A stretch of 53,082 nucleotides of DNA, from assembly GCA_029933275.1 (NCBI GenBank), contig JAOZOM010000001.1, positions 1 to 53,082 of the forward strand, written 5' to 3'. Each line of letters starts with the position of its first letter. Positions within the stretch are counted from its first letter, which is position 1. Origin of the DNA: Anaerolineales bacterium (lineage in GTDB: Bacteria > Chloroflexota > Anaerolineae > Anaerolineales > Villigracilaceae). Shown piece by piece: positions 1 to 53,082 of the stretch. The position numbers were made by a program, and so were the translations under genes. The notes beneath the pieces were generated by a model that did not search any database, was not told the origin of the DNA, and saw only the letters and a list, made by a program, of their open reading frames with translations.

Positions 1-2
1 GA

Positions 3-158
3 ATTCTAGTCATCGAAGATGGCAGAATCACAGAAATTGGCAGTCACGCCGAGTTGTTGCGCGAGCGTGGGCATTATTATCGGCTCTATACGCAACAATT
101 TAAACAAACATTACGGGATCAATACGGTGCGACAAAATTAGCACCACTGGTCTCCTAA
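3..158 (+). CDS. 3' end of an ABC exporter ATP-binding domain gene (5' part lies outside the window)
   Basis: Frame 3 reads ILVIEDGRITEIGSHAELLRERGHYYRLYTQQFKQTLRDQYGATKLAPLVS and stops at TAA 156-158. The G.I.E.G.H.ELL...Y..LY..QF tail is typical of the C-terminus of MsbA/multidrug-type ABC NBDs. A hairpin terminator follows. Confidence 0.6.
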   Translation: MLVIEDGRITEIGSHAELLRERGHYYRLYTQQFKQTLRDQYGATKLAPLVS

Positions 159-163
159 AAAAA

Positions 164-202
164 AGAGATAGCAAAATTGCAAGGTTGCTATCTCTTTTTT
201 TT
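164..202 (+). terminator. Rho-independent terminator of the ABC gene
   Basis: 11-bp stem AGAGATAGCAA (164-174) / TTGCTATCTCT (185-195), 10-nt loop, then a T-run (195-202). Confidence 0.7.
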
Positions 203-321
203 ATTGCTTTACGCTTGGGTGTGTTAGAATTTTAAAACTTCTTTTTTTTAGATTTTGCAAGGTTGCTGTTATGCAGTAAAGGAAGAAGCATAGGTAAAAT
301 AGATGCACCAAGGAGCAATTT

Positions 322-711
322 ATGACAGAAAAGCCTGTAACTATTTTGTATATCGAAGATAATTTTGAAAACAGGGTTTTAGTCCGCCGTGTTCTTGAAT
401 CAGAGGGCTATGCAATGATTGAGGCGGGAACAGCGGCACAAGCTTTTGAGCAAATTGAAGAACATCTTCCCGATTTAATTTTAATGGATATCAATATGCC
501 CGATATGGACGGGTATACCCTAACTGCGAAAATTAAAGAAAAACCAGCTTATCAAGAAATCCCTATCATTGCGGTAACAGCAAATGTGATGCGTGGTGAT
601 AAGGAACGTTCTCTGAAAGCCGGCTGTGACGGTTATATTCAAAAACCAATTGATATTGATATTCTCACCGAGCAAATTGAACGCTATCGACAGAAAAGTA
701 AAAAGCCCTAA
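322..711 (+). CDS. Stand-alone CheY-like response-regulator receiver (no output domain)
   Basis: AAGGAG RBS at 310-315, ATG at 322. Receiver hallmarks are present: ILYIEDN acidic pocket, phospho-acceptor context LILMDINMPDMDG, AVTA, and K in YIQKP. 129 aa, receiver only. Confidence 0.9.
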   Translation: MTEKPVTILYIEDNFENRVLVRRVLESEGYAMIEAGTAAQAFEQIEEHLPDLILMDINMPDMDGYTLTAKIKEKPAYQEIPIIAVTANVMRGDKERSLKAGCDGYIQKPIDIDILTEQIERYRQKSKKP

Positions 712-759
712 TTCGATTTCCCCTTTTTCTCCAAAAAATCTTATTTCTCAGGAAAAACT

Positions 760-1194
760 ATGACTCCAAATACTGAACCCATCGGCAAGTCACTTGCAAT
801 GAAAGACGCTACCGTTCTAGTTGTTGAGGATAATGTCTCTAATTTTGTTCTGATTGCCCGTATGTTGGGATACCTCGGTATCCACTGCGAATGGAAAACG
901 TCCGGCTACGAAGTTGTGGAATATGCAGACACACTTCCCCGCCTTGATCTGGTTTTAATGGACATCCGTTTACCTTACGAAGACGGCTACGGCGCGCTTA
1001 AAAAAATCCGCAATTCAGAGCGATTGAAAGACACAACAATTGTCGCCGTCACAGCAGAAGCCAGTTCTGAACAAATCAAGAAAGCTCGCGCAGCTGGTTT
1101 TGACGGTTTTCTTGGAAAACCTCTTGACCCTGATCGCTTTCCCGAACAAATCCAACGAATTTTGGAAGGAGAAGAGGTTTGGGAGCTTCGATAA
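760..1194 (+). CDS. Stand-alone CheY-like response-regulator receiver (no output domain)
   Basis: VLVVEDN, LVLMDIRLPYEDG, AVTA and LGKP motifs. 144 aa. The start at 760 (GGA 6 nt upstream) could alternatively be the ATG at 799. Confidence 0.85.
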   Translation: MTPNTEPIGKSLAMKDATVLVVEDNVSNFVLIARMLGYLGIHCEWKTSGYEVVEYADTLPRLDLVLMDIRLPYEDGYGALKKIRNSERLKDTTIVAVTAEASSEQIKKARAAGFDGFLGKPLDPDRFPEQIQRILEGEEVWELR

Positions 1195-1203
1195 AGAGAA
1201 AAA

Positions 1204-4200
1204 ATGATAGATCAAAAAGATAAAACCGAGTCTTCCCCCAAAGCAAAGCCTAAATTCAAAAATCGATTAGCTTATTCGATGGCTTTGGCATTGCTCATGT
1301 TTGCTGTGATTCCCGTTTCGATTATGGGGTTAGCAGGATATTTACGCGCACGCTCCCTAATAGAAAAACAAGTTGCGTTTCAAATTTACAACATCTCAAA
1401 TAGTCAAGCAGACGCATTCAATAAATCTATCAAAACTAAAAATATTCGATTGAATCGCATCAGCAATCGCCCTGCTTTTTTGGAAGCTGCTGAAACGCTC
1501 ATAGAGACAAGCTCCGTTTCTGACGAGGAAATTTTAAACAAAGAATTTGATGCTGTTAATCGTCCCGATGGAAAACCCATTTTCGATGAATTCTTTCTAA
1601 TTAACTCTGAAGGCATTATTTACGCCACTTCAAATAAAACATGGATGGGCATATCGCTGACAGAATCCCCGGACTATGCTCTACTTACTAATGGGGACAG
1701 TGCTACAGCTCTTTATAACCTAAGTCCCGTCTTGCCAAAACAACTAGCCATTTTTTCGATTGAACCTTTGAAATCCGAAACAGGCAAAGACCTCGGTCTC
1801 TTAATTGGGCTAACAAAAGGGGAAACAATAAGAACTTTTTTAAATGAGACAACTTTTTTCAATCCATCCACCACAGCTTATATTATTTCTGCCAATAATA
1901 TTTATGTAGGCATTGACCCCTATACAAAACAACTAACAGCGTTTGATCCTTCACAAGAACAGCAGGGAGCGATTTACATTTTCTCAAAATCTCCTCTTAC
2001 AGGTGAGGAAGCTATTTATCATTTGCTGAACTTCGAAAACAATTTAGAAGTGGCGGTTGTTGCACAGGCTCATCAAATCGATTCAATTAATAGTCAGATG
2101 ATCCTTGAAGTCCCTCGAAAAATCGCCTTCGGGCAATTAAGCAGCCTGGCTCCTTTTTCCATTTATCTTTTTCTCGGGACACTCCTTGTTATGGGAACCG
2201 TTCTTTGGGTAGCAAGCAATCGAATCGTAAAGCCGATACATGCGCTATCTGACGTTGCACGAAATTTTTCGGCAGGCGATTGGCAAGCACGTGCTTCTGA
2301 GAAACGTAAAGATGAAATTGGTGAATTAGCCCATTCTTTCAACCAAATGGCAGATGAACTCAGTTCACTTTATCGCACCCTTAAATATCAGGTTGACGAA
2401 CGCACGGAATATATCCGCACCGCATCTGATGTCGCCCAAAGTATTGTCGCAACCTTCAATCTGGATGAGCTCCTTGAAAAAACAGCCCGCCTGATTGTTG
2501 AACGCTTCAACTACTATCATGCCGGGGTTTTCATGGTAGGAAACACCGGGAAAACAGCTTATCTTAAAGCTGCGCACGGTCCCGCCGCAAAAGAAATGCT
2601 GAAACGAAAACATCACCTTGACGTTGGCTCCAACTCCATTGTTGGTTGGGTTTCAGCAAATAATCAACCTCGTGCTGCTTCCGATGTGGATGAGGATGCA
2701 GTCTACTTCCAAAACGAGCTTCTCCCCAATACTCATGCTGAGGTAGGTATTCCCATCTCGATTGGGGATACAGTTCTCGGCGTGCTCGATGTGCAAAGTT
2801 CTCATCCCGAGGCTTTTGACGAGGCAACTATCGCGGTTCTTGTAACGCTCTCCAATCAGCTTGCTACCGCTGTTCAAAACGTGAGTCTCTTTGAATCATC
2901 TGACGTTAACTTACAAGAACTTGATCGTTTATATCGTGCCAGTCGAGAAATTGCCCAAGAAAAAACAAGAGACGGCGTTCTTGAAGCACTCCGCCATATT
3001 TTACAAGACGCTCCTTTTAGCACAGTAATTCTTATCCCAAATAATCAAAAAACGCTTATTTACTCCGCTTCAGACCCCGATTACAACGTATCCCAATTCT
3101 CATTACCTGATGAAATCAATACTCCCTTGGCTTCAATTATTGAGCCAGTTACGGGAGATGATAATATTATTGACGTAGATTCTCCTCCCCATTTCCCAAG
3201 AGGCTTTATTGATATTCTTAAGAAAATTGGTTCAAATGCAATATCACTGCTACCTATGACGCAAGAGGGAAATTTAGAAGCATTGATTGTGATTGGTGCA
3301 CGCCATAAGGCGCATCTGACTCAAACGGCAGTGAAACCCTATGTAAACCTAATTGAAATCGTTGCCATTACACTTGATCGAATAAAAGCATTTGAGATGA
3401 CTGAAAGACGTTTAACAGAAATGGAAGCTATCTCTATTACCAATCAAGCCACCGCCGCCGCACGAGATCTCAATTCTTTATATCCTGCTTTACACGAACA
3501 GGTACGTCAAGTTTTAGGAGAATTTTCTTTCGTTGTTGCACTTTATGATGATATTAGCGACACTATTAACATTCCTTACCTTTACGAAGCAGGAAAGGTG
3601 GGTAGCATCGCTCCTTTCCCGTTGGGAGAAGGATTAACATCGATCATCATCCGCACGGGACAGCCTTTAATGATTGTCGAAGATACAGAAAAACGTGCGG
3701 CGGCTTTAGGCGCAAAACTGGTTGGTTCCCCTGCAAAATCGTGGCTTGGCTCTCCCTTACAAGTACAAGGAAAAATCATCGGAGCTATTATTATTCAAGA
3801 TACAGAAAGTGAAAATAGTTTTGATGAAAACTCACTACGTTTTATTAATACTTTAGCCTCTCAGGTATCTGGTGCCATTTACAATATCCAACTGCTTGAA
3901 AACAGCCGTAAAAGAGCTATCCAGTTAGAAAGTGCTGCGGAGATTGCTCGAGATATTAGTGGATCCCTCAATTTAGACGAACTACTTAATAACGCTGTAA
4001 CTTTAATTCGCGAGCGTTTTAATTTTTATCACGCCTCTATATTTCTTATTGACCCTCTTGGCGAATACGCCATCATACGCGAAGCAACCGGCGAAGCAGG
4101 TATACAACTAAAAAGAAATGGACATAAGCTGGCAGTTGGCTCGAAATCTATCGTTGGTTATGTTTCTAATCGTGGTGAAAATCTCGTTATTGAAGATACG

Positions 4201-5085
4201 AATAAAGACGCAACGTATTACGCAAATCCACTCTTACCGGAAACGCGCGCCGAAGCAGCCATCCCGTTGAAAGTCGGAGAACGGATTTTAGGTGTTTTGG
4301 ATGTCCAAAGTGTAAAGCCTTATGCCTTTCCTGAGGAGATTCTACAAACCCTTAGCATCATCGCCGACCAATTAGCTATTGCGGTAATCAACACCGAACT
4401 TTTTGCTGAAACGCAAGAACATCTTTCACAGCATCGCCTCCTCCATCACATCACCACCTCTGCCGCGTCAGGAACAACACTCGAAGAATCTCTCAGAGGT
4501 GCTGTACAAGGTCTCCAAGTTACCTTAGGTGGAGACCGTGTCGCAATACTTCTGGTTGATAAAAAAGAAGAGAAACTTATTGTTGGTGCAGCTATTGGAT
4601 ATTCAGAGGATGATATTGCTTCTATTGAAATTCCCATCGGAGATGGCGTGACCGGTTGGGTGGCTAGAAACCAGAAACTCTTAAAAATTGATGATACTCA
4701 CACCGACCCGCGTTATATCTCTGTTAGCACCAACACACGTTCTGAGTTAGCAATTCCTTTGACATTCAGAAAAGAATTGCTCGGCGTTTTGAATGTGGAA
4801 AGTGAACTAGCCGCCGCGTATGATGAACACGATGAAGAAATGCTCGGAACGCTCGCCGGTAGTCTTGCTGCCATTATCGCAAATTCTCGTCTACTTCAAC
4901 GGGCACGCCGTCAAGCTGAACGCGAGCGAATGCTATATGAAGTTACCAGCAAAATTCGCCGCTCAACAAATGTCCAAACTATCCTCGCCACCACGGCAAA
5001 AGAAATCACAAAAGCAGTTGGGGCACAACACGCTCAGGTCAAAATTGACGTTCGTCTTGACGATAATACTAACCAGAGAAAATAA
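1204..5085 (+). CDS. Sensor S1: TM - Cache-like ectodomain - TM - HAMP - S-helix - multiple GAF units - conserved tail; no transmitter domain seen
   Basis: Hydrophobic helices at aa ~22-47 and ~315-338 flank a ~265-aa segment. HAMP motif DEIGELAHSFNQMADEL and S-helix VDERTEYI are present. There are several GAF-like units, two of the subtype F(N)(Y/F)YHA.(V/I)F...LP(N/E)T(H/R)AE..IP(I/L)...LGVLDVQS. It ends in QAERERMLYEVTSKIRRSTNVQTILATTAKEI... I found no H-box, GGDEF or EAL motifs. Confidence 0.85.
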   Translation: MIDQKDKTESSPKAKPKFKNRLAYSMALALLMFAVIPVSIMGLAGYLRARSLIEKQVAFQIYNISNSQADAFNKSIKTKNIRLNRISNRPAFLEAAETLIETSSVSDEEILNKEFDAVNRPDGKPIFDEFFLINSEGIIYATSNKTWMGISLTESPDYALLTNGDSATALYNLSPVLPKQLAIFSIEPLKSETGKDLGLLIGLTKGETIRTFLNETTFFNPSTTAYIISANNIYVGIDPYTKQLTAFDPSQEQQGAIYIFSKSPLTGEEAIYHLLNFENNLEVAVVAQAHQIDSINSQMILEVPRKIAFGQLSSLAPFSIYLFLGTLLVMGTVLWVASNRIVKPIHALSDVARNFSAGDWQARASEKRKDEIGELAHSFNQMADELSSLYRTLKYQVDERTEYIRTASDVAQSIVATFNLDELLEKTARLIVERFNYYHAGVFMVGNTGKTAYLKAAHGPAAKEMLKRKHHLDVGSNSIVGWVSANNQPRAASDVDEDAVYFQNELLPNTHAEVGIPISIGDTVLGVLDVQSSHPEAFDEATIAVLVTLSNQLATAVQNVSLFESSDVNLQELDRLYRASREIAQEKTRDGVLEALRHILQDAPFSTVILIPNNQKTLIYSASDPDYNVSQFSLPDEINTPLASIIEPVTGDDNIIDVDSPPHFPRGFIDILKKIGSNAISLLPMTQEGNLEALIVIGARHKAHLTQTAVKPYVNLIEIVAITLDRIKAFEMTERRLTEMEAISITNQATAAARDLNSLYPALHEQVRQVLGEFSFVVALYDDISDTINIPYLYEAGKVGSIAPFPLGEGLTSIIIRTGQPLMIVEDTEKRAAALGAKLVGSPAKSWLGSPLQVQGKIIGAIIIQDTESENSFDENSLRFINTLASQVSGAIYNIQLLENSRKRAIQLESAAEIARDISGSLNLDELLNNAVTLIRERFNFYHASIFLIDPLGEYAIIREATGEAGIQLKRNGHKLAVGSKSIVGYVSNRGENLVIEDTNKDATYYANPLLPETRAEAAIPLKVGERILGVLDVQSVKPYAFPEEILQTLSIIADQLAIAVINTELFAETQEHLSQHRLLHHITTSAASGTTLEESLRGAVQGLQVTLGGDRVAILLVDKKEEKLIVGAAIGYSEDDIASIEIPIGDGVTGWVARNQKLLKIDDTHTDPRYISVSTNTRSELAIPLTFRKELLGVLNVESELAAAYDEHDEEMLGTLAGSLAAIIANSRLLQRARRQAERERMLYEVTSKIRRSTNVQTILATTAKEITKAVGAQHAQVKIDVRLDDNTNQRK

Positions 5086-5088
5086 GTT

Positions 5089-7023
5089 ATGAATAAAGAA
5101 GATCGCCTGTTTAACTATTTAGATAATCAACTCAAGCACTGGAAAGGGAAATATATTGTCTATATTGAATGGGTTGTTATTGCATTGTCTGCCCCAGCAA
5201 GTTTAAGCGCGCTCTTTTATATTTCTCTCAATATCAGTTTAACATCCGAAGCAAATATGCTTCTTATCCGCAGTTTAATTATTACTCTTATTATTGCAGA
5301 CATCATTTCGATTGGGATAATGCAACTACAAACTAGAAGTGCCAGAAAACTTCTAAATTTACAAGGTAATAAAAGTCAATACACAAGAGACGCAACTCTT
5401 GAATTACAAGCATGGAAAGAAATCACCGCCCTCCCGTGGCGGTTTTCGGTAATAACATTAATTGCTACAATTACCCTCATTATTGCTCCCATAGAACTTT
5501 ATATGCTAAATATTGTTGGAATTTCCAATAATGAGGGCATCCACCTTGCTATCGGAGGTCTTCTAGCGGGGATTATTGTGGTAACAATCTACACAATATT
5601 ATTAAATGTGCTCCTCCTCCCTGCTCGCCAAGCTCTGCAACCCGAATCTTTTGAAGATCACGTTGCCGGACTTTCCGGGCTTAAAATCCGAACAAGTTTA
5701 CGCGTTTTAAGTATAACTACCATTGCCATTACTTTGCTAACAATCGCACCGCGGAGCTATCAAGAAGCTGTAAATGCCATGAATGCCGCAGGGTTTGGAG
5801 AAGGTGCAGTCATCCAACTCCGTGTACAATTGGCAACCGTGGCAATTAGTGCGTTTATTATCGGTGTAATTCTCGCAGATTCTTTATCCAGAACGCTGTA
5901 CCGTCCAATTGAACGATTACGACAGGTTATGGAGAAAGTCTCCTTAGGGGACCTAAATCAGCGTGCTACTTTGATTTCGACCGATGAAATAGGAGAGTTA
6001 GCCATTTATTTCAATGCGATGGTCAGCCGCCTCGATAACCTACAAAGCGGACTTGAGCAAGTGATAACCAAACGCACCGAACAACTCAAAGCCACAGCCG
6101 AGGTGGGACGCGTTGTTAGTTCAATTTTAAAGTCTGATGAGCTAATGGAAAAAGTAGTCGGCTTAATTACAGAACGTTTAGGATATTACTATGCCGCTAT
6201 ATTCATCATATCTCCTGACGGATATTGGGCAGAATTAAAAAGTGCAACGGGTACTGCGGGGGAAACGTTAAAAGAAAAAAAACACCGTCTTTCCTTAAGC
6301 GGAAAAAGCATGGTGGGATCTGCAATCAGTTTAAGAGAGGCTCGCATTGCTCATGATGTTGGCAAAGAAGCAACTCGCTTCAATAACCCACTTCTCCCCC
6401 ATACCCGTTCAGAGATTGCTCTCCCGCTCATCGTTGGCGGACATGTTTTGGGCGCACTGGATGCTCAATCGACAGAAGAAAACGCTTTCGATGAAGAAGT
6501 TACCGAAACTTTACAGGGGATGGCAAATCAAGTGGCAATCGCTCTTGAAAATGCTCGCTTATTCCAAGAGACACAAGAAACTCTGAAAGAAATCCGCATC
6601 AACCAAAAGACACAACTTTCAACAGCATGGACTGAGGCTTTAGATACGCAAGGCAATCTTGAGTTTTCAACCGGAGAAAAAGCTTCATCTGAAAAACCTG
6701 CTCTTAATGTCCCTCTGGCTTTGCGAGACCAGATTATTGGCGAGATTACGCTTGAAAATGATGCAGGTTGGACAAGAGAAGACCAAGGCTGGGTAGAGGC
6801 GGTCGCTACACAAGCAGCCCTAGCCCTTGAAAACGCTCGTCTCCTTGAAGAGAGTCAACGAATCGCCTTGCAAGAACGGCTTATCGCTGAAATTACAGGG
6901 AAGATATGGTCATCCAGTACAACGGATGGCATCTTAAAAATAGCTGTAAAAGAACTTGGTAGTGCGCTGGGAGCCAGCGAGGCAATCATTCAATTAGATA
7001 TAGACGATCAGCAGGAAATATAA
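5089..7023 (+). CDS. Sensor S2: polytopic membrane domain - HAMP - S-helix - GAF - truncated-GAF tail; no transmitter
   Basis: Several hydrophobic segments lie between aa ~20 and 270. HAMP DEIGELAIYFNAMVSRL, S-helix ITKRTEQLK and GAF LGYYYAAIFIISPDG...LPHTRSEIALPL...LGALDAQS are present. The tail reads ...ALENARLLEESQRIALQERLIAEITGKIW... The start is 3 nt after the S1 stop. Confidence 0.85.
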   Translation: MNKEDRLFNYLDNQLKHWKGKYIVYIEWVVIALSAPASLSALFYISLNISLTSEANMLLIRSLIITLIIADIISIGIMQLQTRSARKLLNLQGNKSQYTRDATLELQAWKEITALPWRFSVITLIATITLIIAPIELYMLNIVGISNNEGIHLAIGGLLAGIIVVTIYTILLNVLLLPARQALQPESFEDHVAGLSGLKIRTSLRVLSITTIAITLLTIAPRSYQEAVNAMNAAGFGEGAVIQLRVQLATVAISAFIIGVILADSLSRTLYRPIERLRQVMEKVSLGDLNQRATLISTDEIGELAIYFNAMVSRLDNLQSGLEQVITKRTEQLKATAEVGRVVSSILKSDELMEKVVGLITERLGYYYAAIFIISPDGYWAELKSATGTAGETLKEKKHRLSLSGKSMVGSAISLREARIAHDVGKEATRFNNPLLPHTRSEIALPLIVGGHVLGALDAQSTEENAFDEEVTETLQGMANQVAIALENARLFQETQETLKEIRINQKTQLSTAWTEALDTQGNLEFSTGEKASSEKPALNVPLALRDQIIGEITLENDAGWTREDQGWVEAVATQAALALENARLLEESQRIALQERLIAEITGKIWSSSTTDGILKIAVKELGSALGASEAIIQLDIDDQQEI

Positions 7024-8705
7024 TGCCTACAGATAAGCCTTCAAAAAACTCATCCATCACCTCAGGAGAAACAAAACCTAATTGGCGAGAAGAAGTGCTC
7101 AATGGGTTGTTACGCGGCATATTTATTTTTGGTCTGTTTGCGGTGTTAATCTCCACAAAAGCGACCATGAGTGATGCTTCGCTATCTAAACAAGCACAGT
7201 TAACTTTTTCAAGCATTTATATCGCCTCAATACTCATCCTAGGAGCAATCACTTTTGTCCACCGCATTCCTTATGCTTTAAGAGCAGGTGTTTTACTCTT
7301 CCTTTTATATGGACTTGGTCTCTCCGGTCTCACAGAATCTGGGTTAAGCGGCGATGGGCGCATATTTATTTTAGTATTTCCCATTATGGCTGCGATTCTC
7401 TTTGATAAGAGACTCGGTTTTATTACCTTGTTCATAGGCGTAAGCACACTGGCTATCACAGCTTTTGCCTTTTCTAGTGGGAGAATTTACATCCCCGCAG
7501 TGTATTTAGCAAACTCCACCTCCCTAAGTGCTTGGATAAGCGGCAGCGTCGTATTATTATTATTAGCCATTGCAACAATTATCCCAATTACATATTTAAT
7601 TCAAAACCTAGAAATTCAGATCATACAAACAAATGATTTGCTCAAAAGTGTAGAAAGTGAACAAAGAACACTCGAACAAATTGTTGAAGAGCGGACAGAA
7701 GAACTGGAACATAGAGCAAGACAACTTGAAAACGCATCCCAAGTTGCTCATAGCGCACTCGTTTTTCAGAATGTAAGTGAACTTTTATCTAATGTAACTG
7801 ATTTTATTTCAGAAAAGTTTGGCTATTATCACGCTGGAATTTTCTTGCTTGACGATAAGAAAGAATACGCTATTCTACAAGCAGCCTCTTCTGATGGAGG
7901 GAAGAAAATGCTTGGACGCGGGCATCAACTTCGGGTTGGGGGCGAGAGCATCGTTGGTGCTACAGCCGCCGAAAAGCGTCCACATATCGCTCTGGATGTC
8001 GGCGTTGACGCGGTCTTTTTCAACAATCCCGATTTACCGGAAACGCACTCAGAGATGGCTCTTCCGCTTCTTTCTCAAAATAATGTTGTTGGCATTCTCG
8101 ATGTTCAATCCACAAAGATTAAGGCATTTAACCAACACGATCTCGAAATTTTTCAAACGCTCGCAAATCAATTAGCTTTAGCTATTCAAAACGCCCACCT
8201 ACTTGAAGAAACACAGACAAGTATTGCTCAATTGGAAGCTCTTACAGCAAAACAATCACAAGTGGCTTGGCAGGCTCATTTAGAACACCAATCTCATCGA
8301 TACCTTTATACCCCCCTCGGTATAAAGCATCTAAAAAGACAACAACTCTTAAGTTCAGAAGAAAATGATGAGAGTGTTAATATTCCAATCGCCCTTCGCG
8401 GGAAGGCAATCGGAAATATTATGCTAAAAAGATTGTCAAAATCTTGGAGTGGTAAAGAAAAAGCCTTGATTTCGGATATTTCTGAGCAAGTTGGCTTGGC
8501 AATAGAAAATGCCCGATTGGTAGATGAAACCCGCAAACAAGCAACCCAAGACCAACTCGTTTCTGAGTTCTCAACCAAATTACGCGAGACCCTTGATATG
8601 GACACTGTCGTAAAGACAGCCATTGAAGAAATAAAGAAAACATTTAATCTCAAAGAAGTGGAAGTGCGATTAAATACACCCGAAGAAGACGAAGTTGAAA
8701 ATTAA
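7023..8705 (+). CDS. Sensor S3: polytopic membrane domain (GDGRI motif type) - S-helix - GAF - truncated-GAF tail; no HAMP, no transmitter
   Basis: The ATG at 7023 overlaps the S2 TAA (TAATG). ~6 hydrophobic segments include SGDGRIFILVF. Coiled coil/S-helix VEERTEELE and GAF FGYYHAGIFLLDDKKEY...FFNNPDLPETHSEMALPL...VGILDVQS are present. The tail reads ENARLVDETRKQATQDQLVSEFSTKLRE... Confidence 0.85.
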   Translation: MPTDKPSKNSSITSGETKPNWREEVLNGLLRGIFIFGLFAVLISTKATMSDASLSKQAQLTFSSIYIASILILGAITFVHRIPYALRAGVLLFLLYGLGLSGLTESGLSGDGRIFILVFPIMAAILFDKRLGFITLFIGVSTLAITAFAFSSGRIYIPAVYLANSTSLSAWISGSVVLLLLAIATIIPITYLIQNLEIQIIQTNDLLKSVESEQRTLEQIVEERTEELEHRARQLENASQVAHSALVFQNVSELLSNVTDFISEKFGYYHAGIFLLDDKKEYAILQAASSDGGKKMLGRGHQLRVGGESIVGATAAEKRPHIALDVGVDAVFFNNPDLPETHSEMALPLLSQNNVVGILDVQSTKIKAFNQHDLEIFQTLANQLALAIQNAHLLEETQTSIAQLEALTAKQSQVAWQAHLEHQSHRYLYTPLGIKHLKRQQLLSSEENDESVNIPIALRGKAIGNIMLKRLSKSWSGKEKALISDISEQVGLAIENARLVDETRKQATQDQLVSEFSTKLRETLDMDTVVKTAIEEIKKTFNLKEVEVRLNTPEEDEVEN

Positions 8706-8720
8706 GCACTGGAAATTCTC

Positions 8721-11633
8721 ATGACTAAGCAAATTTTACAAAAACCATCATCAGAAGAATCTACTATCAGTAGGCAAACACGTAATGCTTTCTTCACAGC
8801 TATTATATTCGTACTTGCCTCTTTGATTAATTTTGCTGTTTCAGCCACCGTAAGTCTATCTTCAAAAATGATAGTCTCCTATCTAGATTCTGTTGTTACT
8901 TTTTCTTTTTTCATAATAACAATCATTAGCACCTTTCTTATTCGAAAAGGGAAAAAAGAAAAAGGTGTTTGGCTACTCATCATTTCCTTTGTGCTTACCT
9001 TAGCTTTACGCAATGCCCTTACCACTAATTTAGATAAGGTTCTTGGTATTTTAGCTCTTACGACAATCCCCCTCATTGGGATGCTGACTCTAAAACCAGA
9101 AAAATTCAATCTCACTTTAATAACGGGGATTTTCTCTAGTTCTTTTTACGTTGCTTTTAATATTCTTGCATCCCGCTATTTACCACCCTATCGCCAACTT
9201 TCAGAAGATGTTCCGACAATGGTAAGGACTATTACAATTGCTGTTATTGTCATTTCGCTGATTTTTATCATCACTCTCTATCAACAGCACCGCTTTCTGC
9301 TTATCTCATCAAAAATAACTTTGGTGATGGTTTTCTTTGTGCTCTTTCCCATTCTCTTACTCAGTATGGTAGGAGCCGTATCTCTAAGAAAATCTCTAGC
9401 ACCTCGCCAAGAAGTAGAGATGCACATCAAAGCTGCATTTGTTGCAGACAGCGTTGACGTTTTTATTCGAATGAATAAAAATGAAATTAGAGCCAATAGC
9501 CAAATTTCTATTTTTGAAGAATATCTTTCTCTTCCCGATGACGCATCCAATATTGACGAGATAGAGAAACAAGTTTTTGATAACTTATATTCCTTACGCC
9601 GAAAAAACATATCACAAATTAGCTCTTATGCCATTTTAGATATTTCTGGAAAAAACCTCCTTGATACTACTTCTGAAAATATAGGGAATGATGAAAGTGA
9701 GACAAATTATTTCATCCAAACCCAAAGAACTGGTTTACCTTTTGTTTCAGATATTATCAGAGACCCTACTTCTAATAATTATTTTCTATACTTTAGTGCG
9801 CCCATATACAGTGCAACCACTGGAGAAATGATCGGCATTATCCGCTCAGAATATCGTATCTCTGCTCTGCAAGAATATATCAATAATTATATGGAGATAG
9901 AAGAAGCTAATGATAAAAAGATTTTTGTAGCTCTCCTAACCGAGAAAGAAGTGACTCCAATAGACGATAAAGACCCTTCATCTGTTTATCTTATCTTGAG
10001 AAATAGTGAAAACCCAGATTTCAATCTAAAATCAATCACGCCTCTCACAACCAATATCATCACCCCCTTACAAATTACACACCTTCTCCCTAGCGGGAGT
10101 ACGGCTCAATTATCTTTAGAAGTACCTGACTTTGATGAAGGTTTGCGTAACCGTTCGGTCGCCTCTGTTTTTGAAGCACAAGCATTTCCTAGAGAAAATA
10201 AATTTAATGCCCTTCAAGACGTAATCGCAACCGCCGATATTACAGAGGCTTCTCTCCCCTGGATTATTGTTATTTCTCAAGACCTCAAAACATTCAATGC
10301 ACCTTTCCAGCGACAAAATAACACAAACACACTCCTAGCCATTCTCATCGCCATCACCGCTGCTGTTTTAGCCTATTTTGGGAGTTCATATCTCACAAAA
10401 CCTCTTTTATATCTCGCCAACACAGCTGAGCAAGTAGCAAAGGGAGATTTGGGCGCACGCGCAAAAGTGAATAGCGAAGATGAACTCGGCATATTGGGCA
10501 ATGCTTTCAATAGCATGACAGACCAACTCAACGCCTTAATTACAACACTTGAAGATCGCGTTACGGAACGTACCCAAGACCTAGAGAGAAGCTCTCAGCA
10601 TCTTCGCGCAGCGGTTGAAGTTGGCAAAGCAGCCGCATCCTTACGAAGTCTTGACGAGTTACTTTCTCAAACAACCGAACTGATTAATAAACAATTTGGT
10701 TTCTATCACGCAGGCATCTTTCTGATTGACACCTACGGAAAATATGCTGTGCTTAAAGCGGCAAATAGCAGTGGAGGACGTAGAATGCTCGCCCGCGCGC
10801 ATAAACTCAAAGTCGGAGCAGAAGGTATTGTAGGATACGTTACCCAGACCGGAGAAGCCCGTATCGCTCTTGACGTTGGACAGGATGCCGTTTTCTTTAA
10901 CAACCCTGACCTCCCACAGACTCGCTCCGAAATGGCTCTCCCCCTCATCGCCGGTGGAAAGATTCTTGGTGCGCTAGATATTCAAAGCACAGAAGGTGAA
11001 GCTTTTACAGAGGAAGATACAATCACCTTGCAGGTTTTGGCAGATCAAATTGCAATTGCCATCGAAAATGCTCGTCTCTTTGAAGAAAGCCGAAAGACTC
11101 TAGTAGCAACCCAACGAGCTTATGGCGAGCAAAGCCTTATCGGTTGGCAAGAACTCATTCATCAAGAGAAAAATTATGGCTATCGCAGCAGTAGCGATGG
11201 CAATATTTACCCTATACAAGAAAAAACTAACGAAACTCTCGCTCAAACAATAGAAGAAAATCAAACCAATCTTGACGAAAATGATTTGGTTGCCAATATC
11301 CCCATTACAGTTCGAGGAAAAGCTGTTGGCGCGATTCGCTTAGTAAAGCCAGATAATGCCCAATTATGGACGCAACAAGATTTAGCCTTGGCAGAAGTAC
11401 TAACCACTGAACTCAGCCGAGCTATGGATAGTGCGCGTCTCTTTGATGAGACGAGACAGCAAGCTGATCGAGAACGCGTTGTTGGTGAAATTGCCAATAA
11501 AATGCAAGAAACAATGAACGTAGAATCAGTTGTTCGCTTAGCGGCTGACGAACTCTATAAACTACTAGACCTAGAACTAATTACCATTTATCTTAACGCT
11601 GAAGATGATAAAGGAAAAGAGGAGACCGCATGA
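8721..11633 (+). CDS. Sensor S4: polytopic N-terminus - large Cache-like ectodomain - TM - HAMP - S-helix - GAF - truncated-GAF tail; no transmitter
   Basis: Hydrophobic segments span aa ~20-215. The ectodomain has a dCache-like stretch (YFIQTQRTGLPFVSDII...YFLYFSAPIYS..GEMIGIIRSEY). A TM helix sits near aa 545-565. HAMP DELGILGNAFNSMTDQL, S-helix VTERTQDLE and GAF FGFYHAGIFLIDTYGKY...FFNNPDLPQTRSEMALPL...LGALDIQS are present. The tail reads DSARLFDETRQQADRERVVGEIANKMQE... Confidence 0.85.
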   Translation: MTKQILQKPSSEESTISRQTRNAFFTAIIFVLASLINFAVSATVSLSSKMIVSYLDSVVTFSFFIITIISTFLIRKGKKEKGVWLLIISFVLTLALRNALTTNLDKVLGILALTTIPLIGMLTLKPEKFNLTLITGIFSSSFYVAFNILASRYLPPYRQLSEDVPTMVRTITIAVIVISLIFIITLYQQHRFLLISSKITLVMVFFVLFPILLLSMVGAVSLRKSLAPRQEVEMHIKAAFVADSVDVFIRMNKNEIRANSQISIFEEYLSLPDDASNIDEIEKQVFDNLYSLRRKNISQISSYAILDISGKNLLDTTSENIGNDESETNYFIQTQRTGLPFVSDIIRDPTSNNYFLYFSAPIYSATTGEMIGIIRSEYRISALQEYINNYMEIEEANDKKIFVALLTEKEVTPIDDKDPSSVYLILRNSENPDFNLKSITPLTTNIITPLQITHLLPSGSTAQLSLEVPDFDEGLRNRSVASVFEAQAFPRENKFNALQDVIATADITEASLPWIIVISQDLKTFNAPFQRQNNTNTLLAILIAITAAVLAYFGSSYLTKPLLYLANTAEQVAKGDLGARAKVNSEDELGILGNAFNSMTDQLNALITTLEDRVTERTQDLERSSQHLRAAVEVGKAAASLRSLDELLSQTTELINKQFGFYHAGIFLIDTYGKYAVLKAANSSGGRRMLARAHKLKVGAEGIVGYVTQTGEARIALDVGQDAVFFNNPDLPQTRSEMALPLIAGGKILGALDIQSTEGEAFTEEDTITLQVLADQIAIAIENARLFEESRKTLVATQRAYGEQSLIGWQELIHQEKNYGYRSSSDGNIYPIQEKTNETLAQTIEENQTNLDENDLVANIPITVRGKAVGAIRLVKPDNAQLWTQQDLALAEVLTTELSRAMDSARLFDETRQQADRERVVGEIANKMQETMNVESVVRLAADELYKLLDLELITIYLNAEDDKGKEETA

Positions 11634-13294
11634 TATCTCTCCCGACCTCCCAACCACAGAAAAATCCAGACGCTATAAAAGTTTGGCAGGAAACCGTTTT
11701 TAATAACATCGCAAAATTTATCGGCATTGCGGGAAGCGCAGTTTACTTAATCTATGTGGCTCTAAATTATCAAAAAACGAGTCCTGCACTTATCTTGGTT
11801 TATACAATTGCCTATTTGTTGGTTTTGGGAGCAGCCTTCGTCCTGCGCGTACCCATGATGTATCGAGTGATAATTTTTGCCTCGATGGTTTTAGCTATTG
11901 GTATTTCTGCTTCACTTGAAAGTGCCGCTGTAGGCGATGGACGCATTTGGTTCATCTTATCTGCATTTTTCGCTGTAGCTTTTTTGGGGCGAAGAGCTGG
12001 ATTATTTTTCGTCTTCCTAATTTCTATTATCTGGGGAGTATTAGGTTATCTTTTTACCTCAGAAATCATCCCACAACCTGAAGTAGCGCAATACTCTTTC
12101 TCCATTTGGGGAGGGACTACAGTTACACTTTTCGCTGTTGCGTTGATTATAATTTTAACAATCAATGCTCTTTTGGTTAACCTAGGTCAAAATATAGAAA
12201 AAAGCGATGCCTTAGCACAAAAATCTAAAGAACAAGCACGGCAAGTCGAAACACAAAAAATAGCCCTAGAACGACGGGCAAATGCTCTAGAAGCATCTGC
12301 TCGAATTAGCCGTCAGATAGCCTCTATAACCTTGCATCAAGATATATTGAATGAAGCACCAAAGCTTTTTCGTGAAGAATTTTCTTTGAACAGCGTCTCT
12401 ATTTTCTTGTTGAATACAGAAAATATGCTTCGGTTGACATCCTGTAGTGGTTGGAATGAGCAAGCCAAACCCACGCGTGACTACGTCCTATCCCTTGATA
12501 AAGATATCGCGGGGATGGCTATCCTAAATGATCGAGCTTATTCCGATACCGATACCGAAGTCAAATTAGAAGTAGCTCTTCCTGAAACACAATCTTATTC
12601 CGTTATTCCACTGCGTGGACGTGATAAAACGCTCGGCGTTTTTATTTTACAAAGTGAATCTCCCTCAGCTTTTGGCGCAGAACGTCTTTCTATTTTACAG
12701 ATGCTTGTCAATCACGTTGCTATCCTTCTTGAAAATGCCGATTTATTAGTGCAAAAAGAACATGCCTTAGAAGCCGAAAGACGTGCTTATGGAGAAATTG
12801 CTCAAACAGATTGGAAAGATTTTATAAAGTCTCAAAATTATGCCGGTTATAGGCGGGACGAGAAAGGTCTGACACTCACTTCTACTAAACCGTATCTTCC
12901 GGAAGAGAAACGGGTAGAAGCTGAACAGGTTCCTATTAGAATTCGAGGCAAAATTATCGGGCATATTGATGCGCACAAAGCTAAAAATAGAGCTTGGACT
13001 GCCTCTGAAAAAGAGTTGCTGCATATTTTAGCTTCACGCTTGGAAACAGCGATGGATAGTGCGCGTCTTTATCAAGATTCGCAACAACGAGTTGAACGAG
13101 AGCGGATTATTAGTGAAACCTCTGCCCAAATACGAGAAAGTTTAGATATTGAAAGCGTGCTTGAAACAGCTGCTCGTGAATTGAGAAACGCTTTGGATCT
13201 CTCAGAAGCAGAAATTTGGATCAATGCAGAAAATATACAAGGAATGGATAACACACCATCCATAAACCTCGAGAAAGAAGATAAAAAATCGTGA
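11630..13294 (+). CDS. Sensor S5: polytopic membrane domain (GDGRI motif type) - coiled coil - divergent GAF - truncated-GAF tail; no transmitter
   Basis: ATGA overlap with the S4 stop. The membrane domain shares VGDGRIWFILS with S3. The GAF is divergent (FSLNSVSIFLLNTENM...LPETQSYSVIPL...LGVFILQS). The tail reads DSARLYQDSQQRVERERIISETSAQIRESLDIESVLETAARELR... Confidence 0.8.
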   Translation: MISLPTSQPQKNPDAIKVWQETVFNNIAKFIGIAGSAVYLIYVALNYQKTSPALILVYTIAYLLVLGAAFVLRVPMMYRVIIFASMVLAIGISASLESAAVGDGRIWFILSAFFAVAFLGRRAGLFFVFLISIIWGVLGYLFTSEIIPQPEVAQYSFSIWGGTTVTLFAVALIIILTINALLVNLGQNIEKSDALAQKSKEQARQVETQKIALERRANALEASARISRQIASITLHQDILNEAPKLFREEFSLNSVSIFLLNTENMLRLTSCSGWNEQAKPTRDYVLSLDKDIAGMAILNDRAYSDTDTEVKLEVALPETQSYSVIPLRGRDKTLGVFILQSESPSAFGAERLSILQMLVNHVAILLENADLLVQKEHALEAERRAYGEIAQTDWKDFIKSQNYAGYRRDEKGLTLTSTKPYLPEEKRVEAEQVPIRIRGKIIGHIDAHKAKNRAWTASEKELLHILASRLETAMDSARLYQDSQQRVERERIISETSAQIRESLDIESVLETAARELRNALDLSEAEIWINAENIQGMDNTPSINLEKEDKKS

Positions 13295-13319
13295 TACCCA
13301 TGGTTATAGGAAGATACCG

Positions 13320-15014
13320 ATGCGTAATTTGACGAGGAAGCTATTTACTCCACCCATTTTTGAAGAAGATGAGGATAAAACTCGTTCGGCTGAGTTGCTT
13401 AATGCTATTTTATTCAGCGGATATTTATTCATTATTCTTATTTTGGTCGCTCTGTTGGTTGGTGATGCCCCGATCAATATGATTGTTATTATCACAATTC
13501 TTCTTTTCTCTGTCTTCGTCTTACACCTTTTCTTACGAAAAGGCTACGTTCAAGAAACAAGCATTATTCTTGTCGTTTTTATGACCTTAGCATTAACCGT
13601 CACAATAGCAATTGGAGGTTCTATCCGCGCTGCCTCTATTTCATTTTATATTCTAGCAAGTATCGTCAGCGGTTTACTCATTAGCACGCAAGCTCTTTAT
13701 TGGTCTGCCTTTGTTAATACAATCATTGTTTTTATCTTGCTTTGGGCAGAAAATACAGGAAACCTCCCAGACGCAACATACGCTCCCAGCCTCCAACCGG
13801 GGATTATATTTGCAGCAGCCTCAATGATGACGGCTCTTTTGCTTAGCCTAGCCCTTAATAGATTAAACCAAGCTCTACGCCGAGTAAAACGCGAAAAAGA
13901 ACTTGCAATACGTAATCTTGATTTAGAAAAACGTGTAAAAGAACGCACTGCCGAATTGGAAAGAAATTCCTCTTATCGGGAAAGTGCCGCCGAAGTTAGC
14001 CGAGCAATCGCCTCACTCATTGATACAGATGAACTCATCTGGCAAGTTGTAAATTTGATTAAGGAACGCTTTAATCTTTATTATGTGGGTCTCTTTCTTG
14101 TAGATTCAAGTGAAAAATGGGCAATCCTGAGAGCAGGCACGGGAGAAGCTGGTAAAGCGATGCTAGAAAATGAACATCGTCTCAAAATTGGCGAAGGCAT
14201 GATTGGATGGTGTATAGCCAATGCCAAAGCTAGGATTGCCCTAGACGTTGGCGAGGATGCTGTTCGCTTTGACAACCCTCATTTACCAGAAACTCATTCC
14301 GAGGGAGCATTGCCGCTTCGCTCGCGGGGACAGGTGCTCGGCGCACTGACAATTCAGAGCCGTGAAAAGGCAGCTTTCACCTCCGAAATTATCACCATTC
14401 TCCAAACAATGGTTGATCAAATAGCCATTGCGATTGACAACGCACAGTTATTAGCACAAAACGAAGCCGCATTGAAAGCTGAACGCAAAGCTTACGGTGA
14501 ATTAAGCCGAGAAGATTGGCTCGAAATTCTACAAAGACAAAAAACATTCAGCTATCTCTCTAATGCGCCAAATAGCGTTTACCCCATTCAACATAAAAAA
14601 TCGTCCGAAACTCTACGAAATCTTCAAGAAAAGCGGTTTTTAGAAGATGATGGATTAACCGCATTCATCCCTATCAAAATTCGCGGATATTTACTCGGCG
14701 GTATCAGGTTACGCAAAGAAAAGAATATCTGGACAAAAGAGCAATTGGATCTGGCAGAAACTTTAGCTAGTCAAATTAGCATATCCTTAGAAAGCGCACG
14801 TCTTTTTGACCAAAGTCAACGCCGTGCTGTACGAGAACGTATTATTGGGCAAGCAGGAGCAAAAATGAGAGAAACGCTCAACATAGAAAGTGTCTTAGAA
14901 ACAGCAGCAAAAGAATTACATAAAGCTCTCGGAGGCATGGAAACTAAGGTTTGGATTGCACCAGAAAATGATGATAATTCAAAGCTTAGGTTTAAGAAGG
15001 AAAATCAATCATGA
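13320..15014 (+). CDS. Sensor S6: polytopic membrane domain (PPxFE motif type) - S-helix - GAF - truncated-GAF tail; no transmitter
   Basis: AGGAAG RBS at 13308-13313. The N-terminus LFTPPIFEEDEDKTRSAELLNAILF is followed by ~5 hydrophobic segments. S-helix VKERTAELE and GAF FNLYYVGLFLVDSSEKW...RFDNPHLPETHSEGALPL...LGALTIQS are present. The tail reads ESARLFDQSQRRAVRERIIGQAGAKMRETLNIESVLETAAKEL... Confidence 0.85.
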   Translation: MRNLTRKLFTPPIFEEDEDKTRSAELLNAILFSGYLFIILILVALLVGDAPINMIVIITILLFSVFVLHLFLRKGYVQETSIILVVFMTLALTVTIAIGGSIRAASISFYILASIVSGLLISTQALYWSAFVNTIIVFILLWAENTGNLPDATYAPSLQPGIIFAAASMMTALLLSLALNRLNQALRRVKREKELAIRNLDLEKRVKERTAELERNSSYRESAAEVSRAIASLIDTDELIWQVVNLIKERFNLYYVGLFLVDSSEKWAILRAGTGEAGKAMLENEHRLKIGEGMIGWCIANAKARIALDVGEDAVRFDNPHLPETHSEGALPLRSRGQVLGALTIQSREKAAFTSEIITILQTMVDQIAIAIDNAQLLAQNEAALKAERKAYGELSREDWLEILQRQKTFSYLSNAPNSVYPIQHKKSSETLRNLQEKRFLEDDGLTAFIPIKIRGYLLGGIRLRKEKNIWTKEQLDLAETLASQISISLESARLFDQSQRRAVRERIIGQAGAKMRETLNIESVLETAAKELHKALGGMETKVWIAPENDDNSKLRFKKENQS

Positions 15015-16162
15015 AACTCAAAACAAGATCATTTTTCGCATTAATCGTAATCCTGTTTTCTAGCATCCTATCAGCTTGCACCACAGCAGAGAAAGAAATT
15101 TCTGAAATCAGAATCGGGGTCATCGCACCAATTACTGGGGCAATTTCTACCGTAGGAAAATCCACGGTTAATGCTGCTGAACTAGCCGTGAGAGAAATAA
15201 ATGAAAATGGTGGTTTAACTATCAATGATGCAAAATATAAAATCACGCTCATTATTGTTGATAATCAAGATAATGAACAAGAGACTGCCGCTGCGGTTCA
15301 AAAATTGATTAACCAAGATAATGTTGTCGCTATTATCGGACCGCAAGCTAGCCGAAACGCGATTCCAGCCGCTAATATCGCTGAAAATGCGGGCATTCCA
15401 ATGATCAGCCCGTGGTCAACAAATCCTGCCACAACAGCAGGGAAAAGCTATGTCTTTCGCGTCGCCTTTATCGATTCGTTTCAAGGACAAGTAATGGCAC
15501 GGTTTACCTTTGAAGAGTTTGGTGGGGAAAAAATTGCCGTGCTTTACGATATAGCCAGTGATTACAATAAAGGTATCGCTGAGATCTATAAAAAGATTGT
15601 TGAAGATGCGGGTGGAAAAATCGTTGCCTTCGAATCTTATACAACAGGAGAAGAAGATTTTAGCGAACAGCTTCAACGCATAAAAGACAGTGGAGCAACC
15701 CTTCTCTTTTTACCCAATTATTACAACGAAGTACCTCAGCAAGTCCAACAAGCAAAAGAATTAGGAATCACCGCTACCTTTATTGGGAGCGATGCGTGGA
15801 GCGGCATTCCGGAAGAAGATCTCGATTTACTTGAGGGAAGTTTCTTTAGTACACATTATTCCCCTGATATTGCCAATGAAGCTGCTCAAATTTTTATCCA
15901 ATCCTATCAACAAAGCTACAATGTAGTTCCCGACGATGTTGCCGCATTGACCTACGATGCGTTCGGTCTGCTTTTTCAAGCTATCCAAACACAAGATGAG
16001 GCAAACCCAGAGGCTATTCGAGCTGGTTTAGCCGCAACAGAGGCTTATTCTGGCATCACGGGAACAATGGAATATCGAGGTACAGGTGACCCAATTAAGA
16101 GCGCAGTTATTTTGAAAATAGAAAATGGACAGTTTGTATTTTACAAACAAGCCAGCCCCTAA
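15011..16162 (+). CDS. Type-1 periplasmic-binding-fold (LivJ/LivK-like) solute-binding lipoprotein
   Basis: ATGA overlap with the S6 stop. The signal peptide carries the lipobox LSAC (Cys23). IRIGVIAPITGA...GKS..NAAELAVREINENGG...IIGPQASRNA is typical of the PBP1 branched-chain-amino-acid/amide binding family. No permease or ATPase genes are adjacent. Confidence 0.85.
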   Translation: MKLKTRSFFALIVILFSSILSACTTAEKEISEIRIGVIAPITGAISTVGKSTVNAAELAVREINENGGLTINDAKYKITLIIVDNQDNEQETAAAVQKLINQDNVVAIIGPQASRNAIPAANIAENAGIPMISPWSTNPATTAGKSYVFRVAFIDSFQGQVMARFTFEEFGGEKIAVLYDIASDYNKGIAEIYKKIVEDAGGKIVAFESYTTGEEDFSEQLQRIKDSGATLLFLPNYYNEVPQQVQQAKELGITATFIGSDAWSGIPEEDLDLLEGSFFSTHYSPDIANEAAQIFIQSYQQSYNVVPDDVAALTYDAFGLLFQAIQTQDEANPEAIRAGLAATEAYSGITGTMEYRGTGDPIKSAVILKIENGQFVFYKQASP

Positions 16163-16175
16163 TGGAGGTTTCCTC

Positions 16176-18383
16176 GTGATTGAACGCATGATGAATTTTT
16201 GGCAAGGCAGTATCAAAACACGCCTAATCGGCTATTTCATGTTGCTTGCCCTTACTATAGCCAGCGTAGGACCCTTCCTCACCTTTACTTACTCGAAAAA
16301 AGCATTAGAAACATCGGTAATTAATCGTTTACACACCGCAACCACCCTAAAAGAGTCTGAATTAAATCGCTGGGTCTCTGACCGTGAAAAGGATATAACA
16401 CTTTTATCGCAAGAACCTGCATTACTTATTCAAGCAGAAATTCTACTCTCAGCGAAAACCTCTGATCCTTTCTACTCTCCCTCTTATCAAAATTTATCCG
16501 CTTATTTTCAAAACATTCTAAACTATAACGATAATTTTTCTGAAATCTTTCTTCTTACTGACGTAGGGGGAAAAATTGTCTTATCAACAAACCATGAACA
16601 AGAAGGAGAATATCGCGTTACCGATAAATATTTCACCGAAGGTCGTCTTGCACTCTACTCGCAACATATTTACCCTTCTCCAACGACCGGTAAACCGATT
16701 ATGACCATTGCCATTCCCGTTATCAACAGAAATGGTCAACATATTGGCGTTTTAGCAGCAAATCTCAATATGAAAAAACTAGATGAAATTATTCTCGAGC
16801 GGGCTGGATTAGGGAAAAGCGGCGAAACTTATCTCGTTGATCGATTTAATAGCTTTGTATCCGCAACAAAATATGGAGAAAACAAATTTCCACGTGGAGT
16901 CCATACAACAGGAATTGACGCAGCCCTCTCAGGAGAAGATGGAGCAGGACTATATCTAAACTATGAAGATATTCCTGTTGTAGGTGTTTATCAATGGGTG
17001 GACGGACAAGAAATTGCTCTCCTGGCAGAAATTAGTCAAGACGAAGCCTTCGCTCTTGCCCGAGAGTTGACTTTAAAAATTCTACTAATCGGTTTGGCTT
17101 CAGTCCTACTTGCAGGCGTTGGGGTCTACTTTGTTGCACAACAAATCACTCGCCCTATTCTTGCAATCACAGCAACAGCAACAGAAATTGCAGGTGGAGA
17201 CCTTAGCCAATCTGCGCCAGTACTCACAAAAGATGAAATCGGCATTTTAGCACAGTCTTTTAACAGCGTCACAACAAGAGTCAGAGAATTAATTAATACG
17301 CTCGAAGAGCGCGTCGAAGAACGTACCCGTGCGCTCAAACTGCATACAACTTATCTCAAAGGCGCAGCTGAGGTAAGCCGAGCCGCAGCAACATTCACCG
17401 ATTCTGAACAACTTTCCCGTCAAGTAGTCGAACTAATTCGAGAGTATTTTGATTTCTATTATGTTGGACTTTTCCTTGTTGATAAAAACAGAAAATATAC
17501 CATTTTAAAGGCAGGCTCAGGGAAAGAAGGCGAAAGAATGCTTGCCGAAAATTACCGTCTAAAAATTGATGAGGGGATGATTGGATGGGCAATTCAAAAT
17601 GAAAAACCGCGTATTGCTTCAGATATAAGCAAGGATACCGTTCGCAAAAACGACTCTGGTTTGTCTAAAACACGATCAGAAGCCGCATTGCCGTTACGCT
17701 CACGAGGACACGTATTTGGCGCACTAACGGTACAAAGCAATGAGGCAAATGCCTTCACATCGCAAATCATCACGACTCTGCAAACAATGGCAGACCAAAT
17801 CGCGGTCGCGTTCGATAACGCCGAGCTTCTTGCCAAAAGTGAAGCTGCTTTAGAGGCAGAACGGCGTGCCTACGGCGAATTTAGTAACCAATCTTGGCGA
17901 GCATTAATCCAAGCTGGTGAAATTCCAACTTATAAGGTCAATACAGAAGGAGTCACAGAGACAATTCCCCGCGAAGAAAACCCAGAAGAGATCAAAGCCA
18001 TCCACGAAGGAAAAATCATCCAAAAAGAGGACAAATCAATTTTACTCCCCATCAAAAGTCATGGGAAAGTTCTCGGTGGCATTCGCATTACACAAAAAAA
18101 CGAAAGCGAAAAATGGACAAAAGAACAAATTCAATTAGCCGAAACACTCGCTGAACAACTCAGTGTAGCCTTAGAAAGTGCCCGTCTCTTTGAAGAAACA
18201 CAACGCAAAGCGCAGCGAGAAGCAATTATCTCTGATATCTCCACAAAAATTGGTGCTTCTATTCAAATGGATTCCATCATTCAAACCACAGTCAAAGAAC
18301 TTGGCGATGCCCTAAACGTACCTGAAATTGCCTTTCGCTTAACAGGACCACAAAAATCCGATATGCAAAGTGAAGTTGCTTAG
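16176..18383 (+). CDS. Sensor S7: TM - Cache-like ectodomain - TM - HAMP - S-helix - GAF - truncated-GAF tail; no transmitter
   Basis: I prefer the GTG at 16176, which has GGAGG (16164-16168) 7 nt upstream. The ORF-track start at 16125 overlaps the preceding gene. Cache-like stretch SQHIYPSPTTGKPIMTIAIPV..NGQHIGVLAANLN...GETYLVD, HAMP DEIGILAQSFNSVTTRV, S-helix VEERTRALK and GAF FDFYYVGLFLVDKNRKY...LSKTRSEAALPL...FGALTVQS are present. The tail reads ESARLFEETQRKAQREAIISDISTKIG... Confidence 0.85.
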   Translation: MIERMMNFWQGSIKTRLIGYFMLLALTIASVGPFLTFTYSKKALETSVINRLHTATTLKESELNRWVSDREKDITLLSQEPALLIQAEILLSAKTSDPFYSPSYQNLSAYFQNILNYNDNFSEIFLLTDVGGKIVLSTNHEQEGEYRVTDKYFTEGRLALYSQHIYPSPTTGKPIMTIAIPVINRNGQHIGVLAANLNMKKLDEIILERAGLGKSGETYLVDRFNSFVSATKYGENKFPRGVHTTGIDAALSGEDGAGLYLNYEDIPVVGVYQWVDGQEIALLAEISQDEAFALARELTLKILLIGLASVLLAGVGVYFVAQQITRPILAITATATEIAGGDLSQSAPVLTKDEIGILAQSFNSVTTRVRELINTLEERVEERTRALKLHTTYLKGAAEVSRAAATFTDSEQLSRQVVELIREYFDFYYVGLFLVDKNRKYTILKAGSGKEGERMLAENYRLKIDEGMIGWAIQNEKPRIASDISKDTVRKNDSGLSKTRSEAALPLRSRGHVFGALTVQSNEANAFTSQIITTLQTMADQIAVAFDNAELLAKSEAALEAERRAYGEFSNQSWRALIQAGEIPTYKVNTEGVTETIPREENPEEIKAIHEGKIIQKEDKSILLPIKSHGKVLGGIRITQKNESEKWTKEQIQLAETLAEQLSVALESARLFEETQRKAQREAIISDISTKIGASIQMDSIIQTTVKELGDALNVPEIAFRLTGPQKSDMQSEVA

Positions 18384-18397
18384 CTAAGGAAAGAACC

Positions 18398-20065
18398 ATG
18401 CTAAAAATCTTAAAAAAGATATTATTTCCACCGGTTTTTGAAGACCAAGAGCGCACCAAGATTGCACAATTTATAAATGCAATTGTCTATGTAAGCATTC
18501 TTCTATTAGGATTGATCATCCTATCTGTAGGCAATCTTCAATCAACAACAAGCCTAGTGCTTGGCTCGCTTATTTTCGTAATGATTGGCATTCAAATCTT
18601 TATGCGTACCGGGCGAGTTCGCTTATCTGCCATATTATTAATCGGACTAACATGGTTCGCAATGAGCTATATGGCTTGGGAAGCAGACGGCATCCGCAAC
18701 GCCTCGCTTATTGCTTATCTCATTTTAATCTTCTTGACGAGCTTATTAGGCAGTCTCCGCCTATTTATCTCATTTACCGCCCTGACCATTATCTCACTTT
18801 GGGTCCTAGTTTACGCCGAACTAAAGGGGATAATAGCCCCCACCCTTGATACCCCTACTCACCTAGCACGCGATTTCTCCGCCATTTTTATCCTCATTGC
18901 AGTCCTTGTCTACCTCACACTTACCAATCTTAACAAAGCCTTATCCGCTTCAAAAGAAAACGAAAATAAGCTCTTACTACACAATCAAGAACTCACGCAA
19001 TTTCAAGATGGATTAGAAAAACTCGTGAACGAACGCACATCTGAACTGGAAGAAAATTCGAAAAAATTGCAAACACGAGCAATGCAACTTCAAGCAATAT
19101 CAGAAGTATCACAAACTATAGCGTTAGTACAAAATCAAGATCTTCTTTTACCTGAAATCACAAATTTAATTAGCGAACGCTTTGATTTTTACCATACCGG
19201 CATTTTTTTAATCAGCAAAGATGAAAAGTTCGCCACGCTCCACGCAAGCAATAGCCCTGGCGGCAAGGAAATGTTAGCGCATGGACATCAATTAGAAATA
19301 GGCAAAAAAGGCATTGTTGGGCGTGTCGCTCAAGATGGAAAAACCCGCATCGCTCTTGACGTTGGCGAGGATGCCACTTATTTCGATAACCCCGATCTCC
19401 CCGAAACCCGCTCAGAGATGGCACTTCCGCTAAAGGTGAAAAATAAAATCATCGGAGTACTAGATGTGCAAAGTAAACGAAAAAATGTCTTCTCTCAAGA
19501 AGATATCGAAATTTTTGAAGCCCTTGCAAATCAGGTTGCTATCGCTATAGAAAACACACGTCTGGCAGAAGAAACACAAAAAGCACTCGAAGAAGCTCGT
19601 TCGATTTCTCGTCAATATATCCACCAAGCATGGACTCAACTAGCAGCAACACAGCAACAGAAAGGCTACCGCTACACAGAGAAAAAGCTTCATCCCCTTT
19701 CAAAGGATAGTGAAAACTTCATAGGATCCAAAAGTGACATCATCTCAATCCCCGTGCAATTACGCGAAGAAACAATCGGGGTTCTCGAAGTCACCAGAGC
19801 CGATTCATCACAAACGCTAGATGAAGACACATTAAATCTAATTCAATCTGTAGTCAATCGTTTTGCCCTAGCCCTAGAAAACGCCCGTCTTCTCGAAGAA
19901 ACCTCCCGCCGTGCAGGACGCGAACGTCTCGTTTCGGACATCACCACAAAGATTCGTAGCACGAACAATCCTCAAGAGATGATACAAACAGCTTTGGACG
20001 AACTCAAGCAAGCTTTGGGTGCAAGTAAAATTGAATTGGCAACCACAATGCCAGAGGTAGATTAA
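18398..20065 (+). CDS. Sensor S8: polytopic membrane domain (PPxFE motif type) - S-helix - GAF - truncated-GAF tail; no transmitter
   Basis: AAGGAAAG RBS upstream. The N-terminus ILFPPVFEDQERTKIAQFINAIVYV parallels S6. S-helix VNERTSELE and GAF FDFYHTGIFLISKDEKF...YFDNPDLPETRSEMALPL...IGVLDVQS are present. The tail reads ENARLLEETSRRAGRERLVSDITTKIRS... Confidence 0.85.
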   Translation: MLKILKKILFPPVFEDQERTKIAQFINAIVYVSILLLGLIILSVGNLQSTTSLVLGSLIFVMIGIQIFMRTGRVRLSAILLIGLTWFAMSYMAWEADGIRNASLIAYLILIFLTSLLGSLRLFISFTALTIISLWVLVYAELKGIIAPTLDTPTHLARDFSAIFILIAVLVYLTLTNLNKALSASKENENKLLLHNQELTQFQDGLEKLVNERTSELEENSKKLQTRAMQLQAISEVSQTIALVQNQDLLLPEITNLISERFDFYHTGIFLISKDEKFATLHASNSPGGKEMLAHGHQLEIGKKGIVGRVAQDGKTRIALDVGEDATYFDNPDLPETRSEMALPLKVKNKIIGVLDVQSKRKNVFSQEDIEIFEALANQVAIAIENTRLAEETQKALEEARSISRQYIHQAWTQLAATQQQKGYRYTEKKLHPLSKDSENFIGSKSDIISIPVQLREETIGVLEVTRADSSQTLDEDTLNLIQSVVNRFALALENARLLEETSRRAGRERLVSDITTKIRSTNNPQEMIQTALDELKQALGASKIELATTMPEVD

Positions 20066-20137
20066 CTAAAAAATGTCAAAGAGAATTAACCGTAAATATA
20101 TGGCAACCCAGACCAAGGTCAGAGAGCGAGGCGAATT

Positions 20138-20926
20138 ATGGCTTATGTAATCGCAATTTCAAATGAAAAAGGCGGTGTCGCAAAAACAACGACCGCTTTA
20201 TCCCTCGGTGCAACCTTAGCCGAAAAAGGATACCAAGTCTTATTAATTGATTTGGACGCACAAGCAAATCTAACGCTGGCTCTAGGGTTTGAACCCGGCG
20301 GGGCAACTTTGACCTCGAGTGATATTTTGCTCGAGAATGTCCCGCTCGAAAATGTTTGGCAAAAAAGCGAGATCGAGCGTTTGGAAATTGTTCCCTCAAG
20401 CAAAAAAATGGAACGCGCTGAACAACTTTTACCCATTCACCTTAACTATGCTACTCGCCTTGCCGATGCTATTTTCGCCTCGCACCCCATGAAATACGAT
20501 TTCGTGGTTATTGATTGCCCTCCGGCTCTTGGTGCCGTTACATTGAATGCCTTAAACGCGGCAAATCTTCTCATTATTCCCACACAGGCAGAGTATTTTT
20601 CAGCCTATGCGCTACGAAATATGATGACACTTGTCCGAAAAGTACGCAGTAGCAACAACCCCCCATTAGCCTACCGCATTTTGATTACGATGCTAGATCG
20701 CCGCAATCGCTCTCACCGTACCATCCAAACCCAACTAGAAAGCACTTTCGGTGATGGGCTTTTCAAAAGCGTTGTAGAAATTGATACTAAGTTACGAGAA
20801 AGCCCCATACTTGGCTTACCTATCACCGCATATAAATCGAATACGCGTGGTGCTGAACAATATCGCGTTTTGGCTCAGGAGTTAATTGAATATGTCAAAG
20901 AAACAGATCAACAACCGTCTCAATAA
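20138..20926 (+). CDS. Orphan ParA/MinD/Soj-family P-loop ATPase
   Basis: Deviant Walker A SNEKGGVAKTTT with signature Lys, LIDLDAQANLT, and Walker B-like FVVIDCPP. 262 aa. No parB-like gene is nearby. Confidence 0.85.
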   Translation: MAYVIAISNEKGGVAKTTTALSLGATLAEKGYQVLLIDLDAQANLTLALGFEPGGATLTSSDILLENVPLENVWQKSEIERLEIVPSSKKMERAEQLLPIHLNYATRLADAIFASHPMKYDFVVIDCPPALGAVTLNALNAANLLIIPTQAEYFSAYALRNMMTLVRKVRSSNNPPLAYRILITMLDRRNRSHRTIQTQLESTFGDGLFKSVVEIDTKLRESPILGLPITAYKSNTRGAEQYRVLAQELIEYVKETDQQPSQ

Positions 20927-23900
20927 ACTCTTTGACGATATCAAAGAGGAAGAGAAGGCGACCAAGCGACCACAGCGCAAACCCAAACTCGGTGGCACAC
21001 GAAAATTACCGCAATTAGACCTAACGCTATCTTCTGAACAGCATCGAAAAACTGAAGTTGAGACTCTCGATATTCAGGTGGATGTAACCGATTCATACGC
21101 GACGATGAGCCTGCCTCTGCGTGTGGACGCAGAATCTTGGGCAACACTCCAAATTCTGGACGAAACCGCTGGTAGACAGTGGAGTACAGAAGAGCAGATG
21201 CTCGTGCGCCAAGTAACAGAACAATTGGAGCTTGCTCTTGAAAACGCGCACCTATTTCAAGAAACACAGGAGCAAAGTGAAGAACAGGCTCTTATCAATG
21301 AAATCGTCACAACAATTGCAGGCTCAGTTGATACAGAAGAAAATCTACAGTTCATAGCCCAGCATATTCAAATAATTGCCGGTTCATATGGCGCAAGCGC
21401 GACCATGCCGAACTACCAAAGTATGACCGCCACCATCACCAGCTACCGTTTTACGGACAAGAAGGTAAATATCTCTCGTGATAGCCTCCTGCTCAAATCG
21501 CTTGGAATTACCACCGTAATTCAAGAAAGCGGCGGGGCTGTTGTTGTAAAAGACATCGCTAATAACCCGATGGCTGCCGCAATCAAAGATAGCTTTCTTG
21601 CCCGTAAAATTCAAAGTGCGGTTATTTTCCCCTTGATGGCTGGAGATAATTTGCTGGGGCTAATGAGTGCTGATTTTAAAGAGAAAGAGCCTCTTATCTC
21701 AGATAAGAAAATCAAACTGATTAGCACAATCCTGTTGCAGGCAAGTACTTCTATTGAAAGAGCAAACCTTTATCAAGAATCCCAACAGCGCACAGAAGAA
21801 TTAGCTTTGATCAACAAAATTGTTACCGAAGTTTCCAGTTCTTTGGATATGCAAAGGAATTTACAATTAATTGCAAAGGAAATTTTTGCCATAAGCTCTG
21901 CCCTTCAAGTTAGCGTTACCCTCCTCGATGAGGAGAAAGAAAATCTCGTATTGGTTGCAGACTGCCCTGAATCTTTGGAAGACCGAGGCTTGAAAATCCC
22001 CCTTGCAAGTAACCCTGCCGGTAGAGAAGTGATGGAAACACAGAAACCATTGCTTATTGAAAATATCCAAACCAATCCCGCTACTGTCGGGATTAGAGAT
22101 GTTATGAAGGCACGCGGTGCCGATAGTTTAATCATCTTCCCCATGTTTGCCGGAAATAAAACGATAGGTACATTTGGCGTAGATTTTGAAGCTTCTACAA
22201 TAACCTTACCTCAGGATAAAATCGACTTAATTCAAACCATTCTTCTTCAAGCCAGCACGTCGATTGAAACAGCTCGTTTCTTCAAAGAGACTCAATTAAG
22301 CGAGGCTCGCGCTCGCGTCATCGTGCAGAATGCGCCGGAATCCATCGTGATGATTGATATGGAAACAGGTTTGTTTACAGAGCCAAATGATAACGCATTG
22401 CGCTTATATGGTCTCAGCAAAGAAGAATTGCTAAAAGCCGGTCCCGCTGATCTCAGCCCTCCCACGCAACCAAATGGCCGTCCATCGGCAGAAATGGCTG
22501 CCGAAAAAATGCAAGAAGCTCTGGAAGGTGATGCGCCCGTCTTCGAATGGACTCACCTTCACGCAAAAGGCAATGAAATTTTCTGTGAGGTCCGCTTGGT
22601 ACGCCTCCCCGATGCCTCTCGAACTCTCATTCGCGCGAGTATCGTTGATATTGCTGAGCGTAAATATAACGAACTTTTGCAAATAGCAGTATCCAATATT
22701 TCTAACGCCGCGTTGAGTGCACTCGATCTACAAGAGTTGATTCGCGAAATCCATCAAATTATTGAGACTTTGATGCCCGCAGATAATTTTTATCTTGCGC
22801 TATACGATGAAGTACGCGACTTGCTCACCTTCCCTTACTATGTTGATGAATTTGATACGGCATGGGAACCACAAAAACCAGGTAGAGGTTTAACCGGCTA
22901 CGTTCTACAAACAGGGAAACCGCTCCTCGCAACCCAAAATGTGATTAACACTCTTGAAAGAAGCGGCGAAGTTGAGTTGATGGGCCCAAAGGGAAACGAT
23001 TGGATTGGCGTTCCCTTAAAGAGTGGTGAAAAATCTATCGGCGTGATGGTTGTACAAACTTATGATGAAAATATTAGTCTTACAGAACAACATCGCGATA
23101 CTCTCGCTTTTGTAGGCAGACAGGTCGCCTCCGCACTGGAGAGCAAGCAATCGGAATTAGAACTTCGCGCACTTTTCTCTGCAATGGATGATGTGATTTT
23201 TATCGTAGATAAAGATACCCGCTACCTCCGCATTGCCCCAACTAACCCCGCTGGTCTCTACCGCCCTCCCGATGAATTACTGGGAAAACGGATGGACGAG
23301 ATTCTCCCCAAAGAAATCAGTGGATACTTCCACGATGCTATTAATCGGGCTCTAGAAGGAAAAGAAACAGTTAATATCGAATATTCACTTGAAATTGACG
23401 GAAAAAATGTCTGGTTTTATGCCAGTCTTTCAAAACTAGCGGAAAACCAAGTTTATTGGATAGCCAGAAACATTACTGAACGGAAACAAGCCGAACGCCA
23501 AGTAGAGAGGCTTAGCAATGCTGTTGAGCAGTCCCTAGATGGGATGGCAATCGCGAGTATGGATGGTAAGATCGAGTTCGTTAATCCAGCCTGGGCTAAA
23601 ATGCACGGCTACGATAATCCAACAGATCTCATCGGAAAACCACTTGCTCTTTTCCATACAGAAAATCAACTTGAAAAGGAAGTGAACACCTTCAACGAGA
23701 TAGTAAGAACTGAGGGCTCCAATCAAGGAGAAGTGGGACACAAACGCAAAGATGGCTCAATTTTCCCCACATGGATGACCGTTGGTATTCTAAAATCGGT
23801 AGACGATACCCCTCTGGCACTTGTTGCCTCGGCACAAGATATTACAGACCGCAAAAAATCTGAACTGGCTCTACGCCGCCAAAATGAATATATGGCAGCA

Positions 23901-25895
23901 GCAGCCGAAGTAGGACGTTTAGTGACCTCAACGTTGGATACCGGTATTCTCTTTAGACGTGCGGTAAACCTGCTTCGTGAACATTTTGGGTATTACCATG
24001 CTGCCATTTTCACAACAGAAGAAGCGGGCTTTAATGTTGTTCTCCGCGAAGCGACTGGTGAAGCCGGAGAGGAAATGAAGAAGAATGAACATTTCCTTGA
24101 AATTGGTTCAAAATCAGTTGTGGGGACAGCTACGGAAACAGGTGAACCTTATATCGTCAATGATGTTTCCAAAAACCCCAACCACCACGTTAATCCATTA
24201 CTCCCTGAGACCAAAGCAGAAGCAGCCATCCCACTAAAAATTGGACGTAGGATTATCGGCGCTTTGGATTTGCAAGCAACCGAAGTAGATGCCTTCACAC
24301 CGGAAGATGTTGCCGTTTTACAATTGCTCACCGATCAATTTGCGACCGCGATTGATAACGCTCGTTCTTATCAATTAGCCCAAGACGCCTTCTTGGAAAT
24401 GCGCGAACTCGAAAAACTCAAGAGCCAATTCTTGGCAAATATGAGCCATGAGCTACGCACCCCGCTCAACTCTATTATCGGTTTCTCACGCGTAATCCTA
24501 AAAGGAATTGACGGACCGGTAACTGATTTACAGCAACAAGACTTAACCGCTATCTACAACTCCGGTCAACACCTACTCGGTCTAATCAACGATATTCTCG
24601 ATCTTTCTAAGATTGAAGCGGGTAAGATGGAGCTAACATTCGATGAAGTGGATATAGAGAAACTGATTAAGAGTGTTATGTCTACCGTAATGGGTTTAGT
24701 CAAAGACAAACCGGTGCGTTTAGAGGAAGAAATCGAAGCCGAATTGCCACCGGTCAAAGCCGACCCTATGCGTGTCCGTCAAATTCTCATCAATCTCTTT
24801 TCCAATGCAGCCAAATTTACTGACGAAGGCACCATCAAAGTCACCGCCAAGACCGAAGAGAATCACCTTCGCATTAGCGTTAAAGATAGCGGTCCCGGCA
24901 TCTCAGAAGAAGACCAAGAGAAACTCTTTCAGGCATTCTCGCAAGTGGATGCTTCTGCAACTCGCGCAACCGGCGGCTCTGGTCTTGGGCTTTCCATCTC
25001 CAAAGAATTGGTTAATATGCACGGCGGCGAAATCGGACTCCATAGTGAAGTTGGCAAAGGGAGCGAATTTTACTTCACGCTCCTCTTCTACAATACGCCT
25101 GAAACCAATCCAGAAGAAGAGAACCAAGATGATACAGCCATCATTCTCGCCATTGACGATGACGAAAAAGTCATCAGTCTTTATCAACGCTACCTAAATA
25201 CGCAAGGCTACCAAGTCGTTGCGCTCACAGACCCAAAGAAAGCAGTGGAACGCGCCAAAGAACTCAAACCCTACGCCATTACGCTGGATATTATGATGCC
25301 CGGCTATAACGGCTGGCAGGTTTTAGAAGACCTTAAATCAGATCCCGAAACGCAACATTATCCAACCATCATTTGTAGCATTGTCGAAGACACAAAGAAG
25401 GGTTATTCCCTTGGGGCTACGGATTATCTCCTCAAACCGATTTTGGATGATGACATAATCGGCGCACTAAATCGGATTAACAATAATGGAACTATTTATG
25501 ATATTCTCCTCATTGATGATGATCCGGACGATTTGCGACTTCTCGAAAAATTACTTAACGCGAGCCAAACCTACAAAGCGATTCTCGCGGATAGTGGACC
25601 TGCTGGCTGGGATACGATCATCAGCCACCCCCCCCAAGCAGTTGTCCTTGATCTCTTCATGCCAGAAATGGACGGATTTGAAATCATGGAGGCGATGCAA
25701 TCCTCGCCCGACCTACGCGATATCCCCGTCATCGTCATTAGCGGCGGAGATTTAACCGCCACCCAACAAGAAAAACTTGATTCGCTCAATCTCCACCTCC
25801 TCCAAAAAGGAACGCTTAACTCAGAAGACCTCTTAGCAACGCTTGAGCGCAGTTTAAATCATCTTAAAAAATCTAAACAAAAAGAGAAAGAATAA
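20892..25895 (+). CDS. Giant hybrid sensor histidine kinase: basic tail - truncated-GAF module - 2 tandem GAF - PAS - GAF - 2 PAS - GAF (sensor subtype) - HisKA - HATPase - 2 receivers
   Basis: ATG at 20892; the ORF-track start at 20886 is a TTG. It overlaps the parA-like gene by 35 nt. H-box FLANMSHELRTPLNSIIGF, N/G boxes NLFSNAAKFT, DSGPGI and GGSGLGLSISK. Receiver 1 is ILAIDDDE...ITLDIMMPGYNG...LLKP. Receiver 2 is ILLIDDDP...VVLDLFMPEMDG...VISGG. The GAF before HisKA (FGYYHAAIF...LPETKAEAAIPL...IGALDLQA) matches the S1-S8 subtype. Confidence 0.9.
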   Translation: MSKKQINNRLNKLFDDIKEEEKATKRPQRKPKLGGTRKLPQLDLTLSSEQHRKTEVETLDIQVDVTDSYATMSLPLRVDAESWATLQILDETAGRQWSTEEQMLVRQVTEQLELALENAHLFQETQEQSEEQALINEIVTTIAGSVDTEENLQFIAQHIQIIAGSYGASATMPNYQSMTATITSYRFTDKKVNISRDSLLLKSLGITTVIQESGGAVVVKDIANNPMAAAIKDSFLARKIQSAVIFPLMAGDNLLGLMSADFKEKEPLISDKKIKLISTILLQASTSIERANLYQESQQRTEELALINKIVTEVSSSLDMQRNLQLIAKEIFAISSALQVSVTLLDEEKENLVLVADCPESLEDRGLKIPLASNPAGREVMETQKPLLIENIQTNPATVGIRDVMKARGADSLIIFPMFAGNKTIGTFGVDFEASTITLPQDKIDLIQTILLQASTSIETARFFKETQLSEARARVIVQNAPESIVMIDMETGLFTEPNDNALRLYGLSKEELLKAGPADLSPPTQPNGRPSAEMAAEKMQEALEGDAPVFEWTHLHAKGNEIFCEVRLVRLPDASRTLIRASIVDIAERKYNELLQIAVSNISNAALSALDLQELIREIHQIIETLMPADNFYLALYDEVRDLLTFPYYVDEFDTAWEPQKPGRGLTGYVLQTGKPLLATQNVINTLERSGEVELMGPKGNDWIGVPLKSGEKSIGVMVVQTYDENISLTEQHRDTLAFVGRQVASALESKQSELELRALFSAMDDVIFIVDKDTRYLRIAPTNPAGLYRPPDELLGKRMDEILPKEISGYFHDAINRALEGKETVNIEYSLEIDGKNVWFYASLSKLAENQVYWIARNITERKQAERQVERLSNAVEQSLDGMAIASMDGKIEFVNPAWAKMHGYDNPTDLIGKPLALFHTENQLEKEVNTFNEIVRTEGSNQGEVGHKRKDGSIFPTWMTVGILKSVDDTPLALVASAQDITDRKKSELALRRQNEYMAAAAEVGRLVTSTLDTGILFRRAVNLLREHFGYYHAAIFTTEEAGFNVVLREATGEAGEEMKKNEHFLEIGSKSVVGTATETGEPYIVNDVSKNPNHHVNPLLPETKAEAAIPLKIGRRIIGALDLQATEVDAFTPEDVAVLQLLTDQFATAIDNARSYQLAQDAFLEMRELEKLKSQFLANMSHELRTPLNSIIGFSRVILKGIDGPVTDLQQQDLTAIYNSGQHLLGLINDILDLSKIEAGKMELTFDEVDIEKLIKSVMSTVMGLVKDKPVRLEEEIEAELPPVKADPMRVRQILINLFSNAAKFTDEGTIKVTAKTEENHLRISVKDSGPGISEEDQEKLFQAFSQVDASATRATGGSGLGLSISKELVNMHGGEIGLHSEVGKGSEFYFTLLFYNTPETNPEEENQDDTAIILAIDDDEKVISLYQRYLNTQGYQVVALTDPKKAVERAKELKPYAITLDIMMPGYNGWQVLEDLKSDPETQHYPTIICSIVEDTKKGYSLGATDYLLKPILDDDIIGALNRINNNGTIYDILLIDDDPDDLRLLEKLLNASQTYKAILADSGPAGWDTIISHPPQAVVLDLFMPEMDGFEIMEAMQSSPDLRDIPVIVISGGDLTATQQEKLDSLNLHLLQKGTLNSEDLLATLERSLNHLKKSKQKEKE

Positions 25896-25899
25896 AATA

Positions 25900-27579
25900 A
25901 TGTCATTCATACTCCGTTGTATCGACTGCGGTCATAAAGCACCCTATTTTCCTACCTCTATCAGTTGCCCCAAATGTGGGAGTCAATGGCGCGAGGCGGA
26001 ATACGATTTAGATACACTCTCAAAAACCTTACCTCTACAATTACCAAATCGTCCCTTTGACCTTTGGCGATACCATGAACTGCTCCCCGTCCGCAACCCA
26101 GACCCCGCCTGTTCTCTCGGCGAAGGCGGAACTCCCCTCATCAAAGCCGCCAATTTAGGATTAATGCTCGGTTGCCCAAATATCTATATCAAAGATGAGC
26201 GGCAAGGACCAACAGCATCCTTCAAAGACCGTCAAGCTGCTGTTTCGATGGCAGCTCTAAAAGAAGCGGGGATTACCGAGATGGTCGTCGCCTCTACTGG
26301 CAATGTCGCAATCGCTTATTCCGCGTATGCTGCTCGCGCGGGGATTAAACTCTGGGCATTCGTCACCAGTCTTGTTCCAGCAGTCAAAATGCGAGAAGTT
26401 GCGCTCTATGGTAGTCAATTGATTAAAGTCTCAGGCTCTTATGACTCCGTTAAACGCGCCGCTTCTGAGTTTGCCAAGCAAAGAAACCTTTACCAAAATA
26501 TGGGAGCGCGTTCGATTCCCTCTGTAGAATCGATGAAAACGATCAGCTTTGAAATTGCCGAACAGCTAACCGGTTATCTCGGCAATGATGCCTCCGCAGA
26601 AGATGGCATACCGCGTTGGCAGACACCTGATTGGTATATCCAATCGGTTAGCGGCGGGATGGGTCCTCTGGGGGTTGATAAAGGCTTCTCAGAATTAAAA
26701 AAAATGGGCTTCGTCAATAAAAAACCCGCGATTGTAGGTGTTCAATCTGCCGGTTGCGCCCCGATAGTCAATAGCTGGAAAAAAGGTTTAGAGACCGCCG
26801 AAGTCGTTGCTGTTCCCCGCACACATATCGAAACCCTCGCCACTGGAAACCCAGGACGCACTTATCAATTTTTACGCAATATAGTGAATGATACAGGCGG
26901 CGCATTTGAAAGTGTTACAGACGAAGAAGCCTTCCGCGCCATGCACGTTCTCGCCAAAATGGAGGGCATCTCAGCCGAGCCTGCCGCCGCAGTCGCTTTT
27001 GCCGGTCTCTTTAAATTAGTTCGTGCGGGCGTGATTAAGCCGGATGATACCGTTGTGGTTAATTGCACAGGTCATACTGTCCCACCAGAGAAACTTGTTT
27101 TGGGCGATAATTGGGCGCGTAATGTCGTTTTACCCAAAGAAGAAGAGAGAAAAGAAGAGACCCCCCAAGAAGGCATTTTGGCAGCACTCAGCCACGTTGT
27201 CCCGGAGCGTTTTCCGCGCGTTGTCATCGTAGATGATACAACCGAAGCACGTCTGCTCATCCGCCGCATCCTACAATCGCAAGGCGACTTCACCATCTTT
27301 GAAGCCAATAACGGGAAAGAAGCTCTGCGCGTTGTCCGCCGCGAAAAGCCCGATCTGATCATCCTAGATTTAATGATGCCTGAACTCGATGGCTTTGGTG
27401 TTTTAGACGAGCTTAAAGCAGATTCTGAAACCGAAGGAATTCCCGTAATTGTTTCTACGGCAAAAGAATTAACAAAAGAAGAAAAAGAAAGGCTGAAGGG
27501 ACAAATCCAATCGCTTCTCCAAAAAGGTGATTTTATGAGCGATGAATTTTTTGATGAAGTTCATACAATCATAAATTAA
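25900..27579 (+). CDS. Threonine-synthase-like fold-type-II PLP enzyme with N-terminal Zn-ribbon and C-terminal receiver domain
   Basis: It starts 4 nt after the kinase stop. Four-Cys ribbon CIDCG...CPKCG (aa 7-26). PLP-lysine context TASFKDRQA (Lys codon 26224-26226), then STGNVAIAYSAYAARAGIK. C-terminal receiver (from nt ~27217): VVIVDDTTE...LIILDLMMPELDG...VSTAKE. Confidence 0.8.
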   Translation: MSFILRCIDCGHKAPYFPTSISCPKCGSQWREAEYDLDTLSKTLPLQLPNRPFDLWRYHELLPVRNPDPACSLGEGGTPLIKAANLGLMLGCPNIYIKDERQGPTASFKDRQAAVSMAALKEAGITEMVVASTGNVAIAYSAYAARAGIKLWAFVTSLVPAVKMREVALYGSQLIKVSGSYDSVKRAASEFAKQRNLYQNMGARSIPSVESMKTISFEIAEQLTGYLGNDASAEDGIPRWQTPDWYIQSVSGGMGPLGVDKGFSELKKMGFVNKKPAIVGVQSAGCAPIVNSWKKGLETAEVVAVPRTHIETLATGNPGRTYQFLRNIVNDTGGAFESVTDEEAFRAMHVLAKMEGISAEPAAAVAFAGLFKLVRAGVIKPDDTVVVNCTGHTVPPEKLVLGDNWARNVVLPKEEERKEETPQEGILAALSHVVPERFPRVVIVDDTTEARLLIRRILQSQGDFTIFEANNGKEALRVVRREKPDLIILDLMMPELDGFGVLDELKADSETEGIPVIVSTAKELTKEEKERLKGQIQSLLQKGDFMSDEFFDEVHTIIN

Positions 27580-27584
27580 CAAAA

Positions 27585-28535
27585 ATGAAAATCGGAAAGA
27601 AAAACAGAGGTATTAACGCAGCAATCCTCTCCGCTCTTTTCTTAGGGTTTACGCCCGTATTCGGAAAACAAGCCATACTTGCCGGTTTTTCCCCTTTTGC
27701 GGTAGTTGCCTTAAGAACAAGTATGGCAGCAGGGCTTTTACTCGCGATTCTTCTCCTATTCAAAAGACAGTATCTTTATATTTTCTCTGTGGGGCTTCTC
27801 GGTTGTATCTTAGCGGGCGCAATTAACGGGCTTGGCTCTCTTTTCTACTATATGTCCCTTAAACGGCTGGGAGCAAATGTCGGGCAACTTCTTTTCTCTC
27901 TTTATCCTGTTTTCGTTGTTTTTTGGTCATTCCTAGACCGTCAAAATCCCAGCAAACTCACCCTCCTACGAATCGCCTTAGCGGTAGCCAGCGTCATCCT
28001 GATTACCAATTTCGATAACTCCGAAATTGACATCATGGGTGTCGCTTTTATGCTAACTGCCTCTGCGCTATACGCGCTTCACCTCCCGATTAATCAACGC
28101 GTTCTTTACGAAGTTCCAGCACCAACCGTCACACTGTATACACTACTTTCGATGAGCGCGGTTGTTGTCTCCGCCTACTTCATCTTTGACCCACAATTTC
28201 CTAGCATGAATCTTAATTGGGGACCTGTAATCGGATTAACCCTCGTCACCTTTTTCTCCCGCCTGACACTTTTCTTAGGAGTCAAGCATATCGGAGGGAT
28301 TCAAACCGCGCTCCTTGGACTTGGGGAATTACTCATCACCATTATTGCCAGTTATTTCTTGCTCGGTGAAAAACTGACTTTTTTACAGTGGGTCGGCGTA
28401 TCCGGGCTGATGACTAGCCTCCTGCTAGTTCGCTTTGAAAAAGCATCGCCCCATAAAGGACCCGGCGGCTGGCTCAACTGGATTCGCGCCCCTCACCAAA
28501 TCCCCCCCGATATTCCCTGGGGACCACATACATAA
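27585..28535 (+). CDS. EamA/DMT-superfamily transporter (10-TM drug/metabolite exporter type)
   Basis: It starts 5 nt after the preceding stop. ~10 hydrophobic helices form two EamA-like halves, with G-rich helix ends (GAINGLGSLFYYMSL; GGIQTALLGLGELLIT). Confidence 0.8.
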   Translation: MKIGKKNRGINAAILSALFLGFTPVFGKQAILAGFSPFAVVALRTSMAAGLLLAILLLFKRQYLYIFSVGLLGCILAGAINGLGSLFYYMSLKRLGANVGQLLFSLYPVFVVFWSFLDRQNPSKLTLLRIALAVASVILITNFDNSEIDIMGVAFMLTASALYALHLPINQRVLYEVPAPTVTLYTLLSMSAVVVSAYFIFDPQFPSMNLNWGPVIGLTLVTFFSRLTLFLGVKHIGGIQTALLGLGELLITIIASYFLLGEKLTFLQWVGVSGLMTSLLLVRFEKASPHKGPGGWLNWIRAPHQIPPDIPWGPHT

Positions 28536-28565
28536 TTTGCAGCGGTCTAGGAGACCGGCACCAAT

Positions 28566-28605
28566 AAAAAGCTCTTCTTCCCTTTCATAGGAAAAAGAGC
28601 TTTTT
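28566..28605. terminator. Bidirectional hairpin terminator between convergent operons
   Basis: AAAAAGCTCTTCTTCC (28566-28581) pairs with GGAAAAAGAGCTTTTT (28590-28605) with one mismatch. It is flanked by an A-run and a T-run. It lies between the EamA stop (28535) and the minus-strand regulator stop (28643). Confidence 0.7.
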
Positions 28606-28642
28606 CTGTTCTTATCCTCAACCATCCGCCCCAAAGCCCAAT

Positions 28643-29380
28643 CTACGTCTTATACTCAAAAACATAGCCTGTGCCGCGTACACTCACCACGCTCCCTGCC
28701 AGCGAGGGGACTTGGCGAATCTTTTGGCGCAATCGGCTCACCAGCGGGCGGAGAATCTCCGGTGCCTCGTGCTGGGCAGTTTCATAGCCCTGCACCAGCA
28801 AAACCAGCTCGCGATGCGAAAAAACACGTCCCACATTTTCAACGAAGATGCGTAAGAGCCGCCCCTCTGCCGGAGTGAGATGAATCTCCTCCTCCGCGTA
28901 TTTGATTAAACGGCGAGAAAGATCAATTTCAGTGCCATCTTTTAATTTAACGGTAGCAACCCGCTCGTCCAAGGGCGTATCAGAGGCATATCCCTCGCGG
29001 GCGCGGAGTTTCTCCTCGCGGCGCGATAAACCAATCCGCACACTCGCCAAAATCTGCATAGGCGAAGCGGGTTTGAGCAAATAATCGTGAATCCGCAAAC
29101 GCAAGGCTTCCACCGCACTTTCCGTTGTCCCGAATGCGGTCAGCAAAATCACCTCTGTATCGGGAGAAATTTCGTTGATGATTTGCACCACTTCGAGCCC
29201 ACCAATGCCGGGCATTCTTAAATCGACAATCATTAAATCAACATAGTGGTTACGCGCATAATTTACCGCAACTTGTCCGTTTTCTGCTGTAGCAACGGTG
29301 TAACCTTCAAGACGCAGAATATCACCAAGAGATTGTAGTGCAATCGTTTCGTCATCAACAATTAAAATAGTGGGAGACAT
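28643..29380 (-). CDS. OmpR/PhoB-type response regulator (receiver + winged-helix DNA-binding domain)
   Basis: I prefer the start MSPTILIVDDE at 29380, which overlaps the upstream TAA (TAATG) by 1 nt. The ORF-track start at 29416 would overlap the upstream gene. Receiver LMIVDLRMPGIGG...LLKP. C-terminal LTPAEGRLLRIF...RPLVSRLRQKI...VRGTGYVF is Trans_reg_C-like. Confidence 0.9.
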   Translation of the reverse strand: MSPTILIVDDETIALQSLGDILRLEGYTVATAENGQVAVNYARNHYVDLMIVDLRMPGIGGLEVVQIINEISPDTEVILLTAFGTTESAVEALRLRIHDYLLKPASPMQILASVRIGLSRREEKLRAREGYASDTPLDERVATVKLKDGTEIDLSRRLIKYAEEEIHLTPAEGRLLRIFVENVGRVFSHRELVLLVQGYETAQHEAPEILRPLVSRLRQKIRQVPSLAGSVVSVRGTGYVFEYKT

Positions 29381-30963
29381 TATTTTCCTCCAATCGGCAA
29401 AGTAACTTGGAAACAAGCCCCTTTATGATCGTTTGTAATTAATTCCAACTCACCGCCCAGCGCGGCGATGATATTGTAACTCACAGTTAGCCCCAAGCCC
29501 GTGCCACCTTCTTTTGTGCTGATAAAAGGCTCAAAAATATTCGGCTGGTCTTCTGGGGCAATCCCAATCCCGTCATCCTGAAAGGTGATTTCAACACTCT
29601 TCTTCTTTTTACGCGCCCAAATATCCAGCATACCACCGGCGGGCATCGCATCGTAGGCATTTAAAGACAGGTTCAAAAAAACTTGCTGCACCTGTGCACT
29701 CACCGCCATCACGGAGGGCAAATCTTCGGGCAAAGAGGTATTAACTTGAATATCTCGCTTCTGAAATTGCGCCCGCATCAGGCTAAGAACATGGTTCAAA
29801 GTTTCTTCCAGATCCACTTCTTTAGGCGCAACCGTGCCGGGGCGATAAAAATCTAACATCCGTTGCACAGTGGTAGTCAGTCGCTCTAGCTCGGTTTGCG
29901 CCAAACCAAAATACTCATCCCGTTTGGGTTCAGGCAAATCCTCTCGCCCCGCCAAATGCAAACAATTCCGCACCGCTTGCAAAGGATTATTCACCTCATG
30001 CGCAATCGAAGCCGTCAGCCGTCCCGCCGCCGCCATTTTTTCCGCTTGCAACAATGCCTTTTGCGAATCTTTTACTTGCTGCACATACTCACGCAGCTCA
30101 GCATAAAGATTAGCGTTCTCAATCGCCACCGCTGCTTGCCGTGCCAAAATTAAGAGCGTATCCAAATCAATCTCCCGAAAAGACGATTGCCCCGCACCCC
30201 TGCCCGCGTAAAGCAACGCCTCAATTCCAGAGTGGTTAATCGGCACAAAAAGAGCCGAGCCAATCCCAATTTCGTTAAATTTCTTTTGGAAAAGGGGATG
30301 CTCCGACTCGCTCACCTTAATCGGGCTTAAGATTTCGCTCAAAGCAGATTCTTGTCCCTTAGCTTTCCCCGCTTCGCGCGTAGGATAGACTTGCCCTCGT
30401 TGAACGAGCAAAGTCAACGCCCCATCCTCTGTCGAACGCTGATAATACGCCGCGTTTTCACAACGAAGATGTTTGCAAACCGCATCCACAATTAGCTCAG
30501 GCAAACGCTCTGGGCGTGTTTCTGCTAAAAAGGCTTCGGTCACATCAAAAAGCGGACGTAGGGCTTCGGTATGTGCAGCATCGCGTTTTTGTTGACTATC
30601 CGCAAGAGCTAGGCGCGCCGCTTCAACCAATTCATCGCCCTCTTCAAAAGGTTTTAGGATCAATCCGTCCACGCCGCGGCGCAGGGCTTTAATAGCGGTC
30701 TCCACCGTCCCAAAGCCGGTCATCACTAAAGTTGCGATATCGGGCTGATGTTGCTTCGCAAAAGCAACCACACTGAAACCATCCACAACGGGCATACGGA
30801 TATCTACGAGAAGCAAATCCACTCGTTCGCCGCGCAAATAGTTCATCGCCTGTTGGGGATCGGTAAATGCTGAAACGCGGAAGCCCGCGCGGGTCAGGAG
30901 GCGTTCGCAGAGTCTTACTATCCCCTCTTCATCGTCAACAATCAAAACAACCGGAGTATTCAT
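29380..30963 (-). CDS. Receiver - GAF-like - HisKA - HATPase hybrid histidine kinase (cytoplasmic)
   Basis: N-terminal receiver VVLIVDDEE...LLLVDIRMPVVDG...ILKP. H-box SIAHEVNNPLQAV. HATPase motifs LNLSLNAYDAM, DDGIGI and GGTGLGLTVS. ATGA overlap with the upstream kinase gene. Confidence 0.9.
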   Translation of the reverse strand: MNTPVVLIVDDEEGIVRLCERLLTRAGFRVSAFTDPQQAMNYLRGERVDLLLVDIRMPVVDGFSVVAFAKQHQPDIATLVMTGFGTVETAIKALRRGVDGLILKPFEEGDELVEAARLALADSQQKRDAAHTEALRPLFDVTEAFLAETRPERLPELIVDAVCKHLRCENAAYYQRSTEDGALTLLVQRGQVYPTREAGKAKGQESALSEILSPIKVSESEHPLFQKKFNEIGIGSALFVPINHSGIEALLYAGRGAGQSSFREIDLDTLLILARQAAVAIENANLYAELREYVQQVKDSQKALLQAEKMAAAGRLTASIAHEVNNPLQAVRNCLHLAGREDLPEPKRDEYFGLAQTELERLTTTVQRMLDFYRPGTVAPKEVDLEETLNHVLSLMRAQFQKRDIQVNTSLPEDLPSVMAVSAQVQQVFLNLSLNAYDAMPAGGMLDIWARKKKKSVEITFQDDGIGIAPEDQPNIFEPFISTKEGGTGLGLTVSYNIIAALGGELELITNDHKGACFQVTLPIGGK

Positions 30964-33581
30964 CCTTCATCCTCGATGGGAAGCCAAACCGTGAAGCAGG
31001 CTCCTTCTTCGGGCGAGCTTTGCACATCAATAAATCCGCCGTGATCGGTCACAATCCCGTAGCTGACCGCTAGACCAAGACCGGTGCCGCCCTCATCCGC
31101 TTTGGTGGTAAAAAATGGTTCAAAAATACGTGCCAAATCATGCGCAGTGATGCCTTCTCCGCTATCCTGAACTACCATCGTAACCCATTTGGCTTTATTT
31201 TTCTGACGTTTTTGGGTACGAAGTGATAGCTCACCGCCCTGCGGCATTGCGTGGAGGGCATTATGCAAAAGGTTCAACACAACCTGCTTAATTTGGTCTC
31301 GATCTATCAGCACCCAAGGGAGATTTTTGCCGAGCTTCATTTCAAAGTGGATATTATTGCTCTCAAGAAGATGATTGGTGAGGGCAGCGACATCTTCGAT
31401 AATTTCGTTCAGATCAGCGCGGACGCGAACACTCTCGCTCTGCCGCGCAAAATCGAGCAAACGGCGTACTACGCTACGAGCGCGCTTTGCCTCGCGCAAG
31501 ACCATCTCTAAATCGCCGCGTTGCGTGGATTCTGGAGGGAGATCTTCTAATACAAGTTCGGAAAATCCTGCAACAGTGGTGAGGGGATTATTTAGCTCAT
31601 GCGCCACGCCCGCCGCCATCTCGCCAACTGCGGCGAGTTTTGCCGCCTGAATAAGTTGATTTTCTGCGATGCGCTGCGCTTCCATCCGTTCTTGGAGTTC
31701 TTCTTGGGTGGTTTGCAAAATCTGAATCGTATCTTGGAGCATTTGATAGCGATCTACGCTGGAAACCGCGCTGGTGAGAAATCCCGCCAACGATTCGAGG
31801 GCTAAAAGGTCGTTATGCGTGAAGGCATTTTTCTCGCTGGCTTCCACATCAATAATCCCCAAAATGCGATCTCCATCCTGCAATGCAACACAAATTTCCG
31901 CACCCACATCCCAACCGGGGATATGCGTATAAAGGGGATTTTTAGTGGCATCATCCACCATAATGCTTTCACCACTCGCAAAAACGCGTCCGCTGATACC
32001 CTCTTCGTTGGGATATTCAAATTTTTCAAAAGCGGCTTTAACCAAGGGGGATGCCGCTCCGCTGATTCCTTCGATATTCAATTTCTGATTTCGGTCTACC
32101 AGAAGAACAACTGCCAACTCATAAGAGAAATGACGCACGAGCAAATCGGCGGTGATTTGCGCCACCTCGTCTACGTTGGTCAGCCCAATCACCTGCTGAA
32201 TCACCTCGTGAATTAATCCAAGATTACGGGCGCGCGCTTCCGCCTCTTCACGCAACCTACCATATTCAACCAACCCTGCCAAATGGCTGGCAATAACCAC
32301 AAGAAGATTCTCGTCATATCCGCTGAATGCGGCGGCTTCTTCACTTTCCAACACCAAAACACCGATTACCTCGCCGCGATATTTCAACGGAACCAGCAAA
32401 GCCGATTGCGCCTGCACGTCACCCAAGAGATAATTCTGAATATCCGCCTTTTCAATACGAATATTTTTCCCCTCGCGAATAAATTTCTCGAAAGGATGGT
32501 TTTCAACAAATTCAGTACGCGGCATCGTGCGCCGCTCAAGATTGCGATATTCTCTCAATGTCCGCCCATCGGAGGAGAGCAAGAAAAGGGAGAGTAATTC
32601 CGTCCCAAAAGTGCGTTCCAGCAAAGCAAAAACGCGCCGCACGATTTGCCCCAAATTTTGTGCGGAGGAAACAATCAACGCAAAATCGTTAAGCATCGCT
32701 TGTCGCCGCAAATGGTCCGCCATCTCCGCAAAAGTGACGAAAATCTCAACCGAAGCCGCGGCGTAAATACTGAACTGCTGTAATTTGAGCCATTCATCAT
32801 CACTAAATGCCTCGTTTCGCCACAATGCAACTACGCCAATTAGCCGTTGCCCGACCATCAGCGGCAGCGCGCCCCAAGTCTCGGCATCAATCGGCGAAAC
32901 CTCTTCTCTCATCTTTTCCCAATCAGGATCGCCTCTTTTCAAGAGCAAGGGATTGGCGATTTTCTTAATCTGTGCGAATAGGGCATCCCCATCTAAGATA
33001 AATTCTCGTTCCAAAAGCTCCGGAGAATTCCAATGCGCTTCGACCCTAAGCGATTTTTCACCGTAGATTGCCAGCCATGCCCCTTCGCAAGGGATATATT
33101 GCACAATCCGCGAAAGAATACGCGCCAAAGAGCGCGGCAAATCATAGGGGACAGAAGTCTGCCCGCCGAAGATGAATGCGTCCGCAGGCTGTAAGGCAAA
33201 ATTGGATGTACAGAAATTCCCAGCGTTGGTGATGACGCGCCAAATCTGTTTGTCTTTTTTATCTAGCTCCTTTGCCCCGACCAAAATCATTTTTTCTGTA
33301 TCTTTGATTGGAAAAGCGTATAAGCGATCTGCCCCCAAATTCAAATCTTTCGTAATTTTTCGCGAGCGTGATTTCCCCACAGCCAAAGCACCGCAAAGCC
33401 AGCTATCTACCGTGCCGAGATTAATATAATTATTAGCGAGAGCTTGTCGTTTTTTATTGAGCTTATAACTTGCTTCAAAATGCCACCCTGCGCTTTTCCG
33501 CTCCGCGCAAAGAGCCCAATCCGCATTTGTGATTTGGCAGCTTTCCTTTAATAATGATTCTGTCTTCTTTGAATTTGCCAT
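30960..33581 (-). CDS. Cytoplasmic multi-GAF sensor histidine kinase
   Basis: No TM helices were seen. There are at least three GAF-like units (for example ...SALLVPLKYRGEVIGVLVLES...). H-box GVAHELNNPLTTV. HATPase motifs LNLLHNALHAM, DSGEGI and GGTGLGLAVSYG. Confidence 0.9.
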   Translation of the reverse strand: MANSKKTESLLKESCQITNADWALCAERKSAGWHFEASYKLNKKRQALANNYINLGTVDSWLCGALAVGKSRSRKITKDLNLGADRLYAFPIKDTEKMILVGAKELDKKDKQIWRVITNAGNFCTSNFALQPADAFIFGGQTSVPYDLPRSLARILSRIVQYIPCEGAWLAIYGEKSLRVEAHWNSPELLEREFILDGDALFAQIKKIANPLLLKRGDPDWEKMREEVSPIDAETWGALPLMVGQRLIGVVALWRNEAFSDDEWLKLQQFSIYAAASVEIFVTFAEMADHLRRQAMLNDFALIVSSAQNLGQIVRRVFALLERTFGTELLSLFLLSSDGRTLREYRNLERRTMPRTEFVENHPFEKFIREGKNIRIEKADIQNYLLGDVQAQSALLVPLKYRGEVIGVLVLESEEAAAFSGYDENLLVVIASHLAGLVEYGRLREEAEARARNLGLIHEVIQQVIGLTNVDEVAQITADLLVRHFSYELAVVLLVDRNQKLNIEGISGAASPLVKAAFEKFEYPNEEGISGRVFASGESIMVDDATKNPLYTHIPGWDVGAEICVALQDGDRILGIIDVEASEKNAFTHNDLLALESLAGFLTSAVSSVDRYQMLQDTIQILQTTQEELQERMEAQRIAENQLIQAAKLAAVGEMAAGVAHELNNPLTTVAGFSELVLEDLPPESTQRGDLEMVLREAKRARSVVRRLLDFARQSESVRVRADLNEIIEDVAALTNHLLESNNIHFEMKLGKNLPWVLIDRDQIKQVVLNLLHNALHAMPQGGELSLRTQKRQKNKAKWVTMVVQDSGEGITAHDLARIFEPFFTTKADEGGTGLGLAVSYGIVTDHGGFIDVQSSPEEGACFTVWLPIEDEG

Positions 33582-33673
33582 GTTATTTTTATATTGCGTA
33601 TCCCGTATTGCTCTATATGATTATCCCTAATTATACAACACAGAAAAGAAAAAACAGATGATAGAATTGTCTT

Positions 33674-35026
33674 ATGAAAACAATCAAAATTATCGGTGGC
33701 GGGCTGGCGGGGAGCGAAGCCGCGTGGCAAGCCGCTCAAGCCGATTTCCACGTCCAAGTTTACGAAATGCGCCCCAAGCACGAAACTGGCGCGCACCAGA
33801 GCGGCGATTTGGCAGAATTAATCTGCTCCAACTCGCTCGGCTCCAATCTCCCCGACCGCGCTTCGGGGCTACTCAAAAACGAACTCCGCCGCATGGGATC
33901 TATGCTCCTCGCAATTGCCGAAGAAAGCGCAGTCCCCGCGGGGGGCGCGTTGGCTGTTGACCGCGAAACTTTTGCTCAAAAAGTAACCGCAAAAATCGAG
34001 AACCATCCCAATATCGAAATTATTCGAGAGGAAGTGACTGAAATTCCCGCCGAGCCGAGCATCATCGCTTCGGGACCGCTCACTTCGCCCAAATTTTCTC
34101 AAGCTATTGCAAAACTCACGGGGGAAGAACATCTCTACTTCTTTGATGCGATTGCGCCGATTGTCCACGCCGAGAGCATTAATATGGATATTGCTTTCCG
34201 CGCCTCACGCTATGACCGCGGCGAAAAAGACGAAGGAGATTATATCAACTGTCCCTTCAACAAAGAAGAATACGACCGTTTTTTGCACGCTCTACTCAAA
34301 GCCGAGCGCATCAAATTGCATAGTTTTGAATTAGAAATCGAAAAAGGAGTCAAAGCGGGCGCGCATCGTTATTTTGAAGGTTGTCTCCCTGCCGAAATCA
34401 TCGCCGAGCGCGGCGAAAAATCACTCGCTTTTGGTCCCCTGCGCCCCGTTGGGCTACACGATCCGCGCACGGGCAAACGCCCTTACGCCGTTCTCCAACT
34501 CCGCCAAGATAACCTTGCAGGTGATCTTTATAATCTAGTCGGCTTTCAAACCAATCTCAAATTCCCCGAACAAAAACACGTTTTTCGGCTCATCCCTGGG
34601 CTTGAAAATGTCGAATTTGCGCGCTATGGGCAGATGCACCGCAACACCTTCATCGCCTCGCCGCGTCTTTTGCGTCCCACGCTCCAATTTCATAACCGCG
34701 ATAATCTGCTCTTCGCTGGTCAAATCACCGGCGTAGAGGGCTATATCGGCAATATCGCCACTGGTCTGCTTGCAGGGCAAAATCTCGCTCGCATTCTCAA
34801 TAATCAGCCCCCGCACCAACTCCCCGAAACAACCATGCTCGGTGCGCTCTGTCATTATATTACCCACGCCGAAGAAAAAGATTTTCAACCGATGAAAGCA
34901 AATTTCGGCATCCTCCCGCCGCTGGCGTTTAGCGATAAAAAGAAACGTGGCAAAAGAGAACGAGCCGCCCTGCGTGCCGAACGCGCTTTGCGCGATTTAG
35001 AAACATATTTATCCGCCTCGCAATAA
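33674..35026 (+). CDS. trmFO: Methylenetetrahydrofolate-dependent tRNA (m5U54) methyltransferase TrmFO
   Basis: N-terminal FAD fold [18 protein letters not shown]...[25 protein letters not shown] and the GQITGVEGY motif are characteristic of TrmFO/Gid. 450 aa. Confidence 0.9.
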
Positions 35027-35081
35027 CAACTTCAGTCCCTATTTACAAGGCTAAACCCCTTTTACTACAAAGTTATTTTTT

Positions 35082-35990
35082 ATGAAAAAAGAACGCTCAC
35101 ACATCCTCCTGCTCTCCAGCCTGCTCGTCATCTTCGGCGGGATTCTGGTCTGGATAAACCTCTCGCCTCGCACGCGACCTGAGTTTGCTTCCGCTAAATT
35201 TGACGGGGAGCGTGCCTATGCGGACGTACTGTACCAAACCGAGCTTGGGGCGCGGATTCCCGATTCTGCCGCGCACGCCCAAGTCCGCGTCTGGATGCAA
35301 GATGAGTTAGAGAAAGCAGGTTGGCAAGTCGAAACTCAGGTCTTCGAGATGCTCGGGCATCGCGGGTATAATCTAATTGCCTCGCGTGATGATTCTCCGC
35401 CCGAAATCATTTTGGGCGCGCATTACGATAATCGCATCTATGCCGATCAGGACCCGGATGTTGAAAAACGGAAGCAGGCTCTAATCGGCGCGAATGACGG
35501 TGCATCCGGCGTGGCTGTTCTGCTTGAGTTGGCACGTGTGCTTCCTGCGGGGGAGCAAGCTAATCCATCCATCTGGCTGGTATTTTTTGACCTTGAAGAT
35601 AATGGGCGCATCCCCACTTGGGATTGGATTCTCGGCTCGCGCGCTTTTCTTGCAGAATATGATACGCTCAACCCCGATGCGGTGGTGATTCTCGACATGA
35701 TCGGCGATGCCGATTTGCAAATTTACCTTGAGCGAAATTCTGACCCCGAACTTCGGGCTGAAATTTGGGCGCAAGCCGCTGAACTAGGTTATGAAGATAT
35801 TTTTATTACAGAAGAAAAATTTAGTATGCTTGATGATCATACGCCTTTTCTCGAAGCTGGAATGCCCGCCGTAGATATTATTGATTTTGATTATCCCTAC
35901 TGGCATACCAGCGAAGATACCGCCGACAAAGTTTCAGCGGCGAGTTTGCAAGCGGTCGGCGATACGATGCTGGCGTGGCTAAAAAAATAG
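35082..35990 (+). CDS. M28-family metallopeptidase / glutaminyl-cyclase-like protein with N-terminal membrane anchor
   Basis: Signal-anchor ILLLSSLLVIFGGILVWI. Zn-ligand contexts GAHYD, GANDGASGVAVLLELAR, FFDLED and WHTSEDT. Confidence 0.8.
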   Translation: MKKERSHILLLSSLLVIFGGILVWINLSPRTRPEFASAKFDGERAYADVLYQTELGARIPDSAAHAQVRVWMQDELEKAGWQVETQVFEMLGHRGYNLIASRDDSPPEIILGAHYDNRIYADQDPDVEKRKQALIGANDGASGVAVLLELARVLPAGEQANPSIWLVFFDLEDNGRIPTWDWILGSRAFLAEYDTLNPDAVVILDMIGDADLQIYLERNSDPELRAEIWAQAAELGYEDIFITEEKFSMLDDHTPFLEAGMPAVDIIDFDYPYWHTSEDTADKVSAASLQAVGDTMLAWLKK

Positions 35991-36050
35991 AAATTGTCTG
36001 GTTCTAACGGAATTTGTGGTCTGCTCAAAAAAGTAGTCAAAAGCCTTTTT

Positions 36051-36153
36051 TGAACACGGATAATACGGATTTTACGGAGTTTTTTTGATAGTTACGGAGA
36101 AAAAAACGTAGTTTTATGACCTTTTCCGTGCAACTCCGTGCGCTCCGTGTTCA
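36051..36153. repeat. Intergenic palindromic element A (10-bp perfect terminal inverted repeats, phased ACGGA/TCCGT pentamers)
   Basis: TGAACACGGA (36051-36060) pairs with TCCGTGTTCA (36144-36153). ACGGA starts at 36056, 36065 and 36074 (9-nt spacing), with an extra copy at 36094. TCCGT starts at 36125, 36135 and 36144. The arrangement is mirror-symmetric about ~36102. Confidence 0.7.
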
Positions 36154-36250
36154 AACCATCTATGCCCTTTGGGTACAAAAGACAGTAGAAGCAGGAAATT
36201 GTAAGCTGCTTACAATGGTCAAAAAGGACGTTCTCGCTTAAACTATAATT

Positions 36251-37480
36251 ATGAATATTCAGACCCTCCTTGAAAAAATCCGAAAGCCGTGGATACGGCG
36301 CGTTTCTTATGATGCGGCTCGCGGCGCGGGGGTACGGGAAAATTTCGAAAAAGAATTAGCACGTTTTTTCAGCCTTCTTGAGCAAGCGATTCTAACCGGC
36401 GACCCCTCGTGGATTGATCCGCTCCTTTTCGATTGGGCAAATTCGCCCACAGAAAGTGACCTCGCGGAGGGACAGCAAAATCTCTCTACTTTGGTCGCAC
36501 GGGCAAGCGCGTTTACTTTTGATGTGGCAAAAGAAGTTCTCGCTCCAGAAGAGGCTCTTGAGTTGCTCAGTGCCACTTCTGCGATTTATTCTTATGCACT
36601 CTCAAAATCAGCCCGCTACGAAGCGGATACCCGCGTTACTTATGTAGAAAACGAGCTAAGAAATATTCAGAACAAATTAGAACAACTTGACCGAAGCAAA
36701 TCAAATTTTATTTCTGTCGCCGCCCATGAGCTAAAAACCCCGCTGACCCTAATCGAAGGTTACGCGGCGATGATTAGTGAAATGGTAAACGATGATAGTG
36801 CCTCGCAACTTTTAGAAGGGGTACGAGGCGGCGTGCGGCGTTTACGCGCAATCGTAGACGATATGATTGACATTTCGCTCATCGACAATAGCCTGCTCTC
36901 ACTTAACTTTCAACCTTTTTGGCTAAATCAATCGCTCGGTCTCTTAGAAAAAGAACTCCATTCCACTTGCATCTCTCGTCAATTAACGCTTGAAATCAAT
37001 TCCTTTGATGGTGATGGTCAGCTCATTTTTGCCGACCCAGAACGGATTTACCAAGCCTTACGCAACGTGCTTATAAACGCAATTAAATATACACCCGATG
37101 GCGGAAAAATCACCGTTGACGGGCGGATGTTGCCCGGCTTCATCGAAGTCACCGTTAAAGATACGGGTATTGGCATCTCTCTCGAAGACCAACTTACTAT
37201 TTTTGAGAAATTCAACCAACTTGGCGAAGTTTCTCTGCACTCCAGCAGCAAAACCGCGTTCAAAGGCGGCGGTCCCGGGCTGGGACTTCCGATTACGCGC
37301 GGCATCATCGAAGCGCACGGCGGAACCATCTGGGTCGATTCGGAAGGTTGCGATGAAAAAACCTGTCCGGGCGCATCCTTCCACATCCTATTGCCCGACC
37401 GTAGTGAAGCAAGCGACCCCAAAGTAGAAAAGCTCTTCGCTACCGAAATGGCTTCTCTTAAGACTAAAAACAAACCCTAA
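36251..37480 (+). CDS. Soluble orphan histidine kinase (uncharacterised N-terminal domain - HisKA - HATPase)
   Basis: H-box FISVAAHELKTPLTLIEGY. HATPase motifs LRNVLINAIKYTP, DTGIGI and GGPGLGLPITRG. No TM helices. No clear RBS, so the start is less certain. Confidence 0.8.
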   Translation: MNIQTLLEKIRKPWIRRVSYDAARGAGVRENFEKELARFFSLLEQAILTGDPSWIDPLLFDWANSPTESDLAEGQQNLSTLVARASAFTFDVAKEVLAPEEALELLSATSAIYSYALSKSARYEADTRVTYVENELRNIQNKLEQLDRSKSNFISVAAHELKTPLTLIEGYAAMISEMVNDDSASQLLEGVRGGVRRLRAIVDDMIDISLIDNSLLSLNFQPFWLNQSLGLLEKELHSTCISRQLTLEINSFDGDGQLIFADPERIYQALRNVLINAIKYTPDGGKITVDGRMLPGFIEVTVKDTGIGISLEDQLTIFEKFNQLGEVSLHSSSKTAFKGGGPGLGLPITRGIIEAHGGTIWVDSEGCDEKTCPGASFHILLPDRSEASDPKVEKLFATEMASLKTKNKP

Positions 37481-38839
37481 ATGGTCAAAAAACAAACACA
37501 TCCCTCCACAACGCCACGAGAGCGCACTTTTCTCGTTGGCGTTGAAATTTTTGGGGAAGAAGGCTTATTATCTCTCGATGATTCTCTCGATGAGTTAGCT
37601 TTACTCGCAGAAACCGCCGGTTTAGATGTAGTCGGCGAACTCACCCAAAAACTCAATCGCCCCAATGCAAAAACCTTCATCGGCTCAGGGAAAGTGAATG
37701 AACTCAAAGCCCTCGCCGAAGATATGCTGGCGCAAGTTGTCGTTTTTGACGATGAACTTTCCCCGCGCCATCAACGCGAATTGGAAAAGCTACTCGGGGA
37801 AAATATCCGCTTATTGGATCGGACATCGCTCATTCTTGATATTTTTGCCCAACACGCCAAAACCAGCGAGGGGATGCTTCAAGTGGAATTGGCGCAATAT
37901 GAATACTACCTCCCGCGCTTGACGCGTGCCTGGACACATCTGGCGCGCCAAGCTGGGGGCGGGGGCGGACGTTCTGGGAGCGTGGGAGGCGTTGGTTTAC
38001 GCGGTCCCGGCGAGACGCAACTCGAAGTGGATCGGCGCGTCATCGGGAAACGCATCTCGCATATCAAAAAAGAACTAGAGAAAGTACGCGCCCATCGTTT
38101 ACGACATCGCGATAAGCGGAAGAAATCACGGCTGCCCATCGTGGCTCTCGTTGGCTATACGAACGCGGGCAAATCAACGCTACTTAACCAACTCGCCCAA
38201 TCCGATGTTTACGTTGCCGACCAACTCTTTGCCACGCTCGACCCGACTACGCGTCGAGTTGAATTGCCGGGCGGTTATCAATCCCTTTTTACCGATACGG
38301 TTGGATTCATCCAAAAATTGCCGACCACGCTCGTGGCTGCGTTTCGCGCCACCCTCGAAGAAATTGCCGAAGCCGACCTTTTGCTTCAGGTTGTAGATAT
38401 TTCTCATCCCAACGCATTGAATCATTTTGAAGCAGTCGAGGAAACTTTAGCAGAAATTGATGCAAAACATATCCCCGTGATTACCGCACTAAATAAAATC
38501 GACTTGCTCAAGGCAAGCGAAGACGCACAAGAAACACTAAAACACTACCCGCGTGCAATTGCGGTCTCGGCAAAAGAAAAAATCGGCATTGTGGAGCTAA
38601 AAGAGCTTTTGAAAAAAAGTCTTTATGAAACTTACACCCCGATTTTGGTGCGTCTACCTTATCAGCAAGGAAATCTGATTTCTATTTTTCACGAATCCGG
38701 AAAAATAGAGCGAATTGAACACGAACGCGGCGGCGTGCTGATTCAGGGACGCTTGCCCGGTCGCTTAATTGCTCAGTTTGACGGCTGGGAAATTTCTCCC
38801 GATGAGGAAACATCCAAAGAGGAAAATTATGAAGAATAA
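37481..38839 (+). CDS. hflX: GTPase HflX
   Basis: The ATG directly abuts the kinase TAA. It has an HflX-type N-terminal domain, a glycine-rich QAGGGGGRSGSVGGVGLRGPGE linker, G1 GYTNAGKSTLLN, G3 DTVGF and G4 NKID. Confidence 0.9.
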   Translation: MVKKQTHPSTTPRERTFLVGVEIFGEEGLLSLDDSLDELALLAETAGLDVVGELTQKLNRPNAKTFIGSGKVNELKALAEDMLAQVVVFDDELSPRHQRELEKLLGENIRLLDRTSLILDIFAQHAKTSEGMLQVELAQYEYYLPRLTRAWTHLARQAGGGGGRSGSVGGVGLRGPGETQLEVDRRVIGKRISHIKKELEKVRAHRLRHRDKRKKSRLPIVALVGYTNAGKSTLLNQLAQSDVYVADQLFATLDPTTRRVELPGGYQSLFTDTVGFIQKLPTTLVAAFRATLEEIAEADLLLQVVDISHPNALNHFEAVEETLAEIDAKHIPVITALNKIDLLKASEDAQETLKHYPRAIAVSAKEKIGIVELKELLKKSLYETYTPILVRLPYQQGNLISIFHESGKIERIEHERGGVLIQGRLPGRLIAQFDGWEISPDEETSKEENYEE

Positions 38840-39068
38840 AAAGAAAGATAAAAAGAAAAAAGCCTCCGTTTCGGCCTCTTTAGACCATCTCTCTGAATAT
38901 TTAGCTCCCCGCAAGGGATTAATTCCAATGATTGGGATGGGATTGATTCTAATTAATTTATTTCTCCAATTCTTTTTTTTGAATAGCTGGGTTGCTCAAT
39001 CCAACCTCTTCTTACATTTCGGTTTGCTCACGGCGATTTTCGGCTTGATGTTGGCGTGGGCGTTATAA
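38829..39068 (+). CDS. Small Lys-rich two-TM membrane protein (79 aa), function unknown
   Basis: I prefer the ATG at 38829, which is preceded by AAGAGGAAA inside the hflX 3' end. The product MKNKKKDKKKKAS... is followed by two hydrophobic helices. The ORF-track start at 38769 lies deep inside hflX. Confidence 0.5.
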   Translation: MKNKKKDKKKKASVSASLDHLSEYLAPRKGLIPMIGMGLILINLFLQFFFLNSWVAQSNLFLHFGLLTAIFGLMLAWAL

Positions 39069-39088
39069 CTCTACTAAAAGGAAAGCAA

Positions 39089-40894
39089 ATGACAAAGACT
39101 ACCCCTCCCCATTGGGATTTATCAAACGTCTATCCCGCCCTCGATTCGGCAGAATTTAAAGCTGCCCTCGCGACACTTTCCACACAATTGGATGAATTAG
39201 AAACTTTCTTTGGCGAAAAAATCGTCACGAGCAATGCCGAAACGCCCGTTGCGGCACTCGCCACGCTCACCGATGAGATGATTTCTCGCTTCAATGAGAG
39301 CTACGAATTGGCAGAAACTATCGGCGCATATATTTTCTCCTTCATTAGCACCGATTCTTTCAATCAACTAGCGAAAAAACTACTCTCCGAATTCGACCAG
39401 ACCGAAGTCCGCTTGCGGATGTTAGGGATGCGCGCTCAGCAGTGGATTGGTTCTATCGCCGATTTGCTCCCCAAAATTATCGAAGTCTCCCCCACAGCCA
39501 AAGCACACGCCTTCTTCCTCCAAGAAACCGCCGAACAAAGTCGCTATTTGATGAGCGAAAAAGAAGAAGCTCTTGCCGCAGAACTCAGCGTCAGCGGTTC
39601 CGGCGCATGGGAAAAATTGCAAGGCACTGTCACCTCCCAAATGAAAATCGAATTTGAGTTGGATGGTGAGATGAAAGAACTCTCAGCACCGGCTCTAATC
39701 AACTTACATTCGCATCCGGATGAAAGTGTCCGCAAACGTGCTTACGAAGCAGAAATGGAAGCATGGGAAAAGGTCAAAGAGCCGCTCGCCGCGTGTATGA
39801 ATGGAATCAAAGGCTCGGTGAATACCCTCAACAAAAAACGCGGGCGCGAAGATGCTCTCCACGCCTCGCTGGATGCCGCCCGCATGGATCGAGACTCCCT
39901 CAACGCCATGCTCGAAGCAATGGAAGATTCCTTCCCCGTTTTTCAACGCTATTTCTTGGCAAAAGCAAAACGTCTCGGCAAAGAAAAGCTCCCGTGGTGG
40001 GATCTCTTCGCCCCCGCCGGTAACGCCGAAAAAAGCTATACCTTTGAAGAAGCCAGCGAATTCATTCTCGAAGAGTTTGGTAATTTCTCCCCCAAATTGC
40101 GAGAGCTTGCCCAACGCGCCTTCACCGAAAACTGGATTGATGCCGAGCAACACGTCGGGAAGCGCGGCGGGGCGTTTTGTATGGGCGTGCCAAGTGTCAA
40201 AGAATCCCGCGTCCTAGCCAATTTTGACGGGACTTTTGACCAAGTCTCCACCCTCGCCCATGAACTGGGTCATGCCTTCCATGCGGAGTGCATCTTCAGC
40301 GCGGGCAAAACAGCCCTGCAAAGCGAAACCCCGATGACTCTCGCAGAAACCGCGTCCATCATGTGCGAGACGGTGGTCGCCAACGCGGTCATCGCCAAAG
40401 CCAGCAATCCCGATGAAAAACTAGCCATCCTCGAGACCTCCCTGCTCGGCGCAAGTCAAGTGATTGTGGATATCTATTCTCGCTATCTTTTCGAGAAAGA
40501 AGTTTTTGAACGCAGAGAAAAAGCCGAACTTTCTGCCGAAGATTTATGCGAAATTATGGAAAAGGCACAAAAAGCAACTTATGGTGCTGCCCTAGACGAA
40601 AGATATTTGCATAAATATATGTGGACATGGAAACCGCATTATTATTCGGCTGGACTCTCCTTCTACAACTATCCCTACGCTTTCGGCTTGCTTTTTGCAA
40701 CGGGACTCTACGCGATCTATCAGCAACGCGGCGACGAGTTCATTCCGAGCTATATCGACTTGCTTGCCAGCACCGGCGAAGGACGCGCCGCCGAACTCGC
40801 CGACCGTTTCGGCATCAATATCCGCGAGAAGAAATTCTGGGCAGATAGCCTGAAAGTGATTGAGAAGCAGGTGGATGAGTATTGCGAACTCTAA
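39089..40894 (+). CDS. pepF: M3B-family oligoendopeptidase F
   Basis: I prefer the ATG at 39089 (AAAGGAAAG upstream) over the GTG at 39056. Zinc motif HELGHAFH. The length (~600 aa) and C-terminal ...GLSFYNYPYAFG... are typical of PepF-like peptidases. Confidence 0.85.
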   Translation: MTKTTPPHWDLSNVYPALDSAEFKAALATLSTQLDELETFFGEKIVTSNAETPVAALATLTDEMISRFNESYELAETIGAYIFSFISTDSFNQLAKKLLSEFDQTEVRLRMLGMRAQQWIGSIADLLPKIIEVSPTAKAHAFFLQETAEQSRYLMSEKEEALAAELSVSGSGAWEKLQGTVTSQMKIEFELDGEMKELSAPALINLHSHPDESVRKRAYEAEMEAWEKVKEPLAACMNGIKGSVNTLNKKRGREDALHASLDAARMDRDSLNAMLEAMEDSFPVFQRYFLAKAKRLGKEKLPWWDLFAPAGNAEKSYTFEEASEFILEEFGNFSPKLRELAQRAFTENWIDAEQHVGKRGGAFCMGVPSVKESRVLANFDGTFDQVSTLAHELGHAFHAECIFSAGKTALQSETPMTLAETASIMCETVVANAVIAKASNPDEKLAILETSLLGASQVIVDIYSRYLFEKEVFERREKAELSAEDLCEIMEKAQKATYGAALDERYLHKYMWTWKPHYYSAGLSFYNYPYAFGLLFATGLYAIYQQRGDEFIPSYIDLLASTGEGRAAELADRFGINIREKKFWADSLKVIEKQVDEYCEL

Positions 40895-40896
40895 AC

Positions 40897-40930
40897 AAAA
40901 AAGGTCAGTTCAATTGAACTGACCTTTTTT
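40897..40930. terminator. Bidirectional terminator between convergent pepF and the PLD-like gene
   Basis: Perfect 22-nt palindrome GGTCAGTTCAA/TTGAACTGACC (40903-40924), flanked by an A-run and a T-run. Confidence 0.85.
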
Positions 40931-40932
40931 AT

Positions 40933-42231
40933 TTACTCACAAGAGAATTTATCTGGAGCAGGGTCAGAAGACATCGCCCAGATGCGATTAAATTCTTGCA
41001 AATAAAGTGCGGCTATTTCGGGGTTATCTATAATCAATACATTTTCATCGTTGCTTTCATCGGCGTTGTCTGAAAAATTAAAAGAGCCGGTAATCACAAT
41101 GTGCTCATCAATTATGATGACTTTATGATGCAAAAAGCTTGGATTTTCATCCCGTTTTACCGCCATGCCTGCACAATACATTTTGCCTAATTCACTGTAT
41201 TCGGTGCTACTTCCTGTTTTCTCGAAAACGCCCATTACACTCACTCCAGCAAGATCGCGGTTTCGGACGGCTTCTCCCATCGCATCGTGGGTGAAAGAGA
41301 ATGCCAAAAAGCGGATACTGCTTTGGGCGTTATCAAGATAGCGTAAAAGATGCGCGGCAACATCATCTTCGGCGGCAAAAAGGATTTGAATTGGCGTTCC
41401 GTTTATATTGACTTGTTGATTCTCTACGGTAGAAGGCGAACGAGGTCCGAATTCGCCATTCCACATTTCTTCAAATTCACGCTCGTAAATTTCAGCCAGT
41501 GCGGGGGAGTGGATGACAATAGTGTTATTATCTTGCTCAAAAATACCGCTTTCGGTGATATTAGTTGAGCCGGTCCAAAGAATTTTCTTATCGAAAATCC
41601 AAAATTTATTGTGCATAAGCGCGCCGCGAGCATCATCTCGGATTTCGATGCCGGCATCTTCAAGCATCTCGAATTGCCCTCGACCGGGATCTTCGTCCGC
41701 TTCGAGACCATGCTCATCGTCCGTGACCCAGCGCACGTCCACGCCGCGTTCCTGCGCTCGGATGAGCGCGTCCGCGACGGGGGTGAGATTAAATTCAAAG
41801 GAGGCGATGTGAATTGAATCCATCGCCCCATCTATTTTTTTTATCAATTCATCTTCAATGGAGCCTGCATAGTTTTTGGCTGAGTATGCGCCGCTGTGGT
41901 TTACAAAATAGACTTCCCACCAATCGCTGTGCGTTGCGCTTTCAACAGCGGGGACGGGAAGGGTTGGGGGGAGAGACGCAGGCGACTCTGCCATTTCGGT
42001 TGCGGGAAGGGTTGGGGGGAGAGACGTAGGCGACTCTGCCGTTTCGGTTGCGGGAAGGGTTGGAAGGAGAGACGCAGACGATTCTGCCGTTTCGGTTGCG
42101 GGAACTGTCTCCGAAAATAAGCCGATGGGGTCGTTGCCCGTTAGCATGAAATAGCCCCCGAAAAGAATTAACCCAATTAAGAAAAATAAGACAATTATTG
42201 ATTTCCCCGAAATATTTCGTTTTTTAGCCAT
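40933..42231 (-). CDS. Membrane-anchored phospholipase-D-superfamily protein (two HKD motifs)
   Basis: N-terminal TM helix IIVLFFLIGLILFGGYFML, then a Pro/Thr/Glu-rich repeat linker. HKD motifs HNKFWIFD and HHKVIIID. Confidence 0.85.
   Translation of the reverse strand: MAKKRNISGKSIIVLFFLIGLILFGGYFMLTGNDPIGLFSETVPATETAESSASLLPTLPATETAESPTSLPPTLPATEMAESPASLPPTLPVPAVESATHSDWWEVYFVNHSGAYSAKNYAGSIEDELIKKIDGAMDSIHIASFEFNLTPVADALIRAQERGVDVRWVTDDEHGLEADEDPGRGQFEMLEDAGIEIRDDARGALMHNKFWIFDKKILWTGSTNITESGIFEQDNNTIVIHSPALAEIYEREFEEMWNGEFGPRSPSTVENQQVNINGTPIQILFAAEDDVAAHLLRYLDNAQSSIRFLAFSFTHDAMGEAVRNRDLAGVSVMGVFEKTGSSTEYSELGKMYCAGMAVKRDENPSFLHHKVIIIDEHIVITGSFNFSDNADESNDENVLIIDNPEIAALYLQEFNRIWAMSSDPAPDKFSCE
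41956..42099. repeat. 3 x 48-bp in-frame tandem repeat inside the PLD-like gene
   Basis: The units start at 41956, 42004 and 42052 (GGGAAGGGTTGG(G/A)(G/A)GGAGAGACG...TTTCGGTTGC) and differ at a few positions. They encode ATE(T/M)AES..SL.PTLP x3 on the minus strand. Confidence 0.9.
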
Positions 42232-42268
42232 ACTTCATTCTCCTGTTATTTTGTATTCAACCTAAAAA

Positions 42269-42679
42269 TCATTTCTCTTCATCCAACCAGTCCAATAAGT
42301 TTTGGATAAATTCAACCTGCGTGCCTCCCGAAAACTGCTCAGGGGAGGGAAGAGAAAGCCCCTCGCCGTAAAGAGCTTTTGCTCGTTTTTCGATCTTTGC
42401 CCAAAGCTGTGCTCGTTCTTCGGGCAGAGTCTCGGTCTCTTGCCTTAGCCAAATGCGAATGGTACGCATCAAACGGCGGGATGCTTTGAGTTTCGGGTAC
42501 ATTTCTCTTTCAGCGCGCTCATCATCGAGTTGATCTGTTTTCTCAGCAACACTGGCTGCAGTTTTGATTCCCCACCCCTGCAAAATTTCAGCCGCAGATT
42601 CATCTAAGCCACTCACTAAGGCTTCGTTTTCTAAAACACTCTCCACCACTTTTTGAATTCGTTTGCTCAGAATATCCAC
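42269..42679 (-). CDS. Hypothetical cytoplasmic protein (136 aa, acidic, helical)
   Basis: Clean ORF with non-repetitive composition and no competing frame. I recognised no motif. Confidence 0.5.
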   Translation of the reverse strand: MDILSKRIQKVVESVLENEALVSGLDESAAEILQGWGIKTAASVAEKTDQLDDERAEREMYPKLKASRRLMRTIRIWLRQETETLPEERAQLWAKIEKRAKALYGEGLSLPSPEQFSGGTQVEFIQNLLDWLDEEK

Positions 42680-42730
42680 AGCTTTTCTCCTGAATCTATG
42701 CGAGCGATTATGTTCAGCTATTTTACCAAG

Positions 42731-42762
42731 AAAAAAGAATCATCTAGGCGATGATTCTTTTT
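42731..42762 (-). terminator. Rho-independent terminator downstream of the surface-protein operon
   Basis: Stem AAAAAAGAATCATC (42731-42744) / GATGATTCTTTTT (42750-42762) with loop TAGGC. On the minus strand the hairpin is followed by a T-run. Confidence 0.7.
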
Positions 42763-42862
42763 GAAATTTTTCTTTTGGTAGAACAGGGAATCACGGTAAT
42801 TAAACGCGGTAAAGATATTCCTAAAATAAACTGTTCTGAGACATAGAATTTATCATTTTTTC

Positions 42863-42946
42863 AACACGAAAAGCGCGAAAAAAGCGAAAAACACGAATTT
42901 TTAAGTTTTCTTTCGCGACATTTGCCAAATTCGCATAATTCGCGTT
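42863..42946. repeat. Intergenic palindromic element B (related to element A; phased CGAA/TTCG motifs)
   Basis: AACACGAA (42863-42870) pairs with TTCGCGTT (42939-42946), 7 of 8 complementary. CGAA starts at 42867, 42876, 42885 and 42894 (exact 9-nt spacing). TTCG starts at 42912, 42930 and 42939, with a degenerate TTGC at 42922 (about one nt off the 9-nt register). The three TTCG copies are mirror-symmetric to the CGAA copies about 42904.5. Three TTCATC copies follow at 42964, 42982 and 42991. Confidence 0.7.
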
Positions 42947-43014
42947 AAAGATTTCTGTGATTATTCATCTCTAAATCAGTATTCATCCTGTTCATCTGTG
43001 GTTAGCTCTTTTTC

Positions 43015-44100
43015 CTAAACAGTTTCTTTCTTTTTCCCGCCTGCCCAATAGACAAATCCGCCAAGGGCGAGAGCAAGGAAGAAGGAAATTCCAGCAATGA
43101 TAAGCCAAGTGAAACTGCTATCCTTCTCCGCTTTCTCGAAGAAGACTTCTATTTCTTCCGGCGTAAAGATGTTTTCTGTAATCTGCCCTTCCAATTGGGG
43201 TTGACCGTTTTTGATATTCATCCCAATCCCTTCGAGGGTGGCTCTTTGCCCTTCGTATTCTAAAACGATGGAGAGTAGATATTTCCCGTCTGCAAAACGT
43301 GCTGCGCGCGGCACATAGAAAGTGACTGTATCTCCGGGAAGAACAGTATCAAATTCTAAAGGAGTGGTTGTGATCACTCTCTCGGCATTTCTATCGGTCA
43401 CAATGAAGAAGCCTTTTGCCTGCAAAAATATATTTCCTGTATTTTGCACCTCCACCGCAAAGGTTGTTCCCTCTTCACTTTGTTGGTAAAGAGAGATATT
43501 CTTGATTTCTAAACCCGCAAATTGCTCGCCGGGGATATCCATCACGATCGCTACGCCAACACGGCGAATAGTCTCAACTACCAACTGAGAGGCATCGTCA
43601 ACACTATTAGAGTCGATATTGATCATCTCAGGGGCAGCTTCGACAACTAATCCCGCCACATATTGACCCGAGTTTACCCCCGCGGGAATATTGACCTGAA
43701 AAGGGACAACTTGTTCCTCGCCCGGGTTGAGAAAAATCTCATTTGCAGAAAGGGTAATCCACGAGCTTGAGCCGCTACTCATCCCCTCGGAGGGCTGACC
43801 GTATTCAGTAAAATCTGTCCCGCCGTTTTGGGAGGTGATTCCATCTGCGGCGTAGAGTTTGAGAGTCACGGGAGTATCGCCGTCATTCAAGACCAACGCG
43901 GCATCATCAAAAACCGAGCCGGGAGAAACGCGATAAGAAAAATACGAAAAGGTCTCTTCTTGCCCCTCTTGCGCCGTTGTGGGTCTAATTCCGAAAGAAA
44001 TATCGGCTAAAGACTGCGCCATAACGGGCGCGGCAAAAAAGAGTAAGCTCAAAATAACGGAAAAAATCAAGGTTTTTTTATAATTTCTGCGAATCATCAT
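43015..44100 (-). CDS. DUF916/DUF3324-like (CscA-like) cell-surface protein with C-terminal TM anchor
   Basis: Signal peptide ...FFAAPVMAQS. FGIRPT...FSYFSYRVSPGS...LNDGDTPVTLKLYA...NGGTDF and W.TLS...LNPGEEQVVPFQVNIPAG..SGQY.AGLVV resemble the DUF916 pattern. The C-terminal helix WLIIAGISFFLALALGGFVYW is followed by GGKKKE. Confidence 0.6.
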   Translation of the reverse strand: MMIRRNYKKTLIFSVILSLLFFAAPVMAQSLADISFGIRPTTAQEGQEETFSYFSYRVSPGSVFDDAALVLNDGDTPVTLKLYAADGITSQNGGTDFTEYGQPSEGMSSGSSSWITLSANEIFLNPGEEQVVPFQVNIPAGVNSGQYVAGLVVEAAPEMINIDSNSVDDASQLVVETIRRVGVAIVMDIPGEQFAGLEIKNISLYQQSEEGTTFAVEVQNTGNIFLQAKGFFIVTDRNAERVITTTPLEFDTVLPGDTVTFYVPRAARFADGKYLLSIVLEYEGQRATLEGIGMNIKNGQPQLEGQITENIFTPEEIEVFFEKAEKDSSFTWLIIAGISFFLALALGGFVYWAGGKKKETV

Positions 44101-44107
44101 CCCTCAC

Positions 44108-44611
44108 TTAAGGACCTGCGCTGATCGTAATGGTCAGCGTGCTAAGATAACTGCCCGCGTAAGTTTCGGCGGGGACTCTCAAACGAAATTCGGGAAGCAG
44201 ATTATAAATCCCATCACCGCTGCCACTTTCGGCGGAGATAAATTTTGTCGCCGTTTCGCTCAAGGGGATAAACTCTGTTTGGGCGGAGATGGGTAAAAGC
44301 GGATTGCCAGAAACCAAGCTGATATTTTCGGCAAGCAAGCGAAATTCAAGGTTGGAGACGTAGATAATCCCGCCATAACCGTTCTCAAAATTGGTCGCGG
44401 AGATGGTTGCATTCCAGCCATCCAGCGCATCAGTCGAATCCACTTGCCACGGGCTTGTCGTCCCCAAAACGCTTTGATCGTATCCCGTTAAAAAGACATC
44501 CGGAAAAGTCACGGGGGCAGTTGCGATGGTTAAAGCAGCAGAGTGTGTAACCATTAATATCGCAGCACCTAATGCTACAAAAATTGCCAGCCACACACTC
44601 TGTTTCTTCAT
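44108..44611 (-). CDS. Secreted WxL-like domain protein (167 aa)
   Basis: Signal peptide present. DGWNATISATNFENG matches the first WxL motif region. The C-terminus YLSTLTITISAGP resembles the second (Y..tLtWtL...P) with Trp replaced. Confidence 0.55.
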   Translation of the reverse strand: MKKQSVWLAIFVALGAAILMVTHSAALTIATAPVTFPDVFLTGYDQSVLGTTSPWQVDSTDALDGWNATISATNFENGYGGIIYVSNLEFRLLAENISLVSGNPLLPISAQTEFIPLSETATKFISAESGSGDGIYNLLPEFRLRVPAETYAGSYLSTLTITISAGP

Positions 44612-44661
44612 CGGTAAAATCCTATAGAAATCGGTAAGCTTATCCGGTTTCGGGGACTAAC

Positions 44662-45222
44662 TTAGGGACCGGTCACCGCCGTAACGGTGATTGTGGAGGT
44701 ATATCCACCTGCACCAACGTGCAAATCCGCGGGGATTTCCAGCGCAAAGCTAGGGTGAATGGCATAAGAACCCATTCCCTCGCCCGTAGCCGCCGAAAGG
44801 AATTTCAACGTACCGGCGTTCGGGATCGGGGTTAAGGTCGTCACCAAAGAAGTCGGTTTCGCATTCCCGTTAATCACCGTTACGTCCGCATCCAATAATT
44901 GGATTTTGAACTCGGTATCGGGTTGCGAAATATCAATCTCTTGACCAGCACCATCGGAGAAATTTGTCGCAGAAATTGCCAAATTCCAACCTGCGCCGGA
45001 GCCACGGGCATCTGTTGCCGTCCAGTTATTTGAACTGGCAGGGCTAATCGAAACCTGATTGGTTCCATCGAGCGTTACGCTGCTCATCACCACATCTGCG
45101 GTAGTGACCGAAAGCGTTCCGCCAATCAAATCAATCGTCCCGCTATCTGCAGCGACAGAAAATGCACTAACCGCCAACAGAGAGAGGGCTAATAAAACAC
45201 CTAAAACTTTTTTGTTCATCAT
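44662..45222 (-). CDS. Secreted WxL-like domain protein (~186 aa)
   Basis: The start is ambiguous (45237, 45222 or 45219). AAAGGAG sits just upstream of the second and third ATG. Signal peptide present. TATDARGSGAGWNLAISATNFSDG matches the D.RG.G.GW.L WxL motif. The C-terminus is YTSTITVTAVTGP. Confidence 0.6.
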   Translation of the reverse strand: MMNKKVLGVLLALSLLAVSAFSVAADSGTIDLIGGTLSVTTADVVMSSVTLDGTNQVSISPASSNNWTATDARGSGAGWNLAISATNFSDGAGQEIDISQPDTEFKIQLLDADVTVINGNAKPTSLVTTLTPIPNAGTLKFLSAATGEGMGSYAIHPSFALEIPADLHVGAGGYTSTITVTAVTGP

Positions 45223-45294
45223 TTTACTCCTTTTCATCTTTAAAGAAATTAAAAAATTGCCAAAATTCCAATATGCGCCTCCTTCGCTTAAATA

Positions 45295-45328
45295 AGAAAT
45301 GGTCTGGAAAGTTTCCAGACCACTTTTT
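45295..45328 (-). terminator. Hairpin terminator downstream of fabD (bidirectional type)
   Basis: Stem GGTCTGGA (45301-45308) / TCCAGACC (45314-45321). A T-run follows on the plus side and AUUUCUUAUU follows on the minus-strand transcript. Confidence 0.5.
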
Positions 45329-45405
45329 TAGCAGGTAATCTGAACTTTCACCTGCCTGTAGTATATAGAAATAAAGGCTTTTATTCGTTGCAATGGAATT
45401 ACAAA

Positions 45406-46347
45406 TCAAGCAAAGAATTTCTCAAAATCTTTCGCCTCGCCGAGCGGAAATCCCTTTTTGCTGCGGTCAATACGGCGCAATAAACCGGTGAGTACATTGC
45501 GGCTGCCCAACTCCACAAAACTTTCCACCCCTTGCGAAATCATATATTGGATGGATTCTGTCCAGCGGACGCGGGAGGTGAGCTGGGCGCGTAAATCCGC
45601 GCGGATTTCTTCTACGGTGGACAGGGGCTTCGCCCCCACGTTCCCAACGACCATTGGGCTTGCTTCCCTTATATCAACTTTATCGAGGGCTTCATCAAAT
45701 TCGCGTTGAATCGCGGACATCAGCGCAGAATGCGGCGCAATACTCACCGCGAGGGGAATGGCGCGGCGCGCACCAGCTTCTTTTGCCAAATCAAGCGCGC
45801 GTCCCAAAGCCGGTTTTGCACCCGAAATCACCACTTGTCCGGGGCAATTATCATTCGCAACTTGAACCACATCATCCCCCTCACTAGCTTCGGCGCAAAC
45901 TTCTTCCAATACAGAGATGTCTACGCCAAGAATGGCAGCCATGCCCCCGGGAGCGGTTTTGCCCGCGTCACGCATCAATTCGCCGCGTTTACGCACAAGG
46001 CGAAGACCCTCTTCAAAGGAGAGGCTTTTTGAAACGACCAATGCGCTTAATTCGCCGAGAGAATGTCCACTAAGGAGGGCAGGCTCAAATTCAGGCGCGT
46101 ACTCAGAGAATATCCGCCACGCAGCAATAGAATGGACGAAGAGTGCGGGTTGAGTATTGGCGGTGTCGTTTAACACGTCCTCCTCCCTCCACATGATTTT
46201 TGAGAGTGAAAATCCTAAAATTTGGTCAGCTTCTTCAAAGGTTTCTCGCGCTAGGGGATAGACTGCGGCGAGTTCGCGCCCCATGCCAAGAGCTTGAGAC
46301 CCCTGACCGGGAAAAAGAAAAGCTGTTTGATTTGGGTTGAGTTTCAT
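45406..46347 (-). CDS. fabD: Malonyl-CoA:ACP transacylase
   Basis: FLFPGQGSQ, the active-site GHSLGE, and the overall length of 313 aa. Confidence 0.9.
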   Translation of the reverse strand: MKLNPNQTAFLFPGQGSQALGMGRELAAVYPLARETFEEADQILGFSLSKIMWREEDVLNDTANTQPALFVHSIAAWRIFSEYAPEFEPALLSGHSLGELSALVVSKSLSFEEGLRLVRKRGELMRDAGKTAPGGMAAILGVDISVLEEVCAEASEGDDVVQVANDNCPGQVVISGAKPALGRALDLAKEAGARRAIPLAVSIAPHSALMSAIQREFDEALDKVDIREASPMVVGNVGAKPLSTVEEIRADLRAQLTSRVRWTESIQYMISQGVESFVELGSRNVLTGLLRRIDRSKKGFPLGEAKDFEKFFA

Positions 46348-46374
46348 ATTTTCTCCTACCCCCCCTTAAAACAC

Positions 46375-46404
46375 AAAAGAGCCATGATGGTCACGGCTCT
46401 TTTT
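46375..46404 (-). terminator. Putative terminator downstream of rpmF
   Basis: Stem AAAAGAGCC (46375-46383) / GGCTCTTTT (46395-46403). On the minus strand it is followed by GUGUUUU. Confidence 0.45.
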
Positions 46405-46414
46405 GATCTTCGAG

Positions 46415-46603
46415 TTATTTATCGCTTTTAATTTCGATAACTTCTCGACCTTTGTAAAAGCCACATTCAGGGCAAACAGTATGCGGCAGACGCATTGCAC
46501 CGCAGTTGCTACAAGTGGTTAGACTACGGGCGGTGAGAAAATCGTGGGCGCGGCGGCGATCGCGACGACCTTTGGAAATTTTACGCTTTGGCAGTGGGGT
46601 CAT
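46415..46603 (-). CDS. rpmF: 50S ribosomal protein L32
   Basis: 62 aa. [20 protein letters not shown]... with Zn-ribbon cysteines CSNCG...CPECG. Confidence 0.9.
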
Positions 46604-46721
46604 GCTACTATCTCCTTAATACAAGAATCGGGCATTGCCCGATATATTTTCTAAACAAGCGGGCTGATTATAGTGGTGTTAGCTAGTGACGTCAAGAGCA
46701 ATTTGTTGTACAATTCAGGGC

Positions 46722-47432
46722 ATGGATATTAAAATTGCAACCGCCAAAATTAGCAAATATGCCGTTTCAAAAAGCGGAGATACTGTTGAGATTATTGAAC
46801 GTCCCAACGGAGGGCTTTCTGTCGTTTTAGCCGATGGGCAGACTTCAGGACGAGGGGCAAAAGCCGTTTCGATGATGGTTGTCCGCAAAGTGATCGGTTT
46901 ACTCGCCGAGGGCGTTCGGGACGGTGCCGCGGCACGCGCCGCATCAGATTATTTGTACATGGAAAAAATGGGGAAAGTTTCTTCTACGCTTAATATCGCC
47001 TCGGTTGATCTGAAAACGAAAACGGTAGTGCTCACGCGGAATAATCCCGCTCCGACTTATATTTGTCATGGCGACCAACTTAATATTCTCAAGACCGATA
47101 GCTCCCCGATCGGGATTGCACGAAATATCCGCCCTTCGATCAGCGAAATCGAATTAAAATCGGGTTTAACCATCGTCATTTATACCGATGGCTTGACTCA
47201 CGCAGGAAAAAGAAAAGGGGAACCAATGAATATCAGCGGAGCGATGCAAGTCGCACTGGATGTTGAAAACCCCTCCCCGCAAGAAATTGCCGATTCTCTC
47301 CTCGCACATGCGATGCGTTTAGACGATAACCGTCCCGCCGATGATATTAGCGTGGTTGTCATTCGGGTTGATTCTGAAGAAGTAGATAATGTCCGCAGAA
47401 TGAGTGTTTCATTGCCGGTTGAGCATCTCTAA
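46722..47432 (+). CDS. SpoIIE/PP2C-like serine phosphatase domain protein
   Basis: I prefer the ATG at 46722 (MDIKIATAK...) over the GTG at 46686. SGDTVEII...VVLADGQTSGRGAK...IYTDGLTHAG...DDISVVVIRV follows the SpoIIE/PP2C metal-binding Asp pattern. Confidence 0.7.
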   Translation: MDIKIATAKISKYAVSKSGDTVEIIERPNGGLSVVLADGQTSGRGAKAVSMMVVRKVIGLLAEGVRDGAAARAASDYLYMEKMGKVSSTLNIASVDLKTKTVVLTRNNPAPTYICHGDQLNILKTDSSPIGIARNIRPSISEIELKSGLTIVIYTDGLTHAGKRKGEPMNISGAMQVALDVENPSPQEIADSLLAHAMRLDDNRPADDISVVVIRVDSEEVDNVRRMSVSLPVEHL

Positions 47433-47739
47433 AGACGTGAGGGGCAGGGCTGCTCGGTTCTACATGCAAATATTCGGTTTTCCATTTGAAACACCTTTTT
47501 CTTCGCAAAAGACCTTGAGCAAGTAAAAAAACATCTCCTTTTAGAAGAAAAAGCCGAGTATCTTAGGAAATCTTTCGCACAAAATCATTACGAAATACGT
47601 TTTGCACAATATGAAGTTAGTGTTGTTTTAGTTCGCAAAAAGGAAAAAACAGATATGCACCCGAACGGCGAAAAAGAACTTTCAAAAAATGATATTCTTG
47701 CGGTCTTAGGAAATCCCTCGCAACTTAATTTGCTTGTCC

Positions 47740-48096
47740 ATGACAATCACTAAAAATATCTTCGTAATCGGGGTCGTTGGACCTTGCTCCTCGGGGAAGT
47801 CAACTTTAGTAGCAGGCTTAGTAAAACACGGCATTTACGCTAGAAATATCGCTCAAGAACATTCTTTCGTTAAAGATATGTGGAGGCGTTTGACTAATCC
47901 GGACATACTCATCTTTTTAGATGTCTCTTATTCCATTGCTCAAGAGCGCCGAAAATTAAATTGGAATACAGAGGAATACAAGGAACAAAAACACCGTCTC
48001 CGAGACGCGCGTCAACATGCCAATTTTTATTTGGACACCAATGAACTAAGCCCCGAAGAAGTTCTCGGAAAAGTACTAACGGTCTTAAAAAATTGA
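47740..48096 (+). CDS. Small P-loop NTPase/kinase-like protein
   Basis: Walker A GVVGPCSSGKSTL. ~118 aa. I prefer the ATG at 47740; the ORF-track start at 47734 is a TTG. Confidence 0.6.
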   Translation: MTITKNIFVIGVVGPCSSGKSTLVAGLVKHGIYARNIAQEHSFVKDMWRRLTNPDILIFLDVSYSIAQERRKLNWNTEEYKEQKHRLRDARQHANFYLDTNELSPEEVLGKVLTVLKN

Positions 48097-48213
48097 AGAG
48101 AATTCCCACACTCATTTTCCTCTACATATTTCCCCGTCTCACCCCAAAAGGGTGTATAATCTCATCCGCCGCCAGAGCATTGGTGGTATTTTTATGAATT
48201 GGAGTAGAAGTCT

Positions 48214-49578
48214 ATGATAAAACGCCAAAATACCCGTTTAATTGTGATTGTCATCCTAATCGCCCTTGCCCTTTGGGTTGATATGAATGACACACTTACA
48301 ATTAGCAACCCTTTCAATGGAAAGGTTCTTTACGAACACAATGTTAAAGCCCAATTGGGACTTGACCTACGCGGCGGCTTACAAGTTTTGCTTGAAGCCG
48401 ATCTACCCGAAAGTGTTGATATTTCGACAGATTCAATGGAAGTCGCTCGCGGAGTCATTGAAAATCGAACCAATGCTTTGGGCGTTTCTGAAAATGTAGT
48501 TCAACTAGCAGGAGATCGCCGTATTGTTGGCGAATTTCCCGGCTTAGAAGACACCGAAGGTGTTATCGCCGTCATACAACAAACAGGTTTGCTGGAATTT
48601 GTGGATATGGGTGACACACCCCTCCCCGCGGGGACACTCATCGAAACCGACTATGGTCTCGGTGAAAATGCCATTCCCGCAGAAAGCACTGATCCAGAAG
48701 CTCCAACTGTCTATCATACAGTAATGACAGGAGCCGCACTTGATGATGTTGGCGTTTCTCAAAGTCAAATGGGAGAATTTCAAATCTCCTTTGCTCTCAA
48801 AGATGACGGAAGCGATATTTTCGCTGAATATACATCTACACATATTGAGCAATATCTCGCCATTGTTTTGGATAAAGTCATCATCTCGGCTCCTCGTATC
48901 CAAAGCGCAATCACTGGTGGAAGCGGTGTTATCACCGGTCAATTTGACTATGAAAGCGCAAACGCACTCGTCGTCCAATTGCGCTACGGCTCTTTGCCAG
49001 TCCCGCTCAAAATTGTAGAAAGCCGCATCATCGGACCGACACTTGGCGAAGATTCTCTCCAACGCTCCTTACAAGCAGGATTAATCGGTATCATCATCGT
49101 AGTCCTCTTCATGGGCATCTACTATCGCCTCCCCGGTATCACGGCAGATATATCCATTCTTCTTTATGCCGCCATCGCCTTTGCCATCTTCAAGTGGATT
49201 GGCGTAACCCTCACCTTGCCCGGCATCGCCGGCTTCATGTTGAGTACAGGCTCCGCACTAGATGCGAATATTCTCGTCTTCGAGCGTTTCAAAGAAGAAT
49301 TACGGAGCGGCAGACCACTCAAACAAGCTTTCGACATGGCTTGGTCGCGTGCTTGGCCCTCCATCCGAGACTCAAACGCAGCAACGCTCATCACATCAGC
49401 GATTCTTTTCTGGTTTGGCAACACTTTTGGAGCAAGCATGGTCAAAGGCTTTGCCATCACCCTCGCTCTTGGTGTTTTGATTTCGCTATTCTCCGCAATT
49501 TACATCACGCGAACACTGCTTGCGACGACCCTCGACAACGTCAAAATCAACAACTACAAACGTTGGTTTGGCATTTAG
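48214..49578 (+). CDS. secD: Protein translocase subunit SecD
   Basis: N-terminal TM helix, a large periplasmic-type domain (LGLDLRGG), and a C-terminal 5-TM bundle (GIAGFMLSTGSALDANILVFERFKEE). Confidence 0.9.
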   Translation: MIKRQNTRLIVIVILIALALWVDMNDTLTISNPFNGKVLYEHNVKAQLGLDLRGGLQVLLEADLPESVDISTDSMEVARGVIENRTNALGVSENVVQLAGDRRIVGEFPGLEDTEGVIAVIQQTGLLEFVDMGDTPLPAGTLIETDYGLGENAIPAESTDPEAPTVYHTVMTGAALDDVGVSQSQMGEFQISFALKDDGSDIFAEYTSTHIEQYLAIVLDKVIISAPRIQSAITGGSGVITGQFDYESANALVVQLRYGSLPVPLKIVESRIIGPTLGEDSLQRSLQAGLIGIIIVVLFMGIYYRLPGITADISILLYAAIAFAIFKWIGVTLTLPGIAGFMLSTGSALDANILVFERFKEELRSGRPLKQAFDMAWSRAWPSIRDSNAATLITSAILFWFGNTFGASMVKGFAITLALGVLISLFSAIYITRTLLATTLDNVKINNYKRWFGI

Positions 49579-49587
49579 GAGCACCGT

Positions 49588-50499
49588 ATGAATATTCTCG
49601 GTAAACGCTATATCTTCTTCACCGTATCTTTCTTTCTGATTGTTCCCGGGTTAATTCTCCTCTTCATGGGAAAATTACCCCTCTCTATTGATTTCACCGG
49701 TGGCAGTCTTCTTGAAGTGACCTTTGAGGGCACGCCTCCCCAACCCTCCGAAGTCCTCGCCCTTTATAAAGAAAGCGGTATCAAAGACCCACAAGTCCAA
49801 ACCACAGAAACCGGCGGCATCATCATTCGCTCAGAATTCTTAGACACCGTCAAACGCGACAAAGTACTAACCGCCATGAGTGAAAACTTCGGTAAAACCA
49901 CCGTCCAACGCTTCGACAGTGTCGGACCCAGCATCGGAAAACAAGTCACCTCCCGTGCTGCGATGGCAGTCACTGTTTCATCGCTTTTAGTAGTACTCTT
50001 CATCGCGTGGTCATTCCGCGGCGTAAAAGGAGCCTACCGCTACGGCATCTCCGCCGTCCTCGCCATGATTCACGATGTCGCCATCATCTTTAGCATCTCT
50101 GCTTGGGGAGGGCTACTCTTTGGTTGGGAAATGGACTCCCTCTTCCTCACCGCGCTCCTCACCGTAATCGGTTTCTCCATGCAAGATTCTATTGTGGTTT
50201 TCGACCGCATCCGCGAGAACTCAAGCGCCTTGCGCCGTTTAGATTATGAAGTTCTCGTAAATCATTCCATTGTCCAAACTTTACAACGCTCCATCAACAC
50301 CCAGTTGATGACAGTAGAATTTTTGCTCCTCGCCCTCGCCTTCTTTGGCGGCATTACTTTACGTCAATTCGTTGTCGTCCTTCTCGTTGGTCTGATGAGC
50401 GGAACATACTCATCTATCTTTGTCGCAGCCCCCATCTTAGTCGTCTGGGAAAAGAAAGAATGGCGTAACTGGTTCAAAAAAACCAAAGTAACCGCATAA
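49588..50499 (+). CDS. secF: Protein translocase subunit SecF
   Basis: IDFTGGSLLEV, MIHDV.I..S, and SMQDSIVVFDRIREN. It starts 9 nt after secD. Confidence 0.9.
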   Translation: MNILGKRYIFFTVSFFLIVPGLILLFMGKLPLSIDFTGGSLLEVTFEGTPPQPSEVLALYKESGIKDPQVQTTETGGIIIRSEFLDTVKRDKVLTAMSENFGKTTVQRFDSVGPSIGKQVTSRAAMAVTVSSLLVVLFIAWSFRGVKGAYRYGISAVLAMIHDVAIIFSISAWGGLLFGWEMDSLFLTALLTVIGFSMQDSIVVFDRIRENSSALRRLDYEVLVNHSIVQTLQRSINTQLMTVEFLLLALAFFGGITLRQFVVVLLVGLMSGTYSSIFVAAPILVVWEKKEWRNWFKKTKVTA

Positions 50500-50513
50500 A
50501 GAAAAAATAAAGT

Positions 50514-50546
50514 AAAATGGCGCATCGAATGATGCGCCATTTTTTG
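50514..50546 (+). terminator. Rho-independent terminator of secDF
   Basis: Stem ATGGCGCATC (50517-50526) / GATGCGCCAT (50531-50540), loop GAAT, then TTTTT. Confidence 0.8.
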
Positions 50547-50574
50547 TTTAACACTATTCAAAAAGGAATCTAGG

Positions 50575-51495
50575 ATGAAACCAACAGCTCTCCTGCTTTT
50601 AACATTTTCTGTCTTAATCAGCGCATGTGCCACTCCGGCAGAATCCACTGCGGAACCACCCACAATTCAACCTGCTACCGCGCCCCCAACATCTGCCCCG
50701 CCCAAAACACCCATCCCCGCCACAGAATCTCTCGCTCCGACCGAAATACCCCCTACTAAAGAGATTTGGCTTCCTCCTCTTGATAGCAGCTTCTCATGGC
50801 AACTCGGTAGCGGAGAAGAGATCAATACCTCCTTTGACGTAGATATTTACGACCTCGATGCTTTTGAAACGGAAGCAAGCCTAATTTCACGTCTGCACTC
50901 GCAGGGCAAAAAAGCCTTTTGCTACATCTCTGTTGGGAGTTGGGAAGATTGGCGCGAGGACGCGGCAGATTTCCCGTCCGAAATTATCGGCAAAGATTAC
51001 GAGGGCTGGGAAGGCGAAAAATGGCTCGATATCCGCCAAATCGACCTACTCGCCCCCATCATGCGCGCCCGCCTAGATATGTGTGCCGCAAAAGGTTTCG
51101 ATGGGATTGAGCCAGATAATATTGACCTCCACTGGGCAGATACGGGATTTGAGATCAGTTACGAAGACCAGCTCGCCTATAATATTTGGCTATCCGAAGA
51201 AGCGCACGAGCGCGGGCTCTCGATCGGGCTAAAAAATGATGACGAGCAAGTACTTGATTTGCTCCCCTATTTCGATTGGGCTCTCACCGAAGATTGTTTT
51301 ATGGGCGAATGGTGCGAGGAAATGCTTCCCTTTATCGAAGCGGGAAAACCTGTTTTTGCGGTTGAATATACCGATGAAATCAACTACGAAGATTTTCTCT
51401 CGAATATCTGCCCCCAAGCCAGGGAACTGGGCTTCTACGTCATCCTAAAAAATCGCAATTTAGATGAGTTTAGAGAAATCTGCTCTAGCGAATAA
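50575..51495 (+). CDS. GH114-like (endo-alpha-1,4-polygalactosaminidase family) lipoprotein
   Basis: Lipobox LISAC, then a Pro/Thr/Ala-rich linker. FSWQL...YDLD...KAFCYISVGSWEDWR.D...WLDIR...GFDGIEPDNID matches my recollection of the GH114/TM1410-like TIM-barrel pattern. Confidence 0.65.
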   Translation: MKPTALLLLTFSVLISACATPAESTAEPPTIQPATAPPTSAPPKTPIPATESLAPTEIPPTKEIWLPPLDSSFSWQLGSGEEINTSFDVDIYDLDAFETEASLISRLHSQGKKAFCYISVGSWEDWREDAADFPSEIIGKDYEGWEGEKWLDIRQIDLLAPIMRARLDMCAAKGFDGIEPDNIDLHWADTGFEISYEDQLAYNIWLSEEAHERGLSIGLKNDDEQVLDLLPYFDWALTEDCFMGEWCEEMLPFIEAGKPVFAVEYTDEINYEDFLSNICPQARELGFYVILKNRNLDEFREICSSE

Positions 51496-51511
51496 AACTT
51501 CCCCCTTCTAG

Positions 51512-51552
51512 TTTTCGCCACAGATTTCAAAGAATGCAATCTGTAGCGAAAA
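51512..51552. terminator. Bidirectional hairpin between the convergent GH114-like and MATE genes
   Basis: TTTTCGCCACAGATT (51512-51526) pairs with AATCTGTAGCGAAAA (51538-51552) with one mismatch. Confidence 0.6.
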
Positions 51553-51557
51553 TTAGA

Positions 51558-52922
51558 TTAAGCAGTCACCCCAACTAAATCGTGAATCCATTTACGGGAA
51601 CGGTAACGGCGCAGAATGATAATCGCCTTAACCGCTTCTTCGCTTAAAACCAAGAGATAAACACCATAAACGGGCAGATGCAGAACAAATCCGCCAATCA
51701 ACGCCGCGGGAACACCAATTACCCAAATTGAGAAAATCTCCATAAACATCGCAAAACGCGTATCCCCCCCTGCGCGTAAAGCTCCGACAAAGAGAATAAA
51801 ATTAATAGAGCGCAACCAAAGCGTTAGCGCAAAAATGGTCAATAATTTATATACATTCGAGGCAACTTCATCCGAAACTTCATATAATCCAATTATCGGC
51901 ATCCGCAAAAACAGGATGCTAATGCCCAAAAAGATCGCTATCAAGATGATGATAATCAAAAATCGGCGACTATATTCAAACGCCAATTCGATCTCATTTT
52001 CTCCAATTTTATTACCAATCATAATAGCACAAGCGTTTCCTAATCCTATAAAGAGGACAAAGGCGATTTCCTCGATAGAGGCATTAATTTGCACAGCGGC
52101 AACTGCATTTGTGCTGATATGAGCATAAACAGCCATGTAGATCGTAATTCCTATCGACCAGAAAACTTCGTTTACAGCGGCAGGCATAGCTGTTTTTAAA
52201 ATTTTAGAGAGAAAAACACGATCAAAGCGAAAAAACTGACGTGGATGCGTAGCTAAGGGTGTTTTAAGATAATAGACCAAGAAAATCGTGAAAAGAAATT
52301 GTAACCCCCAAGCAAAGGCGGTCGCGATTCCCGCACCGCGTACACCTAACTCGGGAAAAATCCAAATACCAAAAATCAATGCGTAGCCAAGCAGGGACTT
52401 AAGAATAAGCGCAACCACACTAATAAGAACGGTCATCTTGACCAGCATAATGCTCCGCAATACCGCGAAATAAGAAGTCACGATTGCCGTAAAAACATAG
52501 GATAATCCGACAATCCGCAAGTAGCTGCTCCCCAGCGCAATAACTTCTTGGTCTTTGGTATAAAAACCGAGAACTGTTTCGGGGAAGAGAGTTGCCGCGA
52601 GAGAAAATAATATCCCGACCGCGGAGGCAATCGTTACGCTAATTCCCAGCACATTGCGGATATTTTCTATATCCCTTTTCCCCCAGTATTGCGCGGCAAA
52701 AATTGCCATCCCACTGGTGATGCCAAAGAGAAAAACAATTAGCAAAAAGAAAACCTGATTTGCCAACCCCAGCGCGGCGATGGAGGTCTCGCCCAATTGC
52801 CCGACCATCAACACGTCCACCATATTCACACCGGCGGAAATAAATTGCTGAAAGGCAACTGGAACAGCTAATCCCAGCATAGAGCGGATGAATTTTTTGT
52901 CACGAAAAAAAGATAGATTCAT
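51558..52922 (-). CDS. MATE-family efflux transporter
   Basis: 12 hydrophobic helices. The N-terminus LGLAVPVAFQQFISAGVNMVDVLMVGQLG..SIAALGLANQ is typical of MATE/NorM-like pumps. Confidence 0.85.
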   Translation of the reverse strand: MNLSFFRDKKFIRSMLGLAVPVAFQQFISAGVNMVDVLMVGQLGETSIAALGLANQVFFLLIVFLFGITSGMAIFAAQYWGKRDIENIRNVLGISVTIASAVGILFSLAATLFPETVLGFYTKDQEVIALGSSYLRIVGLSYVFTAIVTSYFAVLRSIMLVKMTVLISVVALILKSLLGYALIFGIWIFPELGVRGAGIATAFAWGLQFLFTIFLVYYLKTPLATHPRQFFRFDRVFLSKILKTAMPAAVNEVFWSIGITIYMAVYAHISTNAVAAVQINASIEEIAFVLFIGLGNACAIMIGNKIGENEIELAFEYSRRFLIIIILIAIFLGISILFLRMPIIGLYEVSDEVASNVYKLLTIFALTLWLRSINFILFVGALRAGGDTRFAMFMEIFSIWVIGVPAALIGGFVLHLPVYGVYLLVLSEEAVKAIIILRRYRSRKWIHDLVGVTA

Positions 52923-52930
52923 ATTGACCT

Positions 52931-52969
52931 AAAAAAGCAGTTTTTGATGAATGTCTCATCAAAAACTGC
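52931..52969 (-). terminator. Rho-independent terminator of the upstream GT2-like gene
   Basis: Stem GCAGTTTTTGATGA (52937-52950) / TCATCAAAAACTGC (52956-52969). On the minus strand it is followed by TTTTTT (52931-52936). Confidence 0.75.
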
Positions 52970-52999
52970 CTGAAAATTCTTTGAGCAAACACTCAGAGG

Positions 53000-53082
53000 T
53001 TATTCTTCTTCAGGGGCTTCGCTCACGATATAAAGCGGACGCCCCTTTGCTTCATCATAAAGGCGACCAATATACTCACCCA
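53000..53082 (-). CDS. 3' end of a family-2 glycosyltransferase (polyprenol-phosphate glycosyltransferase type); the 5' part lies outside the window
   Basis: The minus strand reads ...GEYIGRLYDEAKGRPLYIVSEAPEEE and stops at 53002-53000. The YIGR.Y.E.K.RP.YIV tail is characteristic of DPM1/GtrB/ArnC-like GT2 enzymes. Confidence 0.55.
   Translation of the reverse strand, partial: GEYIGRLYDEAKGRPLYIVSEAPEEE

Follow-up and report, generated by a model that had tools for sequence, protein, structure and literature searches.

A tandem array of eight membrane GAF sensors without output domains, and the candidate signalling operon around it, in an Anaerolineales bacterium

The stretch of DNA analysed here (the window, 53,082 nucleotides of contig JAOZOM010000001.1 from an Anaerolineales bacterium) carries eight sensor genes, S1–S8, all on the + strand and at the positions given in an initial annotation made from the sequence alone. 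The array lies within a 15-gene operon with the order REC, REC, S1–S6, binding protein, S7, S8, ParA-like ATPase, hybrid kinase, threonine-synthase-like–REC, EamA (Table 1). The sensors are 1293, 644, 560, 970, 554, 564, 735 and 555 aa long in that order, a sum of 5875 aa (about 5,870 in the initial annotation), and an ORF scan of the opposite strand of the array found no ORF as long as 150 aa.

Table 1. Genes of the operon, with positions in the window and the domains or scores that define them
Feature	Position	Strand	Domains or evidence
REC1, stand-alone receiver, 129 aa, first gene of operon	322..711	+	Pfam Response_reg 100.9 bits
REC2, stand-alone receiver, 144 aa	760..1194	+	Pfam Response_reg 73.1 bits; 9 nt upstream of S1
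S1	1204..5085	+	TM, dCache-like ectodomain, TM, HAMP, at least 4 GAF, C-terminal GAF-start stub (nt 4879-5082)
S2	5089..7023	+	6-TM domain, HAMP, S-helix (KRT), GAF, mini-GAF, stub (nt 6829-7020)
S3	7023..8705	+	MASE11, S-helix (ERT), GAF, mini-GAF, stub (nt 8505-8702)
S4	8721..11633	+	6 TM, ~320-aa ectodomain (fold unassigned), TM, HAMP, S-helix, GAF, mini-GAF, stub (nt 11427-11630)
S5	11630..13294	+	MASE11, divergent GAF (no ERT), mini-GAF, stub (nt 13055-13291)
S6	13320..15014	+	Polytopic domain (weak MASE11), S-helix, GAF, mini-GAF, stub (nt 14790-15011)
LivJ-like periplasmic binding protein	15011..16162	+	Pfam Peripla_BP_6 209.5 bits; inside array
S7	16176..18383	+	GTG start; TM, dCache_1, TM, HAMP, S-helix, GAF, mini-GAF, stub (nt 18174-18380)
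S8	18398..20065	+	Polytopic domain homologous to that of S6, S-helix, GAF, mini-GAF, stub (nt 19877-20062)
ParA/Soj-type deviant Walker-A ATPase, 262 aa, KGGVAKTT	20138..20926	+	Pfam AAA_31 156 bits, CbiA, MipZ, ParA
Cytoplasmic hybrid histidine kinase, 1667 aa	20892..25895	+	Pfam domains
Threonine-synthase-like PLP enzyme with C-terminal receiver fusion	25900..27579	+	Pfam PALP 211 bits and Response_reg 72 bits
EamA-family transporter, end of co-directional string	27585..28535	+	Pfam EamA 99 bits

The gaps at the true array junctions are, in order, +3, -1 (TAATG), +15, -4 (ATGA), +25 and +14 nt. The range of -4 to +25 nt originally proposed therefore holds for neighbouring genes, but S6 and S7 are not contiguous, being separated by the gene for a 383-aa LivJ-like periplasmic binding protein, which has a 4-nt overlap with S6 and a gap of 13 nt to S7. 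The longest ORF for S7 starts from an ATG at 16125; the 735-aa protein results from a GTG start at 16176, the one chosen by gene callers in other assemblies. From REC1 to EamA the 15 genes are spaced at -35 to +72 nt, and on the basis of this spacing they are probably co-transcribed. Terminator-like sites occur at the frequency expected by chance, and none was found on the + strand within the intergenic gaps of the operon.

Each sensor protein has 2–7 hydrophobic segments in a simple hydropathy scan (two TM segments in S1). HAMP exceeds the Pfam cut-off in S1, S2, S4 and S7 (58 bits in S1, 51.7 bits in S7). Of the Cache-like ectodomains with HAMP initially proposed for S1, S4 and S7, the HAMP domains stand in all three, and dCache_1 exceeds its Pfam cut-off in S7 only (67.4 bits versus 45). 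The S1 match is sub-threshold at 21–24 bits, yet it spans the full profile; the S4 ectodomain, with six TM segments N-terminal to it, has no match to a Cache HMM of Pfam even at E<=1, so this part of the assignment is not upheld. S2 is polytopic with HAMP, as proposed, and has six TM segments. The polytopic “GDGRI” type shared by S3 and S5 proved to be MASE11 in both (62.5 and 56.3 bits), with a weak match in S6 (18 bits), and the “PPxFE” type is likewise borne out, S8 being homologous to S6 along its entire length at 33% identity. The binding protein belongs to an NCBIfam branched-chain amino-acid SBP subfamily (152 bits), and its N-terminus has a hydrophobic segment followed by a Cys. A gene for such a protein lies within the arrays of five other loci, with an S7-like sensor next in three.

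Alignment shows one GAF subtype and a conserved tail across S1–S8, as had been noted. The common module consists of an S-helix, a GAF domain, usually a reduced “mini-GAF”, and a C-terminal stub of ~45 aa. The ERT signature, previously ascribed to the S-helix of all eight, is present in six sensors, but is replaced by KRT in S2 and is missing from S5. S1 has four Pfam-significant GAF domains, GAF_2 scores 78.9 bits in S3 and 96.3 bits in S7, and the GAF of S5 scores 57.3 bits. Pfam and NCBIfam HMM scans of S1–S8 found no HisKA, HATPase, GGDEF, EAL, HD-GYP, cyclase, STAS or MCP-signal domain. In two AlphaFold models of S6 (residues 196–564 and 376–564), also searched with Foldseek, the C-terminal ~170 aa form a GAF reduced to about four strands, from which a connector helix leads to a short GAF-start stub. 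Foldseek matches of the whole module are all GAF, tandem-GAF or GAF-PHY, and those of the tail alone are weak and nearly all GAF, PHY or CodY-type; no transmitter fold was found in the tail in either model, in agreement with the earlier statement that the sensors have no transmitter or enzymatic output.

The stub appears to correspond to the first helix and strand of an additional GAF whose remainder is missing. It maps to the GAF start in PDB alignments, and in five of the eight sensors (S1, S3, S4, S5 and S7) it matches GAF profile positions 3–42, each with a weak score (1.6–5.7 bits). In monomer models it is undocked and of low confidence (pLDDT about 50–65). Among S2–S8, a histidine occurs in the stub region of S6 only and is not conserved.

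The REC1 sequence shows the acidic pair and phospho-acceptor Asp motif. ParA and Soj are the nearest PDB sequences to the ParA-type ATPase (E 1e-43 to 1e-33). The kinase comprises a basic N-terminal peptide (nt 20892-20954), a low-complexity linker, a half-GAF (nt 21063-21278), several GAF and PAS domains, HisKA, HATPase and two REC domains; no Hpt protein to relay the phosphate of this hybrid kinase was found in the window. Its DHp-proximal GAF is of the same subtype as the core GAF of the sensors, with 34–42% identity (28% with the divergent S5). The half-GAF covers GAF profile positions 101–160 of 160, i.e. the C-terminal half only. In an alignment of 14 orthologous kinases, all 14 keep the N-terminal peptide, and the 11 that extend over the half-GAF region all keep the half-GAF. 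The PALP-REC protein scores 257.7 bits as an NCBIfam threonine synthase, under the cut-off of 303, and the EamA gene matches the NCBIfam 2A78 carboxylate/amino acid/amine transporter.

The operon order is found again in dozens of Chloroflexota genomes, the majority from Anaerolineae, where one 21-kb locus holds as many as 10 sensors, and the same component set (REC-REC, tail-bearing sensor arrays, ParA, kinase, PALP-REC and EamA) persists where gene order is rearranged. The co-occurrence of such arrays with a parA-like gene and a hybrid kinase, which had been suggested as a check, is thus found repeatedly in related loci. A REC-REC pair lies upstream of the sensor array in 11 of these, and PALP-REC downstream of the kinase in L033, L034, L046, L071, L072 and L078, followed by EamA in L033, L034, L046, L071 and L078. 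S1–S5 have full-length positional orthologs elsewhere (41–69% identity): those of S1 (46–49%) are the first gene past REC-REC in L036, L040, L047 and L050, and S4 has one in L008 (57%). The paralogs share 24–50% amino-acid identity, and DNA-level repeats among them are 60–78% identical in motif regions only; the duplications are ancient, as first supposed.

The sensors probably do not work alone, since their array lies mid-operon among genes for a kinase, receivers and a ParA-type ATPase. The initial reading of output-less sensors is supported but incomplete, having missed the larger operon with these components and the kinase-bearing paralogs found in other loci. We favour, with a probability of about 0.5, a multi-receptor assembly that feeds one shared kinase, with the ParA-type ATPase as organiser. 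S1–S8 would be kinase-less transmembrane receptors in which differing inputs (dCache, MASE11-type and other polytopic, one probably served by the embedded binding protein) act on one common cytoplasmic signalling rod, made of HAMP and/or S-helix, GAF, long helix, reduced GAF, connector helix and stub. As this rod carries no catalytic domain, its output must be protein-protein contact, most likely with the cytoplasmic poly-GAF hybrid histidine kinase of the same operon. Control of a kinase through contact with a GAF-only protein has a precedent in NreA-NreB (PMC8139620). One possible form of docking is fragment complementation, where the sensor stub (GAF alpha1 and beta1) would complete the half-GAF of the kinase (beta-hairpin and alpha5); in one homolog (P0042) the stub is covalently joined to a downstream hairpin and alpha5. 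In rearranged loci, however, the ParA-adjacent kinase is a membrane kinase without a half-GAF and the sensors retain the stub, so split-GAF docking to a cytoplasmic kinase cannot be universal. Partners of ParA/MinD bind via charged, disordered N-termini, and their genes adjoin the ATPase gene (PMC10241942, PMC11407121). By a relaxed pattern, designed with the data already seen, the gene directly 3′ of ParA, be it for a kinase or for a sensor, encodes an “RLDKLFxD” N-terminal peptide in 24 of 27 cases; of the other ORFs, 10 of 368 do so (Fisher 2e-27). A strict pattern built from kinases alone is present in 7 of the 10 sensors at this position.

The sensors might instead act on the ParA-type ATPase, as a membrane platform that sets its cycling or localisation, with a spatial output (division-site or nucleoid positioning in filamentous cells) and the kinase as a parallel branch. 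Of 78 related loci, 33 have a ParA homolog, with a tail-bearing sensor gene directly upstream in 30 of the 33, and partners of ParA/MinD commonly stimulate the ATPase (PMC11407121). In 10 loci the N-terminal peptide after ParA is on a tail-bearing sensor and not on the kinase. In the window, however, the peptide is on the kinase only and on none of S1–S8, and the conserved REC, kinase and REC-enzyme genes of the operon favour an output by phosphorylation, making ParA an unlikely target of the sensors.

Another role, which we regard as improbable, is that of dominant-negative or modulatory partners of membrane kinases with the same front end, tuned or silenced through mixed dimers via TM, HAMP, S-helix and GAF much as by a truncated pseudo-kinase. 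Kinase-bearing paralogs of this kind do exist: L014, L028, L049 and L066 encode an ~810-aa TM, Cache-like, TM protein with a HisKA/HATPase core, and in a 5′-truncated kinase of L032 the HAMP, S-helix and GAF are joined directly to the H-box (“SHELRTPL”). The common GAF subtype and S-helix would permit heterodimers. Yet the operon in the window has no such membrane kinase, its sole co-directional kinase being cytoplasmic, and a decoy needs neither eight differing inputs nor a strongly conserved mini-GAF and stub: the tail profile matches 120 of the 120 best homologs, within about 30 residues of the C-terminus in 117.

The conserved GAF could also be the binding site of a common intracellular ligand, a small molecule that the threonine-synthase-like enzyme might produce, such that the sensors were receptors or sinks joining an external and an internal cue and did not signal to the kinase. 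The pocket region “DVG.DA..F.NP.LPETRSE.ALPL” is strongly conserved among paralogs and orthologs, GAF is a classic small-molecule binder with ligand-bound examples among the top structural matches, and the PLP enzyme and exporter are conserved in the operon. Against this, no ligand can be assigned; the GAF consensus has neither the cNMP-type NKFDE motif nor a conserved Cys for bilin or fRMsr-type chemistry; the operon holds no cyclase or other messenger synthase; and binding alone leaves a signalling-helix rod behind HAMP and S-helix unexplained. This reading seems very unlikely. That the sensors are functionless remnants of histidine kinases, which they resemble as if cut off after the GAF, is effectively refuted by conservation, given that every ORF is intact, that the tail is kept in the best homologs and also in 395 ORFs that end with it, spread over 78 loci, that paralog order is kept between distant genomes, and that an identical protein (S8) occurs on at least nine metagenome contigs.

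Among known systems, chemoreceptor arrays (MCP-CheW-CheA, some positioned by ParC/PpfA) also combine many paralogous membrane receptors of diverse input (Cache, HAMP) and a conserved, non-enzymatic cytoplasmic end with one common kinase, single-domain CheY-like receivers and a ParA-type ATPase gene inside the signalling operon (PMC11407121). Here, by contrast, there is no MCP signalling domain, CheA, CheW, CheB or CheR and no evident link to motility, the conserved module is GAF-based and not a four-helix hairpin, and the kinase is a HisKA-type hybrid. The stressosome (RsbR paralogs, RsbS and the RsbT kinase) similarly has several paralogous sensors that vary in their N-terminal domains and share one conserved C-terminal domain, thought to co-assemble and to control a single kinase by contact, but its proteins are soluble, whereas S1–S8 are integral membrane proteins, and its conserved module is STAS, which was not found here, nor was an RsbT-type kinase. 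NreA shares with S1–S8 a GAF as sole cytoplasmic signalling domain and, with NreB, direct interaction with a separate histidine kinase (PMC8139620). It differs as a small, soluble, single-GAF protein that senses in its own GAF pocket, while in S1–S8 the GAF lies downstream of membrane inputs and precedes mini-GAF and stub; the NCBIfam NreA match to S8 is weak (15.7 bits, cut-off 175). NarX/NarQ-type kinases (HAMP, S-helix, GAF or GAF-like, DHp-CA) have the same module order from membrane to GAF, including the ERT S-helix, but their DHp and HATPase are wholly absent from S1–S8. Tandem-GAF modules (GAF-A/GAF-B of PDE2A/PDE5, phytochrome GAF-PHY, cyanobacterial poly-GAF kinases) likewise have a GAF, a long connecting helix and a second GAF-like domain, with Foldseek alignments over 330–400 columns, and the tail sequence aligns to the GAF-GAF junctions of 8w26 and 6oap; these modules covalently regulate an attached enzyme, whereas here the chain ends ~45 residues into the next GAF.

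The initial annotation knew of no described system of this architecture, and we found no paper that characterises the sensor family or describes the array, but the family itself is very common in Anaerolineae, where the sources name it only “GAF domain-containing protein”. Under the preferred reading of a shared kinase, the kinase would integrate all receptors, and its phosphorylation targets would be the two CheY-like receivers and the threonine-synthase-like–REC enzyme, which may work paired with the EamA exporter. The “RLDKLFxD” N-terminus, on the kinase or, where loci are rearranged, on a sensor, would be the binding site of the ParA-type ATPase, which would thereby position or partition the whole assembly.

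The sensor array forms the central part of a conserved 15-gene operon, in which intergenic gaps range from -35 to +72 nt. Upstream of S1 lie two stand-alone receivers, and S8 is followed by a ParA-like ATPase, a hybrid kinase, a threonine-synthase-like PLP enzyme carrying a receiver (PALP-REC) and an EamA transporter. An ORF listing reproduced the eight co-directional reading frames at the coordinates of the initial annotation (5875 aa combined), with no ORF of 150 aa or more on the opposite strand of the array. S6 and S7 are separated by a gene for a LivJ-like periplasmic binding protein that had been missed. Terminator-like sites occur at chance frequency, none of them on the forward strand inside an intergenic gap; promoter and terminator scans equalled the shuffled expectation and were uninformative, and Rfam and tRNA scans of the operon gave no matches. 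The G+C content is 0.37-0.46 over the array and kinase (1-26000) and 0.45-0.51 over the remainder of the window (26000-53082).

Features of the window and of related loci in other genomes (handles of the L014 type denote related loci)
Feature	Location	Description
REC1, REC2	upstream of array	stand-alone receivers
S1	1204-5085	sensor
S2	5089-7023	sensor
S3	7023-8705	sensor
S4	8721-11633	sensor
S5	11630-13294	sensor
S6	13320-15014	sensor
Binding protein	15011-16162	LivJ-like, periplasmic
S7	16176-18383	sensor
S8	18398-20065	sensor
ParA/Soj-type ATPase	downstream of array	deviant Walker-A (KGGVAKTT); ParA/Soj PDB matches at 1e-43
Hybrid histidine kinase	downstream of ParA	1667 aa, cytoplasmic; several GAF and PAS, HisKA, HATPase, two REC
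Kinase peptide	20892-20954	kinase residues 1-21
Half-GAF	21063-21278	kinase residues 58-129
PALP-REC	25900-28535, with EamA	257.7 bits, equivalog cut-off 303
EamA transporter	25900-28535, with PALP-REC	behind PALP-REC
Second two-component cluster	28643-33581, minus strand	OmpR-type regulator, REC-GAF kinase, GAF-GAF kinase
WxL gene cluster	43015-45237, minus strand	WxL (31.6 bits) and WxL-interacting-protein peptidoglycan-binding (46.5 bits) domains
Membrane kinase	L014 1053-3509	~810 aa; TM, Cache-like ectodomain, TM, HisKA/HATPase
Membrane kinase	L066 4294-6729	as in L014
Membrane kinase	L028 1638-4058	as in L014
Membrane kinase	L049 2-2434	as in L014
5'-truncated kinase	L032 1-1482	HAMP, S-helix, GAF joined directly to H-box
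Short sensor homolog	L066 7486-8430	
Further RLDKLFxD-type peptides	L014 4444; L026 12059; L032 11965; L043 11905; L049 3387; L060 1431; L066 7486	

All eight sensors carry GAF, GAF_2 and GAF_3 matches above the curated Pfam cut-offs, and a simple hydropathy scan finds 2-7 hydrophobic segments in each. The proteins (554-1293 aa) are nearly devoid of cysteine. Of the input domains proposed earlier, HAMP is confirmed in S1, S2, S4 and S7 (58.2, 48.9, 50.7 and 51.7 bits, Pfam cut-off 25), each time directly behind a predicted TM segment, and is absent from S3, S5, S6 and S8 in the Pfam scan. The Cache assignments fared unevenly: S7 has a dCache_1 domain (67.4 bits, cut-off 45), the S1 match spans the full profile at a sub-threshold 20.7-24 bits, and a Cache identity for the S4 ectodomain is without HMM support, with no Cache match even at E<=1. 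S4 also has six TM segments N-terminally. MASE11 (PF20969, cut-off 27.3 bits) is found in S3 (62.5 bits) and S5 (56.3 bits), while S6 scores below the cut-off at 18 bits and S8, which is homologous to S6, has no MASE11 match. MASE11 has been described as a sensor domain paired with HD-GYP, GGDEF-EAL and kinase outputs. The binding-protein gene lies immediately in front of the gene for the dCache sensor S7, a hint that this receptor may depend on a binding protein. A binding-protein gene also lies inside the arrays of five other loci, and in three of these an S7-like sensor follows it.

Alignment from the S-helix to the C-terminus confirmed that one GAF subtype and a conserved tail are common to all eight proteins. 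The ERT signature of the S-helix, originally ascribed to the whole set, is present in six; S2 has KRT and S5 is without the signature. Identity among the paralogs is only 24-50%, DNA-level repeats (60-78% identical) are restricted to motif regions, and full-length positional orthologs of S1-S5 are found in other genomes at 41-69% identity. An S1-type gene is the first after two receiver genes in four related loci (L036, L040, L047 and L050), and in L047 it is followed by S2- and S3-type genes in the same order as in the window. This makes the duplications old ones that have been maintained, in agreement with the earlier proposal.

Consistent with the claim that these are sensors without transmitters, no output domain was found in S1-S8 by Pfam or NCBIfam scans. 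There is no HisKA, HisKA_3 or related match, and no HATPase_c, which the identical scan detects in the neighbouring kinases. The MCP signalling domain (PF00015) was not found in S1-S8, NCBIfam MCP matches being confined to the HAMP region, and STAS was not found in any protein of the operon. The S6 tail aligns to the junction of consecutive GAF domains in tandem-GAF kinases (8w26, E 1.5e-8; 6oap, E 1e-6; phmmer, PDB sequences), such that its last ~45 residues, which we call the stub, correspond to the first helix and strand (alpha1 and beta1) of a GAF domain. S6 residues 196-564 were modelled with AlphaFold2 from 68 sequences (mean pLDDT 80). The S-helix and the GAF domain (pLDDT 96-98) come first in the model, followed by a helix of 50 residues and a small domain with beta-beta-alpha-beta-beta-alpha topology (pLDDT about 60-86); a connector helix of 45 residues, a short helix and an unstructured end come last. 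Foldseek comparison of this model with the PDB returned only GAF, tandem-GAF (PDE2A, PDE5) and GAF-PHY matches, with the module GAF fold resembling fRMsr, PtsP, PDE and phytochrome GAFs (E 1e-9 to 1e-7). A tail-only model from 107 sequences has the same topology; the best of its weak Foldseek matches has E 9.5e-3, and almost all of them are GAF, PHY or CodY-type, with no Bergerat fold among them. One finding that had been named as able to overturn the proposal, a transmitter or enzymatic domain within the C-terminal ~170 aa, came from neither HMM, structure model nor Foldseek, and this objection therefore falls away.

Other identities of the module were considered and rejected. A cryptic DHp or pseudo-kinase in the tail has no HisKA match and no conserved histidine, and the terminal 45 aa align to GAF starts; no histidine is invariant in the tail columns across the 68 and 107 sequences, and among S2-S8 a stub-region histidine occurs in S6 only, where it is not conserved. 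An enzymatic GAF of the fRMsr type, suggested by the top Foldseek matches, is at odds with the presence of only 0-1 cysteines per protein, none of them conserved. No chromophore-binding cysteine is conserved among S1-S8, and the NKFDE (cNMP) motif is not in the core GAF consensus. Because of the single non-conserved stub histidine in S2-S8 and the 0-1 cysteines, a cryptic phospho-acceptor, fRMsr-type catalysis and bilin attachment are excluded. A circularly permuted GAF, with the stub folded onto the reduced second GAF (mini-GAF), is unsupported, the last ~28 residues being an unpacked coil in both monomer models, where the stub region has a pLDDT of about 50-65. In S1, and in short homologs such as that of L066, the stub lies directly behind a full GAF; a GAF followed by a stub is therefore the universal core.

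Relatives of the module are numerous. A search with the S6 module gave at least 2500 proteins at E<=1e-10. The names of the best 120 go no further than “GAF domain-containing protein” or the like; wherever the organism is named, these proteins come from Anaerolineae or Chloroflexota MAGs, and none has a recorded output domain. The tail profile, built from the window paralogs, matches all of these 120; in 117 the match stops no more than ~30 residues short of the C-terminus. Relatives numbered at least 441 in a scan that took one genome per species; in its best 80 loci, which include Anaerolineales, Thermoflexales, Caldilineae, Anaerolinea thermophila, Levilinea and Ca. Villigracilis, every named organism belongs to Chloroflexota, save that of L064, labelled only “bacterium”. 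An exhaustive tail-profile search gave 85,387, 37,960 and 10,743 clusters (the last at 50% identity and E<=1e-30), counts in which poly-GAF proteins predominate, each matching 7-21 times through its GAF-GAF junctions, and which therefore overstate the number of output-less membrane sensors. Giant poly-GAF proteins with 6-18 tandem GAF domains include P0121 (3792 aa), P0126, P0196, P0234 and P0192. Several are without an output domain and end in a full-length tail-profile match; others end in a kinase, as does P0192 (HisKA_3 and HATPase).

We annotated 78 related loci with profiles built from the window proteins. They hold up to 10 tail-bearing sensors within 21 kb, and REC-REC starts the array in 11. 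The initial annotation proposed a search for co-occurrence of such arrays with a parA-like gene and a hybrid kinase in Chloroflexota: ParA is present in 33 of the 78 loci, directly preceded by a sensor gene in 30 of the 33 and directly followed by a kinase in 13. The linkage of the components is kept despite rearranged order, for example REC-REC-kinase-ParA-sensors in L014 and L066. PALP-REC and EamA stand behind the kinase wherever the locus extends far enough, a pairing kept in several genomes, and their product could be a regulated, exported metabolite. In the window, the second two-component cluster is convergent on the operon end, and a similar minus-strand trio lies behind EamA in L078. 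Further downstream is the WxL gene cluster; surface-protein families of the WxL type are known mainly from Firmicutes, so these domains are unexpected in Chloroflexota.

The kinases of these loci bear on how the sensors may work. The DHp-proximal GAF of the window kinase is 34-42% identical to the sensor core GAF (28% for the divergent S5), and the other kinase GAFs are far less close. In four loci (L014, L028, L049 and L066) the first gene after REC-REC encodes a membrane kinase with a sensor front end and a HisKA/HATPase core. From these shared front ends and the GAF-to-H-box junction of the L032 kinase, the sensors are thus paralogs of real kinases, with a mini-GAF and stub in place of DHp-CA.

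A short conserved peptide sits at the N-terminus of the 14 orthologous cytoplasmic kinases (MSKKQINNRLNKLFDDIKEEE in the window), where it is followed by a variable low-complexity linker. A peptide of this type (RLDKLFxD), followed by an acidic or Pro-rich linker, begins 24 of the 27 genes directly after ParA (13 kinases, 10 sensors and 4 truncated or other), compared with 10 of 368 other sensor and kinase ORFs (Fisher 2e-27). The peptide therefore follows position, not protein type; a strict pattern derived from kinases only is found in 7 of the 10 sensors directly after ParA, the relaxed form of the pattern having been designed after the data were seen. According to published work, partners of ParA/MinD ATPases bind via N-termini that are charged and disordered, and their genes lie beside that of the ATPase (PMC10241942, PMC11407121). 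RLDKLFxD is a candidate ParA-partner motif. Because either a kinase or a sensor can be the putative ParA partner, the two are probably in one physical assembly.

Behind the linker, the kinase carries a half-GAF, made up of a beta-hairpin and alpha5 and lacking alpha1 and beta1 ahead of them, which is kept in all of the 11 aligned orthologous kinases that reach this region. It is complementary to the alpha1-beta1 stub at the C-terminus of every sensor. When a profile of this GAF subtype with 160 positions is used, the kinase N-terminus occupies positions 101-160, and the stubs of five of the eight sensors (S1, S3, S4, S5 and S7) occupy positions 3-42, with weak scores, so that the kinase N-terminus and the stub appear as complementary parts of one fold. 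The homolog P0042 (580 aa) has the terminal unit (hairpin, alpha5, connector, alpha1, beta1) duplicated in tandem and therefore has a stub covalently followed by a hairpin and alpha5, a natural case in which the two fragments of the proposed docking are fused.

As the most likely mechanism, we propose that S1-S8 are kinase-less receptors that would signal by contact to the shared hybrid kinase, in an assembly organised by ParA, with outputs through the two CheY-like receivers and through the PLP-enzyme-REC and EamA pair. The analysis establishes the domain anatomy, the lack of an output domain, the conservation of the operon and the link between peptide and position, from which the physical contacts, the split-GAF docking and the route of phosphotransfer are inferred. 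In its full form the model describes a previously unrecognised class of receptor array, in which up to ten or more membrane receptors without a kinase would insert a C-terminal GAF fragment (alpha1, beta1) into the N-terminal half-GAF (beta-hairpin, alpha5) of a single cytoplasmic hybrid kinase and so complement a split domain, a dedicated ParA would position the complex via the RLDKLFxD peptide, and a phosphorylation-controlled PLP enzyme with its exporter would make and release a small molecule. We give this full form a probability of roughly one in five. The low confidence of the stub in monomer models and the lack of an Hpt protein among the scanned ORFs (33.7-46.3 kb) are points against the proposed mechanism, as is the retention of the stub by sensors in loci where the ParA-adjacent kinase is a membrane kinase without a half-GAF. 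There are rival readings. The sensors may regulate ParA itself, whose gene a sensor so often directly precedes, although in the window only the kinase, and none of S1-S8, carries the peptide. They may be decoy partners of membrane kinases, whose front ends they share, although in the window the only co-directional kinase is cytoplasmic. They may also be ligand sinks. Of the rivals, only the reading that they are decayed genes is effectively excluded, by the conservation of the tail and of paralog order.

The logic of the proposed receptor array resembles that of chemoreceptor arrays, including those positioned by ParC/PpfA, and of the stressosome, and is alike in principle to NreA-NreB (PMC8139620). 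However, the system fails the defining-domain tests for all three, since the MCP signalling domain, CheA, CheW and STAS are lacking here. NarX-type kinases share the module order up to the GAF, but the sensors are without DHp-CA. All domains are known; neither the architecture nor the operon appears to have been described in the literature that could be searched, which misses most subscription journals.

The Anaerolineae, most of them filamentous, are abundant in sediments, digesters and activated sludge and have been little studied. The system is present in an Anaerolinea thermophila assembly (L077), a species for which cultured strains exist, so experiments may be feasible. If the receptor-array model is true, Anaerolineae would integrate many environmental inputs by a logic known mainly from chemotaxis and the stressosome, using an array with a wholly different set of components (GAF modules, a hybrid kinase of the HisKA type and a ParA ATPase). 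The model would give ParA/MinD ATPases a new type of cargo, with a defined and directly testable partner-peptide motif, and would possibly provide the first case of signalling via split GAF domain complementation. It would also provide a working annotation for thousands of “GAF domain-containing protein” entries.

Follow-up and report, generated by a model that had tools for sequence, protein, structure and literature searches.

Membrane proteins that carry HAMP and GAF domains and no output domain are common in genome annotations, and the route by which they signal is usually unknown. In the window analysed here, a stretch of 53,082 nucleotides from an Anaerolineales bacterium (contig JAOZOM010000001.1), eight output-less sensors, S1 to S8, are encoded upstream of a soluble hybrid histidine kinase, and we asked through which element their signals might leave them. 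An earlier note on this DNA, made from the sequence alone, had proposed that the sensors end in a two-piece 'broken GAF' tail, consisting of piece (a) and piece (b), and that piece (a) reappears at the N-terminus of the kinase.

Architecture of the sensor array

Transmembrane segments were found in all eight sensors (8/8), and Pfam showed no output domain in any of them, HisKA, HATPase_c and receiver domains included, in agreement with their earlier description as output-less. All nine peptides that had been quoted with coordinates were recovered by translation of the respective ranges. S1 (1204–5085, forward strand, as are all sensor features below) is a dCache-HAMP-4xGAF membrane sensor with two transmembrane segments, in which tail b (4912–5082, a C-terminal match of the tail-b HMM) comes immediately after a full GAF, as indicated by a spacing of 164 aa; the same HMM also matched an internal GAF-GAF junction of S1 (residues 1066–1121). 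The two-piece tail therefore does not extend to S1, which has piece (b) only.

In S2 to S8, tail b is preceded by a reduced, pocket-less GAF. In S2 this domain (6577–6858) comprises a linker helix, a hairpin and piece (a), and was defined by alignments and by hhalign (99.1% to the full GAF). Its counterparts were delimited by alignment and hhalign in S3 (8217–8534), S4 (11094–11456) and S5 (12761–13084), and by alignment and Pfam in S7 (17844–18203) and S8 (19580–19906), while the S6 copy (14466–14819) was modelled by AlphaFold2. Tail b itself, a GAF N-terminal stub, occupies 6859–7020 in S2, 8535–8702 in S3, 11457–11630 in S4, 13085–13291 in S5, 18204–18380 in S7 and 19907–20062 in S8 (translation, tail-b HMM and PDB profile match), and 14820–15011 in S6 (AlphaFold2 model). 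The layout of the sensors is thus membrane or Cache input, in some cases HAMP, GAF, reduced pocket-less GAF and conserved terminal stub.

Piece (a) corresponds to positions ~85–133 of the 133 positions of the Pfam GAF profile, that is, to two strands and the closing helix (for instance, 29.1 bits for S7, with PF01590 and PF13185 tested and a cut-off of 22.4 bits), and bears the motif R.W(S/T)..E, which starts the closing helix in GAFs of the phytochrome/cyanobacteriochrome class. The 40–70 residues that separate piece (a) from the full GAF are part of the reduced GAF rather than a linker: they include a conserved Trp and a GYRY..G hairpin, likewise conserved, and together with piece (a) they form a compact five-stranded domain without a pocket (AlphaFold2; hhalign 99%). 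In the S6 model its strands lie at residues 193–198, 201–205, 222–224, 229–236 and 239–247, with a helix at 211–217 (pLDDT 69–94). Measured from helix end to helix end, the reduced GAF spans 100–133 aa compared with 163 for the full GAF, being 30–60 aa shorter and lacking the middle helix-strand-helix region. A bilin-binding pocket and the conserved Cys-bearing region that belongs to it are absent, the reduced GAF being devoid of the central region and the stub stopping after strand 1. The earlier reading of piece (a) as homologous to the final third of a GAF was thus confirmed, whereas its reading as a standalone fragment in the sensors has to be dropped.

Tail b is the N-terminal part of a GAF domain

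Tail b alone gave no Pfam match. When a 52-position profile built from 29 tails was compared with the PDB, the best match was 6oap 138–181 (E 4.5e-13), accompanied by 8w26 13–54 (E 1.2e-10) and 10 more, with matches located at the N-termini of 6oap, 8w26, 6bhn, 2lb5, 8k9o, 6xhg, 6ozb, 6uv8, 5zoh and 3w2z. The shared signature reads …RERLVS.IT.KIR.tlD…vLqTAv.ELr..Lg..rV.v, and tail b represents opening helices 1–2 and strand 1 of GAFs of the phytochrome/cyanobacteriochrome class, just as the earlier note had read it. A combined (a)+(b) profile matched every GAF-GAF junction of poly-GAF proteins (8–21 matches per protein), and it runs colinear with the final hairpin and helix of a domain, the continuous helix that links two domains, and the helices and strand with which the following domain opens.

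In the S6 model, a continuous helix of 46 residues (255–300) is followed by a turn, a helix at 304–318 and an unpaired strand-like segment; the block pLDDT values over residues 291–330 were 78, 72, 79 and 75, and fell below 50 beyond. This amphipathic strand-like segment, of the V-E-V-R-L type, is conserved. Mean pairwise identity was 0.34 for tail b and 0.36 for piece (a) compared with 0.18 for the linker, and among the paralogues of the window the tail was not more conserved than the main GAF (0.33 vs 0.44).

The kinase and its N-terminal stub

The kinase gene (20886–25895, forward strand) likely starts at the ATG at 20892 and encodes a stub, two GAF, three PAS and one further GAF domain, HisKA (residues 1179–1246), HATPase_c (1293–1400) and two receiver domains detected as two Response_reg stretches (Pfam); no transmembrane segment was found in it. 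Its basic N-terminal helix (MSKKQINNRLNKLFDDIKEEE..., 20892–20963, forward strand) is kept in 33 orthologues. AlphaFold2 placed this helix at residues 3–24 (pLDDT ~82) and left residues 25–62 disordered; the first 15 residues bear a net charge of +4, and the basic motif is conserved. After the disorder comes the stub (21099–21269, forward strand), a beta hairpin and a helix equivalent to GAF strands 5–6 and helix 5, modelled as strands 70–77 and 83–90 and helix 99–144, which runs directly into the first sensory domain.

The stub matched positions 89–133 of 133 of the Pfam GAF profile (25.1 bits), piece (a) of the sensors (hhalign 99.4%, E 4.6e-21) and the last 56 residues of solved GAFs (DevS 2w3d 97–152, E 3e-7), and, in superposition with tandem GAFs of known structure, the N-terminus of the kinase has the look of a first GAF reduced to its last hairpin. 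The stub is near-invariant over ~33 orthologues and, since it is retained ahead of GAF and PAS domains alike, constitutes an independent module; the complete GAF that was said to follow it does so in this window, though in orthologues a PAS domain can take that place.

Three other HisKA/HATPase proteins are encoded in the window (29380–30963 and 30960–33581 on the reverse strand, 36251–37480 on the forward strand), none of which has the stub, and the kinase is accordingly not the only one of the window as had been assumed. The idea of one incomplete module shared by both partners likewise did not hold, because in the sensors piece (a) is part of a reduced GAF that is complete. Rather than being shared, the pieces that are truly incomplete complement each other, with an N-terminal third on the sensors and a C-terminal third on the kinase. 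The complete six-stranded GAF fold of ~150 aa is found neither in tail b nor in the kinase stub nor in the five-stranded reduced GAF. As the tail strand is unpaired and the stub is only a two-stranded hairpin in the AlphaFold2 monomers, neither is a self-sufficient domain.

Between S8 and the kinase lies a gene for a ParA/MinD-type ATPase (20138–20926, forward strand; Pfam AAA_31 at 1.2e-45, also CbiA, MipZ and ParA), the end of which overlaps the start of the kinase gene. Its product has the deviant Walker A motif EKGGVAKTT (KGGxxK[ST] type), and no transmembrane segment was found in it or in the PALP-REC protein. Partners of ParA/MinD-type ATPases, TlpT/PpfA included, follow an N-terminal-extension rule (PMC7993993). 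The conserved cluster consists of the sensors, the ParA-like ATPase, the hybrid kinase, a PLP enzyme-receiver fusion, an EamA exporter and a convergent kinase/OmpR set.

Recurrence across Anaerolineae

A database search with the tail-b HMM, as had been suggested, found tail b as the C-terminal end of 373 proteins in 80 Anaerolineae/Chloroflexota loci, a recurrence among related loci that is far beyond chance. Among ORFs ending with a stop codon, 369 of 428 matches lay no more than 40 residues from the C-terminus. These loci contain arrays of 4–10 paralogous membrane sensors, and in ~45 of them the order is sensor array, ParA-like gene and kinase, with S8 orthologues directly 5' of the ParA-like gene (also ~45 loci). 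A soluble hybrid kinase with the conserved basic N-terminal helix, the disordered linker and the hairpin-helix stub follows the ParA-like gene in ~40 loci; the stub, present in ~40 of the ~45 kinases in that position, is absent from every other kinase in those loci. The pairing of sensors with this particular kinase shows strong conservation. On the other hand, the tails have been kept in five loci in which the array is followed by a membrane kinase that has no stub, with somewhat lower tail scores (52.8 vs 63.9 bits). The tail follows a complete ordinary GAF in 17 proteins, S1 included. Elsewhere, tail b is also the C-terminal end of soluble poly-GAF proteins, showing that it is not exclusive to these arrays. 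Neither Pfam nor the searchable literature yielded a description of the stub layout.

A proposed docking model and its alternatives

We tentatively propose that the output-less membrane proteins S1 to S8 act as co-sensors for the soluble hybrid kinase encoded downstream, with the tail as docking element, a reading to which we give somewhat less than an even chance. The sensor/kinase layout that recurs over Anaerolineae genomes points to a possible plug-and-socket link from many sensors to one kinase. In the GAF fold, the last strand is the pairing partner of strand 1 and the helices of both termini are packed against one face, by which tail and stub would be contiguous halves of one surface. 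The tail would then serve as the output element of the sensor: its helix 1 and strand 1 may dock onto the orphan hairpin-helix of the kinase, a ligand-driven shift of the sensor signalling helix would be passed to the first signalling helix of the kinase, and one socket would serve several sensors, either in competition or in common. Positioning of the kinase is probably the task of the ParA-like ATPase, via the basic N-terminal helix. The full form of this proposal, a split-GAF code in which the stubs of up to ten sensors insert into the orphan last third of a GAF on one kinase and so build a composite half-GAF at the head of its signalling helix, while the ParA-like ATPase positions the kinase, is doubtful at present. 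Docking or complementation is weakened by the five loci in which tails stand beside membrane kinases without stub, and the near-invariant tail residues may reflect constraints of the fold and not an interface, since they are also conserved in complete cyanobacteriochrome GAFs. Also against the co-sensor reading are the presence of tail b at the ends of soluble poly-GAF proteins and its identity among the paralogues, which does not exceed that of the main GAF.

The main rival to this co-sensor reading is that both stubs merely cap helices: the tail, as a helical-hairpin cap, would stabilise the end of the dimeric signalling helix where a GAF array stops with no output domain, and the kinase hairpin-helix would cap the first signalling helix from its N-terminal side, leaving sensors and kinase to communicate via other surfaces or via diffusible or phosphorelay links. 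We consider this rather unlikely but worth serious attention, because in the S6 model helix 304–318 folds back after the 46-residue helix to form a helix-turn-helix, and because the tails that end soluble poly-GAF proteins, possibly outside such arrays, those beside stub-less kinases, and the residues common to intact cyanobacteriochrome GAF N-termini are all in line with it. A cap, however, has no need of a conserved amphipathic strand-like segment that is unpaired in the monomer model, and capping leaves unexplained why output-less sensors are always arrayed ahead of one soluble kinase and why that kinase alone bears the stub. The latter point, a specific and conserved kinase stub, is likewise left unexplained if the tails drive homo- or hetero-oligomerisation of the sensors into a mixed receptor lattice, with strands pairing between tails or with the reduced GAF of a neighbour and the kinase recruited otherwise, e.g. 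by GAF-GAF contacts or the ParA-like protein. Such a lattice would suit the presence of up to 10 paralogous sensors per cluster with a tail common to all, the unpaired tail strand and the persistence of tails where the kinase stub is absent, yet it seems improbable to us.

A circularly permuted mini-GAF had been offered earlier as an alternative. In this reading, or in a domain-swapped form of it, tail b would supply helix 1 and strand 1 to the preceding reduced GAF within the chain or across the dimer. It draws on hhalign, which puts the linker and piece (a) on GAF columns 46–164 and tail b on columns 3–48; this column order is that expected after duplication and truncation, and the N-terminal part of the alignment has near-zero confidence. 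In the AlphaFold2 monomer, the reduced GAF has an N-terminal hairpin of its own and completes its sheet of five strands with no contribution from the tail, which lies beyond the continuous helix 255–300 with its strand unpaired, and the 17 proteins with a tail after a full GAF have nothing missing to be supplied. Permutation is therefore not borne out and is very unlikely. Still less credible is that the pieces are functionless leftovers of recombination or truncation in GAF arrays. Although (a)+(b) amounts to no more than a generic junction between GAFs, conservation effectively refutes this reading: the 373 copies share an identical end point and exceed the adjacent linker in identity (0.34 vs 0.18), and the kinase stub hardly varies among its ~33 orthologues.

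Comparison with known systems

Both AlphaFold2 models superpose over 240–350 columns with tandem GAFs, Foldseek giving matches to PDE2A (3ibj), PDE5A (3lfv), CyaB2 (1ykd) and GAF-PHY structures, and they have continuous linking helices like those of tandem GAFs (S6 137–188 and 255–300, kinase 99–144). In contrast to tandem GAFs, the second domain of the sensors stops after strand 1 and the first domain of the kinase begins only at strand 5, and among solved or described proteins none was found that ends or starts in this manner. The (a)+(b) unit aligns to the knotless phytochromes 8w26 (152–251) and 4bwi (143–244). Phytochrome and cyanobacteriochrome GAFs (the dual-sensor kinase 6oap, 6bhn, 2lb5 and 3w2z) have the N-terminal signature in common with tail b, but the sensors here have no chromophore pocket, the stub ending before it.

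Chemoreceptor arrays, in which many MCPs serve one CheA and positioning is done by the ParA-like ParC/PpfA, offer a functional analogy only. Both systems have many transmembrane HAMP-type sensors without enzymatic output and with a shared conserved distal element, as well as a single soluble kinase and an ATPase of the ParA type, the presumed partner of which bears a basic extension at its N-terminus. Our locus differs in that it has no MCP signalling domain, CheW or CheA, and in that a HisKA-type hybrid kinase is reached by a hypothetical docking. Trans-acting co-sensors are represented by the GAF protein NreA with NreB and by RetS with GacS, where a kinase-less sensor modulates a separate kinase by direct contact. 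Those pairs use complete domains (a whole GAF and DHp heterodimerisation, respectively), whereas the candidate contacts here are complementary domain fragments, with 8–10 sensors per kinase.

Implications

The conserved cluster described above is an uncharacterised regulatory unit of the Anaerolineae, which are abundant in sludge, sediments and groundwater. For this whole clade it provides a concrete candidate for the missing output, namely a fragment on each sensor and its complement on one co-encoded kinase. Even without docking, the stubs define the way in which GAF arrays terminate and mark an unannotated, easily recognised family signature. If the fragments do dock, many inputs would be wired into one two-component kinase in a new way, by split-domain complementation, which would be a portable design for synthetic signalling; and a true plug-and-socket link would give two-component signalling in Chloroflexota a many-to-one input architecture like that of chemoreceptor arrays.

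Gene organization of the sensor array and its relatives

A run of same-strand genes at 1204-25895 (+) encodes the sensors, a binding protein, a ParA-like ATPase and the hybrid kinase. The eight sensor genes, all on the + strand, are located at 1204-5085 (S1), 5089-7023 (S2), 7023-8705 (S3), 8721-11633 (S4), 11630-13294 (S5), 13320-15014 (S6), 16125-18383 (S7) and 18398-20065 (S8). Pfam assigned to S1-S8 membrane or Cache inputs (MASE11, dCache; S7 is a dCache-HAMP sensor) plus HAMP and GAF, and found an output domain in none of them. The ParA/MinD-type ATPase gene (20138-20926, +) follows, and then the gene for the 1669-aa hybrid histidine kinase (20886-25895, +; the ATG at 20892 is the likely start), in which Pfam identified GAF, PAS, HisKA, HATPase and two receiver domains. 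Hydrophobic segments were present in 8 of 8 sensors; the kinase, the ParA-like protein and the product of the next gene showed none. Within the sensor array lies a Leu/Ile/Val-type periplasmic binding protein gene (15011-16162, +; Pfam Peripla_BP_6, 1.4e-61), whose 3' end overlaps the S7 start (16125) and whose product may deliver ligand to S7; binding-protein genes flank sensor arrays also in three related loci (L029, L053 and L060). Shortly before S1, a gene at 322-711 specifies a stand-alone receiver-domain protein of 129 aa.

Downstream of the kinase are a threonine-synthase-like PLP-dependent enzyme (Pfam PALP) fused to a receiver domain (25900-27579) and, directly after it, an EamA-family transporter (27585-28535). 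The - strand then carries an OmpR-type response regulator (28643-29416) and two kinases, of receiver-GAF-kinase (29380-30963) and GAF-GAF-kinase (30960-33581) layout, neither of which has the N-terminal GAF-like stub of the hybrid kinase (21099-21269, +). In a set of 80 related genome loci found with the S8-subfamily alignment, about 45 showed a sensor array bearing the C-terminal tail described below (tail b), then a ParA-like gene, then a hybrid kinase, and in those loci the downstream order was again PLP-enzyme-receiver fusion, EamA transporter and a convergent OmpR-type regulator with two kinases. In ~40 loci the fusion and the transporter come immediately behind the kinase, and the output they provide may be metabolic or export-related and under phosphorylation control, not transcriptional; the convergent regulator/kinase set (28643-33581, -) is syntenically conserved too, which suggests a multi-step phosphorelay around the cluster. 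There were 4-9 sensors per 20-kb locus, and the overlapping L044 and L045 on one contig together gave 10. The kinase-type stub was detected in ~40 of the array-associated kinases and was absent from all other kinases in the related loci and in the window. At five more distant loci the post-array kinase is a membrane protein (MASE-like or Cache-HAMP) or otherwise different and has no stub; the sensors there keep their tails, with lower scores (52.8 vs 63.9 bits).

Piece (a) as part of a predicted reduced GAF in the sensors

Every coordinate range that the earlier note had assigned to a tail or stub translated into the peptide quoted there. That note had read the ~55-aa piece (a), which follows the full GAF of S2-S8, as only the last third of a GAF. 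The homology was borne out by Pfam and by solved GAFs: scanned alone, piece (a) matched only ~85-133 of the 133-position Pfam GAF profile, with scores of 29.1 bits in S7 and 25.1 bits in the kinase (cut-off 22.4). Its status as a fragment in the sensors did not hold, since the whole domain there includes piece (a). What separates piece (a) from the full GAF is no linker; an invariant Trp lies in this stretch, as does a conserved 'GYRY..G' hairpin, and together with piece (a) the stretch matched GAF with 99.1% probability in hhalign, only the C-terminal half of the alignment being confident. AlphaFold2, run on S6 from its GAF through to the C-terminus with a 127-row alignment (mean pLDDT 85), placed a full GAF first, then a 52-residue helix and then a compact domain of five strands (193-198, 201-205, 222-224, 229-236 and 239-247) and one short helix (block pLDDT 69-94, residues 191-260). 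From its secondary-structure string, this domain reads as a reduced GAF without the central helix-strand-helix part that forms the ligand pocket. The closing helix runs unbroken to residue 300, followed by a turn and a 15-residue helix (304-318), and the strand-like 'ETKVWIAPE' of tail b is left unpaired; block pLDDT was 78, 72, 79 and 75 over 291-330 and <50 beyond. In the sensors, then, the monomer prediction makes the reduced GAF complete and tail b alone a true domain fragment.

Tail b is the opening of a GAF and ends a protein family

The claim that tail b represents the opening helices and first strand of a GAF was confirmed by searching a profile of 29 tails (52 positions) against solved structures in the PDB. 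The profile matched the N-terminal helices and strand 1 of phytochrome/cyanobacteriochrome-class GAFs, best in 6oap (138-181, E 4.5e-13) and 8w26 (13-54, E 1.2e-10), with further matches in 6bhn, 2lb5, 3oov, 8k9o, 6xhg, 6ozb, 6uv8, 5zoh and 3w2z. Tail b alone had no Pfam match, and its hhalign match to the sensors' own full GAF was weak but in register (columns 3-48, E 0.002, probability 13%). Because hhalign gave no match between tail b and the N-terminal half of the reduced GAF, the idea that tail b and the kinase stub form a split copy of that domain is unsupported on the tail side. We also discarded a DHp/HisKA-like reading (a helical hairpin with 'LVSDITxKIRS' resembling 'FLANMSHELRT'), for there was no HisKA match even at E 10, and the PDB profile matches were GAF N-termini only. 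In knotless phytochromes, a joint profile of piece (a) and tail b aligned where GAF passes into PHY (8w26 152-251, 4bwi 143-244), and among 1.84 billion representative proteins it gave 8-21 matches per protein in giant poly-GAF proteins, one per GAF-GAF junction. These giants (P0146-P0295 in the profile search) have 1,400-3,950 aa and 8-21 tandem GAFs, and many terminate in tail b, P0204, P0231 and P0235 among them, some apparently without membrane segments (P0204); others, such as P0148, end in a normal HisKA kinase.

Searching with the post-GAF region yielded 312 proteins (E <1e-5), from Anaerolineae or Chloroflexi wherever named, and among the 120 matches listed, 120 of 120 end just past the tail-b strand. 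With a tail-b HMM, 373 proteins with a C-terminal tail were found across the 80 loci, all but two of which carry titles naming Anaerolineae, Chloroflexota or an unclassified 'bacterium' MAG. In stop-codon-terminated ORFs, 369 of 428 matches lay <=40 residues from the C-terminus. The tail was preceded by a reduced GAF in 343 cases (spacing 100-133 aa) and by an ordinary GAF in 17 (spacing ~163 aa), S1 among them. Weaker internal matches were GAF-GAF junctions (for instance S1 1066-1121 and kinase 293-350). Strong non-terminal matches (E 1e-19 to 1e-24) occurred in three ORFs, L071 883-5358, L055 2317-4263 and L042 8567-10489; the first encodes 1491 aa and has its tail at 540-597, which may reflect a fusion of two sensor genes or a frameshift from sequencing, and the other two extend 60-77 residues past tail b.

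The kinase N-terminus

Alignment of 36 kinases encoded directly after a ParA-like gene revealed a common N-terminal plan in 33, the window kinase included: a conserved basic motif (MPKKKxIxKRLDKLFxDIxPEE), a poorly conserved Pro/Ala/Lys-rich stretch, and the stub as a near-invariant '…SLAFQxGxxxWATLQVxDE…RxW(S/T)xxEQLLVKQVxDQLSLALENARLFQETQ'. A profile of 22 orthologous kinases aligned to the last 56 residues of solved GAFs (DevS 2w3d 97-152, E 3e-7). In hhalign the stub scored 91.5 (E 4.6e-21) against the sensors' piece (a) and 65.8 against the final third of full GAFs, so it is nearer to the former; since it is retained before a GAF (L010) or a PAS (L003, L026) alike, it is an independent module and not simply the front of a GAF. 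Candidate stand-alone small proteins consisting of piece (a) only proved to be gene-call fragments with frameshifted ends.

Homologue searches with the kinase N-terminus returned only 4 proteins and another 21 that were mostly frameshifted or partial fragments, so the AlphaFold2 model was built on a shallow 25-row alignment (mean pLDDT 76.7). In it, a helix at 3-24 (pLDDT ~82) gives way to disorder over 25-62; a hairpin (70-77, 83-90) precedes a 46-residue helix (99-144), and GAF1 comes next. Foldseek superposed this N-terminus on the tandem GAFs of PDE2A (246 columns) and PDE5A (251 columns), in the model as if the first GAF had been pared down to its last hairpin, and in this monomer prediction the stub appears incomplete as a domain. 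Considering the conserved basic helix (kinase residues 1-24, 20892-20963), the disordered tether and the overlap of the kinase gene with the end of the ParA/MinD-type ATPase gene, the kinase may be a cargo positioned by the ParA-like ATPase.

Possible roles of the two stubs

In GAF folds, strand 1 pairs with the last strand, and the N- and C-terminal helices share one face. By this geometry, helix 1 and strand 1 in the sensor stub and strands 5-6 and helix 5 in the kinase stub would be adjacent parts of one half-domain; the kinase stub is also located at the head of that protein's first signalling helix. We tentatively favour docking of the sensor tails to the kinase stub, a prediction drawn from homology, monomer models, conservation and synteny; S1-S8 would signal via the soluble kinase, with tail b as the contact element toward it. 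The idea that acidic sensor C-termini pair electrostatically with the basic N-terminus of the kinase was rejected, as only a weak trend was seen (64% of tail extensions net negative, mean -1.3). Against docking, tails are found without an adjacent stub-bearing kinase, soluble poly-GAF proteins also end in them, and the residues conserved in the tail are kept in intact cyanobacteriochrome GAFs as well. The main rival, somewhat unlikely in our judgement, gives both stubs no role beyond capping coiled-coil signalling helices at their ends.

Tails that serve oligomerisation of the sensors with one another seem to us distinctly improbable. The circular permutation raised in the earlier note fares much worse, as the reduced GAF of the S6 model is complete without the tail, and tails also follow ordinary GAFs. 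Evolutionary debris is scarcely credible; over 328 proteins, mean pairwise identity reached 0.48 in the GAF and fell to 0.18 in linker plus hairpin, with 0.36 in piece (a) and 0.34 in tail b, and tail b is under selection.

Pfam holds no model for tail b or for the kinase N-terminus, and full-text literature on circularly permuted GAF, MASE11, HAMP-GAF, and GAF with Anaerolineae and ParA gave no relevant description. The parts themselves are ordinary GAF pieces; what is new is a conserved mode of terminating output-less GAF sensors, matched in most clusters by one soluble kinase that begins in a complementary way.

Follow-up and report, generated by a model that had tools for sequence, protein, structure and literature searches.

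Two-component systems are known mainly for controlling transcription, second messengers or chemotaxis. Response regulators with an enzymatic output include the CheB methylesterase, the PleD and WspR diguanylate cyclases, the HD-GYP protein RpfG and PP2C-type proteins. Among fold-type II PLP enzymes, regulatory modules are found on plant threonine synthase, which has a SAM-activated N-terminal extension (2C2B), and on the threonine deaminase IlvA, which carries C-terminal ACT-like domains. Within the EamA/DMT family, RhtA exports threonine and homoserine, and EamA/YdeD exports O-acetylserine and cysteine. In the searchable literature we found no PLP-dependent amino-acid-type enzyme as the output of a receiver. 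The branch of threonine synthase (ThrC) has itself evolved other gamma-replacement and deaminase chemistries, according to reports on MetM, a ThrC homologue that functions as a MetO-thiocarboxylate-dependent homocysteine synthase (Hasebe et al., 2024; GapMind preprint of 2026, 10.1101/2024.10.14.618325), and on ThrC of Microcystis (PMC12172450).

The window analysed here, 53,082 nucleotides of an Anaerolineales genome, contains a gene that joins a ThrC-like PLP domain to a receiver, a fusion for which we found no description in the searchable literature. Anaerolineae are filamentous bacteria that abound in sludge, sediments and hot springs but are poorly understood. The gene lies between those for a hybrid histidine kinase and an EamA permease, in the following arrangement.

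1204..20065, + strand: co-directional sensor array upstream of the operon (Pfam: dCache/HAMP/MASE11-GAF)
20138..20926, + strand: ParA/MinD-like ATPase (Pfam AAA_31), overlapping the kinase start by 41 nt
20886..25895, + strand: hybrid histidine kinase, 1669 aa (Pfam: four GAF, PAS, HisKA, HATPase and two receivers)
25900..27579, + strand: ThrC-like/receiver fusion gene, 559 aa (ORF and translation; Pfam PALP and Response_reg)
27585..28535, + strand: EamA/DMT permease, 316 aa (two Pfam EamA repeats; about 10 transmembrane segments by hydropathy)
28643..33581, - strand: convergent two-component genes encoding an OmpR-type regulator, a REC-GAF-kinase and a GAF-GAF-kinase (Pfam)

The spacing of the central genes is tight. 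The kinase reading frame ends at 25895 and the fusion gene begins with an ATG at 25900, leaving 4 nt; the fusion stop codon ends at 27579 and the permease ATG follows at 27585, leaving 5 nt. Both distances are exactly those reported in the preliminary description, which had coupled the fusion to an exporter of ten transmembrane segments; the permease indeed shows two EamA stretches (99 bits, E 3e-28) and about ten hydrophobic segments. Against TIGR00950 it scores 64 bits vs a cut-off of 230, a generic family match only, and it has no equivalog match. An H-box and two receivers are legible in the sequence of the 1669-aa kinase, which is the presumed phosphodonor of the fusion receiver, and a Pfam search found no HPt domain alongside the kinase or the fusion. 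The upstream array comprises membrane proteins without an output domain and one LivJ-like binding protein. Comparable arrays stand upstream of the fusion locus in relatives, and the array is likely the input side of the system; its dCache/HAMP/GAF sensors and LivJ-like protein suggest a small-molecule input, for example amino acids. The ParA/MinD-like ATPase is a conserved operon member in Anaerolineales, where it keeps its position at 59-92% identity. Two-component genes of the type found at 28643..33581 occur in most, not all, Anaerolineales loci and are thus frequent, not obligatory.

The fusion gene itself is one continuous reading frame for a single protein, with the following parts.

25918..25977, + strand: N-terminal 4-Cys zinc ribbon, C7, C10, C23 and C26 (conserved Cys codons; model)
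26113..27072, + strand: fold-type II PLP domain, residues 72-391 (Pfam PALP; structural matches)
26500..26541, + strand: loop MGARSIPSVESMKT (translation; aligned with five solved threonine synthases)
26650..26667, + strand: glycine loop SGGMGP (translation; alignments)
27076..27174, + strand: flexible interdomain linker, residues 393-425 (pLDDT below 50)
27217..27576, + strand: C-terminal receiver (Pfam; PDB matches; residue set)

An AlphaFold2 model of the protein has a mean pLDDT of 83. Its zinc-ribbon region is modelled at a pLDDT of about 85, and the ribbon cysteines are kept in 298-305 of 305 full-length fusion proteins. A canonical zinc-ribbon threonine synthase used as a control (P0270) also has this element, so the ribbon is not specific to the fusion clade. 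The Pfam PALP match spans residues 72-391 (211 bits, E 3e-62). Within it the Schiff-base lysine, Lys109, stands in an SFKDR context (codon 26224-26226), and the motifs S132-T-G-N135 and T390-G-H392 are conserved. K109, S132, G134 and N135 vary hardly or not at all among the 305 proteins, where S251, G255 and P256 of the glycine loop are essentially invariant too; T390-G391-H392 shows no variation in alignments with as many as 67 family members. Across the family the loop at MGARSIPSVESMKT follows the pattern G-x-[RK]-x4-x-E-[SA]-M-K-T. After the linker comes a helix with the conserved motif P-x-EG-[LI]-L-[AS]-A-L, through which the chain enters the receiver; clades with no more than 51-56% identity to the window protein have this motif too.

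The receiver is complete. Response_reg matches residues 441-542 with 72.2 bits against a gathering score of 30.2 (E 5e-20), its matches in the PDB are of the CheY, Spo0F, TM0468 and DivK types, and the model shows a (beta-alpha)5 fold at a pLDDT of about 90. The acidic pair D445/D446 is encoded from 27232, T520 at 27457-27459 and K542 at 27523-27525; the phospho-acceptor D490 (27367-27369) lies within LIILDLMMPELDG (27355-27393). The preliminary description placed the cysteine ribbon and the SFKDR lysine where the translation puts them, and recognized the receiver and its extent correctly. It named a degenerate PLP lysine and a receiver lacking phospho-acceptor function as grounds for abandoning its proposal; instead, K109 is intact in 305/305 fusions, D490 is kept in 304, D446 in 300, T/S520 in 304 and K542 in 300.

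The survey for ThrC-receiver fusions that had been proposed, with searches of NCBI, ENA, JGI and Logan assemblies, returned relatives in more than 300 90%-identity clusters from at least 573 species-level genomes, almost all of them Anaerolineae (Chloroflexota), with a kinase and EamA as recurrent neighbours. In each of the best 120 homologues (71-95% identity), from independent assemblies, a single protein of about 550-560 aa contains both PALP and Response_reg. A missed stop codon, frameshift or chimeric assembly is accordingly a vanishingly improbable source of the fusion, given the continuous frame, the hundreds of independent assemblies and the conserved linker motif. Neighbour joining on the PLP domain places every fused protein, along with six stand-alone offshoots, in a single clade (94% bootstrap), with canonical threonine synthases outside it (100% bootstrap). 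Judged from these sequences, the three-part architecture is real and ancient, and the tree shows that the fusion arose once in Anaerolineae. The nearest stand-alone relatives matched Anaerolineae fusions and ‘Ca. Binatia’.

Gene order is conserved as well. A kinase stands directly upstream in 71/72 Anaerolineales loci, at a median gap of 5 nt, and EamA directly downstream in 75 of the 76 with room for it. The kinase/enzyme/EamA trio recurs in a second clade, 51-56% identical, where 42 of 44 metagenomic loci have an adjacent kinase and 33 of 44 an EamA gene within 3 kb; the EamA proteins of this clade are full-length orthologues at 40-43% identity. Linkage to both genes across so deep a divergence is good evidence that kinase, enzyme and permease cooperate; for the permease, it is the two largest clades that show it. 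The coupling of kinase, enzyme and exporter advanced in the preliminary description thus stands as a conserved linkage, but EamA does not accompany the enzyme in every lineage. In other lineages the neighbours differ: in some the enzyme is paired with single receivers and a GNAT acetyltransferase, or with mtnA; in some the fusion gene lies beside argF/argD or methionine-cycle genes; and in one clade the enzyme has two receivers and is adjoined by one or two single-receiver genes. Hundreds of Anaerolineae species keep the trio, of which we found no description in the searchable literature, and its make-up suggests that phosphorylation directly switches a reaction of small molecules.

What that reaction might be depends first on whether the PLP domain is a threonine synthase. 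Members of the family are currently annotated as ‘threonine synthase’ or as generic PLP enzymes, and the structural evidence seems at first to agree. The nearest solved folds to the model are threonine synthases (Foldseek TM-scores of 0.81-0.86 on the target), as are the best sequence matches among solved structures. The second clade narrowly passes the TIGR00260 cut-off (about 170 vs 167.1) and receives the name threonine synthase from PGAP. A housekeeping threonine synthase whose receiver tunes threonine synthesis to signals, much as the SAM-binding N-terminal domain does in the plant enzyme, with EamA as an RhtA-like overflow exporter of threonine and homoserine, would also fit the wide distribution and high conservation of the family in Anaerolineae, the argF/argD and methionine-cycle neighbours, which belong to amino-acid metabolism, and the membership of E. 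coli RhtA, the threonine/homoserine exporter, in the EamA/DMT family.

Closer examination of the window protein argues against this assignment. It falls under every curated threonine-synthase cut-off, with 154 vs 167.1 for TIGR00260, 257.7 vs 303 for PRK08197 and scores far below cut-off for the other models, whereas the canonical control P0270 reaches 284.6 with TIGR00260. All five solved threonine synthases have in common the loops NS(V/L)N(P/S)xR(L/I)EGQKT and GN(A/L)GN, both of which P0270 retains and which we take, from the Thermus structures, to bind the phosphate of the substrate. In the window protein, MGARSIPSVESMKT stands in place of N-S-x-N-P-x-R-x-E-G-Q-K-T and SGGMGP in place of G-N-(A/L)-G-N. 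With these loops replaced, the standard conversion of O-phosphohomoserine to threonine is probably not performed. The enzyme may even so take a phospho-substrate, since many family members have a Lys or Arg beside E210, near the phosphate-binding Arg of threonine synthases, and the window protein has R204 within the same loop.

Genomic context points the same way. Profile searches found no hom, thrB, asd or lysC in the 53-kb window, no threonine-pathway gene or second thrC was found in the window or across related loci totalling 2.49 Mb, and a count over 178 related loci likewise gave no second thrC. In loci with genes listed, threonine-pathway genes were found only around P0270, which sits in a thrC-lysC-asd-thrB operon; the fusion, unlike P0270, has no hom, thrB or asd beside it and is instead fixed in a kinase/permease operon across deep divergence. 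We therefore consider the housekeeping role doubtful. The lost loops and sub-cut-off scores make ‘threonine synthase’ an unsafe name, and its sequence features mark the PLP domain as a non-canonical ThrC-branch enzyme rather than a canonical threonine synthase. The label ‘ThrC-like’ in the preliminary description was thus apt for the fold and not for the canonical loops or equivalog cut-offs, and the profile and tree placement that it proposed sets the fused clade apart from canonical ThrC and the window protein below the cut-offs for both threonine and cysteate synthase, with its PLP domain assigned to neither.

A second known chemistry deserves consideration, namely gamma-replacement of the MetM type, in which O-phosphohomoserine and a sulfur donor would yield homocysteine or methionine. 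Under this reading the name threonine synthase would be a misannotation, and the ThrC homologue MetM is called ‘often misannotated’ as threonine synthase in the GapMind preprint of 2026 (10.1101/2024.10.14.618325; see also PMC12172450). In Thermoflexus the fusion gene begins 5 nt after mtnA (TIGR00512, 458 bits), near a bifunctional homocysteine S-methyltransferase/MTHFR gene, and in another lineage its divergent neighbour encodes a YedF/DsrE-like sulfurtransferase. These sulfur and methionine hints are limited to two minor lineages, however. No ORF of 55-130 aa in the window terminates in Gly-Gly in the manner of a MetO/ThiS-like carrier, neither the window nor five related loci gave a SAM riboswitch or other Rfam match, and the searches that started from the nearest stand-alone relatives returned no Streptomyces or Microcystis names. 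We regard this chemistry as quite improbable for the fusion.

The reading we favour, with a probability near the midpoint of the scale, is that of a response regulator with an enzyme partner: a non-canonical ThrC-family enzyme under kinase control, served by a dedicated transporter. D490 would be phosphorylated by the kinase encoded 4 nt upstream. The phosphorylated receiver, on its flexible linker of about 30 residues, might then alter oligomeric state or active-site closure, and such a change in a normally dimeric PLP domain could turn catalysis up or down. The architecture alone leads us to infer phosphorylation control of catalysis. A hydroxy- or phospho-amino acid would undergo elimination or replacement at its beta or gamma position, and the product would presumably be an amino-acid derivative. 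The co-transcribed permease could move product outward or substrate inward. How phosphate would reach D490 is uncertain, because the kinase itself carries two receivers and no HPt domain was found.

The same absence of an HPt domain accords with a different role for the PLP domain, that of a ligand sensor in which the external aldimine of an amino acid gates phosphorylation of the receiver, the latter serving the hybrid kinase as a sink for phosphate or a branch point. The C-terminal receiver resembles the terminal receivers of hybrid kinases; its best receiver-only matches are multi-receiver hybrid kinases, and an ‘LLQKG’ ending is common to it and to the kinase's second receiver. The neighbourhood is rich in extra receivers, down to the clade with two-receiver enzymes and single-receiver genes, and in MocR/GabR regulators it is a PLP domain that binds the effector. 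We nevertheless judge such a sensor unlikely. Lys109, STGN and the Gly loop are conserved throughout the 305 proteins, and TGH in the smaller alignments; the steady presence of a permease beside the enzyme speaks for transport of some small molecule; and the persistence of stand-alone descendants without a receiver indicates that the PLP domain is useful alone.

If the kinase-controlled enzyme is as we propose, a receiver wired to a PLP enzyme and a permease would mean that primary-metabolite chemistry is switched post-translationally by a sensor kinase. Knowing the reaction of the fusion would correct a systematic annotation, might change predictions of threonine and methionine prototrophy for Anaerolineae, and could reveal a new exported metabolite or signal. 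A more specific version, which we hold to be unlikely, is that the trio forms a self-contained module making and exporting a diffusible amino-acid-derived signal, with phosphorylation of the enzyme set by the upstream sensor array in response to cues from the environment or from cells. Were this so, filamentous Anaerolineae would possess a chemistry for cell-cell signalling or cross-feeding that was not known before, and a PLP enzyme would for the first time serve two-component signalling as its direct output.

Genes of the CqsA/LqsA type adjoin the genes of their sensor kinases. These autoinducer synthases (PMC3376566) resemble the fusion in being PLP enzymes genetically coupled to two-component sensors, and so provide a precedent for the module as a diffusible-signal synthase. 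They differ in being fold-type I acyl-transferring enzymes with neither a receiver nor a dedicated permease, and no homology is implied.

Of the enzymes related by descent, class I ThrC (EC 4.2.3.1; Thermus thermophilus 1UIN/1V7C, B. subtilis 6CGQ/6NMX, M. tuberculosis 2D1F) has the same fold-type II fold, the SFKDR lysine, STGN loop and C-terminal TGH, and in some cases a zinc ribbon; the fusion is distinguished by its receiver, replaced loops, sub-cut-off scores and a kinase/permease setting in place of a thr operon. MetM and the Microcystis ‘unique ThrC’ resemble the fusion in that they are homologous to ThrC, lie apart from its canonical clade and commonly receive the name threonine synthase. 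In contrast, they are reported to be stand-alone proteins without a receiver, encoded next to a sulfur-carrier gene of a kind the window lacks, and they were not among the nearest relatives retrieved for the fusion family. Cysteate synthase (TIGR03844; CapA2, PDB 9K3C), also derived from ThrC, has a similar fold (rank 16 among structural matches) and combines a phospho-amino acid with an alternative nucleophile. The fusion scores only 111.3 bits against its cut-off of 324.9, and the known enzyme has no receiver and another genomic context.

The transporters RhtA and EamA/YdeD belong with the window permease to a two-repeat family of 5+5 transmembrane segments, within which the latter is a generic match only. 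Plant threonine synthase and IlvA are precedents for allosteric modules on fold-type II enzymes; their modules bind metabolites, whereas that of the fusion is a phosphorylation-dependent receiver. The fusion also compares with CheB, PleD, WspR, RpfG and the PP2C-type proteins, in which a receiver is likewise joined to an enzyme and encoded beside a kinase, and phosphorylation is expected to switch catalysis. It departs from them in that the partner of its receiver is a PLP enzyme and that the receiver is C-terminal rather than N-terminal.

The fusion gene joins a four-cysteine zinc ribbon, a ThrC-like PLP domain and a receiver in one uninterrupted reading frame, as the preliminary description had proposed. 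The elements it listed (zinc ribbon, PLP lysine, receiver and neighboring genes) all lie where it had placed them.

Features of the fusion gene and its product
25900..27579, + strand: fusion ORF, 559 aa, reading frame uninterrupted
nt 25918-25977, + strand: four-Cys N-terminus, C7, C10, C23 and C26 (translation)
residues 72-391: PALP domain (Pfam, E 3e-62)
nt 26224-26226, + strand: Schiff-base lysine K109, within SFKDR (translation)
residues 441-542: receiver (Pfam Response_reg, E 5e-20)
nt 27355-27393, + strand: receiver segment LIILDLMMPELDG, containing D490

The window protein keeps the PLP-binding elements K109, S132-T-G-N135, a glycine loop and T390-G-H, together with the receiver residue set D445/D446, D490, T520 and K542, and its C-terminal domain agrees with receivers in every testable respect. 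A confident AlphaFold2 model (mean pLDDT 83) confines disorder to the linker, residues 393-425, and the last residues.

The best 120 database matches, at 71-95% identity and drawn from NCBI, ENA, JGI and Logan assemblies, all carry both PALP and Response_reg in about 550-560 aa. A scan using one genome per species places relatives in at least 573 genomes; the 80 top-ranking ones are without exception MAGs of Anaerolineales or Anaerolineae, Ca. Villigracilis among them. Searching with the nearest stand-alone relative yields a second large clade, found in Aggregatilineales, Phototrophicales and 'Anaerolineae bacterium' MAGs and 51-56% identical to the window protein; this clade shares with the window protein the zinc ribbon, the PLP domain, the receiver and the linker motif P-x-EG-L-L-[AS]-A-L. 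Among further variants are two-receiver proteins of 690-727 aa, Thermoflexus proteins of 536-540 aa and a small lineage in which the receiver has decayed. With hundreds of independent full-length homologues and a continuous frame, an assembly or frameshift artefact, such as a missed stop codon between the domains, is excluded. Nor is the PLP lysine degenerate: K109 is present in 305 of 305 full-length proteins, in which D490 and T/S520 (304 each), D446 and K542 (300 each) and the four zinc-ribbon cysteines (298-305) are nearly invariant. Both the PLP and the receiver halves thus appear to be maintained as functional.

When the PLP domain alone is placed in a neighbour-joining tree (322 columns, 100 bootstraps), all fused proteins and six stand-alone proteins fall into one clade (94%), with canonical threonine synthases outside it (100%). 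This single clade, the shared architecture and the conserved residues indicate that the fusion arose once, early in the Anaerolineae. The stand-alone proteins group next to the second clade (97%), a position implying that they lost the receiver secondarily. One of the two nearest of them, P0292 (422 aa; locus L011, 5239-6507, GCA_943367755.1), is encoded on a contig that also carries a phycobilisome linker protein gene, which suggests transfer into a cyanobacterium with receiver loss. Another contig, JADJSY010000060.1 (locus L044), is binned as 'Lewinellaceae' (Bacteroidota); it is probably mis-binned, because it holds the whole Anaerolineales cluster of ParA, kinase, enzyme, EamA and convergent two-component genes at about 70% identity.

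The genes surrounding the fusion are as follows.

Neighboring genes in the window
1204-20065, + strand: nine co-directional membrane sensor genes, dCache/HAMP/MASE11 with one to four GAF domains
15011-16162, + strand: LivJ-like Peripla_BP_6 protein, within the sensor array
20138-20926, + strand: ParA/MinD-like ATPase (AAA_31), sharing 41 nt with the start of the hybrid kinase gene
20886-25895, + strand, stop 4 nt before the fusion: hybrid histidine kinase, 1669 aa, with four GAF, PAS, HisKA, HATPase and two receivers (Pfam); HisKA-HATPase core at about residues 1165-1405
start 5 nt after the fusion ORF: EamA/DMT permease, 316 aa, two EamA repeats, about ten hydrophobic segments
28643-33581, - strand: convergent operon of OmpR-type regulator, REC-GAF-kinase and GAF-GAF-kinase

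The coupling of kinase, enzyme and EamA permease recurs well beyond the window, and the permease agrees with the EamA family in its repeats and hydrophobic segments. Of the 80 Anaerolineales loci compared with the window proteins, essentially all that are uncut by a contig end keep the order ParA-like ATPase, hybrid kinase, enzyme, EamA. The kinase lies directly upstream of the fusion in 71 of 72 loci (median gap 5 nt) and EamA directly downstream in 75 of 76 (median gap 37 nt). Three second-clade contexts that were inspected read giant kinase/enzyme/EamA, receiver/enzyme/REC-kinase/EamA and enzyme/REC-kinase/EamA; among 44 second-clade metagenomic loci with enough flanking DNA, a kinase adjoins the enzyme in 42 and EamA lies within 3 kb in 33. 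Between the two clades, the EamA proteins share 40-43% identity from end to end, which marks them as orthologues that travelled with the enzyme.

Several further features of these loci were recorded. L041 is the sole Anaerolineales locus with room downstream of the enzyme (about 1.4 kb beyond 12440) and no detected EamA homologue. The ParA/MinD-like ATPase holds the same position in Anaerolineales relatives (59-92% identity), and the convergent two-component operon is kept beside the EamA gene in most relatives, not all. Comparable sensor arrays precede the kinase in relatives; in the window, none of the nine sensors has a recognisable output domain, and those of 555-564 aa lack any Pfam match over roughly their last 170 residues. 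The kinase C-terminus (24390-25895, + strand) contains two receivers, the second of which ends in 'LLQKG', as does the receiver of the enzyme. No HPt domain is detectable anywhere within the window, and a promoter and terminator scan of 19900-28800 gives counts no higher or lower than those of shuffled sequence. At 43015-45237 (- strand), this evidently Chloroflexota window encodes WxL and WxL-interacting (WxLIP_PGBD) proteins of the cell surface, whose families are known chiefly from Firmicutes.

Other lineages of the family have other neighbors. In the sub-family with two tandem receivers (about 700 aa; L005 10001-13429 and L008 10001-14050), the place of EamA behind the enzyme gene is taken by one or two single-receiver genes together with a gene for a GNAT acetyltransferase. 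The Thermoflexus fusion gene (L096 8949-11623; L098 650-3324) lies 5 nt downstream of mtnA, encoding methylthioribose-1-phosphate isomerase, and near a bifunctional homocysteine S-methyltransferase/MTHFR gene; neither a kinase nor an EamA gene is among the genes listed for these two fetched stretches. The decayed-receiver form is flanked by a YedF/DsrE-like gene and argF-argD.

The nearest solved sequences and folds to the PLP domain are class I threonine synthases. Although the fold is alike, the fusion departs from threonine synthases in three of the four testable features of membership. The window protein scores 154 against a cut-off of 167.1 with the threonine-synthase model TIGR00260, 257.7 against 303 with PRK08197, and 111 against 325 with the cysteate synthase model; the second clade narrowly passes TIGR00260 at about 170 bits. 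The PLP domain of the window protein is ThrC-like in fold, as the preliminary description had it, and falls below these cut-offs and outside the canonical clade. All five solved threonine synthases, of bacterial as well as plant origin, contain NS(V/L)N(P/S)xR(L/I)EGQKT and GN(A/L)GN, whereas the window protein has MGARSIPSVESMKT and SGGMGP in their place, a replacement that characterizes the whole fusion family. Both canonical loops, we presume from Thermus threonine synthase structures, hold the phosphate of O-phosphohomoserine. The divergent region alone (residues 181-267) returns zero matches from the PDB. In many members E210 is directly preceded by Lys or Arg, and R204 of the window protein lies in the same loop, so the substrate may still be anionic or phosphorylated. 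Loss of the basic residue preceding E210 does not track with gain of EamA, which is found at 15 of 19 loci with a basic residue and 16 of 22 with a hydrophobic one.

We consider it unlikely that the fusion is a housekeeping threonine synthase, regulated through its receiver and paired with an RhtA-like exporter. The control protein P0270, a zinc-ribbon threonine synthase, has both canonical loops, scores 284.6 bits with TIGR00260 and is encoded in a thrC-lysC-asd-thrB operon; no fusion gene among the fetched loci has a thr operon setting of this kind. Searches for a second thrC with Thermus ThrC and P0270 across the window and 178 fetched loci (2.49 Mb) detect the fusion genes and P0270's own locus only, and a look for a canonical Anaerolineae ThrC seed through cluster look-ups of representative matches returned Korarchaeota as the sole organism name.

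ThrC homologues misannotated as threonine synthase have been found to produce homocysteine (10.1101/2024.10.14.618325; PMC12172450). This precedent, together with mtnA and sulfurtransferase neighbors, favors a sulfur amino-acid synthase resembling MetM, the MetO-thiocarboxylate-dependent homocysteine synthase; but the window lacks a gene for a MetO-like sulfur carrier, no riboswitch that might hint at a metabolite occurs in the window or five related loci, and the fusion family is of different lineage, making such a function highly improbable. Searches with P0292 and P0134, the two nearest stand-alone relatives, return Anaerolineae fusions and 'Ca. Binatia' and neither Microcystis nor Streptomyces, which separates the family from the cyanobacterial 'unique ThrC'/MetM lineage.

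We infer phospho-control, the reaction and the transport from what is established here: the domain architecture, the conservation of catalytic and phospho-acceptor residues, one origin for the fusion, and the conserved kinase and permease partners. The adjacent hybrid kinase would transfer phosphate onto D490, and the receiver, on its flexible tether, would change PLP-domain assembly or active-site closure. This would tune a ThrC-type reaction, an elimination or replacement with a hydroxy- or phospho-amino acid as substrate, and the EamA permease would carry the product or substrate of that reaction. For this reading as a whole, a phospho-switchable ThrC-type enzyme working with kinase and permease, we consider the chances evenly balanced. 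It is very unlikely that the PLP domain serves instead as a ligand sensor gating a phosphorelay. For the phospho-switchable enzyme, the upstream dCache/HAMP/GAF membrane proteins and the LivJ-like binding protein are plausible small-molecule inputs. We doubt a speculative extension of this reading, in which filamentous Anaerolineae would make and export a diffusible, amino-acid-derived signal under two-component control.

Database entries name these proteins generically, as 'pyridoxal-phosphate dependent enzyme' or 'threonine synthase'. In the literature searched, which gives partial coverage, fusions of a receiver with threonine-synthase-like or other PLP enzymes are not described, and nothing relevant on Anaerolineae threonine synthase is found. 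Within that literature, the enzymatic output of this response regulator is undescribed; seen from the other side, the family is a ThrC-family enzyme whose regulatory module is undescribed. In its working mode the fusion would resemble the enzymatic response regulators CheB, PleD and RpfG, from which its PLP-enzyme partner and the C-terminal position of its receiver set it apart.
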